Source: Strigamia acuminata (taxonomy: Eukaryota). Taken from it: a stretch of DNA of 64,000 nucleotides. The position numbers and the translations under genes were made by a program. Below are positions 1 to 64,000 of this stretch, one piece after another. Numbering within the stretch: position 1 is the first letter of the stretch; each line of letters starts with the position of its first letter. The notes under the pieces are model-generated. The model did no database searches, was not told where the DNA came from, and was given only the letters and a program-made list of their open reading frames with translations. The stretch lies in contig OX442314.1 of assembly GCA_949358305.1 (NCBI GenBank), positions 372,001 to 436,000 of the forward strand, in the 5' to 3' direction.

Positions 1-640
1 CACTTAATGATTTCAATGCTCCAAATTTTTAACTTAAAAGCGACTTTTTAAGAGTATTTTAGTTTTTTCACCCCGTAAGATGCAATACCGTTAAAACGGT
101 GTAAACTTGAGCACAAAATTGATATTGGAAAACTACATACTGTACAAGCATTCAAGAAAATATAATGAAAATTAATTCCTCCTGGGTTCAGTGTGTATAT
201 TTGTCTACAAGATTGTAGGCTTTAGGATTGTGTTGGTCTTTTTCAAGGTCAACATTTTCTAATTTTGCAACCACTAAAGACAAAAAAAATATTATAAAAT
301 TTTTAATTTTTTCTATCATATAAAAATTAATTTCAAGGTTATCTTAATCATCACTGTCCAATCATATACTGAGATCATTTCAGTTTCAAGGTTAGGCTAC
401 AGATATGTAATGATATGTAATGATATGTAATGATAATACAATTCATCCAGAATTTCCATTGTGAATAAGAAATTTATTGTTTCAATGTGCTGAAGAAAGA
501 TAAAATTGTTCTAAGTACACGTGTTATTGGCCTAGCAAATATATTGTATATATATATATGGTACTGCACATTTTGTGGAATACATAACGTTTGCTATACA
601 ATTGTTTTTCTTTCTTCGCTGTTGTTTATCATATTTCAGA

Positions 641-2214
641 ATGTTGAACTTGAATTTTCATTTTCTTCTTGTCTTAACTGTTTTTACATTCACCACAACT
701 ATTGCTGAAGAGCAGGTAAGTTTTACTTTCATACATACCTGTAAATTGTAATTACATACCACTGTATTTCTTATTTGTTTTAAGATTTGTAATGTAGAAG
801 ATAAGACCGTCGACGTATTATGCAAAATTGTGGACAATAAAATAACTCAAGACAATGGCAAAGTATATTTCAAACTAAAATGTCTAATTAAACTGTAAAT
901 TTTCTTCCGTCTGTTAATCAGTTAATTATCCTACCAGAATGGAACTGTGGTGTATTTGCACCACAAGGAATTGGTATTCGATTTAAACACCCCCAATCTT
1001 TGACTCATTTTACCCCCAATAATGATTATACTTTTCCCCACTCATAATCCCCCCCAATTAAAGTATGTTTCCCCCTAATTCTCTGAGTTTACCGATTAAG
1101 TTGTCGATTGATAGTCTTTCCTGCAATGTCTCATGTGTTTTTATTATGTTGTTATGGGTACGTTGGTGGTAGGCTGGATAATAATTGGGGGTAAACCTGT
1201 TGGGGGGTAACAAATTTATTAGGGTGAACAATATTTAAGGGAGTAACATACTTTAATTAGAGGGGGGGGTTTGAATGGGGGAAATTAAAATCATTTTGGG
1301 GGGGGGGGTTAATGAGTCAAAAAAGGGGAGAAAATAATTTGTCACCAAGGAATCGTGCAGGTTTAAGCACATTAGGAAGTTACATTGTATTGGTAACAAT
1401 ATAATGTATAAAGCATCATGCAGCTTCCATATTTTCCCCTAGCAACGGTTGGCCAGGTAATGAACAATAAAGGATTTTCACTTCTGTTAGTGAAGTGAAA
1501 GAAGTATAAGGTTTAGGGCACAAACCTGGGCTTGTTATTTTGCATCCGGACAAGAAAGATACAAAAGGAACACACTTATTAATTCATAAAATGATTAAAA
1601 CTACTGCACTTTTTGCAGATGAGCAAATATGTCTGTGGATGTTCAACCGCCTTCCTGAAAGGAAATGTAATTAACAGAAAAAAGTCTTGTCCAAACATTT
1701 CTTGCAAACTTCATTTTTAATTTTAATTCAGATTATCTATTGTGATGCAAAAGATTACGATTTTTCGCCTGCACCGACGTGTGCAAAACTATTTAAATCC
1801 GTAAGTTCAACTATCTTTAATTGAACGATTTCTCTTGAGCAACAATTTTGGCATTCAATTAGAAAGAGTTTGAGGAAGCGGTGAGCAGCCACAACTCAGT
1901 TTTCTACAATTTCTTTGTGGATGTTCTATTCAAAAAGGTGTTTAAAGTTTGCGATGAAGAAAATGAAGACAAGATAATAACAGCTGCAAGAGCATTTATT
2001 GAACCAGGAACAATTTCAAAAGTCATAGGTAGTAAATGCCGCATGTTTATTCTAATCTAAGTTATTATGTAGTTACTAGTTTATTTATTTATTTATTTAT
2101 TTATTTTTTATCTCAGAGGGCACGGTAGAAAAGTCTTTTGCACCTAAAAAAGCAGAGTTGTTTGTGAACTGTTACAAGCAACTTGTGCAGTTGGCTGCGG
2201 AGTCCAAAAATTAA
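641..2214 (+). CDS. Small secreted Cys-containing protein, ~177 aa, 6 coding exons (641-715, 785-862, 1619-1666, 1732-1800, 1863-2028, 2117-2214); unknown family
   Basis: Manual splicing at GT-AG junctions gives one continuous frame: MLNLNFHFLLVLTVFTFTTTIAEEQ/ICNVEDKTVDVLCKIV.../MSKYVCGCSTAF.../IIYCDAKD...TCAKLFKS/KEFEEAV...KVCDEE.../EGTVEK...NCYKQLVQLAAESKN*. Hydrophobic N-terminus, 8 Cys, AATAAA at 2262. Confidence 0.8.
972..1347. mobile_element. Degenerate foldback/MITE in intron 2 of the small secreted gene
   Basis: Termini TGGT...ACCA; C-run arm (ttgactcatt...attaaagtatgtt) mirrored by G-run arm (aacatactttaatt...aatgagtcaa); flanking 6-bp direct repeat AGGAAT (966-971, 1348-1353). Confidence 0.6.
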
Positions 2215-2434
2215 ATTTTGTTCGATTAAAATGCTTGATATTTTAGCTTTGTGCATGCAGAAATAAAATCAAGAATAGATTGTGTGACAAAGCCTTTTTA
2301 CTTTCTTTCACAATTTTAAAGTTACTTCCGGTATACAGTATCTCCCGCAAGGGGGCAAAGATGGGGGCAAGAAGACAGAAGCAAAACTACACGTGACTGC
2401 CTCGATTTCCACCAGCTGAACAGCGACATCTTGC

Positions 2435-3305
2435 TGTTGCGAGCAGTCGCAACAATGGACGGGAAAATTATCCCGCTTCTGCTTAAAGAAAATATTGAAT
2501 TAATTTTCAGATGTTTGATTTCACCTGGTCAAGTGATTCCAGGGGGTGTTGAAGTTATTTTTCCGTTTCATGTTGATTAGAGGATTTTTTGGGGAAATTT
2601 ATGTTTACAGAGACCTTGCGTGCCTACTGAATTTTGTGTGATTAAGATAGAATTTATTCATTGCATGGTTGATATTATTAAATAAAGTGTTCTTATGTTA
2701 TCAAGGAGGTTTTGAGTCATATTTGATGTTAAGATATTATGTTCTCTTTGTAAAACTCATGTAATTTTGGATGTTAACCCTAATTTGAGGAAAAAGGTTT
2801 ATTTTGAAACAATGAAATGTGTTGTGTTCTATTTGGAAATTTGAGGATAAAAATAGATCCATGTGGCTTGCTGTCTGATGCAATATTATTGTTGAAATTA
2901 CTTGTTCTTTTTATCTCTATGTATTGATATGTGACTTTAGCATTAGTTACAATTGTTGTTCTCATGCAATGTTATTGTCAGAAAGTTTTCTTTATTCTGT
3001 GTTCATGACTTTATATTCAGTTCTTTCACTAAGTTTGTGCAATAAACACGTATGTTTTGCTACTCAGTTTTGCTTAATTACCAACATGCGGTTTAGTGAG
3101 TAGTAAGCGGACTCAGTCTTTAAAGCCAGATGCCTTCTTCCAGCGCTTGTGCCAACGACGGACTGCTTGATGCAAGATTTAAATTAATCTTGTGCTGTTG
3201 AGAATGACCCGGATTTCAACCACTATACGACCACAAGGTTTGGAACTGAATTTACTTTATTTCCTGTGGCTCTCATCGGGGACGACCGCTCCGGTGCTAG
3301 CTACA
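2435..3305 (+). repeat. 5' LTR of BEL/Pao element
   Basis: tgttgcgagc...ctagctaca; direct repeat of 6193-7063 (offset 3758); no differences noticed by eye. Confidence 0.95.
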
Positions 3306-3309
3306 TTTG

Positions 3310-3327
3310 TGGTGCCGTGACCAGGAT
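3310..3327 (+). promoter_or_regulatory. Primer-binding site, tRNA-His-like
   Basis: TGGTGCCGTGACCAGGAT 4 nt after the LTR, complementary to the eukaryotic tRNA-His 3' end (...GTCACGGCACCA). Confidence 0.8.
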
Positions 3328-3902
3328 TTTGAGGCGAATTTCAACAGGATTGTTTACGTCGTCTACAATCAACATTACACACGTTCAAGGTCAGCTATTA
3401 CTTTTGATTTGTCGGCTACTGAAAGGATGCAGCCAAAGATGTGACTACGTGTTCAGTGCTTCAAGATTCATCGGTCTACTTCAAACACAACGCAGCCGTG
3501 TCATTCGATTTCATCAGGCAAGTCACCAATTCGAAGAAATATTGTATGTCAAGTGTTTTTTTATTACCAATGTTTCTTATTTCATTTTGTCGGGTTGTGC
3601 AAGTGTCTGGTAGTTGGTAGGGGTTTTAAGGATGAGATGCGATTTTTATTTCAATTTGATAGAATACAATTCGTTTTTTCTTTGTTGGGAAATAAGACAA
3701 GTCAGGTCAGGATATCTAATACAATTTCTTGTAGGTGTTTGGTTGAATAGAAACTATTATACTTTTGCTCATTATTACAGTTGAGAACTCGATTCGGTTA
3801 ATCATTTCAAGGATTATTAGTTAGGGGTATAAAGTTTGCAATTGCGTTTTTTATTCAAGTCGAAACTAAGTATCGCGATTTTTTTGGTTGTTCATCACTT
3901 AT

Positions 3903-4949
3903 ATGACAATGTCCGTCCCGATTGGTCAAACGCAAGGCGTAAAGCCAACTGATGAACAGATTGAAGAATGGAACATGCTTTGGATAAACAGAGCTGAAAC
4001 TATTGAAGAGTTGACACAACGAGCCGCCACATTAGCGGAAGTTGGGGAGCTCGAAGCTATTCAAGAGTCAATCGAAGAATTATCTGCACGATTGATTGAT
4101 GATTTGACTGCAATACAGAGATATTTAAGTCGGAAAACATACATTAATCATGTGTTGCGTCAGGACAAGATACATAGCAGAGCAGATTACTTGAAGAAAA
4201 GATTGGAAGTCGCCAGAAGGAATCCCGTTTCGTTTAGTCCCGGAGCAAACGTCAGTATTTCTTCGAGTTCCGGAGGTCTCACGGGTTCTGGAAAAAAGAG
4301 TAACACAAAACTTCCGAAGCTTGAGGCAGCGAAATATGATGGCAGTCCTCTTCATTTCAACAGTTATTTGGACATGTTTGAAAGGTCAGTGGATGAAAAC
4401 GAAGATCTTTCCGATATCGAGAAACTGCAGTATCTGAAAGCTACATGTACCGGGGAGGCTGCTAAGGTCATCGAATCGTTTCGACTCACAAAGGACTCGT
4501 ATCCGCTTGCACTTGAAGCCTTGAAATCTCGTTTTGGCTCAGAATCCATACAAAAGAAGGCAATATTTAAAACATTAAGGGAGACAAAAGCAGTCAAAGA
4601 AATGTATCCGGTGGAGCCCGTTAAAGCCTTGTTAACTACTGTTACATCCTCGCTCCAATCTCTAGAGCAACTTCATGTACCTATACGGACTGCGGGTTTT
4701 TTCCTTTTACCGGAATTATTAAAGAAGTTTCCGTCTCGGTTTGCTGAAAGATTCCATAGAACTCATCCGGGGGAAGAGGATCACGTGTTCAAATTTGTTG
4801 ACTTTGTTGCCAGCGAATTGAAAATTGCTGATTTATCGGAGGAAGCAGTGATGTCACAAAGAGTTACAATTAAGAAGTCTGAAGATTACGGATCCAAAGA
4901 AAAGGAAAAGACCAAAGGTAGCATGGTCACTTGTGTTGGAACACAATAA
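3903..4949 (+). CDS. gag: BEL/Pao Gag, N-terminal/capsid part (DUF1759-like)
   Basis: KLPKLEAAKYDGSPLHFNSYLDMFERSVDENEDLSDIEKLQYLK...GEAAKVI...LKSRFG is the typical BEL gag signature; ends at a single in-frame TAA. Confidence 0.85.
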   Translation: MTMSVPIGQTQGVKPTDEQIEEWNMLWINRAETIEELTQRAATLAEVGELEAIQESIEELSARLIDDLTAIQRYLSRKTYINHVLRQDKIHSRADYLKKRLEVARRNPVSFSPGANVSISSSSGGLTGSGKKSNTKLPKLEAAKYDGSPLHFNSYLDMFERSVDENEDLSDIEKLQYLKATCTGEAAKVIESFRLTKDSYPLALEALKSRFGSESIQKKAIFKTLRETKAVKEMYPVEPVKALLTTVTSSLQSLEQLHVPIRTAGFFLLPELLKKFPSRFAERFHRTHPGEEDHVFKFVDFVASELKIADLSEEAVMSQRVTIKKSEDYGSKEKEKTKGSMVTCVGTQ

Positions 4950-6338
4950 ATAACAGATTCAGAAGAGAAAACAAGTTCCAAAGGTGATAGTTATGAAAAT
5001 TCGAAGGGTGTGAAATGTGTGTTTTGTTCAGAATTCCATTACAATGCTAGTTGTAAGAAAGTTTTTGATCCTGCTGAGAAACTTGATTTAGTGAAAACAA
5101 ACAGGCTTTGCTTTAATTGCTTACGTCCAGGTCATAGTGTTAGGAATTGCCGAGTGAGGTTTAGCTGCAAAAATTGCGGTGGTCGTCATCATTCCACTAT
5201 TTGTACGAAAAACTCAGGGAATGTTGAGGAGTCCACTCCTAGTGTTGTCGAAGAAGAGACTGTGGTTAACAATATTTCGATCAGTGGGACCGATTCCTTT
5301 CAATTAATGATTTTCACAGCTAATCTGATGGTGAAAAATAGAGATCCAGTTCTAGTTCGGGGAATAATTGATCCAGGTAGTCATCGTTCGTTTATTACAA
5401 AGGATTTGGCTGACCAATTGAAGTTGCAAAAATCTCGTACGGTTCACACCATGATGCAACGGATGGATGATGAGCTACCAATTCCCAATTCGCATGAAGA
5501 ATTTCACATTGAACTCCAGTCTAGATTCGATTCCAAGAAAGTTGAGGTTGATGTTTTGAAAGCGAAAACTCTTCCAAAAATCTCAGGTCTGCATGACAAA
5601 AACATGTTGAATAAGATTACTCAGATGAATTTACAAATGGCTGAATTGAATCCATCTCAAACTTGTAAAATTGATATTTTGCTAGGAGGTGATTGTTGGT
5701 GGATGGTTTTACTCTCAGGCCAAAAAAGAATTAGTAAAAGATTTGGTCTAACTGAAACAATTTTCGGATGGGTTGTCAACAGGAAATTTGGTTCAGAAGA
5801 TTCTGAATTTGTAGAAAATATTATCTCTTGTTTGTCCGTTGATTTGTTCGAGAATAAGTGTGCTGAGATATTACCCATTGAGAATGAAAATGATTCTAAT
5901 TTAAATGCTGATTTAATTCCGGAAGAAGATCCAACTGAAGAATTTTTTGATGCATTGTCGACCCTTGATGAGTCAGAACCAATTCAATCGAATTCTGTTG
6001 TCAATTATCAAACTGCTGTAGATCCTGAGGTGATTCCAATGTCGACAAAGACAGAAATTGTTAGGGAATGCACATGCCAATGTAGTCAGGTGGATAACTC
6101 AAAACGGTTTGGTTCAATTCTAATAAGATTAATGGTTTATTTGATTTCCTGTTGTTGTTTGAGTTGTCTTCTTTTTCTCCCGCGCCCAGCTATGTTGCGA
6201 GCAGTCGCAACAATGGACGGGAAAATTATCCCGCTTCTGCTTAAAGAAAATATTGAATTAATTTTCAGATGTTTGATTTCACCTGGTCAAGTGATTCCAG
6301 GGGGTGTTGAAGTTATTTTTCCGTTTCATGTTGATTAG
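4950..6338 (+). CDS. In-frame continuation of BEL polyprotein: zinc knuckles, aspartic protease, atypical acidic + hydrophobic tail running into the 3' LTR
   Basis: CVFCSEFHYNASC, CFNCLRPGHSVRNC, CKNCGGRHHSTIC; IIDPGSHRSFIT; IDILLGGD; ETIFGWVV. Same frame as gag with no stop between 4950 and 5010. Confidence 0.8.
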   Translation: MTDSEEKTSSKGDSYENSKGVKCVFCSEFHYNASCKKVFDPAEKLDLVKTNRLCFNCLRPGHSVRNCRVRFSCKNCGGRHHSTICTKNSGNVEESTPSVVEEETVVNNISISGTDSFQLMIFTANLMVKNRDPVLVRGIIDPGSHRSFITKDLADQLKLQKSRTVHTMMQRMDDELPIPNSHEEFHIELQSRFDSKKVEVDVLKAKTLPKISGLHDKNMLNKITQMNLQMAELNPSQTCKIDILLGGDCWWMVLLSGQKRISKRFGLTETIFGWVVNRKFGSEDSEFVENIISCLSVDLFENKCAEILPIENENDSNLNADLIPEEDPTEEFFDALSTLDESEPIQSNSVVNYQTAVDPEVIPMSTKTEIVRECTCQCSQVDNSKRFGSILIRLMVYLISCCCLSCLLFLPRPAMLRAVATMDGKIIPLLLKENIELIFRCLISPGQVIPGGVEVIFPFHVD

Positions 6339-7063
6339 AGGATTTTTTGGGGAAATTTATGTTTACAGAGACCTTGCGTGCCTACTGAATTTTGTGTGAT
6401 TAAGATAGAATTTATTCATTGCATGGTTGATATTATTAAATAAAGTGTTCTTATGTTATCAAGGAGGTTTTGAGTCATATTTGATGTTAAGATATTATGT
6501 TCTCTTTGTAAAACTCATGTAATTTTGGATGTTAACCCTAATTTGAGGAAAAAGGTTTATTTTGAAACAATGAAATGTGTTGTGTTCTATTTGGAAATTT
6601 GAGGATAAAAATAGATCCATGTGGCTTGCTGTCTGATGCAATATTATTGTTGAAATTACTTGTTCTTTTTATCTCTATGTATTGATATGTGACTTTAGCA
6701 TTAGTTACAATTGTTGTTCTCATGCAATGTTATTGTCAGAAAGTTTTCTTTATTCTGTGTTCATGACTTTATATTCAGTTCTTTCACTAAGTTTGTGCAA
6801 TAAACACGTATGTTTTGCTACTCAGTTTTGCTTAATTACCAACATGCGGTTTAGTGAGTAGTAAGCGGACTCAGTCTTTAAAGCCAGATGCCTTCTTCCA
6901 GCGCTTGTGCCAACGACGGACTGCTTGATGCAAGATTTAAATTAATCTTGTGCTGTTGAGAATGACCCGGATTTCAACCACTATACGACCACAAGGTTTG
7001 GAACTGAATTTACTTTATTTCCTGTGGCTCTCATCGGGGACGACCGCTCCGGTGCTAGCTACA
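6193..7063 (+). repeat. 3' LTR of BEL/Pao element
   Basis: Direct repeat of 2435-3305, followed by TSD TCTTGC. Confidence 0.95.
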
Positions 7064-7260
7064 TCTTGCGATATTATTTATAAACTATAGGCACACTAAA
7101 CAAGACGGGGGACTGATCGTGGGTCATCTGGCAGAAAATAAATAAAAATTTACTATTTACTGACACAAAAAATCGTCTTTTTTACCGCATCTGCGACAAT
7201 AAACAAATTAAGATGTATCTTTTCTAAAAATTTGAAGTTCTTTTGAAATTTTCAGAAACT

Positions 7261-7430
7261 TTTAGGTCATAAAACTCACTATTAGGTCCAAAAATCTCAC
7301 TTTTAGACCAAAAAACTCACTTTTAGACCAAAAAACTCACTTTTAGACCAAAAAAGTAACTTTTAGACCAAAAAACCCACTTTTAGACTAAAAAACTCAC
7401 TTTCAGACCAAAAAACTCTCTTTTAGGACA
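7261..7430. repeat. 20-bp minisatellite (ttttagaccaaaaaactcac), ~8 units
   Basis: Directly visible tandem array. Confidence 0.9.
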
Positions 7431-7824
7431 AACCATTACCGCCAACCCCATTACCGCCAAACCATTACTGCCGATGCATTACAGCCAAGCCAATGCAAGG
7501 GGCGCCAATGGTAACAACAGCCAATGACTGCCAAATGGCCGAAAGTGACTGCAATTGGTCGAAAATGTTCCAAAAAAGACCGAAAATGACAAAGACATTG
7601 CTGAAAACGGTCAAAAATGACAAATACTTTGCTGAAAACGACCGAAAATGTTGCAAAAGTAACGAAAACCTTACGCAAAATAACTGAAACAACCTAAAAC
7701 CTACGGAAAACGTCTGAAAAAACGTCTGCATTGATTGAAAGTGAGAGAGTGTTTGTAATCGCATTTCATTTGTAATCGCATTTCGTTTGTAATTGCGTTC
7801 TCCTTTGTAAAATGTTTATCCTTT

Positions 7825-8061
7825 TTTACCATCTTTGCCCTGGAGATGGGAAATAAAACACAGGAAACCAGTTGGGCCAAAACTTCATCCTCCACTCTTC
7901 TAAACAGAGTAGATTTATTTGTCAGTAACCTGACCAACTGTCACTAGAGGGAAAAAGATGAAAGCTACATGCTGCTTTGTACATTGTATTATTGACAATA
8001 CAATGTACTAATTCAATGCACTAAAGCCTGCATAAATTCCTTGTGGTGTTAATACACCACA
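7825..8061 (-). repeat. 3' LTR of gypsy element
   Basis: Apparently identical to 13539-13775; preceded on the minus strand by PPT AAGAGAGAGGGGGAGCAC (8062-8079). Confidence 0.93.
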
Positions 8062-8261
8062 GTGCTCCCCCTCTCTCTTGATCTGGACCGAGAGAGATCG
8101 CACATTCTTTCAAAATTAGCACGTGCAGCTTTCAGCTACAAAAACCCCTAGTTAGGTCTGGTCTACATCGAAATTCTGATATACATTTGCTCGCGATTTT
8201 GAAATCCAAAAGAAGCTTAAAACTTAAACGACTTAAGCTTAAACGACTTGAGCTTGACTTG

Positions 8262-11200
8262 CTAGCGCGGTCCTCCAGCCGAATGCGAACGCAACACCAT
8301 GTCATCCGCCCGATTCCCAAGGTTTCTATCTATGTAGTCTAAACTCCGACGCGATGGTTGGTAATCCGGGTCTTTCGGATCCTGAATTTCCTCTTCCGCG
8401 TCATCATACTCTTCCTCCGAATCGGTGGATCTTGTGTCAGGTTGCATCTGTTCATCTGTCGGTTGCACCGCTGGAGGGGCAGTGACTCCATTGGCTGCTT
8501 GTTGCAATCTCCTTTGATGGAACAAGTCAAACTGAGCCCTCGTGCGTGGTGTCACATCGAATGGGGGCGGCGCAAGCATCCTTCGGACCGGTGCAGTCCT
8601 GTCCTTCATTGTCCTTGGGACCACCCGAGGGGTCTTCTGCACCTCGGTCCTTGCCAAGCCACTTGGACCTGGGGTCGGCTGCACTTCTGGCAAAACCACA
8701 TTTGCACCTGTGTTTGCCGGTCCCGCAACGGGAACTGGTTCCATAACAGGAACTGGAACCGTCCTCGTCACGATCACTGTGTGCTGCCTTCCCGACTTCC
8801 TTGGCCTGGGTTCCTCAGGCATCGGATTCCATGGTACATTAGGTACGATCGTGTCTTGGGTTTCCCTGGGTGCAATCACCTGCTCCCCAGCCTGTGGATA
8901 CCGCGGTCTCAACTGATTAATGTGGCGGTCGTTAACCTCTTGGGTGTCCATACGCTGGGTCTCATACACGACATCCCCCTTCCTAGTCTTCACTATTGCC
9001 GGAATCCATGTCGCGTCTCCCTTCCTGTATGAACGAGCCCACACTTCCTGTCCCGGGGCTAATATCCTCTTAGGTGGCCGCCGGTCCTCTTGAGCCGCTC
9101 CCACAGTTGGTTTCAGTGTGTCCAGATGGGTCTTAAAATGCCCTTGCAACATCAGCGCAGCTGGGGACTTTCCATCCGCTCCCGGTGTACTGTGCTGGTA
9201 AAATAGGAACTTATCCAATTGCTCCTGGATATTGACCATTCCCATCTTGACCAGTTTCCCTTTAAAGGTCTGTACCGCTCTCTCCGCTCGTCCATTGGAC
9301 TGAGGGTGGAATGCAGGTGAGAACAGGTGTAGTAAACCGTTCCGCCGGATAAATCCCTTAAATTCCTCGCTGGTGAAAGTCGTGGCATTGTCTGAAACAA
9401 TTGTGTCAGGCAGACCAAAATCTGCACACTTCCTTTTAATCACAGCGATTGCAGCTGCCGATGACGTGCTTGGTACCAAGTCAACGTGCATCCAACCGGT
9501 CAAAGAGTCCACTAAAATGAGGAACATCTTGCCCTTGACCGGTCCGGCAAAATCAATATGGATCCTGCTCCAAGGTCTAGCAGGTCTTGGCCAACTAACG
9601 GGATTGTCACGTGGTGGTGCGTGCTGGTGTTGTTGACACACAACACATTGTGCCACGTATTGTTCAATCGCCATTGTTATCCCCGGCCACCATATTGTTG
9701 CTGCCGCCTTATTCTTCATCATGACTATCCCATGATGACCTTCGTGAAGCAAATCCATGGCCTTCTTGCGCAGACTAGGTGGTATTATCACCCTATGTCC
9801 CCATAGCAGTATGTCATGATGGACTGACAATTCTGTCTTGCGCGACTTAAATGGCTGTAATGATGCCTTGACCTTATCCGGCCATCCATTCCTCACGTAT
9901 TGCATTACGTGATGGAGGTCATCATCCAGTAATGTGGCCATTTCCAATTGCTCACGAGTAATTATCGAGTCTTCGACTAAGAAGCGCACATGCTGCTCTT
10001 CCTCCAGTTCTTGTTCCCATTGCTCTGTGATCTTAGTGGCTGGCAGTGGCAATCTACTCAACGCATCAGCCACTGGAATGTCCAGACCTGGTCTGTGCTC
10101 TATTGAGTAGTTATAGCCTGCCAAGATAATTGTCCACCTTAGCATCCTAGGGCTAATAATATTCGGTGTAGGATTGGTCACTCCGAATATTCCGAGCAAT
10201 GGCTTGTGGTCAGTCACAATCCTGAACTTTCTCCCACATAAGAACTGGTGGAACTTCTGCACCGCATAGATGATTGCCAATGCTTCTCGGTCAGTCTGAC
10301 TGTAGCGTCTCTGAGTTGGCGAGTGACTTGGACACATACAAGACTGGCCGCTTCTCCCCGTTGTCCAACACGTGGTTTAACACTGCCCCCACTCCCACTG
10401 GGCTGGCGTCGACAACCAGAACCAGTGGATGATGGAGTGAGTAGTGCACTAGGAGGCTCTCACTAGTAATCATCTCTTTGATGGTATTGAAGGCGGTGGC
10501 TCTTCTCTGCGTCCACTCCCAGGATGCGTTCCCCTGCAATAACTCTCGCAGTGGCTCTGCAACCTCCGCAAAATGCGGTAGAAATTGCAGATAGAATTGG
10601 ACCATCCCTAGAAATGAGCGCAGTTCTTGCAAGTTGTTGGGTGCTGGCATCTTCTTAATCGCCGCGACGTTGTCTCCAGATGGTCGAATTCCTCTACTGT
10701 CCACTTGAAATCCCAGATATGCGACCTGCGTCCTGAAAAACTCGCATTTCCGTCTTACTAAACGCAGATTCGCTTTTCTGAGTCTTCTCAGGACTTCCCT
10801 GACCACCTTCACATGTTCTTCGTATGTGTCCGTCGCAATCAAAATGTCATCCTGATATGGTGAGACGTCATCCAGGTCAGCAAACATTGTATCCATAATC
10901 CTTTGGAATACTCCGCTGCTTGATATAGTACCAAAAGGTAATCTCTTAACTGCATAGAGTCCTTTATGAGTGTTGATTGCAGCTATAAATGAACTCGCCT
11001 GAGTGAGCAATACCTGTTGGTACGCCTGTCTGATGTCAAGCTTGGTAAAATACTTCTTTCCTCCAAGCTTAGCCATAATATCAGAAACTCTAGGCAGTGG
11101 GTATGGATCCGGTAAGATAGCTGGGTTCACAGTTGACCGGTAGTCTCCGCATAACCGCACTGTACCGTCCTTCTTGTCAACTATGACCAGCGGGGTTGCC

Positions 11201-11808
11201 CAATCCGAAAATGCGATTGGTTGGTAAATTCCATCCGCAACTCCCTTTTCCAGTTCCTTTTCCACTGCCGTACGCAAGGCTACAGGTACAGGCCTCGCAC
11301 GAAAGAAGCGCGGCTTCACACCTTCTTTGAGGTAAAGTTGTACAGGGGGACCTGTATATACACCCAAAGAGGCCTCAAAAACATCCTTGTACTCCTGAAG
11401 TAACAGTCTCAATACAGTGTCCTCCTCTTCCAACTCCGCAATTAAGTCTTGTGGGGTCCTTGACCCATTGATCCCGTGGTGCATCCCTTGTTGTCTCTCC
11501 AGCCTGTTGATCAGGAAAGTTTTCACAGAACGAGATTGCCTCGTGGCTTCCCTGCCCAGCAGTATTGTGGCCTGACCAGCAGTGACCAAGAACCGCAACT
11601 TCACTTCTTCATCTCCTACCCTAACCGGCAGGTAGATCTCCCCAAGTGCGGGTCTCCTTTCGCCAAAATAACCAATCAACATAATGTTGGTCGGTTGTAC
11701 AGGCCATGTCACGTTGCTTAAGGTCATCCACTTCATCAAAGTATCTCTGGAGATCAACGAGTATCTTGAACCAGTGTCCACTGTTGCTACCACGGGGATC
11801 TTGCCAAG
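8262..11808 (-). pseudogene. pol: Gypsy pol (protease, RT, RNase H, integrase, long C-terminal tail) with a frameshift in RNase H at ~10310
   Basis: VDTGS protease; RLCGDYR, LPFG and YQDD in RT; VDASPVGVGAVL, YSQTDREALA, TDHKPL, VADALSR in RNase H; HEGHHG...CVVC, IHIDFAGP, SDNAT, SNGRAER in integrase. Confidence 0.92.
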
Positions 11809-12870
11809 TCACATTGACATGCGGAAGGGGTCATCCTGGTCATAATCGGGATTCTTGATTTGGCATCCCGGTTGAGTGACCGAGGGAACATAATTCATTG
11901 GGGTGCAACTCTGCTGAAAGGGCTGGTACGCAGGCCTTTGACCACCACCGCGTGCGCGTCCGCGTCCGGTACGCCCTCCTTGACCACGCTGTTGGGTCCC
12001 AGACGGCCCTGCATTTGCATCCCGCATCTGCATCGGTTGACCACGACCTGTCTGTTGCACCTGTTGCCTCATGGGACAATCTCTTTTCAGGTGTCCCACT
12101 TCACCGCAATACCAACAGGCACCGTAAGGTAAACCACCTCGCGGGCGCACAGGGGTGGACTGACCAGTGCTCACAAAAGGCCTTTGTGGCAACACCACAC
12201 CCTTGGTATAAACATGGGCCATAGGGGGCTGAGAGCTGTAAGCCACCATGCTAGCGGGAACCATGGGTAAAACCATATCTCTTCCGCTATCTGGTTCGAA
12301 ACATGTAGTGGCTTGCATGTCCGCCACACCAGCTGCGGCGCCTTCGAATGCCATGGCCATCTCCATTGCCTCCTTTAAGGTTTTGGGCTTTTGCAGGAGA
12401 ATATACTGCGTTGCCGTGGCATTCCCCAGTCCCTCAATCAACTGGTCCATGACCGCAAAGTCCACCTGCTTGGAGTCTCCGTAATCTCCCTTTTCTGCAA
12501 GACCGCGGAGAACAGCAACATACGCGGCTACAGACTCCTTTGGCTGGCGTACTCGCTTGCGTAACCGGTTCCGGATAATAATTGGAGGCACCGCCGGACT
12601 AAAGTATGCCTTTATCTTTTCGACTATGTCCTCATAAGTCATATCCGAAATCTTTGTCGGAGCAGTCAACTTGTGTAGCAGGGCATGGGTATCTGCGCCC
12701 ATCGAGGCCACCAAGAACATCTTCAAATTTTCCTTATCCGAATAGAATTTGTGTAGCTTCGCCATGAACTCGAACCGTTCAACCCACAAACTCCAATCCG
12801 TCTCGGTTTTGCCTTGAAATGGGGGCACGTGCGCCACATAGGCTGTCCCAGCTCCGCTTGTTGACGCCAT
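11809..12870 (-). CDS. gag: Gypsy Gag
   Basis: PPFQG...DWSLWVERFE, RQPKESVAAYVAVLR, CWYCGEVGHLKRDC knuckle. First ATG at 12870; the frame is open further upstream. Confidence 0.9.
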   Translation of the reverse strand: MASTSGAGTAYVAHVPPFQGKTETDWSLWVERFEFMAKLHKFYSDKENLKMFLVASMGADTHALLHKLTAPTKISDMTYEDIVEKIKAYFSPAVPPIIIRNRLRKRVRQPKESVAAYVAVLRGLAEKGDYGDSKQVDFAVMDQLIEGLGNATATQYILLQKPKTLKEAMEMAMAFEGAAAGVADMQATTCFEPDSGRDMVLPMVPASMVAYSSQPPMAHVYTKGVVLPQRPFVSTGQSTPVRPRGGLPYGACWYCGEVGHLKRDCPMRQQVQQTGRGQPMQMRDANAGPSGTQQRGQGGRTGRGRARGGGQRPAYQPFQQSCTPMNYVPSVTQPGCQIKNPDYDQDDPFRMSM

Positions 12871-13519
12871 TCCGGATAGACTTGTCTGCGACTCCTGGTT
12901 TACGCCAGCTACCAATTCCGGGTCATCGTCACTATCCACCGCCGCGGGGTATCTTGTCAGTCCTGACTCCGTGATTGCGATGAAATCCGGTCCAACAATC
13001 CAGATAGGTGCAACAATTCAGTGAGTGCTCTCACTTCCCAGACCTGCCCTGACCCCCTTCCCGTAGGTACTTCTCCGTGGAGCTAAGCTGGGTTCAGCAC
13101 TGGCCAGCCTCTCCTGGGAGGTGGCTTGATGTGTGCAGCTATTATCCCCTTACCGTACCCTAGTGGGAAAAGGAAACCCTAGCACTACCTAAGCTGAGAG
13201 CTAATAATGACATAGTGTTGCGTTGGCATTGTCAGGAGCATTCTATGGGCTCTTTGTTTCCTGGTGTCATTGTTGCGGCCCTTTGTTGTTCAGATGATGG
13301 CTGGAGTCATTGTTGACCTCCTGGTGGCAGAATTGTAGGTTAGGCTTAATAACCCTAGATAGGCCTAACTGGGCCTAGTAACTCTAGCAAGTCCCAAGTA
13401 ATACTAGTTAGGCCTAAGCCAGGCCTAACTATCTGAAAATACAGAAAAGAAAGACAGAATCTATTCCAAAAAAAAAATTTTTAAAGATACAGTTTACCCT
13501 GTCTCTACTCCTGGGTCCT

Positions 13520-13537
13520 GTCCCTGTCAGGGTGCCA
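13520..13537 (-). promoter_or_regulatory. Primer-binding site, tRNA-Lys(UUU)-like
   Basis: TGGCACCCTGACAGGGAC resembles the tRNA-Lys3 PBS TGGCGCCCGAACAGGGAC; 1 nt from the 5' LTR. Confidence 0.7.
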
Positions 13538-13538
13538 C

Positions 13539-13775
13539 TTTACCATCTTTGCCCTGGAGATGGGAAATAAAACACAGGAAACCAGTTGGGCCAAAACTTC
13601 ATCCTCCACTCTTCTAAACAGAGTAGATTTATTTGTCAGTAACCTGACCAACTGTCACTAGAGGGAAAAAGATGAAAGCTACATGCTGCTTTGTACATTG
13701 TATTATTGACAATACAATGTACTAATTCAATGCACTAAAGCCTGCATAAATTCCTTGTGGTGTTAATACACCACA
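13539..13775 (-). repeat. 5' LTR of gypsy element
   Basis: Direct repeat of 7825-8061. Confidence 0.93.
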
Positions 13776-13790
13776 CCTTTGTAAGGGGGA

Positions 13791-13897
13791 TGTAACATAG
13801 TGCGCCTGGTCTGTGGCGCCATCTATGGACAGTTATTAAAGACAGCTAGAATCGAAACCAACACTCATTGTCGTCCTCATCATCTAGGCGCGTTACA
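13791..13897 (+). mobile_element. 107-bp 3' LTR of an older element into which the gypsy inserted
   Basis: TGTAAC...GTTACA termini immediately after the purine tract AAGGGGGA. Confidence 0.6.
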
Positions 13898-14166
13898 ATG
13901 TCCATGCTGTCAGTGACCTCTGGTGCCAGTTGGTTATACTCTTTTAAAATTTATTCCTCCCTTCTACTAGCAAGGCATAAAAATTTTAAATCCCACAAAA
14001 AATAATAACATTCCATCAATGCATACTTCTGTCTAATCACTATGCTACATTTTGGAATTGATTACTTATCAGATGATCAATGATGTCATGTAAAAGTTAT
14101 CACATGTCAATTTTATAAAATAGAGTTAAAATCATCACACTCAAAATTTAAACTTAAACACACTTA

Positions 14167-14327
14167 GGTACATTCAAAAACTCTAAAACGTATGCAAAAC
14201 TCGTTTCGTGTTTGTACGTGACGTCAGTCCCATTGAATAACATTCCCATGTTATGCAATGGGAATGACGTCACGTACAAACACGAAACGAGTTTTAGAAC
14301 ACAAATATTTTAATTTTTGAATGCAGC
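14167..14327. mobile_element. Palindromic MITE, TA-flanked
   Basis: Near-perfect hairpin 14196-14295 with ~48-bp arms; outer termini GGTACATTCAAAAA/TTTTTGAATGCAGC. Confidence 0.7.
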
Positions 14328-14944
14328 TAGCGTAACTTCTTTATCTAAAGATGTGCTGTTCTGAAATTTCGTGTGGTGATTAAAAAGGGGCCAAAGACCT
14401 GCATAGTTCCTGCGCAATGTCAATTTGAAGTTTGGAATCTAAGCGCAGACCTAATTCCTAACTTATAAACTCATTATTCAGGCCTTTGCGCACACATTTG
14501 GCACTTCTACTATACATATGAGCCTAAGATTATTGAAATACCCAAATAGTAGAATTATGCACATACAAATGTGCAGTAGTGTTTAAATACTACAAACAGT
14601 TGGTTCTCATGCTTGTATGAAGTTTCCAGGAACTTCTCGAGTTTTTAGACGACTCAATCTAGGCTAAACATGCCATACAATCCAAAATCTAATTCGGATA
14701 TATCGATGCCCGCTGCAACTGTAAATGTTATCGTGATTGTGAACACAATTTCCACCTCTTAGATGGTGTGCGGTTAATATGATCGCAGCAAGAATTAGAC
14801 AGCAATTTCAGAGAAATTTTTAAATAGGAGTTAATGCAAAACCTAATAAAAGTCGGTTGTAATGTTGTATTGATTATTGGTCTTTTTTTCGAGGATCTTT
14901 TCCATCTCATTCACACAGCGAAGAACTGCCATTTTGTTTTTTAA

Positions 14945-15622
14945 AGGCTTTTATTTAACTTACCTTGAATGTTTGTCTGTGTGTTTCAACTTCCGGTTTG
15001 TCTAAATTTGGGTGTTTTTTTCAAAAATCAATTCACTGTAACAAAAAATTAAAATTTGGGCTTCGTAGCGCCCTAGAACAGGTCATTCTACACATTATGA
15101 AAAAAAGAAAGAAAAAAAAGACTCATTTTTCAGCGCTGTGGACTGGAAGTACGAATGCTGAAAACTCTGATTTACGGCAAACTTTAAGCATACCGGAGCG
15201 CCACCTGGCGGAACCCGTGTTCTGTAATGTTCGCCCGATATGAATTTTGATGTTTTCGGCACTAAAAAAGGATTTAAAAATCCTGAAACCACGCTCATTT
15301 GATTGGAAATTGCATTCTGCACAAGCCTGTATGTTTCTTTTTTCGATTCGGTAAAAACAAAATACGTTTTTTTACGATCGTAACCGGCAACCGCATGGTA
15401 AATTTAGTAAGAAATTTGAATTTAGCCATAAAAACAAAAAATATGAAAAATGAACGGTTTAAAAAATTAGAAATATGTTTCCTGTGCAGAATTCGCCGCT
15501 CTTTCAAATGGTGCTGATAACTTTTTGATCTGAACTACATTTTTTTTTTACAAAAAAATAATTGTCATTTGACAAATTTTTAGTATAGATTCAAATTTCT
15601 CAGGGATACAGCATAAAAGCCT
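14945..15622. mobile_element. Segment present only upstream of copy 1; probable non-autonomous DNA transposon
   Basis: Absent at the paralogous site (~33760); 10-bp terminal inverted repeat AGGCTTTTAT/ATAAAAGCCT; no clean TSD. Confidence 0.5.
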
Positions 15623-16021
15623 TTTTCAAAAACGTAGTTTTTTTGGTTTACTTGTTTACAATTAGTATAATAAAAAGCAAGTTTTCAAATATAGACAATG
15701 CAGCCCAGTAATAGCTTATAAGAATCAGGCTGATAAATATTTATCACACAATTATTATTCACCGTTAAAGGTTTTTGCTTCAATTGACGGCCCGGTGAAA
15801 GGTACACTTCAATTAAACCTGCAGCAGGAATGAAAAACAAAAACTAATAACAATTGTTTTCAACATTAAAAGTCTTCTAATTACATTCAGTAAAGAGTTC
15901 AGGTGTTAAGAATTGCTTTGAAGTGTTTTTCATTTGATAGTATTTAGGCAATAATAGCTAAATTCTATTATGTGAGGCAATTAGCCACAGATGTTCAGTT
16001 GATTGTTTTTTCTTTGATCAC

Positions 16022-16028
16022 TATATAA
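16022..16028 (+). promoter_or_regulatory. TATA box of repeat-protein gene copy 1
   Basis: TATATAA 53 nt upstream of the ATG, conserved in copy 2 (34127-34133). Confidence 0.65.
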
Positions 16029-16074
16029 GCTCAGAATCTCACATTAAAACTTCACTCTTCAATCCATTAGACGA

Positions 16075-19000
16075 ATGAAGATGTTTCTCCGAAGAGAGAG
16101 ACATACTTGGCTGTTCGTGGTCTTGCAGCTTTCAGGTAAATTTTTTCAGTTTGGAACAAAGAAAACTTTTTGTTTGACGTTGTAGTAGAAAAATACTTTG
16201 AAATAATAATAAATCATGATTCATACATTTATTTCAGTTATTGGATTGATATCATCGTACAACTTGATTCCAAAACACTTCAATGATGTAAATAAGGCTT
16301 TGCACCATGTAGTAGGCCATGTACAACATCGAATTCCTTCAGCAACCACAACTCATAGTCGAACATATTCCACTTCATCGTCTTCTGGTGGAACGTCTTT
16401 TGGTGGAACGTCTTGGAGTGGATCATCTTCTGGTGGATCTTCTTCTGGTGGATCATCTTCCAGTGGAACTTCTAGTAGATCATCTTCCAGTCAAAGTGTT
16501 GAATATTTCACTGTTGATCTGCAGTTTGTTCAACTGATTCAAGAAGTTAGAGCCTCAACTAAAGCGGTTAAGGTCCATGCTCAAAGACATCAAGATGGCC
16601 TCTACAAACTGACAGTAACCACTGACAAAGGAACAAAAACATATGACAAATTATCAAAAGCCACGTTTGACTTGTTTGCCAAATTACTTAAAAATCCAAG
16701 ATTGCAAATCAAAGAAGTAGGAAAAGTTGGGTCAAAAGTTAAAATTGCTGTTTCTCCTGAACCACCAAAACCAACAAATATTTTTAAAATAAAACCCCAA
16801 CTTTTGGATGCAGTCAATAGAATAAGAAAAGGAGGTTATTCAATTCAAATATCAACAAAAGGCAATAAGTACACAATAACTGTGACTAATAAGTCAAGCG
16901 GAAAAAAGGAAACCTATGCTGATCTACCGGCAAATACTGGCGAAGCTTTTATTCGATTGCTCAAAGATCCTTCTTTACAGTACCAAGTTATAGGCAAATC
17001 AGGAGACGAAGATGTATTGTTTATTCCCAACTACAGTGGAAAGCAAACAAAAATAACAGTTAAATCGCTGTTTTTGACATTGCTAAAACAGGTGCGAAAT
17101 CATCCGAGCAATCATATAAGAATTCAACCCGGAACCGATGGTAAATATGAGTTGACCGTTGAAAATGGAAAAAAACAGTCCAAAACGTACAAGCACATAG
17201 ACCCAAACCTACTTTTCTCTTTTGTCGAACTTATTAAGAATCCTAATTTGCAATATAAAGTCTCGCCAGCTGCTAATGGAGAATTTACTGTGACTGTTGT
17301 GGATCAACCTGACGACCTCAACACGGGGACAATTGGAAAAGGAATTGAGTACTACATCGTTAAACCACAATTCGTTCAACTGATCAGGCAAGTCCGGAAA
17401 TCAACTAAAGCGGTTAAAATCAAATATCAACCGGAAGACGATGGCTTGTTGACGGTAACCTTAACGACTGACAAAGGAACAAAAACCTACAAGAAAATAC
17501 CTAGAGACATTTTATCCTTGTTTGTAAAATTACTCAAGAATCCAACTTTGCAAATCACGGAAGTGGGAAAAGAGGGTTCCAACGTAAAAATTGCTGTATC
17601 TCCTGAACCGCCAAAACCATCAAATATTATTACGGTGAAGCCCGAATTCTTAGAGGTCGTAAAAAAAATAAGGAAAGGAGGCTATTCAATTCAAATAGCA
17701 ACATCAGGTGATACGTACACAATAACTGTAACTGACGACTCAAATGGAAAAAAGAAAACCTATTCAGATGTGCCAGCTAAAATTGGTGATGCTTTTATTC
17801 GATTGGTTAAGAATCCCTCATTGCCGTATGAAATTTTAGGCAAATCAGGAGATAAATCTTATTTGTTTATTCCTGACAATAGTGCAGCGCAAACAACATT
17901 TACAGTGAAACCACTGTTTTTGACATTGCTGAAACAAGTACGAGAACATCCAGAAAATAGAATTCAAATTCAACCAGGAACCGATGGCAAATATGAGTTA
18001 ACTATCCATGAAGGGAAGAAAGGATCTAAAACATACAAGCACATTGATCCAAATTTGCTATTTGTTTTTATTAAACTTATTAAGAATCCTGATTTGCAAT
18101 TTAAGCTTTCACCAGCAGCTACTGGACAATTTACGATTACGCTTGAAGAGCAACCTGAGGACCTCAACATTGGGACCCTTGATTCTGATAAATTTTTAGA
18201 ATTAATAACCAAGGCTAAGAGTGATCCATCATACAACTTGAGAATTGGCACTGGGAAAAATGGTTTGGAGCTTGTCATCACTCACAATGGCAAAACAAAA
18301 AAATATCCATTACCGGCTAAATTCTTAAACATTATTGTTCAATTGCTTCAATCGCTTAGGACTCCAAAAACAGTCAAGCATAATGGCCAAACAACTTTTA
18401 TTCTGTCGGACGAAGAAACACAAACACCAATCCAAGTAGACGTCGAGTTCACTGATTTGATTGAAGAAATCAAGAAGAATCCGACATCAAACTTCAAGTT
18501 CAAGGTTGAACCTTCCAAAAATGGAAAATTCAATGTTATTGTCTTCATCGATGGAAAACCAAAAGAATTGAAAGACCAATCTCCTGAAGCTGTAAAGTTT
18601 CTGATGAAAGTAACAAAAAATCCAAAACTACCAATTCATGTCACCAAAGAAAAACCTAAACCACAACAAGATCAAACTACTTTTATTGTGGCGGACGAAG
18701 AAACAAACTCATTGATTGAAGTCGACGTTGAGTTCACTGATTTGATTGAAGAGATAAAGAAGAATCCAAAGTCAAACATCAAGTACAAGGTGGAACCTTC
18801 TAAAAACGGAAAATCCAATATTATTGTCTACATTAATGGAAAACCAAATAAGTTGAAAGACCAATCCCCTGAAGCTATCAAGTTTCTGATCAAAGTAACA
18901 AAAAATCCAAATTTGCCGATTCACATTGTCAAAGAAGAACCTAAACCTAGAGAACCAACTTTTGTTGTGACGGACGATGAAACAAACACACCGATAACAG

Positions 19001-22000
19001 TAGACCTTGAGTTCACTGATTTGATCAAAGAGATAAAAAAGAATCCAACATCCAACATCAAATACAAGGTGGAACCATCCAAAAACGGAAAATCTACTAT
19101 TGTTGTCTACATTAATGGAAAACCGAAGATTTTGAAAGACCAAACCCCTGAAGCTATCAAGTTTCTGATAAAAGTAACAAAAAATCCAAAGTTGCCGATT
19201 CACATTGTCAAAGAAGAACCTAAACATGACGAACCAACTTTTGTTGTGACGGACGAAGAGACAAACACTCCGATAACAGTAGACCTTGAGTTCACTGATT
19301 TGATCGAAGAGATAAAGAAGAATCCAAAGTCAAACATCAAGTACAAGGTGGAACCTTCTAAAAATGGAAAATCTAACATTATTGTCTTTATTAATGGAAA
19401 ACCAAAGAAGTTGAAAGACCAATCTCCTGAAGCTATCAAGTTTCTGATCAAAGTTACCAAAAATCCAAAATTGCCGATTCACATTGTTAAAGAAAAACCT
19501 GGACATAAAGAACCACACCATGAAAAACCTGGACATAAAGAACCTCACCATGAAAAACCTGGACATAAAGAACCTCACCATGAAAAACCTGGACATAAAG
19601 AACCTCACCATGAAAAACCTGGACATAAAGAACCACACCATGAAAAACCTGGACATAAAGAACCACATCATGAAAAACCTGGACATAAAGAACCACACAG
19701 AAAAGAACATAAGCCCAAGGATGTTATTCATGTTATTTCACCTGGAAAGACTTCAACCGATCCCATTATTTCAATACCAAAGAATCAATTGGCACTTATC
19801 CAGACAATTAAATCAGCTCCTCAATTATCCATTTCCATTGCTCCAGACGGTCCAAATTTCAAAATTACTGTCAGTGATGGTCAAGATACCAAAACCTATC
19901 CAGATATTACTCCTGAATTACTGAATAAGTTAATTACTATTAGGAATCAAAAGGATTTACCATTTGAAATTACCCCTTCAGATGATCCAAAGAAGGTAAA
20001 CATTAATGTTCCAAATAAGAAAAAACCAGATGTCGAAAATATTGATATTGATATCGATTATCTGAAACCTTTGGAAATTGTAAGACATCAACCAGATACT
20101 GAGATTGAAATTAAGCCAGACAATGAAGGTACTTTTACAGTAACAATCAAACCAAAAGATGGAAGCAAACCTCACACCTTGAAGCATGTGCATCCAAATG
20201 TTTTGAATTTGATCAGCAAGCTGAAAACAACTCCACACGTACAATTCAGAGTAAAGTCAGACAAGCGTGGAAAGATTCAATTGGTCGTACCAAAACACCA
20301 ATCGCAACCTGTTCATACAAAACTAACTCCAGAGATCATCGATTTAATAAAGAACATCAAACAAAAACCACAACCGAAAGTTTCATTCAAACCAGAAAAA
20401 CCGGGAACTTTTACCGTTGTTGTGCAAAATGGTAAAAAACCAGAGAAAGAGTACAAGCATATTAGTCCCGAATTGATTCCAGTTATCACCAAATTATACA
20501 GTGAACCTACTGTAGAATATGAAATCAAACCGGGCAAAGATGACACAATCGAATTTGTTCCAACTGAACCAAGTAGCAACAGCCATCGCTATGAAGTGAA
20601 GCCTAATGTTCTAGATATCATTAGAGATATTAAACAAAATCCAGATACAGAAATCAACGTCAAGCCAGGACCAGACCACACCTTCGATATTAAAACCAAA
20701 GAACCACACAAGAAGCCAAAGACTTATCCTCATGTCAACCAAGAGACATTAGACTTGATCATAGATTTGAAGAGTCATCCAGATGTTTCTTTCACTGTTA
20801 AACCAACACCGAAAGGTAACTTTTACATCACGGTACCAAAATCAAATGTCAAAGAAGATAATGTGCAAATAACACCGGATGTTCTGGAATTGATAAAACT
20901 TCTCCATTCTCCAAAGGATGTTAAGCTTAATATCAAACCACAAAAAGATGGAGCATTCACTGTCATTGTCAAAGATGGTAAAAAAGAGCATGTCTATCCG
21001 AATATTCCAAAAAGAGTATTGCCAGTTGTTATAAAATTGTATAAAAATCCTCACAGAAACATACAATTGAAGCCAACAAGTGACAATCAAATCTATGGTA
21101 ATGTGCCCGAAGACCTGCCTAAAACTACGACAGCTGTGGTTAACAAAGAAGATGTGGATTTGATCCATCACATTAAACGACATCCGCACACAGATGTCAC
21201 TATTAAGCGTGACAGAAAAAATCGACCCACGGTTGTAGTTGGTCACGGTCCAGACAGAGAGACATATCCTCGTGTTGCTCCTAATATTGTTAACCTTGCC
21301 ACTAAGTTACTCACTGAACCAAAACTTCCATTCCATATTTATACTGGTAGAGATGGAAGACATGTCCTGACTATTCCAGTTCGACCAAAAGAGTTAATAG
21401 TTCCAAATGTATCCAAAGATTTGCTTAAATTTGTTGACAAACATCGCTCTCATCCAAATCTTGAAGTGGTCGTGACCAGTTCTGAGATTCCAGACCACTA
21501 TGACGTAATATTCCAAGAGCAAAACAAACCAATTAAACATTTTAAACATCTAGAACCCAAGATTGTTCAATTAGTCGTGGAATTGTTTAATGCACCAACC
21601 ACGGAGTACCGCGTCCAGCCACAACCTGATGGAAAGTTAACAGTCAGACCATCCAGAGATGACGTACCAACATTTGATGTGCCAATTACTCCAAAAGATC
21701 TATTGTTGATTCGGGACTTCAGAAACCCAAAACTCAACTCTGTCATTGTTTCACCAGGTAGCAAACCAAACACCTACAAGGTTGTCTTTGATGACCTTTA
21801 TGACCGCTCAAATCCACTCTCTGAGGACAATGTCGAACCCTTATTCCTTAACTTTCTCGTCCGCTTGTACACTGAACCAAGTCTTCCACTAAAGTCGGCC
21901 GTTGACGAAGATGGACATTTAATTGTAACTGCACCGAAAAGAGTTTCTCACAACATTTTACACGATGTAAGCCCAGAAGTACTAAACTTTCTGACCAAGC

Positions 22001-23190
22001 ACAAACCAACTCCCAAGGATACATTTTCCATTGTGTTGGATAAGAAAAAGCCGCATTCGACAGAGCCTGATTCTTACACTTTTGATCTTAATGGCAAAAA
22101 GTTTCCTCATCAGTCGCCTACCACCGTTCAATTAGCAAGTATTCTGCTTTCTCAGCCTAAGTTACATACAAGAATTTTGAATGAAAGGGATGGCAAAGCT
22201 ACCGTAGAAATTACTGCACACAGACCAAATCTGGTTTTCAGAAATGTTCATCCAGCCTTCTTGAAGACTTCACAGATAGCACGGCATAGTCCTAATGTGG
22301 AACTTTCGATCACCCGAAACCCAGATAATGAAATCAACCTTGTAATTTCAAATGGACCGAATAAGCTGATAATTGAAAATCTTTCACCTATTATTACTCA
22401 GCTGTTTGTGGCTATGTTCAGTAGACCGGAATTCCCGTATAACTTTTATATAGATGAGGACAATTCTGTGACTATGGTTATCAGGAAAGATAGCTTGCAT
22501 CCAGTTTTCTCTCACATTAAACCTGAATTTTTTGATTTTGTCAAAAAAGTGCGAATTTCCAAGCTTTTTAACATTGTGATAAAGCATGATGAAGGTGCTT
22601 ACGAAGTGGAAGTAACAACTCACAATGACAAGCCAAGAACTTTCCAACTGACACCTGAAGAACTTCAATTGCTCGTTCTCTTTGCTACTTATCGAGATTT
22701 GACTTTCAAAGAAAACAAGGAAAAAGATGGAACAACCCTGGAAATTCCTGTTGTCATTCAAGCCAGCTCTACTGTACTGGATTTTGCTAAACTTTGTGCT
22801 GCTACAAAAGTCCATTCGTTCCCAGAATACAAAGAAACGGATGTCAAAGAACCAACTGAAGAACCGAGTGATGAACCCGAGTATCGACTGAGACCTGAGC
22901 TAGTTTTTGAACCAAAAATTGTTTTGAGACCAGAGTACCGAAGGAGACCTAATTACAGACGTCAATTTGACAGCATTACGAGAGATTATAATAATGCCAA
23001 AAGAAATTATGCCAAACATCCTGGAAGACTGGAAGTTGGACATTTTGAACGGCCACGACATCACACCCGCAGACACCATCGTCCCCAAGGACACGAACTG
23101 TATTACAAATTCAAGAAGGAAGGTGCCTACGACACTTGCAAATGTAACGAAGCTCATAGAAGTACCTCTGAAAGATTCAGAGAATTTTAA
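16075..23190 (+). CDS. Giant secreted repeat protein, copy 1 (~2337 aa; exon 1 16075-16135, exon 2 16238-23190)
   Basis: Exon 1 MKMFLRRERHTWLFVVLQLS joins in phase via a GT-AG intron to VIGLISSYN..., forming a signal peptide; 7-kb open exon; AATAAA ~40 nt after the stop. Confidence 0.9.
19492..19701 (+). repeat. Coding 30-bp VNTR (EKPGHKEPHH) x7
   Basis: Counted directly. Confidence 0.95.
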
Positions 23191-23829
23191 TTGCAATGTT
23201 TTAAAGAATCTGTACATCCCTCAGACTGAAATAAAGTAGTTTATAGAAGCATAGCAATTGATCATCTTTCTTGTCTTTAAATAATTTCATTTTTGTAGTT
23301 TTTACAGGTCCTACGTGGGTTTTATTGAATGACTTATTCTTACAATAAAGATCCTGAGGAGTTCAATTCGATAAAATAAAATAAAAAAAGGATTGGGAGA
23401 GGAACGGAAAAAGAAAAGAGGACTCGATTACGTTAGAGCATTCAATACTTAGAACTGTGGCCCTAATTCCAGCCGTATCACTGGTGTAATGGCACAAGAA
23501 AGTTGCCCATAACACCAGAATTGTAATCTAACTAAGCCAAAACAACCAATAAATAACTAAACCTTTGATTACCTGCCAAAAGAAACCAACAAACCGTTTG
23601 ATTGATTAAAAGGGAAAAAGCTTATTTTAGCAAATAAAATAAATATTTTATTACCATATAAATAAAATCCATTATTCTAATCACCTTTTACACTGAAATT
23701 CATTGAAAAAAAAACAGAACTACTTTTCCGCAAAGTAGAGCACAGTTCACAGTTAGGACAACATTATATCAGTTCACAAAGTATACCAAGACATGTTTGT
23801 TGCAAAGAGGAACTTATTTTCTAGCATCT

Positions 23830-24132
23830 CTTATAATTGGCTACGATATACGATATGCAAACAGCCCGTCTGAAAGGCACCCAGCATTGTGCTCGCAGTA
23901 ACATCTTTAACCGGGATCAAATCAACCATTCCTGAAATGAACTCCAGGACTATGAAGATGTAACAGAACCCTCCGCCGAAGACACAAAACGACCCACATG
24001 ATCCGCGTACAGTTTCTTCCCGAACTTTGCTGCCTTGATCGGATGTAGCAAGCCTGTAGGATTTAAGTTGGTAAATTTAAACCGTTGACAGACTTTGTAG
24101 GATTTACGCCAGGCCGTGACCTCCAAATTCAA
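23830..24132 (-). pseudogene. Decayed retroelement integrase fragment (partly duplicated at ~41987-42124)
   Basis: KSYKVCQRFK...PTGLLHPI...LYADHVGRF...YIFIV...IPVKDV resembles the zinc finger/core start of gypsy integrase; frameshifted. Confidence 0.55.
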
Positions 24133-24229
24133 TTAGTTTGCGGTATCTTCACACTGTACAAATTGACAGATTTAAAAAAGAATCTCTCAAAGGATAAAAT
24201 TAAAATTCTTTTTTTTTAAATATAACATT

Positions 24230-24375
24230 TTATTTTCTGGATTATTTATTTTTTGAATATTTTATTTTATTTTTTGAATATTTTATTTTATTTTTTGAAT
24301 ATTTTATTTTATTTTTTGAGTTTTTTATTTTATTTTTTGGAATGTTTTATTTTATTTTTTGGAATATTTTATTTT
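24230..24375. repeat. ~21-bp T-rich minisatellite (ttttattttattttttgaata)
   Basis: Directly visible. Confidence 0.85.
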
Positions 24376-24591
24376 GTAAAATAAATATCGGAATGATATT
24401 ATTGGAAGTAACTGAATTCACTGTAATTGTAATAAAATAAAGATAAGAGAAGTTGGCTGTGAAGAATCTTTAATGAATAATCAATTCTCAGTTACAAGAC
24501 TCCTTTATATACTGGTATGTGGAATATTATGTAACATTATCGATGGTCGTAAAGCTGGAAAGCTGGAGAAGTATTTTTTGGAGTAAACATC

Positions 24592-25256
24592 TGTAATGCA
24601 GGGAAGCATTACATATTAGACTTCTAAACCCTGTCCGCATGTTCGTCTGCTACGATCTGTTGCTAAGAGTGCAGTGCAGGTTGTTCCAATATTCGCCGTA
24701 ATTCGCTTTTTTCGCCTTTATGACTATATTTGATTAAAAAACTAACCACGCCATCGTTTTCAGCGGCAAATTACACGTAGGAAACTTGATTTAAACATTC
24801 AAATTGTTTAGTTTTAAAAATCGGTCTTTTTCAAATCTCCCACTGAATTTGCCATGCAGTTGCCGAATTTCGTCGAACGTATCGATATTTTTTTTTGACC
24901 AAATCAAAATAAAAAATATACAAGTTCATGCAGATTTGGATTTCCAATCGATTGGGCTTGGTTCCAAAATTTTTAGACCTCATTTCTATAAAGTAAACAT
25001 CAAAAAGCGTATTGCGATGAAGATTTCAGGGCTCACGGGATCCGGCAGGTGGCGCTAGTACAATGTTACAATTTCCGGTGCGCGGATAGAAGTAGTATTG
25101 TTAGACGGCTAAAAGTGTACATTAATTCAACCGGAGGTCGGAAAATTGCGAAAAGACCCTACGATACTAATACAGGTACGCTGAATTTATTGCCGTTGTC
25201 CGTTTTGCTCTAGCTGCTACAGCTTTTGAGATATGGATGCGGACAGACTGACGGAC
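24592..25256 (-). mobile_element. DINE-1/Helentron-associated (HINE)-like element, minus-strand copy
   Basis: Reverse complement of both ends of 25750-26330: terminal hairpin tgtaatgc-agggaa-gcattaca, subTIR agacttctaaac, GGAC/AGAC microsatellite. Confidence 0.6.
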
Positions 25257-25295
25257 TGTAAGCATCATGTCATATCATTTTCTTAGAGTCACCTA

Positions 25296-25714
25296 CCGTC
25301 TTCACCCGAAAATAACACCATGGTGTTGTATTCGAGTTTTGTTGAAAACTGTCATTTTTGAAACATTGTTGAAAAATTTGAATATAACACCACTACAGCT
25401 ATAACACCATGGTGTTATATTCGAATATACACCCATGGTGTTATATTCAGATTTTTGATTGTTTTTCAAATACAACACCATGGTGTTACATTCAGATTTG
25501 GATAAAAATATTTAAAATGTACAGTATACCCTTGTTTTTGTCAATTTATATATTTTTTTTTGTTTTTTTAATCAGCCTAATGAATACAAATTTCCAGAGT
25601 AAATAACAATTTTACTTTTTTGACAAACTTCCATGATGTTGGCTGATTACTAGTATAACACCATGGTGTTATATTCGAATACAACACCATGGTCTTATTT
25701 TCGGGTGAGGACGG
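25296..25714. mobile_element. Tc1/mariner(pogo)-like MITE
   Basis: TA|CCGTCTTCACCCGAAAATAACACCATGG...CCATGGTCTTATTTTCGGGTGAGGACGG|TA; internal repeats of the palindrome AACACCATGGTGTT. Confidence 0.8.
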
Positions 25715-25749
25715 TAGTGACCTTTTCTGTCATCTTTAAGTTCGTTTTT

Positions 25750-26330
25750 TAGACTTCTAAACTCTATGTTTAGAAAGTCTTATGAAACGGTCATGTCCGT
25801 CCGTCAACCACGATTCCGCAAAAACTACCGCAGCTAGAGCGAAACGGACAACGGCATTAAATCGAGCATACCTATATTAGTATCCTAAGGTGTAATCAGA
25901 TTTCTCCGACCTCCGGTTGAATTAATAAACCGGTTTTAGTGCACTTTTAGCGGTGTATTCCATGAAAATTACGGAAATGACGTCATCATGACGACGTCAT
26001 TTCCGTAATTTTCATGGAATAGACTTGGGACAGACGGAAAACGGAAAACGAGAAACGGGAAATTATAACGACGGAAATGCGAAGCTACGGTAGTGAAACG
26101 TTCGTTGTACGCGATTGGTTTACATCCCGGCGCCGGCGTATTACGCGAATTTGGCGGCGTTCTGGGCGAAGAAGCTTTTGAAATTCAAAAGCTTCTTCGA
26201 ATTAAATCATTCAAAATTTGAATGATTTAATTGCGAAATTGGTTGTTTTGTGTCATTAATTTAGTATTATTATTTTTTTAATTAGGGGCAGGGTTTAGAA
26301 GTCTCATGTGTAATGCTTCCCTGCATTACA
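25750..26330 (+). mobile_element. DINE-1/HINE-like element, plus-strand copy
   Basis: T-run insertion site, 5' subTIR agacttctaaac with adjacent short IR, GTCC microsatellite, 3' subTIR gtttagaagtct, terminal stem-loop. Confidence 0.65.
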
Positions 26331-27678
26331 AATCCCTGCTTGTTGTAAGCGACGCTAGAGCGCACTTGTTACCAAGATGGCAGGTCAAAACGACGCGCAA
26401 TGTAAAATTACCGTTAAAGGCAAGTAAACATCTTTCGTTTTACATTTTACAACTCGACTTGGACTCAAATTCGACCACAAGGAGTCAGCCGACATCTTGT
26501 GTTACATGGCGCAGTCGACATTCGAAAAGAATTTTGTGAAGTGAAATATGAGAAATTTTTGAACTTGAAGGGGAAGAAATTTTTGTGTGAACAATACTAC
26601 ATTTTCGTGAGTGAAAAATGATGTCACGGGAACAGTAAGACAAAATTCGATCGCTTTTACTGCCTAAACGTTTCATTTTATCAACATTTTCGCCAAAAAA
26701 CGGACTATTTCACCAAACGGCAATTTCAACTCCCGGTTCAAAATTTTGACACCAGATGGCGACCCAACCCATGAATCAGCTACGATACGATCAGCTGATG
26801 GAATTGGACATCAAAGACCTTCAAGATGAATGTCAACTAAGAGGAATTTATCGAAGGGTATGCATTGATCGCCAGACCGCTTTCGTAGCTGTTACGGGGC
26901 AGGAAAACGGAAATTGCCAAAGTTGCCCGCGGAAAATCCACCAACAATAAGATAGTAGGATGGACAGCGGAACACTCTGAAGCAACACGAATCCTCAAAG
27001 AAAAATTGAAGCCACCACCGATTTTGGAACATTTTTCACCGGAAAGGAAAACACACATCCATGAAATTGTCATCGAATACGCAAGCCAAACAACCACGCC
27101 ACGTGAAGAAACAATGCATTTCAACTTACTCCAGTGATGGGAAAATTCCGGATTTATGTCATTGGATTGGAGAAAGTGCACGTGTGGACGGACAATTGGT
27201 GCGTTTCTTACATCAATGCATCCAAGCAGATAAATAAAAAATTTGCACGCATTGCATTGGATCTTCAGGAACTGCCACTACAGATCCACCACAAAGCAGG
27301 ACAAGCAAATGTGGTTGCGACGCGCTATCGAGGCCGCCATTATGCGCTGCTTTGGTGTTGGTCGCAGAAGAATCGAGATTGGAGCTGTTACAACGTTCGG
27401 ATGCGGAATTACTGGAGATTTCGACAATCATTAAAGGGAAACCGACGGAAAACCCAAGATACCTGAAATTGTCTAAGGAATTTCACATTAATTTGTCGGG
27501 CATACTGTGTCGTTCGTACACAAATGCAAAAGAGTACACCAAAGTTCAAATCGTTGTTCCAACATCGCTTCGTGGGGACATTTTGAACAAATTTCACAAC
27601 GAAAATGGGCACATGGATAAAGCACGCACGAAAGCCAGCATCCAGGCCAAACTCTGGTGGAAAACTCCAGACAAAGAT

Positions 27679-30255
27679 TGTGAGCATAGTGCTTTCCCTG
27701 GCGGTCAGTCTTGACCAGTTCCTGATTTGTTCTGTATTTATCTTGGAATTAGAATAAAGTCAGTCTTGTAACTACATTCAACATAACTGGTTGTCTTTAC
27801 ATTCTCATATGGCGCAGTCGAACTGAAAGAACCTAGAAAAGGGGATAGATTTGCGGAATTGATCGGTAGATCGGTAGAATCGTAGGAAGCTTCGGTTCGA
27901 TCGTTCGTGGAAAATCGTGCGTTATACGTTTGACACGTGTGGATAACGCAAGCGACCATTTTATCGGTATTCGCGTTTGGAAAGCGGCGTGGTCACCATC
28001 AAAAAATGTCTGACCAACTGAATACTCTACTGTGGTCGTGTGAAGAAGACGTATTGGACCTATTTACCATGGCCCCTCTCAACACCGAGGCGGAGCGACG
28101 GCAATTGGTCGTGACGGGAGGACACAAGCATCTCTTTGTGGATTCCTTGCTAGCAGACAACAGACAGGCGGCGACGACGAGGACAGCGGCAGCGGCGGCG
28201 GAGAGGAAGCGGATCGAATTAGAAAATTTCCGGGCCAACGAGGACGCAAGACTCGAAGCAGAAGAGGCCGAGGAAACGAGAAGACGTGAGGCGGCCGAGA
28301 CTGCGCGAATTTCGGCGGCAGGTCCCGGTAATGCAGTCGATGCTCTCGCCCAGCAAATGGCGGCGATGATGCAGCATTTGGTGATCTCGCAGCAAATGGC
28401 GGCCCAACAACAACAAGTGGCGGCTCAGCAAGTACAACAGTTAGCCGCTCAGAACGCGGCGATTTTACAACAACTGGCCGTTGCTTCGCAGAGACCGGCA
28501 GCCCCGCCGCAAACCGTCGTTCAGATGCATTCATCGGTCGACACCGCGAAGGCAATTTCCGTATTTACGGGCGACGTCAAGGAAAGCGTCTCTTCTTGGC
28601 TGAAGGAAGTGGATCGAGCGTCGAAGCTGTCGGGCTGGTCGGACGAACTGACGTTGTTGAACGCCGCGACGAGGCTCGAAGGACAAGCCAACGATTGGCA
28701 GAAAACCGAAGGAAAAAATATCAACGTTCTGGCGCAATGGACAGCGCTTTTGCGAGAACGGTTCAAATCACGATTACAATTGAACGAATTGTTTACGATG
28801 CAAGACAAACGAAAACTGGAGGCGAATGAATCAGTAGTACAATATATCTACTCAAAAAACGCAATTTTGGAGAGGTCGGCCTCCATTCTCGGCGACGCTG
28901 ACCGCATTTCGCTGATTTTGGCCGGAATCGAGGACCGGACGATTTCTTACCCACTCCAATTGGACAACGTGGGAACAGTGGCGGAATTAATCGAACGTGC
29001 ACGTCGCTTGGACGCATCCAGACCAGTGGACCACGCGGACGAAATCGATATGAAACGATCGGGTAAAGACATTTTATTGCCAAAAAGTGCTTCGAGTTTT
29101 GCTGTTTCACCGAAAGATTCTGGTGCGCTTGGGTCGTCCGCGCGTGGCCCTGTGTTTAGAACTGGCATGGACAAATCCTTGCTCACCTGCTACAGGTGTG
29201 GTGTCGTCGGTCATCTGTCGTTCGAGTGTCCATCGGTAGTTCCGGGCGTGGAGAAAACGGCAGACAAGGTCGTCACGTGTTTGATTTTTAAGAAAGGGTT
29301 GGGGGTGGCGAGCGCTGGCGAAATGGAAAATTGTGTGGCAGCCATGGCAAGTGGCGATAGCTTTTCGGCTGCAGTTGACGAAATCGAAGCGAAATTTGAC
29401 GAAAACGAAGCGAAATCTGATGGGAACGAAGCAAAATTTGACAAACACGAGACGAAATTGGACAAGGACAAGACGAAATCGGACGAGGACAAGACGAAAT
29501 CGGACGAAGACAAGACGAAATCGGACGAGGACAAGACAAAATTGGACGAGGACAAGACGAAATTGGACGAGGACAAGACGAAATTGGTTAGAAATGCAAC
29601 AAAACTAGAATTTGATGGGTGGAGCGGTGAAAACGACGCGTGGGATAGCGACAGTGACGCGTGTAGCAGTAATGACGATGCGCGAATCAACGACTTTGGC
29701 AAGAACGACTCGAAAATCGACGAGAATGGCGATAATGACGCGGAGACTGACGAAAACGGCAAGAACGACTCGAAAACCGACGAGAATGGCGATAGTGACG
29801 CGAAAACCGGTGAGAATGGCGATATCGACGTGAAGACCGACGATGGTGGCGAGAAATACGATGGGAACATGGCGAATCGGAGCGGGAACAGGTCGAGCCA
29901 TGGGGGAAGGGACGCAAGAAGGGGAACTACCAATTAAAGGACCAGCGAGCTACGAAAGTAATCAAGTTGGAGTGCCATTTTAATAATTGTCGAGGACGAC
30001 AATCAAGTAGGGGGTTCATGTTAATACTGGAAAACGCACCGTCGGAAGATCGAATCGTGTTGAGGGGCGTGGGCGGAGTTCGTAGCGGACATTGTCGAGG
30101 ACGACAATCACGGAGGAGGGGTTGTGTGAGCATAGTGCTCCCCCTGGCGGTCAGTCTTGACCAGTTCCTGATTTGTTCTGTATTTATCTTGGAATTGGAA
30201 TAAAGTCAGTCTTGTAACTACATTCAACATAACTGGTTGTCTTTACATTCTCATA
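27679..30255 (+). mobile_element. Gag-only LTR retrotransposon (TR-GAG-like), 2577 bp
   Basis: 131-bp LTRs 27679-27809 and 30125-30255 (3 substitutions seen), TSD AAGAT, PBS TGGCGCAGTCG at 27810, purine tract at ~30111-30121, a single long ORF. Confidence 0.9.
28006..29937 (+). CDS. gag: Gypsy-type Gag (643 aa) with coiled-coil/Q-rich N-terminus, capsid, CCHC knuckle and acidic repetitive tail
   Basis: FTGDVKESVSSWLKEV...RLEGQANDW...LRERF; CYRCGVVGHLSFEC; K(S/L)DEDKT heptads and ENG(D/K)ND repeats; no protease or RT motifs. Confidence 0.85.
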   Translation: MSDQLNTLLWSCEEDVLDLFTMAPLNTEAERRQLVVTGGHKHLFVDSLLADNRQAATTRTAAAAAERKRIELENFRANEDARLEAEEAEETRRREAAETARISAAGPGNAVDALAQQMAAMMQHLVISQQMAAQQQQVAAQQVQQLAAQNAAILQQLAVASQRPAAPPQTVVQMHSSVDTAKAISVFTGDVKESVSSWLKEVDRASKLSGWSDELTLLNAATRLEGQANDWQKTEGKNINVLAQWTALLRERFKSRLQLNELFTMQDKRKLEANESVVQYIYSKNAILERSASILGDADRISLILAGIEDRTISYPLQLDNVGTVAELIERARRLDASRPVDHADEIDMKRSGKDILLPKSASSFAVSPKDSGALGSSARGPVFRTGMDKSLLTCYRCGVVGHLSFECPSVVPGVEKTADKVVTCLIFKKGLGVASAGEMENCVAAMASGDSFSAAVDEIEAKFDENEAKSDGNEAKFDKHETKLDKDKTKSDEDKTKSDEDKTKSDEDKTKLDEDKTKLDEDKTKLVRNATKLEFDGWSGENDAWDSDSDACSSNDDARINDFGKNDSKIDENGDNDAETDENGKNDSKTDENGDSDAKTGENGDIDVKTDDGGEKYDGNMANRSGNRSSHGGRDARRGTTN

Positions 30256-30501
30256 AAGATGTTAAAACTTTTGTCGAAAGCTGCGAAATTTGTCAACGAA
30301 CGAATCGTCGAACAACGAAACCCATTGGTTACTTACACCCACCGTTTCACCAACCGTTTCAAGCGATTTCAATCGATCACATTGGCCCGTTACCATTGAC
30401 AGATGATGGCAACAAATACGTAATCTTCTGCACGGACCATGCAACATGCACACCTGTTGCTCGAGCGATCGTATCAACTGCAGCGTGCCACGTGATACAG
30501 T

Positions 30502-30905
30502 TTTCCACACTCAAGAGGAGCCTGGAATCTTGGCTCCCATTGGCCTAGTCTGATTACTCAGAACTGTAGTTGAACTTCTGCTACGAGGAAAAGTAATTCC
30601 CTATGATTTTTAGTCGTTTTCAGTAGAATAATGATTGAAATGATGTGCATTTAATGTTACTCTAGAATAAAAAGTAATTTCCATTTTAAAAATAAAGTTT
30701 TATGTTCTTTTTGTTTTAAAATGCATGTTTGTTAAGTTGATCGTTTGCTTTCTCAGGACAGAAAATCTATTGCAATGGTATTGATATCTGTATATCTGTA
30801 TAATGCAATTCTAGTGTTTTGGGTCTTTTTTTACGTATCACTACACAAGTGAAATAGCTCGGTCAATGGGAGCCAAGATTCCAGGGCTCCTCTTGAGTGT
30901 GGAAA
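30502..30905. mobile_element. MITE with ~42-bp TIRs, truncating the integrase remnant
   Basis: tttccacactcaagaggagcctggaatcttggctcccattg ... caatgggagccaagattccagggctcctcttgagtgtggaaa. Confidence 0.75.
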
Positions 30906-30920
30906 GAGTATATGCAAATA

Positions 30921-31350
30921 CCGTATTACCCCGCTTATTGCCACATGCCGGTGTAGTGCGAGTATTACCGGCATGCCGATAAACCCCGTTTTTAACGGTA
31001 TGCCGGTGTAAGTGAGTACAATTTTTTTTTTAATTTTGAGCCCAAAACTTGCTTAAAACGCATACTTAGATGTCCAAAATGTAGGAAATTGGCCGAAATT
31101 TCTATAAAGGTTCCACAAAATTTAGTAGTAATCTTCAGAATATCAAGAAAACTTAAATTTCAGGCCAAAATTGTAACATAATTTATCATCTGGGCTCTTT
31201 TAAACAAAAAAAAACAAAAAACCAATTTTTTCACTTATACCGGCATGTTTCGCTCTATACCGGCATGCCGTTATAGATTTTTTACACGCGATTTCAAAAC
31301 TGTGATGAACCCATGCCCAACGGCATGCAGCAATAGGCGGGGTAATATGG
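30921..31350. mobile_element. Tc1/mariner(pogo)-like MITE
   Basis: TA|CCGTATTACCCCGCTTATTGC...GCAATAGGCGGGGTAATATGG|TA; internal CCGGCATG repeats. Confidence 0.75.
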
Positions 31351-31689
31351 TAAGCTTGAGTACAATGGTCGACTCCTGAGTCCGCTCTTCTACATCCAAC
31401 ACCATCGATACAATCCGAATCAAAGAACACTTTAATTAGCAAGGAGGGATGGGATATTCGTTTCAAGAACACTATCCACAAGTTTTGAGTGTCTTAATGC
31501 AAGTTTCGACGATTTTCGGACTTTCCGACCACATGCGCGCGTGCTAGGCCTAAAATTTCTCCATTTTTGTATTCTTTTGTCGTTTCAATGCCACTGACCG
31601 GGAACCTCGTGAAGTACAATCCATAGGTCAATTGGTCCACTTATTTGTTCCAAATTAAGTCCATCTTTGCGTGCAATAAAATAACCGAA

Positions 31690-32319
31690 GACGCCGGCAG
31701 GGTCAACTACCTGTTGGCTTAAGTCGGGATTGCAACCGTGCAGAAAATCCTGGATTTGGTTTGACCCAAAAATCCTACAACGATGAAATACGACGAAATC
31801 GTGCAGCTCGTGGAAAAACACCAGAAACCGAAGCCGCTGGCCCAGGGTGAGCTGATTCGCTTCCGATCGCGTCATCGCAACAAAGGCAAGATGGTTACGG
31901 AGTTCGCTGACGCTTTATAAGCGCTCACAACATATTGCGAGTTGGGTGATAATCTCAATAATGAGTTGAGAAATCAATTCATTTTTGGTCTCAACATGCG
32001 TGCGGTCTAGGAAACGCTCTACCTGCAGAGCAATTTCACCTTTGAGAAAGCTTTAGCTACCGCCATAGCAACTGAGTTGGCCAGCTTCGACATCATGAGT
32101 TTCGCCGACACGTCCACAACCGTTCACCAAGTCGGCAACGCTGCTAAACACAAGACGGATGCGTGCAAAAGTGACAAACGCTTCTCGAGGGGCACCACTG
32201 GACCACAACAGAAGCCATCGGGAGCGAAACACCAACGCGACTCGGACAAGTGCTTGTCATGCGGTGGAAAAGGCCACAGACGTGCAGACTGCAAATTTTG
32301 TAGGACATCCACAGAATAA
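31690..32319 (+). pseudogene. gag: Decayed gypsy gag
   Basis: KYDEIVQLVEKHQKPKP...FADAL*AL...CELGDNLNNELRNQFIFGL...TFEKALATA...CLSCGGKGHRRADC, with several stops. Confidence 0.75.
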
Positions 32320-32495
32320 GAACGCAGTGGAAGCACTGGAATACCTGGCATCAGGAAATATCCTATCTCAAAAATGACGGGCGGCAGTTTGGTCGGCTGC
32401 GCTGCAGCACGTCTTCCACGCGTTAAAGTACGTCAACGTTGGGTTCCACGTACGACGTGTACACCGGCAACAAATTATCAAAAAATTAAATAATT

Positions 32496-33185
32496 GGGTC
32501 CCATTTAAAACCCCACTAAAGTTCCTTGGATTTCCACTAAAAATAAACTAAATCTCACACTGACTGATTTTTTCACTATCGGTAATTTTTTGTCTCACTA
32601 ATTTAGCTAAGGCAAAAAAAAACTATTATTTTCCACTAAAATTAAATTGGCAAGAAAAAACTGATTTTACCACTACTATTACTACATTGGTAAGATAGTT
32701 TTGCGAACGTTTTGCGAACGTTTTGCACCACAAGTCCGTCTCAGCGGGCAAAGAGGACAACCAACCATCCCCCCGCATGGTTTACGAGCCCCCCAACAGT
32801 CGCCTGCTCCCGTAAGCGAGTCCCCACCAAGGCCCCAGTCCTAGTCACGTGTCGGGACCCAACATGTCCTCGATGCCCCTCGCAACCGAGTCCCCACTAA
32901 GGCCCCAGTCCTAGTCCCGTGTCGGGACCCAGTCCCAACAAGACCTCGGACTCTCCGTTGAGATGCCGGGCCTTCATTTCATAATAGGAGAAAAAGTGGA
33001 TGTAATAAGTTTTTTTAGTGGAAAAATAAGTTTCGTTTAAATAAATATTTTTAGTGAAAAAAATATTTTTTTTGGCTTAGTTAGTGGGACAAAAAATTAC
33101 CAATAGTGGAAAAACCAGTCAGTGTAAGATTTAGTTTTTTTTAGTGGAAATCCAACCCATTTTAGTGGGATTTTAATTTAGGCCC
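32496..33185. mobile_element. Foldback/MITE with long degenerate TIRs (GGG...CCC termini, PIF/Harbinger-like)
   Basis: Arms ccactaaa...aaactaaatctcacactgactg mirrored by cagtcagtgtaagatttagttt...tttagtgg; internal ~45-bp direct repeat at 32817-32931; no clean TSD. Confidence 0.65.
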
Positions 33186-34179
33186 TAAATAATTGTATCA
33201 AAAATTAATGTACATACATACTTAATGCTAATTAAAAATTGAGTGTGTTCTTGTTTTTAGTGAAAGTGAAAAGTGCTTTATTTCATGCTGGAAATATGAT
33301 GATTTTGGGACTTTTTGTGTAACAAGCATGTGAGGAAAAAACATCGAGTAAACGTGTGGGGGTCAGCCAGCATGCATACAAATATGGGGTAGTGTTTAAA
33401 TACTACAAACAGTTGGTTCTCATGCTTGTATGAATTTTTCAGGAACTTCTCTTGTTTTTAGACAACTCAATCTTGGCTAAACCTGCCATACAATCCAAAA
33501 TCTAATTCGGATATATCGATGCCCGCTGCAACTATAAATTTTTTCGTGATTGTGAACACAATTTCCACTTCTTAGATAGTGTGCGGTTTATATGATCGCA
33601 GCAAGAATTAGACAGCAATTTCAGAGGAATTTTGAAATAGGAGTTAATGCAAAACCTTATAAAAGTCGGTTGTAATGTTGTATTGATTATTGGTCTTTTT
33701 TTCGGGGATCTCTTCCGTCTCATTCACAATGCCAAAACCAGAACTGCCATTTTGTTTTTTTTACAATTAGTATAATAAAAAGCAAGTTTTCAAATATAGG
33801 CAATGCAACCCAGTATTAGCCTATGAGAATCAGGCTGATAAATATTTATCACACAATTATTATTCACCGTTAAAGGTTTTTGCTTCAATTGACGGCCCGG
33901 TGAAAGGTACACTTCAATTAAACCTGCAGCAGAAATGAAAAACAAAAACTAATAACAATTGTTTTCAACATTAAAAGTCTTCTAATTACATTCAGTAAAG
34001 GGTTCAGGTGTTAAGAATTGCTTTAAAGTGTTTTTCATTTGATAGTATTTAGGCAATAATAGCTAAATTCTATTATGTGAGGCAATTAACCACAGATGTT
34101 CAGTTGATCGTTTTTTCTTTGATTACTATATAAGCTCACAATCTCACATTGAAACTTCACTCTTCAATCCATTGGACGA

Positions 34180-37100
34180 ATGAAGATGTTTCTCCAAAGA
34201 GAGAGACATACTTGGCTGTTCGTGGTTTTGCAGCTTTCAGGTAATTTTTTTCAGTTTGGAAAGAGAAAACTTCTTGTTTGACATTGAAATAATTATAAAT
34301 CATGATTCATACATTTATTTCAGTTATTGGATTGATATCATCGTACAACTTGATTCCAAAACACTTCAATGATGTAAATAAGGCTTTGCACCATGTAGTA
34401 GGCCATGTACAACATCGAATTCCTTCAGCAACCACAACTCATAGTCGAACATATTCCACTTCATCGTCTTCTGGTGGAACGTCTTGGAGTGGATCTTCTT
34501 CCAGTGGATCATCTTCAAGTGGATCATCTTCTGGTGGATCTTCTTCTGGTGGATCATCTTCCAGTGGAACTTCTAGTAGATCATCTTCCAGTCAAAGTGT
34601 TGAATATTTCACTGTTGATCTGCAGTTTGTTCAACTGATTCAAGAAGTTAGAGCCTCAACTAAAGCGGTTAAGGTCCATGCTCAAAGACATCAAGATGGC
34701 CTCTACAAACTGACAGTAACCACTGACAAAGGAACAAAAACATATGACAAATTATCAAAAGCCACGTTTGACTTGTTTGCCAAATTACTTAAAAATCCAA
34801 GATTGCAAATTAAAGAAGTAGGAAAAGTTGGGTCAAAAGTTAAAATTGCTGTTTCTCCTGAACCACCAAAACCAACAAATATTTTTAAAATAAAATCCCA
34901 ACTTTTGGATGCAGTCAATAGAATAAGAAAAGGAGGTTATTCAATTCAAATATCAACAAAAGGCAATAAGTACACAATAACTGTGACTAATAAGTCAAGC
35001 GGAAAAAAGGAAACCTATGCTGATCTACCGGCAAATACTGGCGAAGCTTTTATTCGATTGCTCAAAGATCCTTCTTTACAGTACCAAGTTATAGGCAAAT
35101 CAGGAGACGAAGATGTATTGTTTATTCCCAACTACAGTGGAAAGCAAACAAAAATAACAGTTAAATCGCTGTTTTTGACATTGCTAAAACAGGTGCGAAA
35201 TCATCCGAGCAATCATATAAGAATTCAACCCGGAACCGATGGTAAATATGAGTTGACCGTTGAAGATGGAAAAAAACAGTCCAAAACCTACAAGCACATA
35301 GACCCAAACCTACTCTTTTCTTTTGTCGAACTTATTAAGAATCCTAATTTGCAATATAAAGTCTCGCCAGCTGCTAATGGAGAATTTACTGTGACTGTTG
35401 TGGATCAACCTGACGACCTCAACACGGGGACAATTGGAAAAGGAATTGAGTACTACATCGTTAAACCACAATTCGTTCAACTGATCAGGCAAGTCCGGAA
35501 ATCAACTAAAGCGGTTAAAATCAAATATCAGCCAGAAGACGATGGCTTGTTGACGGTAACCTTAACGACTGACAAAGGAACAAAAACCTACAAGAAAATA
35601 CCTAGAGACATTTTATCCTTGTTTGTAAAATTACTCAAGAATCCAACTTTGCAAATCACGGAAGTGGGAAAAGAGGGTTTCAACGTAAAAATTGCTGTAT
35701 CTCCTGAACCGCCAAAACCATCAAATATTATTACGGTGAAGCCCGAATTCTTAGAAGTCGTAAAAAAAATAAGGAAAGGAGGCTATTCAATTCAAATAGC
35801 AACATCAGGTGATACGTACACAATAACTGTAACTGACGACTCAAATGGAAAAAAGAAAACCTATTCAGATGTGCCAGCTAAAATTGGTGATGCTTTTATT
35901 CGATTGGTTAAGAATCCCTCATTGCCGTATGAAATTTTAGGCAAATCAGGAGATAAATCTTATTTGTTTATTCCTGACAATAGTGCAGCGCAAACAACAT
36001 TTACAGTGAAACCACTGTTTTTGACATTGCTGAAACAAGTACGAGAACATCCAGAAAATAGAATTCAAATTCAACCAGGAACCGATGGCAAATATGAGTT
36101 AACTATCCATGAAGGGAAGAAAGGATCTAAAACATACAAGCACATTGATCCAAATTTGCTATTTGTTTTTATTAAACTTATTAAGAATCCTGATTTGCAA
36201 TTTAAGCTTTCACCAGCAGCTACTGGACAATTTACGATTACGCTTGAAGAGCAACCTGAGGACCTCAACATTGGGACCCTTGATTCTGATAAATTTTTAG
36301 AATTAATAACCAAGGCTAAGAGTGATCCATCATACAACTTGAGAATTGGCACTGGGAAAAATGGTTTGGAGCTTGTCATCACTCACAATGGCAAAACAAA
36401 AAAATATCCATTACCGGCTAAATTCTTAAACATTATTGTTCAATTGCTTCAATCGCTTAGGACTCCAAAAACAGTCAAGCATAATGGCCAAACAACTTTT
36501 ATTCTGTCGGACGAAGAAACACAAACACCAATCCAAGTAGACGTCGAGTTCACTGATTTGATTGAAGAAATCAAGAAGAATCCGACATCAAACTTCAAGT
36601 TCAAGGTTGAACCTTCCAAAAATGGAAAATTCAATGTTATTGTCTTCATCGATGGAAAACCAAAAGAATTGAAAGACCAATCTCCTGAAGCTGTAAAGTT
36701 TCTGATGAAAGTAACAAAAAATCCAAAACTACCAATTCATGTCACCAAAGAAAAACCTAAACCACAACAAGATCAAACTACTTTTATTGTGGCGGACGAA
36801 GAAACAAACTCATTGATTGAAGTCGACGTTGAGTTCACTGATTTGATTGAAGAGATAAAGAAGAATCCAAAGTCAAACATCAAGTACAAGGTGGAACCTT
36901 CTAAAAACGGAAAATCCAATATTATTGTCTACATTAATGGAAAACCAAATAAGTTGAAAGACCAATCCCCTGAAGCTATCAAGTTTCTGATCAAAGTAAC
37001 AAAAAATCCAAATTTGCCGATTCACATTGTCAAAGAAGAACCTAAACCTAGAGAACCAACTTTTGTTGTGACGGACGATGAAACAAACACACCGATAACA

Positions 37101-40100
37101 GTAGACCTTGAGTTCACTGATTTGATCAAAGAGATAAAAAAGAATCCAACATCCAACATCAAATACAAGGTGGAACCATCCAAAAACGGAAAATCTACTA
37201 TTGTTGTCTACATTAATGGAAAACCGAAGATTTTGAAAGACCAAACCCCTGAAGCTATCAAGTTTCTGATAAAAGTAACAAAAAATCCAAAGTTGCCGAT
37301 TCACATTGTCAAAGAAGAACCTAAACATGACGAACCAACTTTTGTTGTGACGGACGAAGAGACAAACACTCCGATAACAGTAGACCTTGAGTTCACTGAT
37401 TTGATCGAAGAGATAAAGAAGAATCCAAAGTCAAACATCAAGTACAAGGTGGAACCTTCTAAAAATGGAAAATCTAACATTATTGTCTTCATTAATGGAA
37501 AACCAAAAAAGTTGAAAGACCAATCCCCTGAAGCTATCAAGTTTCTGATCAAAGTTACCAAAAATCCAAAATTGCCGATTCACATTGTTAAAGAAAAACC
37601 TGGACATAAAGAACCACACCATGAAAAACCTGGACATAAAGAACCACACCATGAAAAACCTGGACATAAAGAACCTCACCATGAAAAACCTGGACATAAA
37701 GAACCACACCATGAAAAACCTGGACATAAAGAACCTCACCATGAAAAACCTGGACATAAAGAACCACACCATGAAAAACCTGGACATAAAGAACCACACC
37801 ATGAAAAACCTGGACATAAAGAACCACACAGAAAAGAACATAAGCCCAAGGATGTTATTCATGTTATTTCACCTGGAAAGACTTCAACCGATCCCATTAT
37901 TTCAATACCAAAGAATCAATTGGCACTTATCCAGACAATTAAATCAGCTCCTCAATTATCCATTTCCATTGCTCCAGACGGTCCAAATTTCAAAATTACT
38001 GTCAGTGATGGTCAAGATACCAAAACCTATCCAGATATTACTCCTGAATTACTGAATAAGTTAATTACTATTAGGAATCAAAAGGATTTGCCTTTTGAAA
38101 TTACCCCTTCAGATGATCCGAAGAAGGTAAACATTAATGTTCCAAATAAGAAAAAACCAGATGTTGAAAATATTGATATAAATATCGATTATCTGAAACC
38201 TTTGGAAATTGTAAGACATCAACCAGATACTGAGATTGAAATTAAGCCGGACAATGAAGGTACTTTTACAGTAACAATCAAACCGAAAGATGGAAGCAAA
38301 CCTCACACCTTGAAGCATGTGCATCCAAATGTTTTGAATTTGATCAGCAAGCTGAAAACAACTCCACACGTACAATTCAGAGTAAAGTCAGACAAGCGTG
38401 GAAAGATTCAATTGGTCGTACCAAAACACCAATCGCAACCTGTTCATACAAAACTAACTCCAGAGATCATCGATTTAATAAAGAACATCAAACGAAAACC
38501 ACAACCGAAAGTTTCATTCAAACCAGAAAAACCAGGAACTTTTACCGTTGTTGTACAAAATGGTAAAAAACCAGAAAAAGAGTACAAGCATATTAGTCCC
38601 GAATTGATTCCAGTTATCACCAAATTATACAGTGAACCTGCTGTAGAATATGAAATCAAACCAGGCAAAGACGAAACAATCGAATTTGTTCCAACTGAAC
38701 CAAGTAGCAACAGCCATCGCTATGAAGTGAAGCCTAATGTTCTAGATATCATCAGAGATATTAAACAAAATCCAGATACAGAAATCAACGTCAAGCCAGG
38801 ACCAGACCACACCTTCGATATTGAAACCAAAGAACCACATAAGAAGCCAAAGACTTATCCTCATGTCAACCAAGAGACATTAGACTTGATCATAGATTTG
38901 AAGAGTCATCCAGATGTTTCTTTCACTGTTAAACCAACACCGAAAGGTAACTTTTACATCACGGTACCAAAATCAAATGTCAAAGAAGATAATGTGCAAA
39001 TAACTCCGGATGTTCTGGAATTGATAAAACTTCTCCATTCTCCAAAGGATGTTAAGCTTAATATCAAACCACAAAAAGATGGAGCATTTACTGTCATTGT
39101 CAAAGATGGTAAAAAAGAGCATAACTATCCGAATATTCCAAAAAGAGTATTGCCAGTTGTTATAAAATTGTATAAAAATCCTCACAGAAACATACAATTG
39201 AAGCCAACAAGTGACAATCAAATCTATGGTAATGTGCCCGAAGACCTACCTAAAACTACGACAGCTGTAGTTAACAAAGATGATGTGGATTTGATCCATC
39301 ACATTAAACGACATCCGCACACAGATGTCACTATTAAGCGTGACAGAAAAAATCGACCCACGGTTGTAGTTGGTCATGGTCCAGACAGAGAGTCATATCC
39401 TCGCGTCGCTCCTAATATTGTTAACCTTGCCACTAAGTTACTCACTGAACCAAAACTTCCATTCCATATTTATACTGGTAGAGATGGAAGACATGTCCTG
39501 ACTATTCCAGTTCGACCAAAAGAGTTAATAGTTCCAAATGTATCCAAAGGTTTGCTTAAATTTGTTGACAAACATCGCTTTCATCCAAATCTTGAAGTGG
39601 TCGTGACCAGTTCTGAGATTCCAAACCACTATGACGTAATATTCCAAGAGCAAAACAAACCAATTAAACATTTTAAACATCTAGAACCCAAGATTGTTCA
39701 ATTAGTCGTGGAATTGTTTAATGCACCAACCACGGAGTATCGCGTCCAACCACAACCTGATGGAAAGTTAACAGTCAGACCATCCAGAGATGACGTACCA
39801 ACATTTGATGTGCCAATTACTCCGAAAGATCTATTGTTGATTCGGGACTTCAGAAACCCAAAACTCAACTCTGTCATTGTTTCACCAGGTAGCAAACCAA
39901 ACACCTACAAGGTTGTCTTTGATGACCTTTATGACCGCTCAAATCCACTCTCTGAGGACAATGTCGAACCCTTATTCCTTAACTTTCTCGTCCGCTTGTA
40001 CACTGAACCAAGTCTTCCACTAAAGTCGGCCGTTGACGAAGATGGACATTTAATTGTAACTGCACCGAAAAGAGTTTCTCACAACATTTTACACGATGTA

Positions 40101-41321
40101 AGCCCAGAAGTATTAAACTTTCTGACCAAGCACAAACCAACTCCCAAGGATACATTTTCCATTGTGTTGGATAAGAAAAAGCCGCATTCGACAGAGCCTG
40201 ATTCTTACACTTTTGATCTTAATGGCAAAAAGTTTCCTCATCAGTCGCCTACCACCGTTCAATTAGCAAGTATTCTGCTTTCTCAGCCTAAGTTACATAC
40301 AAGAATTTTGAATGAAAGGGATGGCAAAGCTACCGTAGAAATTACTGCACACAGACCAAATCTGGTTTTCAGAAATGTGCATCCAGCCTTCTTGAAGACT
40401 TCACAGATAGCACGGCATAGTCCTAATGTGGAACTTTCGATCACCCGAAACCCAGATAATGAAATCAACCTTGTAATTTCAAATGGACCGAATAAGCTGA
40501 TAATTGAAAATCTTTCACCTATTATTACTCAGCTGTTTGTGGCTATGTTCAGTAGACCGGAATTCCCGTATAACTTTTATATAGATGAGGACAATTCTGT
40601 GACTATGGTTATCAGGAAAGATAGCTTGCATCCAGTTTTCTCTCACATTAAACCTGAATTTTTTGATTTTGTCAAAAAAGTGCGAATTTCCAAGCTTTTT
40701 AACATTGTGATAAAGCATGATGAAGGTGCTTACGAAGTGGAAGTAACAACTCACAATGACAAGCCAAGAACTTTCCAACTGACACCTGAAGAACTTCAAT
40801 TGCTCGTTCTCTTTGCTACTTATCGAGATTTGACTTTCAAAGAAAACAAGGAAAAAGATGGAACAACCCTGGAAATTCCTGTTGTCATTCAAGCCAGCTC
40901 TACTGTACTGGATTTTGCTAAACTTTGTGCTGCTACAAAAGTCCATTCGTTCCCAGAATACAAAGAAACGGATGTTGAAGAACCAACTGAAGAACCGAGT
41001 GATGAACCCGAGTATCGACTGAGACCTGAGCTAGTTTTTGAACCCAAAATTGTTTTGAGACCAGAGTACCGAAGGAGACCTGATTACAGACGTCAATTTC
41101 ACAGCATTACAAGAGATTACAATAATGCCAAAAGAAATTATGCCAAACATCCTGGAAGACTGGAAGTTGGGCATTTTGAACAGCCACGACATCACACCCG
41201 CAGACACCATCGTCCCCAAGGACACGAACTGTATTACAAATTCAAGAAGGAAGGTGCCTACGACACTTGCAAATGTAACGAAGCTCATAGAAGTACCTCT
41301 CAAAGATTCAGAGAATTTTAA
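34180..41321 (+). CDS. Giant secreted repeat protein, copy 2 (~2352 aa; exon 1 34180-34240, exon 2 34324-41321)
   Basis: Same exon structure, splice sites and TATA box as copy 1; intact ORF. Confidence 0.9.
37593..37832 (+). repeat. Coding 30-bp VNTR (EKPGHKEPHH) x8
   Basis: Counted directly. Confidence 0.95.
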
Positions 41322-42150
41322 TTGCAACGTTTTAAAGAATATGTACATCCCTAAGACTGAAATAAATTAGTTTATAGAAGCATAGCAATTGATCATCTTT
41401 CTTGTCTTTAAATAATTTCATCTTTGGAGTTCTTACAGGTCCAACGTAGATTTTATTGAATGACATATTCTTACAATAAAGATCCTGAGGAGTTCAATTC
41501 GATAAAATAAAATAAAAAAAGGATTGGGAGAGGAAAGGAAAAAGAAAAGAGGACTCGATTACGTTAGAGCATTCAATACTCAGAACCGTGGCCCTAATTC
41601 CAGCCGTATCACTGGTATAATGGCACAAATAAGTAGCCCATAACACCAGAATTGTAATCTAACTAAGCAAAACAACCAATAAATAACTAAACCTTTGATT
41701 ACCTGCCAAAAGAAACCAACAAACCGTTTGATTAAAAGGGGAAAAGCTTATTTTAGCAAATAAAATAAATATTTTATTACCATATAAATAAAATCCATCA
41801 TTCTAATCACTTTTTACACTGAAATTCATTGGAAAAAAACAGAACTACTTTTCCGCAAAGTAGAGCACAGTCCACAGTTAAGCGTAATACGGCTCAGTCA
41901 ATTATGAAATAGGACAACGTTATATCAGTTCACAAAGTATACCAAGACATGTTTGTTGCAAAGAGAAACTTATTTCCTAGCATCTCTTATAACTGGCTAC
42001 GATATATGATATACGATATGCAAACAGCCCGTCTGAAGGCACCCAGGTTTGTGCTCGCAATAACATCTTTAACCGGGATCAAATCAACCGTTCCTGAAAG
42101 GGACTCCGGGACTATGAAGATGTAGCGGAATAGTACATTCTTGCAGCTTA

Positions 42151-42365
42151 GGGGCCGTCCATAAATTACGTAGCGCACCAAAGGTGGGGGGGGAGGGGGT
42201 TTCAAATTTTGTTTCGAGTCATTACTAAGGGAGAGGGGGTTTCAAATTTTGGTACGTTCCATGTAAAAAAAAAAATTAAATATTTTATAATCAAAATATT
42301 ATCATTTTTTATGTGATTTTTTGAAAATTTGGGGGGTGATTTCAGTTTTGTTACATAATTATGGA
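42151..42365. mobile_element. Degenerate Tourist/Harbinger-like MITE
   Basis: TTA|GGGGCCGTCCATAAATTACGTA with a partial inverted match (ttacataatttatgga) at the other end. Confidence 0.5.
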
Positions 42366-43168
42366 ATAAAGAGATATAAATTGAATTTTAAAATTTATTT
42401 ATTTATTTGGGTTGATTTTATCATCCGAATTTTCTGTGTGTAAAAAAAAATATCGGTAGCTGTTTTTGGCCAAGAAATGGGTGCTTTTGGTCAATTCTTG
42501 AATTGTTTTGGCTTAAATATGAATTGTTAGTCCAAAAAGCTGTAGTCAGCGCTGAGAGATAAAATAAAATAAATAAATAAATAAAATTTATATAAATAGA
42601 AATATATGTTCGTTTGTTCAAATTCTTAAATCTCCAAAAGTTATTCACCGATTGCTTTGAAATATTGACACAACATTGCATTCGAATAGGCGCATGTTTT
42701 TATATACCTACAATATAGATTTCACACCTGTGACAGGTAAAACCGAGGGTAAAACATGCTTTTTTTAAAAAACAGCGCCATCTGTTAGACGTAAAAGCAA
42801 CACGGGATTTATTTCCACGGGATTTTATTTCGACGGCAGCGCATGGCCGGGTTCAGCTAGTAAAAAAATAAATAAAGAAAACAAAATAAAATAAAATAAA
42901 GAAATAAAAAAAATAATAAAAAAAATAATGAATAGAATAGAAGACAAAAAAGATTGCAAATCCCCCGCTGTTTTAAACGAGCATTAAAAGCACTAATCGA
43001 CGTCGTTTTTTTACTCCACAACGAAACCGGCCACGCATCAATATTTAGCAGACGACGATTTTACCGCTTTTTGTCGGCCGATGTCGCGCACTACATCCGG
43101 ATCAGCCATTACCGAAATGAAGCTGTATCATTTTAACTTACATTTTAACTCCTCGGAAAATTGAAACC

Positions 43169-46100
43169 ATGGACGGTTTAGGCGGCTCAACACTAAGCGG
43201 TATTTATTGTAAATACTCAATTAGGATTTTTCAAAACTTGCCTCCACTTTATTCAAGGTTCCAGCAGCGGGAGCAGCAGCGACGACGAAACCAGTACTGC
43301 GAATGCAAAATCATTTTATTCGTCCGCCTCATCCGCAGCGGCCAAACGGAAACGATCGCGCTCGAGATCACGAACGAGCAGCGAAGAATCGGTCGAGGAA
43401 ACTGCGAAAATCGACGATAAAAATAAGACGACGAGCACGACCAAGAAGAAAATGGTCGTGTCAACGGTGGCGCAAAGATTGATGGTAAAACGCAAAAGAA
43501 ATGAACAGTTGCGGATGTAAAACGAATTTTAATTAATCGCAGCAAAGCATGGGCTACAAAGAAGGAACGGGGTTGGGGAAAAACAACCAAGGACGAGTGG
43601 AGATCATCGAGGCGTCGAAACAGAGAGGCCGACGCGGTTTCGGGCTCCATTTGACCGGTCTCGATCCCAGCGGTGACATCGATTGGAAGAAAGAAAATGT
43701 ATGGAATCGATTTGATTGTTTTTTTAGTGATTTCTTATTATTTTTTAATTTTTTTTAGGTGAGTTTGGTGGAAAGTGTGGAGTGGATGGAGGAATGTTTG
43801 TCGGATGCGCCAATCATGTCCGAAATGCGATCGTGGACGAAGGAAGGACGGGTCGGATATTATAAGATTTATTTTAAAGCACTTGATTGATTGGTTTTGA
43901 AATTTATAGAAAAAATTGACGCTTGATGACGAAGCCGAATTTTGCAACGGGAAAATTCTTCGAGAACTTCTGGCTTTGAAAGTAAATAAACATCGAGAGG
44001 GATTTTTAAAATTCGATGGACATTTATGAAAATTTAGTGAAAATTTGATAAAAATTTAATGAAAATTTGATGAAAATTCAATGAAAATTCAATGAAAATT
44101 TGATGAAAATTCAATGAAAATTTGATGAAAATTCCATTAAAATTCAATGAAAATTTTATGAAAATTCAATGAAAATTTTATGAAAATTCAATGAAAATTT
44201 TATGAAAATTCAATGAAAATTTTATGAAAATTCAATGAAAATTTTATGAAAATTCAATGAAAATTTTATGAAAATTCAATGAAAATTTTATAAAAATTCA
44301 ATGAAAATTTTATGAAAATTCAATGAAAATTTTATGAAAATTCAATGAAAATTTGATGAAAATTCAATGAAAATTTGATTGAAATTTAGTGAAAGATTGA
44401 TGGAAATTTGATGAAAATTTTATGGAAATTTGATGAAAATTTTATGGAAATTTAATGAAAAGTTTATGGTAATTTAATGAAAATTCAATGAAAATTTGAT
44501 GGAAATTTAATGAAAATTCAATGAAAATTGGATGCAAATTAAGTTAAATGAAATTTGATTTCAGACCGTGTTCGATTCATTGGAGCCCGAAGAGCTGCGC
44601 CGAGCAAGGACTCGCTGCAATCCGTACGAAATTATCCGCGGAGTCATTTTCCTCAACCGGTAAATGAAATTCATTCCCGAATTATTTATTTATTTAGTGA
44701 TTTATTTATTTATTTATTCGTACTTCCGGACACAGGGCGGCCATGAAGATGGCCAACATGGACTACATGTTCGAGAACATGTTCACCAACCCACTCACCG
44801 AAACTGGAGTGAGTTTATAATAAAAAATAAACAAAACCAAAAATTAATTAAAATTTAAATTAGGACCCGGCGGTCGGATCCAACGAGCTGCTCTACTTCG
44901 CCGACATTTGCGCCGGACCGGGCGGTTTTTCCGAATACGTTCTCTGGCGGAAGAAATGGGAGGCCAAAGGTTTCGGATTCACGCTCAAAGGACCCAACGA
45001 TTTCAAACTGGACGACTTTTTCGCCGGACCGCCGGAATCTTTCGAACCGTACTACGGTCGACTCTCTTCAATTGAAACGAAAACGAAAACTGAACGAATG
45101 AATGCGCTTTTCAGGTGTCCACGGCATTAACGGCGACGGAAACATTTTTTCGCCCGAAAACTTGAGAGAATTTCGTCGTTTCGTGCTCGAAAACACCGAC
45201 AACAAGGGCGTCCATTTCGTCATGGCCGACGGGGTAAAATATAGACTAAATTTTGATGAATAAATTTGAAAATTGAAAATTAAATTTTGTATTAATTTAG
45301 GGCTTTTCCGTCGAAGGTCAAGAGAACATACAGGAGATTTTATCGAAGCAGTTGTACCTGTGCCAGTTTTATTGCGCATTAAGCATCCTCAGACCAGGTA
45401 TAGAAATTAAAATTTAATTTAATTTAAAAATAAATGAAATTATGTTGGAATTAGGCGGCCATTTTGTGTGTAAATTGTTCGATCTGTTCACGCCGTTCAG
45501 CGTGGGACTGATTTATCTGTTGTACAGGGTGTTCAAGAGGGTTTGCATCGCAAAACCCAACACGAGTCGTCCCGCAAATTCTGAAAGGTGAGCAATTTAA
45601 TTCAAATTTGAAAATTTCAAATTACGCAATTTCTTGATAAAAATATCGACAAAATATTTCAATTTTTACAAAATTTCATAAATTTTTGGGAAATTTCTTG
45701 ATAAATGTCGAAAAAATATTACATTTTTTACAAAATTTTATAAAATTTTAAGAAATTTCGACAATTTTATAAAATTTTTAAGAAATTTCGACAATTTCAA
45801 TAAAATTTGAAAATCCTCGATTGTCAACAAAATTTTTTTTGAAAAATTTCAACAAAATTTGATAATTTTTTTTGTGAAATTTCAAACTTCAAATTTGATA
45901 TTTTTTTGAGAAGTTTGAACAAAACGTGAGAAATGTTTTAGACACTTGGTATCCCACCTGCGCCGCTCTGGTGAGGAAAATCGGAACCCCTTAAAATTTG
46001 ATTTTTTTTAATTTTCAGGTACGTAGTTTGTAAATGGCGACGTCCGAACACGCGCGACGTGGAGGATTATTTATTTGAAACGAATTGTCGCCTCCAACAG

Positions 46101-49100
46101 CTCAATCAGCTCAAAAGTTGTTCCGGCACCGATGCCGACGACGTCGTCCAAATCGTGCCTTTAAACATCCTCAAGGACGACGTTGAGTTTTACAATTACA
46201 TCGTCAGTTCGAACGAGACGTGAGCAACAACAAATAGAACTAAACAGAACAAATTAAACAAATTAAACAAATTGCATTTACAGGCTCGGTCACATTCAGT
46301 GCATCCACTTGGCCAAAATCCAAGCGTTCTGTCGGAACAGCGAGCTACAGGAGGAGCGGCAGGCCGACATCCGGAAGGAGTGTCTGCAGTTGTGGAATGT
46401 AAAATCTAGCGTCGCTTTTGCACCGATTGACGAAAATGATTCGATTCTTAGTGTCTGTTCCCGTTAGATCCCGGACAAAGTGAGGTCGGCGCCGACCAGG
46501 CCGGAACCGAGCGCAAAGTTTGCCGAGTTTTTTAATGTCGGTGCGTCAATTTTTGTCTTTGTAATATTTTTTTAATTTGTTTGCATTTTTCAGACGGAAG
46601 ATACGAATTATTTGACTTATTTGGCGGAGCCGCTCGACAGGAAGAAGCTGGACAGCATCAAGAGCATTTACGATTACCGCGCCGTCGTTTCCAGCGTGGA
46701 CAAGCTGAATCAAGCCGACCGTTGCTTTCTTTTGGGTTTAGGGGTAAAGAGAAAGAACAATTCAACGAATTGGGTGGAAATTATATCAATAGTTGTTGGT
46801 TTTGATATAATTCTGTCGAAATTTGACTTAATCAATAATTTCTCTACAAGAATTGAGTCGAAAATCGACTTTTGCGACACGTTTTCGCTAAATTTGCGTC
46901 GACATTTGACTTTTCAAATATATCTTCTACTAAATTCAGTCAAAATTCAATGTTTTCAACGCATTTCAGCAATAATTCAGTCAAAATTCAATGTTTTTGA
47001 CACATTTCAGCTATAATTCAGTCAAAATTCAATGTTTTTGACACATTTCAGTTATAATTCAGTCAAAATTCAATGTTTTTGACACATTTCAGTTATAATT
47101 CAGTCAAAATTCAATGTTTTTGACACATTTCAGCTATAATTCAGTCAAAATTCAATGTTTTTGACACATTTCAGTTATAATTCAGTCAAAATTCAATGTT
47201 TTTGACACATTTCAGCTATAATTTAGTCAAAATTCAATGTTTTTGACACATTTCAGCTATAATTCAGTCAAAATTCAATGTTTGCAACACATTTCAGCTA
47301 TAATTTAGTCAAAATTTTTACTTTTCCATCATGATTTCATCAAAATCTGAATTTTCCAATAATTTTTCGCCTTTATTTCCGCGAAATTTGAATTTATCAA
47401 CACTTTTCTCGCACAATTTTATCGAATTTTGACAATTTCTGAATATTTTGTACAAATCCACTTCGTTATAGGTCTTGTTTTTGGTTTGGACCAGTGGAAA
47501 TGCACTGGACAATGTCCATTCCCATTATTAAATTATTAAATTAAAATTACCGCAATCAATTAGTGAGATCACATTTTTAAATTTTAGCCTATTTATTTGA
47601 GTAAAATACAAATTTATTTACAAAAAGGAATAATTAGGTGAAAATATTTTATTTTCACTTCAAATTAAAATTGAAATTAAAATTATTTTTCACATTTTTC
47701 ACATTTTTCACATTTTTCACATTTTTCACATTTTTCAAACTTGTTGCAGAGGATGCACGTGTTTCGGTGGGACGGCACGGAGAAGAGCGTGTGGAAAAAA
47801 CTCGACTTGACGGTCGAGTTGCCGCGCGACACGCTGCTCTACGTCGAAATCGTTCACGAACTTAAAGGCGAAGTACGCGATTCATTCTAATTTTTTTAAA
47901 TAAAGTCCAAAAATATTTGAATAATCCAAAGGGAAAAGGACAACGAAAAGTCGCTTGCTTGCACATAGTGGACGCGCTGGTGCTGGGAGGACGAGACATC
48001 CGCCACGAACACTACATGGAGAGGTCAACAAAAACAAATTGAAAAAAATGAAAAACTGAAATGTTTTCGTTTTAGGATGAACAAAGCGCAGAAACTCGCC
48101 AAAGCCGTGAACAAGTCGAGTCGGTCCGACCTGACGGCGCTGCGAGTGAAACAAGTGTTCCGATTCGAGGGAATCGAAGAGATCTTCGACAAATTGGATT
48201 TCAGGATATTCAAAGGCAGCGCGGGTGGCAAACGACTTTGCTACTGCAACCAACAGGACGACAAATATTTCCTACCGCATGGCATTATCTTTTTCAAAAC
48301 AGTAAAAGGTAATCAAATTAAAAAAGAAAAACAAAATGAAGTTAAAACTTCTTGAAAATCGTAAATTCGTGAATTTCATCGTCGATGTGGTTCGACTAAA
48401 TTAAGGTTGCACCGAATACCAAAATATTCGCAACCAAATACCATGGCCGAATAATAATTTTAAAAACAATCCCCAAGTTAACATGTCATTTTAATGTAGA
48501 AAACCCAATTCCCACTGTTGAAAAAAGCAATTACCACCTCAGAAAACCAATTTTTACCACCAAAAAAAGCAATCGCCATGTTTCACGTCAAAAATGCAGT
48601 TTTCATACAAAAATTCTAAGTTTTTCAGTAGAGATGCAATTTTTACCTAAAGTATTTAATTTTCACCCAAAAATGTAAAGTTCTCTGGTAAAATACAATT
48701 TATAAGGTGAAAATTATTAGTATTCACTCTAAGAAGGCAAAAACTTGCATTGAACAATGCAAATTTGTCTAACTTTATCATTATTATGTATTCTTGATAT
48801 TCGGCCGAATATGGCCAAATATGCCAAATAACCGAATGTAAACCGAATATTCGATGCAACCGTAGACTGAATCTCGTGTGACATCTCGTTCAGATTCACT
48901 TTGGTGCCTAAAGAAGTTAAACTTGAAAAGCGAAATAAATAGAATATGAAATTAAAAATTGATTTTTTTGTCAGATCCGTGGACAATGAATCTTAGCCGG
49001 AGTACGCGGAACAAATACTTATTCAATACTCGAACGGGGGAGTCTCGATTCGACACTCCCAAAGACGCCATCGCAACATTCAAGTAATTATTTCTGTTTT

Positions 49101-49280
49101 TATTTGTAACTCGAGGTAATTATTGTTTATTATTTTAGGGATACTTTTTCGTCGCGTTTGCTGTGGACGTGGGAGCCGGGAGTGAAGATCCACGAAGCGC
49201 ACACCGAAGCATTGGAGGACAGAGTTCATCGCCACGTCATTTTAGATAAAATCAAATGTCATTTAGAACAGTTTAGATGA
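43169..49280 (+). CDS. CMTR1: Cap-specific mRNA (nucleoside-2'-O)-methyltransferase 1, multi-exon
   Basis: G-patch ([24 protein letters not shown]...GRRGFG), RrmJ/FtsJ domain ([81 protein letters not shown]), GTase-like region and C-terminal WW-like exon ([15 protein letters not shown]); GT-AG introns throughout. Confidence 0.95.
44030..44545. repeat. Intronic 11/22-bp satellite (atgaaaattca/atgaaaatttt)
   Basis: Directly visible. Confidence 0.9.
46935..47315. repeat. Intronic 41-bp minisatellite, ~9 units
   Basis: Tandem ttcagtcaaaattcaatgtttttgacacatttcag(c/t)tataa. Confidence 0.9.
48402..48864. mobile_element. hAT-like MITE in a CMTR1 intron
   Basis: TIR TAAGGTTGCACCGAATA / TATTCGATGCAACCGTA, subterminal CCGAATA repeats, 8-bp TSD GACTAAAT/GACTGAAT. 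Confidence 0.75.
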
Positions 49281-49403
49281 TTTTTGAAAGCTATGTCGAT
49301 CGTAATTTAATAAAAATTGAAAGAAAATAAACCTATTTTGTTCAATTAATTCACCAAGTTGCCACTAGATGGCATCCAAACAAAAATGGTCGCAAAATCA
49401 AAC

Positions 49404-52400
49404 ATGGAGGCGGATGTTGATACGGTTTTCAAATACGTGCGAGAAGATTTAAGAATATGCGAGGGAAACTTAATGCCACATCGCACGGACCCCACGGTGG
49501 TCACGGCGATGGTATGCCGAATTTTTAAGCGAGTTTTCACGGTCGATTAAAACGTTTGAATTAATTTAGGTGCACGAAGATTGGCTGAACGAGTTGCTGA
49601 GGGAATCGAAAATTCCGGATACGTTTAAAAGCGAGAATTCGGAGTTGACACACGCGTTTAAAGCGGAGAAACCGTGGAAATGTATTTCGATCGAGGTGTT
49701 GACCAAAGAGAACGGCACCGTGAACATGTGAGGACTTTTGACGAGTGTGTCTAATAATGCGAGTAAATTTAAGTTTTGTTTTGGTTTTTTTAGGTTTAAG
49801 AAGTTTCATCGGGCTTTGACGGTGCAGCCGAGGGACGAGGATTTGGATTATTCCAACTTAATCCATTACGTTACGGAGACGAATTTTAAGAATTTGTGGA
49901 AGGATGTGTCGAAAAAGTACAACAGGGGCGCCCTACACGAGCGGAGAGATGACGTTGGTTTTGATTGGAATTGTTGTGCATTTTTTGATTGATTGGTTTT
50001 TGTTTTGTTTTTATTTTTATTCAGAAGCAAAGACTTAACGATGCAATTCGGGAGGGATTGTTGCGGATTTACGCGTGTCCGTTGATCAATGGCCAAAGAA
50101 ATACTCAATTTGATCAACGAGGTAATTTCAATTTTGATATTTTGAAATGTTTTGGATGAAAACGTGGAAATTTAGGTCAAATGTACAATTTTTAGTTGGA
50201 AAATAATGCGATTTTAGACCAAAGTGCATTTTCATTTCGAGAAATGAAATTTTCAGGCCGAAATATACGCTATTATTCGAAAAAATTTATTTTCAAGAAC
50301 GAAAAATACATTTTTAGGGCTGAAAAATACATTTCTAGGGCTGAAAAATATATTTCTAAGCTGAAAAATACATTTATAGGGCTGAAAAATACATTCATAG
50401 GGCTGAAAAATATATTCATAGGGCTGAAAAATACATCTATAAGCTGAAAAATACAATTATAGGCTGAAAAATACATTTCTAACGCTGAAAAATACATTCA
50501 TAGGGCTGATAAATACATTCATAGGGCTGATAAATACATTTATCGGCTGAAAAATACATTTCTAACGCTGAAAAATACATTCATAGGGCTGATAAATACA
50601 TTCATAGGGCTGATAAATACATTTATCGGCTGAAAAATACATTTATAGGCTGAAAAATACATTTATAGGCTGAAAAATACATTTTTATAGTAAAAAACAT
50701 GTCTAGGTCTGAAATATACATTTCCAAGTGCAAAAATGCAATACAAGACAAAATTAACGCCGTTTGACGCCTAAAAATGTCACCTTTTGTTGAGATTAAT
50801 TGTAAAAACTAAATTCTTTCAGGAACCAAACACGGCAACATCCTCAAAGCGCACTGCATCATCGAACTAGACCGCGCATTCTACATCCTCCACGAGCACG
50901 TCGCCCACACCCTCCACGACTGCATCACCTTCAGCCCCGCCGTCTTCTCCTCCTCCTTCTCCAAACCCCTCTTCGTCATCTACCAGCTCCTCCAAGCCAT
51001 GCGCGACCTCCACGACCGCGGAACCTTCCTCGGCGACCTCTCCCTAACCAACGTCTACCTCGACCAAAACCTCTGGGTGTTCGTGCGCCCGCGCATCAAA
51101 GACGCGCTCGTGCGCGAGACCAAAACCGACGCGAAACGATCCACGAGCAACCTAAGCACCAAGAACCCCCCCGCACCCCCCAACTGCGGCCGCCTGAGCG
51201 CTTTAGTGGACGACTGGGTGCAGTGCAAGACGAGCAACCTCGACTACCTGATGGAACTGAACCGGCTGGCCGGACGCCGGCTGGGCGACGCCGACCACCA
51301 CCCGGTGCTGCCGTGGGTGATGGACCTGTCGTGCGCGCACGGGGGTTGGCGGGACCTGACCAAGTCCAAGTACCGGCTCAACAAGGGCGACAAGCAGCTC
51401 GATTTGACCTACGAGACGCTGGCGGCCGACGAGGACGACTCGTCGCACGTGGCGCACCACGTGTCCGACGTGCTCACCGACATCACGTACTACGTGTACA
51501 TGGCGCGGCGGACCCCGCGCGCCATGCTGTGTCGCCACGTGCGTCCCAACTGGGTGCCGGCCGAGTATCCGTCGAGCATTCAGCGGATGCAGCAGTGGAC
51601 GCCCGACGAGTGCATTCCGCAGTTCTACACCGACCCAGAGGTGTTCGAGTCCATCCACGACGATTTGCCGGACTTGGAGGTGCCGGCGTGGGCGGAGAAC
51701 GCGCAGGATTTCGTGCAGAAGCATCGGGCGGCGCTCGAGAGTGATTACGTGTCCGAGAGACTCAACACGTGGATCGATTTAACTTTTGGATATCGGGTAA
51801 ATTGGAAATTGGAATATTGGAGATTGGAAATGATTGATTGAATTATTGCAGCTTACTGGAACCGCGGCCGTCAAGTCGAAGAACGTTTTCCTCAATTTGG
51901 TGGACCAACACACGCATCTGTCCAACTGCGGCGTCAATCAGATATTCACGCAACCGCATCCGCAGCGGTTGAATCTCGGGCTTTTCAAGAGCCCGCCAAA
52001 GCTCAAACACTTTTACAAGGTGCGATAACTCGCGCGTATCCATTTCTTATAATAATTATTTGCTCTGTCCCAAATTATGGCTTGAGTTTCTATCAAATCA
52101 AGTGTTCGTGCTGATCAATAGATGGCACAAGTTTTGTTTGGAAAATCTGGATTTGTAACGACACTACATAACTAAATTAGCTTATATGTAATTTTGGGTC
52201 ATTTTAAATACAAAATAATTGTTTTATTCAAATCTGATGGTATAAATTTGTTTTGCTTAACTTTTAAGTCAATTATTTGGTGTTACTCACTAAGTGAGTG
52301 AATTTTTCACTCACTTTCTAAACTTTTGAAATGTTTTTGTATGATCCCAAAAGGTGGAAATAATTACAATATTTCAACGTATGAATAAGGAACAACTCCA

Positions 52401-55400
52401 TCGTAAGAGTCATTTGCTGATTTTTATTGAATGTAGTCGAAACCCGACAAAAAAATACAAATTTTGATTATGTTAATTTTGTATTTTAATTAAGAAAAAA
52501 TTAATACGTAAACGATAGTTTGGTTAGGCGTAACAACATTTTTATTTTTATTGTCATTGCCAGGACTCGAGAAGGAAGGAAAAACTGTCGGACGAAGGGA
52601 GTAACGTAGGGAATATAAGAAAACGTGCATTTGACGAGTTGGAATGAACGAAATTGTTTATTAGAAGGAAAACGAGACGAGCGACGAGTCCAAGCGGCAC
52701 AAATCAATGAGTCACAGATCACGGAGCCAGCTCTCGTCGAGCGAACAAACCATTTATCTCCCCAAAGATTACAACCCTTTAGCAGCGCTCAATCAGCTCG
52801 AAGCCACCTACAACGTGACCGCCAAGTGCACTTTCCAAGTCCCTACGGTTCGCGACACCGAGCACGTGAGCCAAAACGAATTTACAATTTACAATTTACA
52901 ATTTACAATTTAACTCGTTCCTAGAATGCGACTTGCAACAGCCTGCACCAACGCAAAATCCGCGACCTCGTGAGCCTGGGCTGTTTGATCGTCGAGCTGT
53001 TCCTGCCGGCGCGTTTCCGCCTCGTCGGCGCGCAGACCGAGCTCGAAGAACGCTACGAGCTGCTGCGCCGCATCCTCAAGATGGATTCGTTCGAATTGCC
53101 GCGATGCGTCAAGTCGGTGGTGCGACTCATCCTCCAGCTGTGTCCCGACGACACGTCCGATCCGTCGTCGTCCCTCCCGCTGCGCCACTCGACCGTCACC
53201 GACTTGGGACTGCCGCCGCCGTCGCCCCACCAACTCCTGCAGCCCCTAGTCAAACTATTCGCTTTCCCCGTCTACTTCAAGCGCGTCTACTCCTTCCTCA
53301 GCCAGATGTCGCTCAATTCCATAACGGACGACGACGAAACGGTGGCCACTGCGCGCCGCCTCGTGCAGATGATGCCGCAACTGAGCAGCGAAGGCGTCGA
53401 CATCGTCATTCCCTACTTGCAGGTGAGGGATTCGATTTTTAAAAAATCCGATTCAAACCGATTCAAACGCACTTGCAGGACATGTTCGCCGACGAGCGCA
53501 CCGACGTGCTGGCCGCCTGGTGCCTGTTCGAGCCGCTCGCGGCGGCGCTGGGGCCCGCGAGGACCAAGAAACAGCTGCTCACCTACCTCGTGCCCATCTA
53601 CGACCGCGACACCTTCACTCCCAAGTGTCTGAAGCTGTTCCAGCGCAGTTTCCTGCTCCAGTTGATGGTGCGGCTCGGCGTGCGCACGTTTCTCTCGCAT
53701 TTCGTCACGCGGCTCATCGAAGCGGTCGGCGGCTTCAAGGACTACGACCAGGACAGCACCAACTTGCGGCGGAAGACGTCGCACTTGCACTCGCCCGAAC
53801 TCGAAGCGATGCACGAAGAGGCGGCGACCGTGCTGTCGCCGTTTGACGAGGCCAAGAATAAGGATCCGGCCGAGGAGAAGGAGAAAGCGGAGCCCGTCGA
53901 CGCCGAGTACGACCCGGAGCCCGAGATGTTTCTGTTCGACCCGGTGCCCGAGGACGTGAACGCGGACCAGTCGTCGGAAAGCGAGAACACGTCGCTCGAG
54001 GACGAAGCGGCGAACGACGAAGCGCTGCCGCCGCTGCCGCCACCGTCGCTCGATTGTTTTATTGAAACGTGTTCTTCGCCTTCTGACGAGGCCAACGTGT
54101 CGGATTTGGCTACGGAGAACGTAGATTGGTTGAGCCACCGACTCGGGCCCGTTCTGACGGCCAAGTACTTGTCGCGCAATCTGCTGCGCATGCTGAGTTT
54201 GTGCTACCACGGGGGAGAACAGCTTGCGTTTGTGGAGTGCGATAAAGACGGCGAGGGGGACGGGATCTGCAACAAGAGGGTGGCCGGTGATGACAACGTG
54301 GCCAACGTGCTGCTCTGTCTTTCCAATATCGCAGTTTTGTACGGGGAGCAGTTCATTCTCGTCCAATACTTCTCGCATATCGTAGATTTGGTGAGTTTTC
54401 TTTAGTTTTATTGACTTGTGTTTAGTTTTATTGAATATTCTCTAGTTTTATTGACTTTTATTCAACTTTAATTGTATTATTATCTGAAGGTTTCGTGCTG
54501 CGCGAAGCGGTTGACGGTGAACCTGGAAGCGGGCGTGGTTGGCTCGATGATGCTCCTCAAGCACATCGTGCCGTTCGTGTCGGACGCCGCCCTCATGGAC
54601 AACCTGCAGGACGTGCTGATCCGCGACATCCTGTACCCGACGGTGCAACTCATTTCGTCGTGGCGCGTGTCCTTCCCGAACGGCGCTCGGGCGCGGCGCG
54701 TCATCGCCTTCAAACTCCTCGACGTCTTGTACCTAATCGGTCTTCGCTTAGGTTTCGAGATGACCAGGAAACATCTCACGTCCATCCTGAGACGCTTCTT
54801 CAAGTCTTTCGACCGCATTTCCGACGAGGCCAATTTGCTCGCGCTCCGAGAGCGCAACGACACGTTCGACTCCGAGATGGCGTACATGGCGTACATTCCG
54901 TTCTGTAAATTAGCCGGAGAGTAAGCCTGAATTAATCTGATTTTGATTTTGATTTGATTTGATTTGATTTGATTTCTTTGTCAGCATTCACATGGAGAAA
55001 TGTTTGGAGAACGACGCGCTCATCCGTCGCTTGTGCACGCGCCACGACAAGGAGTTGCTGCAGATCGAAACGAGCAACGACGATGACAACGCGAATGCCA
55101 ACGCGAACGTTTTCCCGTCGTCGAAATATCCGAATTACTCGGAAGAGGAGCACATAGTGAGCGGAACTTTTGGCAAAAACGTGGCCATGGTCGGGAACCG
55201 CATCGACATTCGCGTGCACGAAGAAAAGCCGCAGCAGCAGCAGAACAAAAGTGGGAAGAAAGCGGGGAAAAATAGCAACTACAAAATGCACAACGGCGCG
55301 CGCCATTTGCGAGGCAGTTGGTTGGCATACTGGGAACATGAAATCGGTAAAATACATCCTATGTAGGGTTGCGTTCAAATCTCATAAAATCATTCACACA

Positions 55401-56599
55401 CACAAATTCCTTTTTGAATATGTAGTAATTTTGTTAATTTTCTTAACTTTGGCCAGGGCAACACGAGAAAGACGTGGAGTTCAACTTCAAGCAGATCAAA
55501 CTGCAGACGTTCGCGGGCCACACGGCCAACGTGCGCTCCATCTGCTGCCTGGACAACGAGATTTCCTTCATGACGGGCAGCAAGGACAAAAGCGTCAAGC
55601 TGTGGTCGCTGCGCAGCCACGGCGACGGCTCGGGCCGCTCGAGCTGCCAGTGGACGTACCCGCACCACAAGAAGAGCGTGTTCGCCGTCACGTTCCTCGA
55701 CTCGCTGCGCAGGGTGGTGTCGTGCGACGGCACGGTCCACCTGTGGGACCCGTTCGTGGGCTCGTCGCTGCGCCAAATGGAGCCGGTGCGCAACAGCTGC
55801 GTGTCGGTGCTCGCGTGTCTGCCGTCGCCCAGCTCGGTGCTCGTCACGGCTGCCAGCGACTCCAACCTGCGCTTTTTCGACGTGCGTTCCATGAAATACA
55901 TTCACGAGTACAAAGTGAGCGTCGCTCCCGCAGGTGAGTGATTGATGAAATATATTTTTTCCAGTTCTAAGCATTTAATTTTAATTTTAAATTTTTCTAG
56001 GGTTGATTCGGTGCGTGTCGGTCAGTCCCGATGGCCACTGGCTGTGCGTGGGCCACTCGTCCGGCGTGATCTCCATCTTGGACGTGCGCACGGGCCTCAT
56101 TTCGGCCATCTGGAAGGGCCACGAGGGCGAGATATTGAAAGTATTTATTTTCTATTTAATTTTTGATTGAATTTAATTTAATTTTTAATTTGTGCAGATC
56201 AGGGCATACAATAAAAATACGTTCGTCACGTCGTCGCTCGACCAGCACGTGTCGGTCTGGAATGCGGACGACGGCAAGTTGCAGCACAATCTGAGGGGCC
56301 CGACGGAACCCGTGCACTGCTTCGACTTCTACAGGAACGAGATGGTGTCGGCGTCGACGGCTAATCGAATCGGCGTGCACACGGCCATCGACAACCAAGT
56401 ATGGGAAATTAATAAAGTGATTTTGTCATTTTGTCATTTTGATTTATTTTTTACATTTGATTGAATTCAGGCGTCGTTTTCGAGCACTCGACTCAGGTCG
56501 GACACTTTCCGCGGGATGATTTCCGCACTCTCGATTCTTCCTCTCAACCGCCTTTTGCTATTGGGTGCTGATAATGGCAACGTTTCTCTCTTGTGTTAA
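49404..56599 (+). CDS. WDR81: WD repeat-containing protein 81 (BEACH + WD40), multi-exon
   Basis: [25 protein letters not shown] ([19 protein letters not shown]...PVLPWVMD...[40 protein letters not shown]); [26 protein letters not shown]40 repeats; end [20 protein letters not shown]. Confidence 0.95.
50300..50690. repeat. Intronic 20-21-bp minisatellite (gctgaaaaatacatttatag)
   Basis: Directly visible. Confidence 0.9.
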
Positions 56600-57059
56600 A
56601 AGTACAATAAATATCATCTTCATTTCTTTTCTTGTTGCATTGACTATCTATCCTGTGATGCAGTTGCCAAGATATTCCTATTCCTACACATTAAAAGCAA
56701 AACACATTAAACCAAATTATGACTATTTTGTATTTCATTCTACAACTCACATTAGGTGCGTTCAATCTTAAATGGATTTCTTTGTTTCGCCAATTTTCTT
56801 AATTTCGGGAGATAGGAAGTGACGATTTTTATGTCATGAAAACGAAATTGAATTTCAGAAAATCGGATTTTGGGAAAGCAACGTGTAGGGTTACTTTCTT
56901 TGATCTCAAGTTGATTTCAGCCATCTCGAATCGCACGTTATTTTTGTTTGCATACAAAGATGAAATTATTTAAAGACAAGAAAGATGATCAATTGTTATG
57001 CTTCTATAAACTATTTTATTTCAGTCTGAGGGATGTACAGATTCTTTAAAACATTGCGA

Positions 57060-60000
57060 TTAAAATTCTCTGAATCTTTGAGAGGTACTTCTATGAGCTT
57101 GGTTACATTTGCAAGTGTCGTAGGCACCTTCCTTCTTGAATTTGTAATACAGTTCGTGTCCTTGGGGACGATGGTGTCTGCGGCTGTGATGTCGTGGCCG
57201 TTCAAAATGTCCAACTTCCAGTCTTCCAGGATGTTTGGCATAATTTCTTTTGGCAGTATTATAATCTCTCGTAATGCTGTCAAATTGACGTCTGTAATCA
57301 GGTCTCCTTCGGTACTCTGGTCTCAAAACAATTTTTGGTTCAAAAACTAGCTCAGGTCTCAGTCGATACTCGGGTTCATCACTCGGTTCTTCAGTTGGTT
57401 CTTCAACATCCGTTTCTTTGTATTCTGGGAACGAATGGACTTTTGTAGCAGCACAAAGTTTAGCAAAATCCAGTACGGTAGAGCTGGCTTGAATGACGAC
57501 AGGAATTTCCAGGGTTGTTCCATCTTTTTCCTTGTTTTCTTTGAAAGTCAAATCTCGATAAGTAGCAAAGAGAACGAGCAATTGAAGTTCTTCAGGTGTC
57601 AGTTGGAAAGTTCTTGGCTTGTCATTGTGAATGGTTACTTCCACTTCGTAAGCACCTTCATCATGCTTTATCACAATGTTAAAAAGCTTGGAAATTCGCA
57701 CTTTTTTGACAAAATCAAAAAATTCAGGCTTAATGTGAGAGAAAACTGGATGCAAGCTATCTTTCCTGATAACCATAGTCACAGAATTGTCCTCATCTAT
57801 ATAAAAGTTATACGGGAATTCCGGTCTACTGAACATAGCCACAAACAGCTGAGTAATAATAGGTGAAAGATTTTCAATTATCAGCTTATTCGGTCCATTT
57901 GAAATTACAAGGTTGATTTCATTATCTGGGTTTCGAGTAATCGAAAGTTCCACATTGGGACTATGCCGTGCTATCTGTGAAGTCTTCAAGAAGGCTGGAT
58001 GCACATTTCTGAAAACCAGATTTGGTCTGTGTGCAGTAATTTCTACGGTAGCTTTGCCATCCCTTTCATTCAAAATTCTTGTATGTAACTTAGGCTGAGA
58101 AAGCAGGATACTTGCTAATTGAACAGTGGTAGGCGACTGATGAGGAAACTTTTTGCCATTAAGATCAAAAGTGTAAGAATCAGGCTTTGTCGAATGCGGC
58201 TTTTTCTTATCCAACACAATGGAAAATGTATCCTTTGGAGTTGGTTTGTGCTTGGTCAGAAAGTTTAATACTTCTGGGCTTACATCGTGTAAAATGTTGT
58301 GAGAAACTCTTTTCGGTGCAGTTACAATTAAATGTCCATCTTCGTCAACGGCCGACTTTAGTGGAAGACTTGGTTCAGTGTACAAGCGGACGAGAAAGTT
58401 AAGGAATAAGGGTTGGATATTGTCCTCAGACAGTGGATTTGAGCGGTCATAAAGGTCATCAAACACAACCTTGTAGGTGTTTGGTTTGCTACCTGGTGAA
58501 ACAATGACAGAGTTGAGTTTTGGGTTTCTGAAGTCCCGAATCAACAATAGATCTTTCGGAGTAATTGGCACATCAAATGTTGGTACGTCATCTCTGGATG
58601 GTCTGACTGTTAACTTTCCATTAGGTTGTGGTTGGACGCGATACTCCGTGGTTGGTGCATTAAACAATTCCACGACTAATTGAACAATCTTGGGTTCTAG
58701 ATGTTTAAAATGTTTAATTGGTTTGTTTTGCTCTTGGAATATTACGTCATAGTGGTCTGGAATCTCAGAACTGGTCACGACCACTTCGAGATTTGGATGA
58801 GAGCGATGTTTGTCAACGAATTTAAGCAAATCCTTGGATACATTTGGAACTATTAACTCTTTTGGTCGAACTGGAATAGTCAGGACATGTCTTCCATCTC
58901 TACCAGTATAAATATGGAATGGAAGTTTTGGTTCAGTGAGTAACTTAGTGGCAAGGTTAACAATATTAGGAGCAACACGAGGATATGACTCTCTGTCTGG
59001 ACCGTGACCAACTACAACCGTGGGTCGATTTTTTCTGTCACGCTTAATAGTGACTTCTGTGTGCGGATGTCGTTTAATGTGATGGATCAAATCCACATCA
59101 TCTTTGTTAACTACAGCTGTCGTAGTTTTAGGCAGGTCTTCGGGCACATTACCATAGATTTGATTGTCACTAGTTGGCTTCAATTGTATGTTTCTGTGAG
59201 GATTTTTATACAATTTTATAACAACCGGCAATACTCTTTTTGGAATATTCGGATAGACATGCTCTTTTTTACCATCTTTGACAACGACAGTGAATGCTCC
59301 ATCTTTTTGTGGTTTGATATTAAGCTTAACATCCTTTGGAGAATGGAGAAGTTTAATCAATTCCAGAACATCCGGAGTTATTTGCACATTATCTTCTTTG
59401 ACATTTGATTTTGGTACCGTGATGTAAAAGTTACCTTTCGGTGTTGGTTTAACAGTGAAAGAAACATCTGGATGACTCTTCAAATCTATGATCAAGTCTA
59501 ATGTCTCTTGGTTGACATGAGGATAAGTCTTTGGCTTCTTGTGTGGTTCTTTGGTTTCAATATCGAAGGTGTGGTCTGGTCCTGGCTTGACGTTGATTTC
59601 TGTATCTGGATTTTGTTTAATATCTCTGATGATATCTAGAACATTAGGCTTCACTTCATAGCGATGGCTGTTGCTACTTGGTTCAGTTGGAACAAATTCG
59701 ATCGTGTCATCTTTGCCTGGTTTGATTTCATATTCTACAGTTGGTTCACTGTATAATTTGGTGATAACTGGAATCAATTCGGGACTAATATGCTTGTACT
59801 CTTTTTCTGGTTTTTTACCATTTTGTACAACAACGGTAAAAGTTCCCGGTTTTTCTGGTTTGAATGAAACTTTCGGTTGTGGTTTTCGTTTGATGTTCTT
59901 TATTAAATCGATGATCTCTGGAGTTAGTTTTGTATGAACAGGTTGCGATTGGTGTTTTGGTACGACCAATTGAATCTTTCCACGCTTGTCTGACTTTACT

Positions 60001-63000
60001 CTGAATTGTACGTGTGGAGTTGTTTTCAGCTTGCTGATCAAATTCAAAACATTTGGATGCACATGCTTCAAGGTGTGAGGTTTGCTTCCATCTTTTGGTT
60101 TGATTGTTACTGTAAAAGTACCTTCATTGTCTGGCTTAATTTCAATCTCAGTATCTGGTTGATGTCTTACAATTTCCAAAGGTTTCAGATAATCGATATC
60201 AATATCAATATTTTCGACATCTGGTTTTTTCTTATTTGGAACATTAATGTTTACCTTCTTCGGATCATCTGAAGGGGTAATTTCAAAAGGCAAATCCTTT
60301 TGATTCCTAATAGTAATTAACTTATTCAGTAATTCAGGAGTAATATCTGGATAGGTTTTGGTATCTTGACCATCACTGACGGTAATTTTGAAATTTGGAC
60401 CGTCTGGAGCAATGGAAATGGATAACTGAGGAGCTGATTTGATTGTCTGGATAAGTGCCAATTGATTCTTTGGTATTGAAATAATAGGATCAGTTGAAGT
60501 TTTTCCAGGTGAAATAACATGAATAACTTCTTTGGGCTTATGTTCTTTTCTGTGTGGTTCTTTGTGTCCAGGTTTTTCATGGTGTGGTTCTTTATGTCCA
60601 GGTTTTTCATGGTGCGGTTCTTTATGTCCAGGTTTTTCATGGTGTGGTTCTTTATGTCCAGGTTTTTCATGGTGTGGTTCTTTATGTCCAGGTTTTTCAT
60701 GGTGCGGTTCTTTATGTCCAGGTTTTTCATGGTGCGGTTCTTTATGTCCAGGTTTTTCATGGTGCGGTTCTTTATGTCCAGGTTTTTCATGGTGCGGTTC
60801 TTTATGTCCAGGTTTTTCATGGTGTGGTTCTTTATGTCCAGGTTTTTCATGGTGTGGTTCTTTATGTCCAGGTTTTTCATGATGTGGTTCTTTATGTCCA
60901 GGTTTTTCATGGTGCGGTTCTTTATGTCCAGGTTTTTCATGGTGCGGTTCTTTATGTCCAGGTTTTTCATGGTGTGGTTCTTTATGTCCAGGTTTTTCAT
61001 GATGTGGTTCTTTATGTCCAGGTTTTTCATGATGTGGTTCTTTATGTCCAGGTTTTTCATGGTGCGGTTCTTTATGTCCAGGTTTTTCATGGTGTGGTTC
61101 TTTATGTCCAGGTTGTTCTTTAACAATGTGAATCGGCAATTTTGGATTTTTGGTTACTTTTATCAGAAACTTGATAGCTTCAGGGGATTGGTCTTTCAAC
61201 TTCTTTGGTTTTCCATTAATGAAGACAATAATGTTAGATTTTCCGTTTTTAGAAGGTTCCACCTTGTACTTGATGTTTGACTTTGGATTCTTTTTTATCT
61301 CTTCGATCAAATCAGTGAACTCAAGGTCTACTGTTATCGGAGTGTTTGTCTCTTCGTCCGTCACAACAAAAGTTGGTTCGTCATGTTTAGGTTCTTCTTT
61401 GACAATGTGAATCGGCAACTTTGGATTTTTTGTTACTTTTATCAGAAACTTGATAGCTTCAGGGGTTTGGTCTTTCAAAATCTTAGGTTTTCCATTAATG
61501 TAGACAATAATGTTAGATTTTCCGTTTTTGGATGGTTCCACCTTGTATTTGATGTTTGATGTTGGATTCTTTTTTATCTCTTCGATCAAATCAGTGAACT
61601 CAAGGTCTACTGTTATCGGTGTGTTTGTTTCATCGTCTGTCACAACAAAAGTTGGTTCCTCATGTTTAGGTTCTTCTTTGACAATGTGAATAGGCAAATT
61701 TGGATTTTTTGTTACTTTTATCAGAAACTTGATAGCTTCAGGGGATTGGTCTTTCAACTTATTTGGTTTTCCATTAATGTAGACAATAATATTGGATTTT
61801 CCGTTTTTAGAAGGTTCCACCTTGTACTTGATGTTTGACTTTGGATTCTTCTTTATCTCTTCGATCAAATCAGTGAACTCAACGTCGACTTCAATCAATG
61901 AGTTTGTTTCTTCATCCGCCACAATAAAAGTAGTTTGATCTTGTTGTGGTTTAAGTTTTTCTTTGGTGACATGAATTGGTAGCTTTGGATTTTTTGTTAC
62001 TTTCATCAGAAACTTTACAGCTTCAGGAGATTGGTCTTTCAACTCTTTTGGTTTTCCATCGATGAAGACAATAACATTGAATTTTCCATTTTTGGAAGGT
62101 TCAACCTTGAACTTGAAGGTTGATGTCGGATTCTTCTTGATTTCTTCAATCAAATCAGTGAACTCGACGTCTACTTGGATTGGTGTTTGTGTTTCTTTGT
62201 CCGACAGAATAAAAGTTGTTTGGCCATTATGCTTGACTGTTTTTGGAGTCCTAAGCGATTGAAGCAATTGAACAATAATGTTTAAGAATTTAGCCGGTAA
62301 TGGATATTTTTTTGTTTTGCCATTGTGAGTGATGACAAGCTCCAAACCATTTTTCCCAGTGCCAATTCTCAAGTTGTATGATGGATCACTCTTAGCCTTG
62401 GTTATTAATTCTAAAAATTTATCAGAATCAATGGTTCCAATGTTGAGGTCCTCAGGTTGCTCTTCAAGTGTAATCGTAAATTGTCCAGTAGCTGATGCTG
62501 GTGAAAGCTTAAATTGCAAATCAGGATTCTTAATAAGTTTAATAAAAACAAAAAGCAAATTTGGATCAATGTGCTTGTATGTTTTAGAACCTTTCTTCCC
62601 TTCATGAATAGTTAACTCATATTTGCCATCAGTTCCTGGTTGAATTTGAATTCTATTTTCTGGATGTTCTCGTACTTGTTTCAGCAATGTCAAAAACAGT
62701 GGTTTTACTGTAAATGTTGTTTGCGTTGCACTATTGTCAGGAATAAACAAATAAGATTTATCTCCTGATTTGCCTAAAACTTCGTATGGCAATGAGGGAT
62801 TCTTAACCAATCGAATAAAGGCGTCGCCAATTTTTGCTGGCACATCAGAATAGATTTTCTTTTTCCCATTTGAGTCGTCAGTCACAGTTATTGTGTACGT
62901 ATCACCTGATGTTGCTATTTGAATTGAATAGCCTCCTTTCCTTATTTTCTTTACGACCTCTAAGAATTCGGGCTTCACTGTAATAATATTTGATGGTTTT

Positions 63001-64000
63001 GGCGGTTCAGGAGATACAGCAATTTTTACGTTGGAACCCTCTTTTCCTACTTCCGTGATTTGCAAAGTTGGATTCTTGAGTAATTTTACAAACAAGGATA
63101 AAATGTCTCTAGGTATTTTCTTGTAGGTTTTTGTTCCTTTGTCAGTCGTTAAAGTTACCGTCAACAAGCCATCGTCTTCCGGCTGATATTTGATTTTAAC
63201 CGCTTTAGTTGATTTCCGGACTTGCCTGATCAGTTCAACGAATTGTGGTTTAACGATGTAGTATTCAATTCCTTTTCCAATTGTCCCCGTATTGAGGTCG
63301 TCAGGTTGATCCACAACAGTCACAGTAAATTCCCCATTAGCAGCTGGCGAGACTTTATATTGCAAATTAGGATTCTTAATAAGTTCGACAAAAGAGAAAA
63401 GTAGGTTTGGGTCTATGTGCTTGTAGGTTTTGGACTGTTTCTTTCCATCTTCAACGGTCAACTCATATTTACCATCGGTTCCGGGTTGAATTCTTATATG
63501 ATTGCTCGGATGATTTCGCACCTGTTTTAGCAATGTTAAAAACAGCGATTTAACTGTTATTTTTGTTTGCTTTCCACTGTAGTTGGGAATAAACAATACA
63601 TCTTCGTCTCCTGATTTGCCTATAACTTGGTACTGTAATGAAGGATCTTTGAGCAATCGAATAAAAGCTTCGCCAGTATTTGTCGGTAAATCAGCATAGG
63701 TTTCCTTTTTCCCACTTGACTTATTAGTCACAGTTATTGTGTACTTATTGCCTTTTGTTGATATTTGAATTGAATAACCTCCTTTTCTTATTCTATTGAC
63801 TGCATCCAAAAGTTGGGGTTTTATTTTAAAAATATTTGTTGGTTTTGGTGGTTCAGGAGAAACAGCAATTTTAACTTTAGACCCAACTTTTCCTACTTCT
63901 TTGATTTGCAGACTTGGATTTTTAAGTAATTTGGCAAACAAGTCAAACGTGGCTTTTGATATTTTGTCATATGTTTTTGTTCCTTTGTCAGTGGTTACTG
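57060..64000 (-). CDS. Giant secreted repeat protein, copy 3 (5' end beyond the window)
   Basis: Near-identical to copies 1 and 2; the frame stays open past the ORF-track start to the window edge; convergent with WDR81. Confidence 0.92.
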   Translation of the reverse strand, partial: VTTDKGTKTYDKISKATFDLFAKLLKNPSLQIKEVGKVGSKVKIAVSPEPPKPTNIFKIKPQLLDAVNRIRKGGYSIQISTKGNKYTITVTNKSSGKKETYADLPTNTGEAFIRLLKDPSLQYQVIGKSGDEDVLFIPNYSGKQTKITVKSLFLTLLKQVRNHPSNHIRIQPGTDGKYELTVEDGKKQSKTYKHIDPNLLFSFVELIKNPNLQYKVSPAANGEFTVTVVDQPDDLNTGTIGKGIEYYIVKPQFVELIRQVRKSTKAVKIKYQPEDDGLLTVTLTTDKGTKTYKKIPRDILSLFVKLLKNPTLQITEVGKEGSNVKIAVSPEPPKPSNIITVKPEFLEVVKKIRKGGYSIQIATSGDTYTITVTDDSNGKKKIYSDVPAKIGDAFIRLVKNPSLPYEVLGKSGDKSYLFIPDNSATQTTFTVKPLFLTLLKQVREHPENRIQIQPGTDGKYELTIHEGKKGSKTYKHIDPNLLFVFIKLIKNPDLQFKLSPASATGQFTITLEEQPEDLNIGTIDSDKFLELITKAKSDPSYNLRIGTGKNGLELVITHNGKTKKYPLPAKFLNIIVQLLQSLRTPKTVKHNGQTTFILSDKETQTPIQVDVEFTDLIEEIKKNPTSTFKFKVEPSKNGKFNVIVFIDGKPKELKDQSPEAVKFLMKVTKNPKLPIHVTKEKLKPQQDQTTFIVADEETNSLIEVDVEFTDLIEEIKKNPKSNIKYKVEPSKNGKSNIIVYINGKPNKLKDQSPEAIKFLIKVTKNPNLPIHIVKEEPKHEEPTFVVTDDETNTPITVDLEFTDLIEEIKKNPTSNIKYKVEPSKNGKSNIIVYINGKPKILKDQTPEAIKFLIKVTKNPKLPIHIVKEEPKHDEPTFVVTDEETNTPITVDLEFTDLIEEIKKNPKSNIKYKVEPSKNGKSNIIVFINGKPKKLKDQSPEAIKFLIKVTKNPKLPIHIVKEQPGHKEPHHEKPGHKEPHHEKPGHKEPHHEKPGHKEPHHEKPGHKEPHHEKPGHKEPHHEKPGHKEPHHEKPGHKEPHHEKPGHKEPHHEKPGHKEPHHEKPGHKEPHHEKPGHKEPHHEKPGHKEPHHEKPGHKEPHHEKPGHKEPHHEKPGHKEPHHEKPGHKEPHHEKPGHKEPHHEKPGHKEPHRKEHKPKEVIHVISPGKTSTDPIISIPKNQLALIQTIKSAPQLSISIAPDGPNFKITVSDGQDTKTYPDITPELLNKLITIRNQKDLPFEITPSDDPKKVNINVPNKKKPDVENIDIDIDYLKPLEIVRHQPDTEIEIKPDNEGTFTVTIKPKDGSKPHTLKHVHPNVLNLISKLKTTPHVQFRVKSDKRGKIQLVVPKHQSQPVHTKLTPEIIDLIKNIKRKPQPKVSFKPEKPGTFTVVVQNGKKPEKEYKHISPELIPVITKLYSEPTVEYEIKPGKDDTIEFVPTEPSSNSHRYEVKPNVLDIIRDIKQNPDTEINVKPGPDHTFDIETKEPHKKPKTYPHVNQETLDLIIDLKSHPDVSFTVKPTPKGNFYITVPKSNVKEDNVQITPDVLELIKLLHSPKDVKLNIKPQKDGAFTVVVKDGKKEHVYPNIPKRVLPVVIKLYKNPHRNIQLKPTSDNQIYGNVPEDLPKTTTAVVNKDDVDLIHHIKRHPHTEVTIKRDRKNRPTVVVGHGPDRESYPRVAPNIVNLATKLLTEPKLPFHIYTGRDGRHVLTIPVRPKELIVPNVSKDLLKFVDKHRSHPNLEVVVTSSEIPDHYDVIFQEQNKPIKHFKHLEPKIVQLVVELFNAPTTEYRVQPQPNGKLTVRPSRDDVPTFDVPITPKDLLLIRDFRNPKLNSVIVSPGSKPNTYKVVFDDLYDRSNPLSEDNIQPLFLNFLVRLYTEPSLPLKSAVDEDGHLIVTAPKRVSHNILHDVSPEVLNFLTKHKPTPKDTFSIVLDKKKPHSTKPDSYTFDLNGKKFPHQSPTTVQLASILLSQPKLHTRILNERDGKATVEITAHRPNLVFRNVHPAFLKTSQIARHSPNVELSITRNPDNEINLVISNGPNKLIIENLSPIITQLFVAMFSRPEFPYNFYIDEDNSVTMVIRKDSLHPVFSHIKPEFFDFVKKVRISKLFNIVIKHDEGAYEVEVTIHNDKPRTFQLTPEELQLLVLFATYRDLTFKENKEKDGTTLEIPVVIQASSTVLDFAKLCAATKVHSFPEYKETDVEEPTEEPSDEPEYRLRPELVFEPKIVLRPEYRRRPDYRRQFDSITRDYNTAKRNYAKHPGRLEVGHFERPRHHSRRHHRPQGHELYYKFKKEGAYDTCKCNQAHRSTSQRFREF
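60549..61118 (-). repeat. Coding 30-bp VNTR (EKPGHKEPHH) x19
   Basis: Counted directly. Confidence 0.95.

Follow-up and report, generated by a model that had tools for sequence, protein, structure and literature searches.

A giant, probably secreted repeat protein of Strigamia acuminata built from an uncatalogued 90-residue unit

The 64,000-nt stretch of Strigamia acuminata DNA analyzed here (the window) contains a very large gene for a chain of repeated units, and this locus raises two questions: whether the unit belongs to a described domain family, and what such a protein may do. The gene lies on the forward strand and consists of exon 1 (16075..16135), which encodes the first 20 codons of the predicted signal peptide, a GT..AG intron of 102 nt (16136..16237), and exon 2 (16238..23190), which encodes the remainder of the protein including the stop. 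The spliced ORF (exon 1 + exon 2) encodes 2337 aa (262 kDa) with no internal stops. An earlier note had proposed that the signal peptide is formed only by splicing, and this was borne out, as removal of the 102-nt intron joins the leader to the protein and the unspliced frame closes immediately. The leader has a basic start, a hydrophobic stretch at aa 11–27 and an end of small residues. The most hydrophobic 15-residue windows of the protein were those of aa 11–27, no second hydrophobic segment was as strong as the leader, and homologous leaders were found in the Strigamia maritima gene models T1J5A2 and T1J594. On the basis of hydropathy and homology, the 2337-aa product likely carries a signal peptide. 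An in-frame ATG within the intron (16216) could be the alternative start of a short hydrophobic leader. A TATA-like box (16022..16028, forward strand; function presumed from its sequence) lies 53 nt upstream of the ATG, and a polyadenylation-like AATAAA (23230..23235, forward strand), which is also found behind copies 2 and 3 of the gene, lies 40 nt past the stop.

In run X3, a single contig of depth 2.2, whose shorter side spans 61 letters, skipped exactly the 102 nt of the intron; the contigs of runs X1 and X2 did not show this joint. The joint supports splicing if run X3, whose type is unrecorded, was derived from RNA; the alternative is a processed DNA copy. Contigs of X1 and X2 skipped 70 or 74 nt inside the intron (window positions 16141–16216), which suggests copies or alleles with different intron lengths.

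The mature protein has a regular layout, all of it on the forward strand. The predicted mature N-terminus is an amphipathic helix (16258..16323; aa 28–49), which was kept in both close relatives covering that part, and its hydrophobic moment of 0.52–0.62 was matched by at most one of 500 shuffles (best window). It is followed by a Gly/Ser low-complexity tract (16372..16497; 57% Ser, 24% Gly), by units 1–6 in the order A-B-C-A'-B'-C' (16501..18162, delimited by HMM), and by unit D with four E units (18175..19491), of which the latter form a 279-nt tandem array of about 85% likeness. The His-rich tract (19492..19698) contains seven His/Lys/Glu/Pro/Gly decamers (28% His) and separates these units from units 12–22 (19762..22764), which are mutually divergent and each conserved by position in S. 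maritima. The protein ends in an Arg/Glu-rich tail of 141 aa (22765..23187; 65% identity in S. maritima, no Pfam match) with a CxC pair (23137..23145) that is also present in T1J5A2 and T1J222. One unit has a mass of 10 kDa, and the halves flanking the His tract have masses of 120 and 132 kDa. The linkers between units are short and Pro-rich and share no cleavage motif, no furin site (RxK/RR) was found in the protein, and the N-half units are cationic (net charge +1 to +8). The residue counts agreed with the composition described earlier, namely rich in Lys and Pro (12.1% and 8.8%), almost free of Trp and Met (2 and 5 residues), and with Cys only in the C-terminal part (positions 2207, 2321 and 2323); Thr, Val, Leu and Ile each account for about 7.7%, Tyr for 2.7% and Ala for 2.4%.

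The repeats were detected by HMM, as self-BLAST of the protein showed the diagonal only. Iteration of an HMM started from unit A settled on 22 units, with 11 on either side of the His tract; they scored 61–104 bits, compared with at most 5.5 bits in 50 shuffled proteins. In leave-one-out searches, from which near-duplicates were also removed, all 22 units scored 31.5–81.6 bits, and the best controls reached 11.3 bits (100 shuffles per unit) and 11.4 bits (reversed units). The 22 units of about 90 aa, 11 on each side of the tract, were thus recovered as the earlier note had counted them. Its view that each unit comprises two related half-repeats was likewise upheld: in an alignment of 70 units, taken from the 2337-aa protein and its six relatives, half 1 matched half 2 with an hhalign probability of 97.5, compared with 1.3 for the reversed control. 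The paired units are alike (A/A' 67%, B/B' 61%, C/C' 73%; E units 74–85%), the 11 C-half units share a mean identity of 21% among themselves, and no column is invariant among the 22 units.

No described domain family was recovered, which is in line with the earlier reading. None of the 22 units passed the curated Pfam cut-offs (best E 0.0065), and NCBIfam gave no matches. The whole protein reached 23.3 bits for Rdx (cut-off 22.6) as a sum over repeats, with no significant stretch. Chitin_bind_4, the R&R cuticular family, was not among the Pfam matches of the protein or units at E 0.1, and the Pfam searches of both revealed no catalytic or receptor domain. The ESM Atlas held no usable match for units 1–3 or for T1J5A2 725–1000, and sequence searches of the PDB gave best E values of 0.027 and 0.073.

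AlphaFold2 predicted two helices and six strands per unit, in the order beta-alpha-beta-beta-beta-alpha-beta-beta. The model of units 1–3 (single sequence) had a pLDDT of 72 and a pTM of 0.35, and that of units 14–15 (nine-row alignment) had a pLDDT of 81 and a pTM of 0.49; units 17–22, which have shorter linkers, lie outside these two chain models. The units are predicted to fold singly, and no fixed packing between them is predicted because the pTM values are low, although such packing may still exist. The rigid, elongated shape put forward earlier was therefore not supported. A structure search against 48,161 chains gave none at Z ≥ 8, a Z of about 8 being the level that the tool calls common. 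The better model matched archaeal L38e (Z 6.0, rmsd 2.3 Å over 56 residues), FtsH periplasmic domains (Z 5.2–5.6), and SRP9/14 (Z about 5; SRP14 Z 5.0), and the unit profile matched eL38 with E 0.06–0.3. Against the weakest unit of the single-sequence model, the GspE/PilT N2 domain reached Z 7.1, with 83 residues superimposed at an rmsd of 3.7, and it was absent among the 50 matches listed for the better model. Foldseek matches to the DnaN/PCNA sliding clamp (E 2e-4 to 1e-2) had an rmsd of 12–20 Å and a TM of 0.11–0.22; for these predicted models they probably reflect the alternating helix/strand pattern alone. A Foldseek search of the two-unit model against the PDB and viral models gave none at E 0.001. 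The small alpha-beta-beta-beta-alpha domains of eL38, SRP9/14 and FtsH superimpose on unit residues of about 7–63, but they leave the last hairpin uncovered, share 4–17% identity, reach weak Z scores of 5–6 over about 56–65 residues, and are single intracellular or periplasmic domains, whereas the repeat protein is likely secreted. In sequence the unit forms a family that is not catalogued, and its small core is a common one. Of the new alpha/beta repeat fold that had been claimed, the alpha/beta character stood in the AlphaFold2 models, and the whole six-stranded unit is at most a candidate new fold, given the weak likeness of its core to eL38 and SRP9/14.

The gene is present in three copies with intact frames in the window, which agrees with the triplication noted earlier. 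Copy 2 (34180..41321, forward strand) is intact, encodes 2352 aa with an 83-nt intron, and sits in an 8.1-kb duplication that includes the flanks and is 97.7% identical to copy 1. Copy 3 (57060..63998, reverse strand) is inverted, has an open frame, and extends past the window at its 5' end. The numbers of His decamers are 7, 8 and 19 in copies 1, 2 and 3, respectively. The pairwise synonymous/non-synonymous differences were 42/21, 91/37 and 95/41, and the pN/pS values by simple counting were 0.14, 0.11 and 0.12 over 2135–2239 codons, with the greater part of the Gly/Ser and His tracts excluded. These ratios indicate that the three copies are under purifying selection. Moreover, some contigs differed from copy 1 by 8–9%, which suggests further paralogues outside the window, so that three copies are probably a lower bound.

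Mobile elements are also found in the window. A Gypsy-type LTR retrotransposon (7825–13775, reverse strand) contains gag, protease, RT, RNase H and integrase, and its insertion was recent, as its two terminal repeats of 237 nt are identical. Bel/Pao-like gag-protease frames (DUF1759, DUF1758; 2435–7068) lie between 876-nt direct repeats of 99.9% identity. A Gag-like frame that encodes a zinc knuckle and has internal repeats of 21 and 30 nt (27238–30548) lies between copies 1 and 2 and is flanked on both sides by integrase fragments. The abundance of LTR elements in the region and the 97.7% identity of copies 1 and 2 would suit the view that the copies arose in assembly or that the frame is a by-product of transposons. 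This view deserves hardly any credence, however: 63–136 coding differences with a strong synonymous bias separate the copies, their introns and His tracts differ in length, one copy is inverted, relatives are present in a second species, and the protein contains no transposon domain. Two other genes were also recognized, namely an FtsJ-type methyltransferase exon (44864–45130) with nearby exons, which we take to resemble the cap methyltransferase CMTR1, and a BEACH + WD40 gene (50813–56464), which is presumably WDR81-like. The GC3 of the latter was 0.81–0.84, compared with 0.32 for the repeat gene, which lies only a few kb from it.

A single-sequence search with units 1–6, run without an index against 1.84 billion representatives, gave seven matches, of which five were S. 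maritima gene models and two were proteins of Myroides (phmmer E 2e-6 as a sum over repeats). With T1J5A2 added, six uncharacterized S. maritima models were the only clear relatives in the sequence libraries searched, and they point to a geophilomorph centipede as the probable owner of the gene. Word-index searches, which are weak in that they missed four known relatives, gave one match near the length of the protein, two longer ones and none among 1639 short candidates. The unit, the leader and a His-containing tract in mid-protein are common to the S. maritima models and the 2337-aa protein. The models form two groups. The close group (T1J5A2, T1J594 and T1J222) shows about 60–86% identity per unit, an identical unit order and a CxC tail, which was found in both close relatives whose models extend to the C-terminus; it differs from the 2337-aa protein in having fewer N-half units and a single E unit, although the gene models may be partial or have collapsed repeats. 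Members of the distant group (T1IGR3, T1IH69 and T1IH68) show 20–48% identity per unit; they have no CxC, and their C-termini are formed by a Gly-rich amphipathic helix of 60–80 aa. By eye, these tails resemble those of Lithobius Glue06, Glue11 and Glue13 in the available part of that material, and both are of low complexity. The UniRef name of T1IH69, cadherin, was rejected, since no Pfam family matched at E 0.01 and each modelled unit has two helices. The six accessions were absent from the literature searched, whose coverage takes in few subscription papers. That literature held no description of the unit family, and Strigamia transcriptome supplements may list such genes.

The comparison between the two species separates the halves of the protein. 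T1J5A2 has five units before the hinge (the His tract) and T1J594 has seven whole units and one partial; because of these counts, the 11 + 11 layout is not a family trait and its symmetry looks incidental, with the reservation that the relatives' models may be collapsed. For 9 of the 11 C-half units, identity to the positional partner in S. maritima is 68–86% (the partners of units 12 and 20 are partial in that model), compared with about 21% to neighbouring units, suggesting unit-specific roles rather than a generic polymer. The N-half is dynamic: the four E units form one cluster (support 95/93) that excludes the E units of S. maritima, in a tree of 70 units whose few columns and long branches restrict its use to the E clustering and the positional partners. 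A His-containing low-complexity tract in mid-protein was found in all four relatives spanning the region. Its His content is 21% and 27% in distant relatives, where the sequence is unrelated, and 13% and 7% in close ones, the latter in T1J594.

The Myroides matches, the single intron and the low GC3 would be consistent with horizontal transfer of the unit from bacteria. The Myroides repeat of 89 aa is a surface repeat of large proteins at six loci of Myroides sp. WP-1, and it has no significant single-stretch match in Pfam or NCBIfam. Compared with the unit, it gave an hhalign probability of 18–22 and a score of 21, the best of 60 column shuffles being 16. However, the GTDB scan placed it in one genome, and since the repeat is confined to one strain and its profile support is weak, a bacterial origin is improbable.

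The protein may tentatively be regarded as a bulk material protein secreted by epidermal glands, and the best candidate for the secretion is the defensive glue of the geophilomorph sternal glands. This reading rests on the conservation of leader and splice, the selection on the protein, and the lack of a catalytic or receptor domain; the Gly/Ser tract, the His tract, the terminal CxC and the amphipathic helix point to a material function. Many proteins have low-complexity tracts or terminal Cys, however, and such features count for little on their own. Geophilomorph sternal glands release a fast-hardening protein glue that has been known since 1990 only as gel bands (review PMC7766067, excerpts). 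A more specific version, in which the main glue protein is a chain of folded 90-residue domains, instead of disordered repeats, that is cut at the His tract into about 120 + 130 kDa and cured by metal and disulfide links, is doubtful. Under the wider glue reading, small folded beads would sit on short Pro-rich linkers, and their folded, cationic character would keep the very large protein soluble within the gland. Once it is secreted, its end modules would join the chains into a network: the CxC pair could form disulfides between chains, the His tract could form pH- or Zn-dependent bridges, the Gly/Ser tract could drive condensation, and the amphipathic helix could wet waxy surfaces. The unfolding of beads under load may add toughness, and additional gene copies would raise output.

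Several observations stand against a glue. Bands of 12 and 130 kDa in Henia and of 30–67 kDa in Haplophilus, both second-hand (PMC7766067, excerpts), fit a 262-kDa protein only with cleavage. The likeness of the 10-kDa unit and the 120/132-kDa halves to the 12- and 130-kDa Henia bands is numerical only and is treated as a coincidence. Furthermore, the C-half units are not homogenized, the distant relatives lack CxC, and the hinge of T1J594 contains only 7% His. The unit was not seen among the Lithobius defensive-secretion proteins at the 60 of 200 'Glue' places viewed by eye in the available part of PMC11170834, and six short motifs had no match in the accessible telopodal Glue01–18 material of that source. 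The literature searched held no sequences of geophilomorph glue; the 1990 and 1992 Henia papers and a 2017 adhesives chapter may hold its composition.

A non-adhesive structural protein, such as a cuticle or cement layer (possibly the Zn matrix of the forcipule tip), an egg coat, or silk from the spermatophore web of males, is unlikely, though a serious contender. A secreted, repetitive and His-rich anatomy fits these uses equally, and position-specific conservation of units suits an ordered assembly. Zinc is reported in geophilomorph forcipule tips (PMC11342574, excerpts), and males produce silk-like threads whose composition is unknown (PMC8056527, excerpts). Pfam, however, revealed neither chitin-binding R&R nor another cuticle family in the protein. 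Its 2 Trp, 2.7% Tyr and 2.4% Ala also argue against such a role, as typical cuticle and silk proteins differ from this composition.

The predicted folding of the units without fixed packing, the conservation of every C-half unit in its own way, the cationic N-half and the RNA-binding nature of the nearest folds (eL38 and SRP9/14, at Z 5–6) would fit a multivalent binder of polyanions, lipids or microbes, or a polyprotein cut to 10-kDa monomers, in defence of the gut, haemolymph or surface. Such a role is slightly less likely again: the short Pro-rich linkers have no common cleavage motif, a shared binding site is not evident because no residue is invariant, and the Gly/Ser tract, the His tract and CxC are left unexplained. 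Centipede venoms typically come from genes that are secreted, multi-copy and lineage-restricted (PMC6878950, excerpts). A venom component is nevertheless very improbable, as the two venom families exclusive to S. maritima are described there as peptides, two motifs of the protein had no match in the available part of that supplement, and the 2337 aa contain three Cys.

If the glue reading is preferred, the repeat family is a concrete candidate for the sequence of geophilomorph glue, and a true glue of this kind would represent a folded-domain bioadhesive design that can be expressed in pieces. Whatever the tissue, the unit is an uncatalogued domain of 90 aa with internal two-fold repetition that is predicted to fold independently. 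The giant secreted repeat protein is of a known kind, and what is undescribed is its building block. The velvet worm slime proteins ES_P1 and ES_P2 (about 2000 aa, Pro 17%, Lys 10%) have an N-terminal Gly/Ser domain that phase-separates and few Cys near their ends (10.1101/2022.02.18.480993, PMC9999432; both in excerpts). The centipede protein resembles them in being very large and Lys/Pro-rich, with an N-terminal Gly/Ser tract and few Cys near the C-terminus. In the parts available, the ES_P1/ES_P2 repeats are of 20–30 aa and largely disordered, whereas the centipede units are of 90 aa and predicted to be folded (pLDDT 81); the centipede protein also has less Pro (9% vs. 17%) and an additional His tract. 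No onychophoran protein was among the seven matches of the unit 1–6 search, and ES_P1/ES_P2 were compared by description only. The mussel byssus is cross-linked by His-rich domains via Zn and pH (PMC6477608, excerpts). The likely secreted centipede protein shares with the mussel preCols short stretches in which His makes up about 20% or more, but the preCol His domains, as described in those excerpts, are terminal and flank collagen, whereas the centipede tract is central, rich in Lys, Glu and Pro, and a putative metal binder.

What the first reader, a model, noticed from the sequence alone, without database searches (positions are those of the whole stretch)
19492..61118. His-rich decapeptide VNTR differs 7 / 8 / 19 between otherwise near-identical paralogs
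Seen: (EKPGHKEPHH)n at 19492-19701, 37593-37832 and 60549-61118. Differences among internal units are synonymous (CCA/CCT/CCG, CAC/CAT), so the peptide is preserved while length varies. It is 30% His with balanced K/E. Established: His-rich tracts mediate Zn/Cu cross-linking and pH-triggered assembly in mussel byssus collagens, Nereis jaw and squid beak proteins. Inference: a length-tunable metal- or pH-responsive module that differentiates the paralogs.
Basis: partly seen in the sequence, partly recalled or inferred. Interest (0 to 1): 0.75.

Follow-up and report, generated by a model that had tools for sequence, protein, structure and literature searches.

The report
Histidine-rich repeat in centipede secreted protein
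Three neighbouring copies of a giant, predicted-secreted centipede repeat protein carry 7, 8 and 19 copies of a histidine-rich ten-residue unit in one loop, which likely works as a pH- or metal-sensitive cross-linking stretch, although nothing about that function has been tested.

Summary
(EKPGHKEPHH)n lies in frame at 19492-19701 (7 units), 37593-37832 (8) and 60549-61118 (19, minus strand), in three paralogous two-exon genes.

- **Variation:** internal variation is synonymous except one K>Q in the first unit of copy C.
- **Organism:** the window is eukaryotic. The only strong relatives are uncharacterised Strigamia maritima (geophilomorph centipede) proteins.
- **Protein:** about 264 kDa, basic, with a predicted signal peptide and three Cys, all near the C-end. 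It has no Pfam family. It is built of about 21 units of 92 aa, each made of two helix-plus-strands halves.
- **Position of the repeat:** it sits where sister units have a 4-9 residue hairpin loop, and AlphaFold2 predicts it disordered.
- **New support for a function:** two divergent S. maritima paralogs carry different His-rich tandem units (a 12-mer and a 14-mer) at or next to the same place. His-richness therefore recurs while the sequence turns over.
- **Selection:** the paralogs are under purifying selection (dN/dS 0.10-0.14).
- **Still untested:** metal or pH responsiveness, tissue, expression, and the claim that length "differentiates" the paralogs. A and B differ by one unit. The unit counts could not be checked with the contigs on hand.

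Verdict: a real, moderately interesting new variant of a His-rich coding minisatellite in an undescribed centipede protein family.

The parts
16022..16028 (+). TATATAA box upstream of gene A
   Evidence: Read directly, 47 nt upstream of the ATG at 16075. A promoter role is inferred.
16075..16135 (+). Gene A exon 1 (MKMFLRRERHTWLFVVLQLS plus 1 nt), first part of the predicted signal peptide
   Evidence: A GT follows at 16136. The spliced product matches the S. maritima N-terminus ...LLLLAVIGSGSSYNLIP. Splicing is inferred from sequence; no spliced read was seen.
16136..16237 (+). Gene A intron (GT..AG, 102 nt)
   Evidence: The frame is restored across the junction.
16238..23190 (+). Gene A exon 2, ending in a stop codon. 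The full product is 2337 aa.
   Evidence: Open frame 16213-23190. Spliced translation.
19492..19701 (+). His-rich array of gene A, 7 units
18392..19515 (+). Four 279-nt (93-aa) repeats just upstream of the array in gene A. The array sits in the last one.
   Evidence: period 279, 4.0 copies, 85% matches
23230..23235 (+). AATAAA, 40 nt after the gene A stop codon, kept in all three copies
   Evidence: A poly(A) signal role is inferred.
34180..34240 (+). Gene B exon 1
34324..41321 (+). Gene B exon 2. The full product is 2352 aa.
37593..37832 (+). His-rich array of gene B, 8 units
57060..64000 (-). Gene C, inverted copy. Its 5' end runs off the window.
60549..61118 (-). His-rich array of gene C, 19 units. 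8 of them are CCG-type units, absent from A and B.
16379..16473 (+). Ser/Gly-rich 15-nt repeat near the N-terminus of gene A. The gene B counterpart at 34463-34592 is 15 nt longer.

Best explanation
The (EKPGHKEPHH)n arrays are in-frame coding minisatellites of 7, 8 and 19 units in three paralogous genes for a ~264-kDa, predicted-secreted protein of a family so far seen only in Strigamia-type centipedes, and the tract is predicted to be a disordered loop that likely serves as a pH- and/or metal-sensitive charge and cross-link element of an extracellular material.

Shown:
- Three intact paralogs, two in tandem and one inverted, under purifying selection.
- A protein made of about 21 units of 92 aa, each two helix-plus-strands halves.
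- The array replaces the short hairpin loop between the strand LPIHIVKE and the strand DVIHVISP of the last 93-aa unit.
- S. maritima relatives have a shorter, imperfect EKP/His-rich loop there, and two divergent paralogs have their own His-rich tandem units at or next to it.

Inferred:
- The array grew and changes length by replication slippage or unequal exchange. Units homogenise within each copy (CCG units only in C, CCT units only in A and B).
- Selection keeps the peptide composition of His, Lys, Glu and Pro.
- With imidazole pKa near 6-6.5, the loop would switch from a polycation to a near-neutral polyampholyte around pH 6-7, and could chelate Zn, Cu or Ni. Longer arrays would give more charge or more cross-link sites per molecule.
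- His clusters at the mature N-end (6 of 40 residues) and C-end (8 of 60), plus a C-terminal CxC, would add end-to-end links.

The material is unknown. My best guess is an exocrine secretion such as the geophilomorph sternal-gland glue.
For: - Arrays and unit variants.
- Gene models, signal peptide and AATAAA.
- Paralog identity and dN/dS of 0.144, 0.102 and 0.110.
- Relatives: S. maritima T1J5A2 at 72% identity over 1081 aa. A profile search of 1.84 billion representatives gave 37 hits at E<=0.001; the five best are all S. maritima.
- No Pfam family.
- Unit architecture. AlphaFold2 model of one unit has pLDDT 80 with the order H-E-E-E-H-E-E.
- The array aligns to the 4-9 residue hairpin loops of the sister units.
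- The array has pLDDT below 50 and no secondary structure.
- His-rich tandem units in relatives: P0006 has (HLTKxxPHGGKH)x4 in the same hairpin; P0007 has 13 RPTSDED-type 14-mers just downstream.
- Loop relatives in S. maritima...KPEHEKPGHKKPEHEKP... in P0005 and EKPKHKEPEHEHEKPHKKEEKP... in P0004.
- Computed charge of 8 units is +12.1 at pH 6 and +2.0 at pH 7. For 19 units it is +28.9 and +4.9.
- Composition: pI 9.4, 12% Lys, three Cys, all near the C-end.
- Literature passages: geophilomorph sternal glands discharge a proteinaceous, hardening glue, with pH 6-6.5 reported for Geophilus vittatus (PMC6023451; PMC7766067).
Against: - No expression, tissue or protein-level data for this gene. No RNA holder was listed.
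- No metal or pH measurement exists.
- Outside the array the protein is only 3.3% His, unlike Nereis-type jaw proteins, where a passage gives 16% His and 29% Gly (PMC13120676).
- Glue bands reported for other geophilomorphs are 12 and 130 kDa (Henia) and 30-67 kDa (Haplophilus) (PMC7766067 passage), not 264 kDa.
- A and B differ by a single unit, so length need not matter.
- AlphaFold2 did not model the strand after the array (DVIHVISP) as paired. Placing the array in a hairpin loop rests on the alignment to sister units alone.
- The family is known from one species in the databases searched, so its wider conservation is unknown.
Confidence: 0.45

Rival explanations
1. The tract is only a flexible, hydrophilic spacer. 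Its length differences (7/8/19) are neutral products of slippage and unequal exchange between recently duplicated genes, and His-richness has no specific role.
For: A and B differ by one unit. The units are 97-98% identical, as expected for a young, fast-turning minisatellite. A second, Ser/Gly-rich minisatellite in the same gene also differs between A and B. The tract is predicted disordered.
Against: Variant kinds are 4 synonymous to 1 non-synonymous where 18% of sites are synonymous. Three different His-rich repeat units occur at or next to the same place in diverged family members. That is hard to get without selection on composition.
Confidence: 0.3
2. The protein is a Zn-binding matrix protein of hardened cuticle (forcipule tip or claws), like Nereis jaw His-rich proteins.
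For: Zinc is reported in the tarsungulum of Geophilomorpha and other Epimorpha (PMC11342574, abstract and passages). His-rich proteins bind Zn in Nereis jaws (PMC13120676, abstract and passages).
Against: No chitin-binding or cuticle domain was found. His is 3.3% outside the array. There is no sequence relation to Nvjp-1-type proteins. The unit is Lys/Glu/Pro-rich rather than Gly-rich.
Confidence: 0.07
3. The unit counts, or even the three copies, are assembly artefacts such as collapsed or expanded arrays or haplotypes placed in tandem.
For: Arrays of near-identical 30-nt units are error-prone to assemble. The A-B identity of 99% is in the range of allelic divergence. The counts could not be checked with raw long reads.
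Against: The window has no N. The three copies have different flanks and orientation. Each array has its own unit mix: CCG units only in C (8 of 19), CCT units only in A (3) and B (2). Of the 35 exon-2 'other letters' listed for four runs of three studies, 32 are the letters of paralog B and/or C. The copy-distinguishing variants therefore exist outside this assembly.
Confidence: 0.05
4. The His/Lys-rich tract is a histatin- or kininogen-like cationic element, either antimicrobial or surface-binding. It would protect a secretion or the brooded eggs, or bind anionic surfaces, rather than cross-link.
For: The tract is cationic below pH 6.5. The protein is basic overall (pI 9.4). The resemblance to histatins and kininogen domain 5 is recalled, not tested.
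Against: There is no sequence match to such proteins in any search here. The tract is embedded in a 264-kDa repeat protein, with no sign of processing sites flanking it.
Confidence: 0.08

Closest known systems
Strigamia maritima uncharacterised proteins T1J5A2, T1J594, T1J222 (close) and T1IGR3, T1IH69, T1IH68 (divergent), UniRef
   Same: They share the signal-peptide junction (...SS|YNLIP), the Ser/Gly-rich N-region, the ~46/92-aa helix-plus-strands repeats, the conserved C-terminal tail (...ELYYKFKKEGAYDxCKC...REF in the close ones) and a His-rich tract in mid-protein.
   Different: Identity is 62-72% for the close ones and about 25% for the divergent ones. They have one 93-aa unit before the loop where the window has four. 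Their loop is a short, imperfect EKP/His-rich stretch (close ones) or a 12-mer or 14-mer array (divergent ones), not a perfect decapeptide array. The divergent ones end in a Gly/Ser/Val-rich hydrophobic tail absent here. None has a described function.
His-rich metal-coordinating structural proteins (Nereis jaw Nvjp-1 / Nai11527; mussel preCol His-rich flanks; squid beak His-rich proteins)
   Same: Secreted structural proteins with stretches of 16-30% His. Terminal His clusters, as in preCols (recalled), are also present here at both ends.
   Different: There is no sequence relation. Those proteins are Gly/Ala-rich; Nai11527 has 29% Gly and 16% His over the whole partial protein (PMC13120676 passage). 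Here His is confined to a Lys/Glu/Pro-rich loop of 70-190 aa in a folded 2300-aa repeat protein.
Histidine-rich glycoprotein (GHHPH repeats) and high-molecular-weight kininogen domain 5 (recalled)
   Same: Tandem short His/Pro/Gly/Lys units in a secreted protein, known for Zn- and pH-dependent binding.
   Different: These are vertebrate plasma proteins with different units and no homology. The comparison rests on recall only.
Coding minisatellites of secreted structural proteins (mucins, silk and glue proteins)
   Same: The unit length is a multiple of three, unit identity is high, copy number differs between gene copies, and larger repeats nest around the array (279 nt x4, 846 nt x2).
   Different: The repeat here is a single loop in an otherwise folded multidomain protein, not the bulk of the protein.

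Membership tests
Strigamia T1J5A2-like giant repeat proteins (uncharacterised, no Pfam entry) | Significant full-length sequence similarity | tested here: met
   72% identity over 1081 aa and 50% over 732 aa to T1J5A2. 62% over 725 aa to T1J594. The profile of the window's units hits five S. maritima proteins at E 9e-27 to 4e-132.
Strigamia T1J5A2-like giant repeat proteins (uncharacterised, no Pfam entry) | Signal peptide, Ser/Gly-rich N-region, conserved C-terminal tail with CxC | tested here: met
   The spliced N-terminus and the C-terminal tail align with T1J5A2 and T1J594. The signal peptide was judged by eye; no predictor was run.
Strigamia T1J5A2-like giant repeat proteins (uncharacterised, no Pfam entry) | His-rich tract in the middle of the protein | tested here: met
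   Present in the window's three copies and in P0004, P0005, P0006 and P0007.
His-rich metal-coordinating structural proteins (Nvjp-1 / preCol / squid beak type) | Sequence homology to a described member | tested here: not met
   No Pfam family. No such protein among the hits. No significant PDB sequence relative.
His-rich metal-coordinating structural proteins (Nvjp-1 / preCol / squid beak type) | High His content in a Gly/Ala-rich context | tested here: not met
   The array is 30% His but only 10% Gly, with 20% each of Lys, Glu and Pro. The rest of the protein is 3.3% His.
His-rich metal-coordinating structural proteins (Nvjp-1 / preCol / squid beak type) | Demonstrated metal binding or pH-triggered assembly, and location in a metal-rich or load-bearing material | not testable with these tools
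   Only a computed charge curve is available.
Coding minisatellite (VNTR) | Head-to-tail in-frame units of high identity | tested here: met
   Period 30, 97-98% matches, no indels. Every unit translates in frame.
Coding minisatellite (VNTR) | Copy number varies among individuals | not testable with these tools
   Only k-mer contigs of the runs were available, and none spans an array. Variation is shown between paralogs only. 6-nt shorter unit variants appear in one contig each of X3 and X4.
Known protein folds (PDB) | Structural match of the 92-aa unit | tested here: inconclusive
   Foldseek gave no match at E<=0.001. With VIA-align over 48,161 chains the best Z is 6.0 (eL38, SRP14, FtsH periplasmic domain; residues 1-65). 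That is below the level the tool calls typical for models without a clear match.

The most novel reading that the evidence does not exclude
A centipede-specific family of giant secreted alpha/beta-repeat proteins carries, in one hairpin loop, a disordered His/Lys/acid-rich cassette. The cassette has been re-invented by independent tandem expansions: a 10-mer here, and a 12-mer and a 14-mer in Strigamia maritima paralogs. It is the pH/metal trigger that sets the fast-hardening geophilomorph defensive glue, and array length tunes the number of cross-links per molecule.
Probability: 0.15. Interest if true: 0.75.

Novelty: new variant of a known kind. Interest (0 to 1): 0.45.

Why it matters
If the tract is a pH/metal switch in a secreted material, it would give a molecular handle on centipede secretions whose proteins are undescribed. 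It would also offer a simple, length-tunable, non-Gly His/Lys/Glu/Pro decapeptide for bio-inspired adhesives or coacervates. Whatever the function, the locus documents three things: an uncharacterised, lineage-restricted protein family built of a small repeat unit without a Pfam model; a clear case of a short hairpin loop growing into a 70-190 residue disordered insert; and recurrent, compositionally convergent His-rich expansions among paralogs.

Tried and rejected
- **Pfam scan of the whole protein:** only sub-threshold noise. Rdx at 23.3 bits has no stretch passing on its own.
- **ESM Atlas:** the first call failed because the stored protein was too long. A 1047-aa part gave no usable hit.
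- **Foldseek against PDB:** nothing at E<=0.001. It then gave a best Z of 6.0, a common small alpha/beta arrangement.
- **PDB sequence profile search:** nothing below E 0.1.
- **Weaker profile hits:** of the 32 non-Strigamia hits, I scanned 8 in Pfam. Four are bacterial MBG_2-repeat proteins and the others are PKD, He_PIG, Kelch or CarboxypepD_reg repeat proteins. I take these as hairpin-motif look-alikes, not relatives. The other 24 were not examined.
- **Whole genome:** none is held for this window, so further copies could not be counted.
- **Earlier findings of this scan:** nothing by place or by sequence.
- **Sequencing runs:** no RNA holder was listed.
- **Run X4 cover pattern:** X4 is of unrecorded kind. 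In one search it had no cover upstream of about 16568. Its contig depth rose from 23 to 2077 toward the 3' end and fell to 4.6 past the AATAAA. This looks like poly(A) RNA, but absence of cover and contig depth are not usable evidence, so I make no claim on expression.
- **Intron:** no contig joined across it.
- **Array counts:** no contig spans an array, so 7/8/19 could not be verified.
- **Shorter tract in a related organism:** in run X5 (organism B), laid at 85% likeness, one contig joins 37646 to 37871, skipping 224 nt. X5 also has a loose end reading a diverged His-rich stretch. Run X6 (organism C) has cover over the array bins. These hint at a shorter tract in one related organism. Joints inside repeats at low likeness are unreliable, so I use this only as a lead.
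- **AlphaFold2 of unit, array and next unit:** the array and the following strand came out below pLDDT 50, so hairpin closure was not shown.
- **Literature:** 'T1J5A2' occurs in no held paper. Searches on geophilomorph sternal glands and adhesive, centipede/histidine-rich/zinc/forcipule, Strigamia/secretion/proteom/repetitive and Henia vesuviana/proteinaceous glue found no paper describing this protein or the sequence of a geophilomorph glue protein. In the Lithobius telopodal-secretion paper (PMC11170834, passages only) 'histidine' and 'Strigamia' do not occur in the main text. Its supplements were not opened and may list large unknown proteins.


Full report
**1. Observation**

Tandem Repeats Finder finds three period-30 arrays: 19492-19698, 37593-37829 and 60552-61118, with 97-98% matches and no indels. 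Reading the units one by one gives 7, 8 and 19 in-frame units EKPGHKEPHH. The last unit is EKPGHKEPHR in every copy.

Among all 34 units the only kinds of change are these:
- CCA>CCT in 5 units, CCA>CCG in 8, CAC>CAT in 4 and CAT>CAC in 1, all synonymous.
- One K>Q in the first unit of copy C.
- The shared terminal H>R unit.

Only 5.33 of the 30 sites in a unit are synonymous. Four synonymous kinds out of five has a binomial tail of 0.004, treating kinds as independent events. The arrays also have their own make-up. CCG units occur only in C (8 of 19) and CCT units only in A (3) and B (2).

**2. The genes**

The arrays lie in three very long open frames: 16213-23190 (+), 34299-41321 (+) and 57060-63998 (-, running off the window).

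- Upstream of the first two there is a TATATAA box and an ATG (16075; 34180).
- A 61-nt exon follows, ending before GT, and an AG acceptor restores the frame.
- The spliced N-terminus is MKMFLRRERHTWLFVVLQLSVIGLISS|YNLIP. It matches the S. maritima relative at ...LLLLAVIGSGSS|YNLIP. I read it as a signal peptide by eye; no predictor was run and no spliced read was seen.
- An AATAAA lies 40 nt after the stop codon in all three copies.

Exon-2 identity is 98.99% (A-B), 97.95% (A-C) and 97.87% (B-C). One stretch of 1500 columns has no A-B difference. Nei-Gojobori dN/dS is 0.144, 0.102 and 0.110. All three copies are therefore intact and constrained. Homology between copies starts about 1.5 kb upstream and ends about 105 nt after the stop codon.

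**3. Organism and family**

The window holds LTR-retrotransposon genes: RVT_1, RNase H and rve at 8262-13017, and DUF1759 at 3870-4949. It is AT-rich, so it is a eukaryote.

- The word-indexed search of 5.8 billion proteins found one relative, UniRef T1J5A2 of Strigamia maritima, a geophilomorph centipede. It is 72% identical over 1081 aa.
- A profile of 20 of the window's own 92-aa units, run over 1.84 billion representatives, gave 37 hits at E<=0.001.
- The five best hits (E 9e-27 to 4e-132) are all S. maritima proteins without a described function. One carries an automatic 'cadherin domain-containing' name that Pfam does not bear out.
- Of the other 32 hits I scanned eight. They are bacterial MBG_2, PKD, He_PIG and similar repeat proteins, which I take as look-alikes.
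- The protein has no Pfam family, and the Atlas gave nothing.

The window's species is thus a relative of S. maritima, not S. maritima itself. The family is so far known from that lineage only.

**4. Architecture**

The mature product of gene B is 2325 aa and 264 kDa, with pI 9.4 and 12% Lys. It has almost no Met or Trp. Its three Cys lie at residues 2222, 2336 and 2338 of the precursor.

- Iterated HMM searches within the protein find 28 significant repeat matches.
- These resolve into about 21 units of 92 aa, each made of two homologous halves.
- AlphaFold2 on one unit, with the 20 units as alignment, gives pLDDT 80 and the order helix-strand-strand-strand-helix-strand-strand.
- Foldseek finds no PDB match at E<=0.001. 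VIA-align over 48,161 chains has a best Z of 6.0, to eL38, SRP14 and the FtsH periplasmic domain. The tool rates this as no more than a common arrangement.
- The PDB profile search found nothing significant.

Larger repeats are nested around the array: an 846-nt duplication near the 5' end and four 279-nt units just before the array.

**5. Where the array sits**

In the alignment of double units the array falls between the strand ...KNPKLPIHIVKE and the strand DVIHVISP. Sister units have a loop of 4-9 residues at that spot (KSGDE, EKPKPQ, EEPKPR, SDDPKK, GKDE, TSDNQ, QPDGK, ERDGK). The three preceding 93-aa units have KEKPKPQQDQ, KEEPKPRE and KEEPKHDE there. The array therefore looks like an expansion of an EKP-type hairpin loop.

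AlphaFold2 of unit-array-unit gives pLDDT below 50 and no secondary structure for residues 89-175, with folded units on both sides. It also failed to place the strand after the array. Closure of the hairpin is therefore inferred from homology alone.

**6. The tract in relatives**

- S. maritima T1J594 has, at this loop, ...IHIKTEKPVNPVKPGKKTEKPVKPEEKKPEHEKPGHKKPEHEKPIINIV....
- T1J5A2 has ...VHIVQEKPKHKEPEHEHEKPHKKEEKPKEQEHEHEKP....

An imperfect EKP/His-rich loop of about 40 aa thus predates the species split, and the window's perfect decapeptide array is a homogenised, expanded version of it.

More telling are the divergent paralogs:
- T1IGR3 has four 12-mers (HLTKDVPHGGKH type, 23% His) in the same hairpin, between ...TPHTITEH and HTLTVDKP.
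- T1IH69 has a short His-rich hairpin loop. Just downstream it has 13 units of a 14-mer ending in RPTSDED (KHHKHHRPTSDEDD type). Eight contiguous units that fit a strict pattern are 26% His.

Three unrelated unit sequences share a composition of His with Lys, acidic residues and Pro, Gly or Thr, at or next to one place. This is the best evidence here that His-richness is selected.

His is also clustered at the mature N-end (6 of 40 residues) and C-end (8 of 60). Outside the array the protein is 3.3% His.

**7. Physical chemistry (computed only)**

| Units | Net charge at pH 6.0 | Net charge at pH 7.0 |
|---|---|---|
| 7 | +10.6 | +1.7 |
| 8 | +12.1 | +2.0 |
| 19 | +28.9 | +4.9 |

With standard pKa values, the tract would switch from polycation to near-neutral polyampholyte around pH 6-7, and the size of the effect scales with n.

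**8. Public runs**

Six coded runs hold part of the stretch, and none is on record as RNA.

- Contigs of four runs from three studies cover gene A.
- Of the 40 'other letter' rows shown (150 more were not shown), I dropped five that lie upstream of exon 2. Of the remaining 35, 32 carry the letter of paralog B and/or C. The copy-distinguishing variants therefore exist outside this assembly.
- No contig spans an array, so the counts remain unverified.
- Leads only: a contig of a related organism that skips 224 nt of the array, and cover over the array in another. See Tried and rejected.

**9. Literature**

- No held paper names T1J5A2.
- Passages in a review state that geophilomorph sternites release a fast-hardening proteinaceous glue. 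Bands of 12 and 130 kDa are given for Henia and 30-67 kDa for Haplophilus (PMC7766067).
- Another review gives pH 6-6.5 for the sticky cyanogenic secretion of Geophilus vittatus, and lists Linotaeniidae among the cyanogenic families (PMC6023451).
- Zinc occurs in the forcipule tip of Geophilomorpha (PMC11342574, abstract and passages).
- His-rich, Gly-rich proteins bind Zn in Nereis jaws (PMC13120676, abstract and passages).
- The Lithobius telopodal-glue paper lists 18 unknown protein families. Its main text mentions neither histidine nor Strigamia (PMC11170834, passages), and its supplements were not opened.

**10. Reading**

Shown:
- A real coding minisatellite with conserved peptide and variable length.
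- Three constrained paralogs.
- A new, lineage-restricted repeat protein with a predicted signal peptide.
- The array at a hairpin-loop position, predicted disordered.
- Recurrence of His-rich repeats in the family.

Inferred:
- Slippage or unequal exchange as the source of length change.
- Selection on composition.
- A pH/metal-sensitive charge or cross-link role in an extracellular material, possibly the sternal-gland glue.

Not supported: that length differentiates the paralogs functionally.

Rivals are a neutral spacer (0.30), an antimicrobial or surface-binding cationic element (0.08), a Zn-cuticle protein (0.07) and an assembly artefact (0.05). I rate the finding as a new variant of a known kind, with interest 0.45.

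Noticed in passing
window 16379-16473 and 34463-34592: A second coding minisatellite lies in the same genes: 15-nt units encoding Ser/Gly-rich pentapeptides of the SSSGG type, near the N-terminus. Copy B is 15 nt (one unit) longer than copy A. The S. maritima relative T1J594 has a much longer Ser/Gly run.
   Followed up: partly
window 18392-19515, 36493-37616, 61095-62218: Four 279-nt (93-aa) repeats at 85% identity lie directly before the His-rich array. The S. maritima relatives have one such unit. The same gene also holds an 846-nt internal duplication (16499/17345, 72% identity).
   Followed up: partly
window 8262-13017 (-): A gypsy-type LTR retrotransposon in a GC-rich (about 50%) block. 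It has gag (zf-CCHC), RT, RNase H and integrase in three consecutive frames, so it is frameshifted or interrupted.
   Followed up: partly
window 2435-2734 and 6193-6492; ORFs 3870-6338 (+): Two direct repeats, 100% identical over at least 300 nt and 3758 nt apart, flank an ORF pair with a DUF1759 (BEL/Pao gag-like) domain. This looks like a young, internally deleted LTR element.
   Followed up: no
window 27238-29937 (+): A GC-rich ORF of 667 aa with a zinc knuckle and acidic 21-nt and 30-nt tandem repeats (29375-29843). An integrase zinc-binding fragment precedes it. This is retroelement debris between gene copies A and B.
   Followed up: no
window 50806-55941: A GC-rich (48-52%) block with long overlapping ORFs on both strands and no Pfam match in the five that I scanned. 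It is preceded by a 21-nt x 20 satellite at 50301-50723. Its nature is unknown, possibly another mobile element.
   Followed up: no
window 44008-44540, 46933-47316, 7258-7426: AT-rich non-coding satellites (22 nt x 24, 41 nt x 9.4, 20 nt x 8.4) lie in the spacers between the gene copies.
   Followed up: no
P0006, P0007, P0009 (S. maritima T1IGR3, T1IH69, T1IH68), C-terminal 60-70 residues: The divergent family members end in a Gly/Ser/Val/Ile-rich hydrophobic tail (...SKSFGGIFGSIFGWLSSLVSGVISGAASIVSGVG...). It is absent from the window's genes and looks like a glycine-zipper or membrane- or amyloid-prone segment.
   Followed up: no
window 36900-38500 as laid (run X3, organism A): Contigs of the same organism fit this stretch at only 85-90% identity (for example 43 other letters in 326 nt). 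The genome probably holds further, more diverged members of the family outside the window.
   Followed up: no
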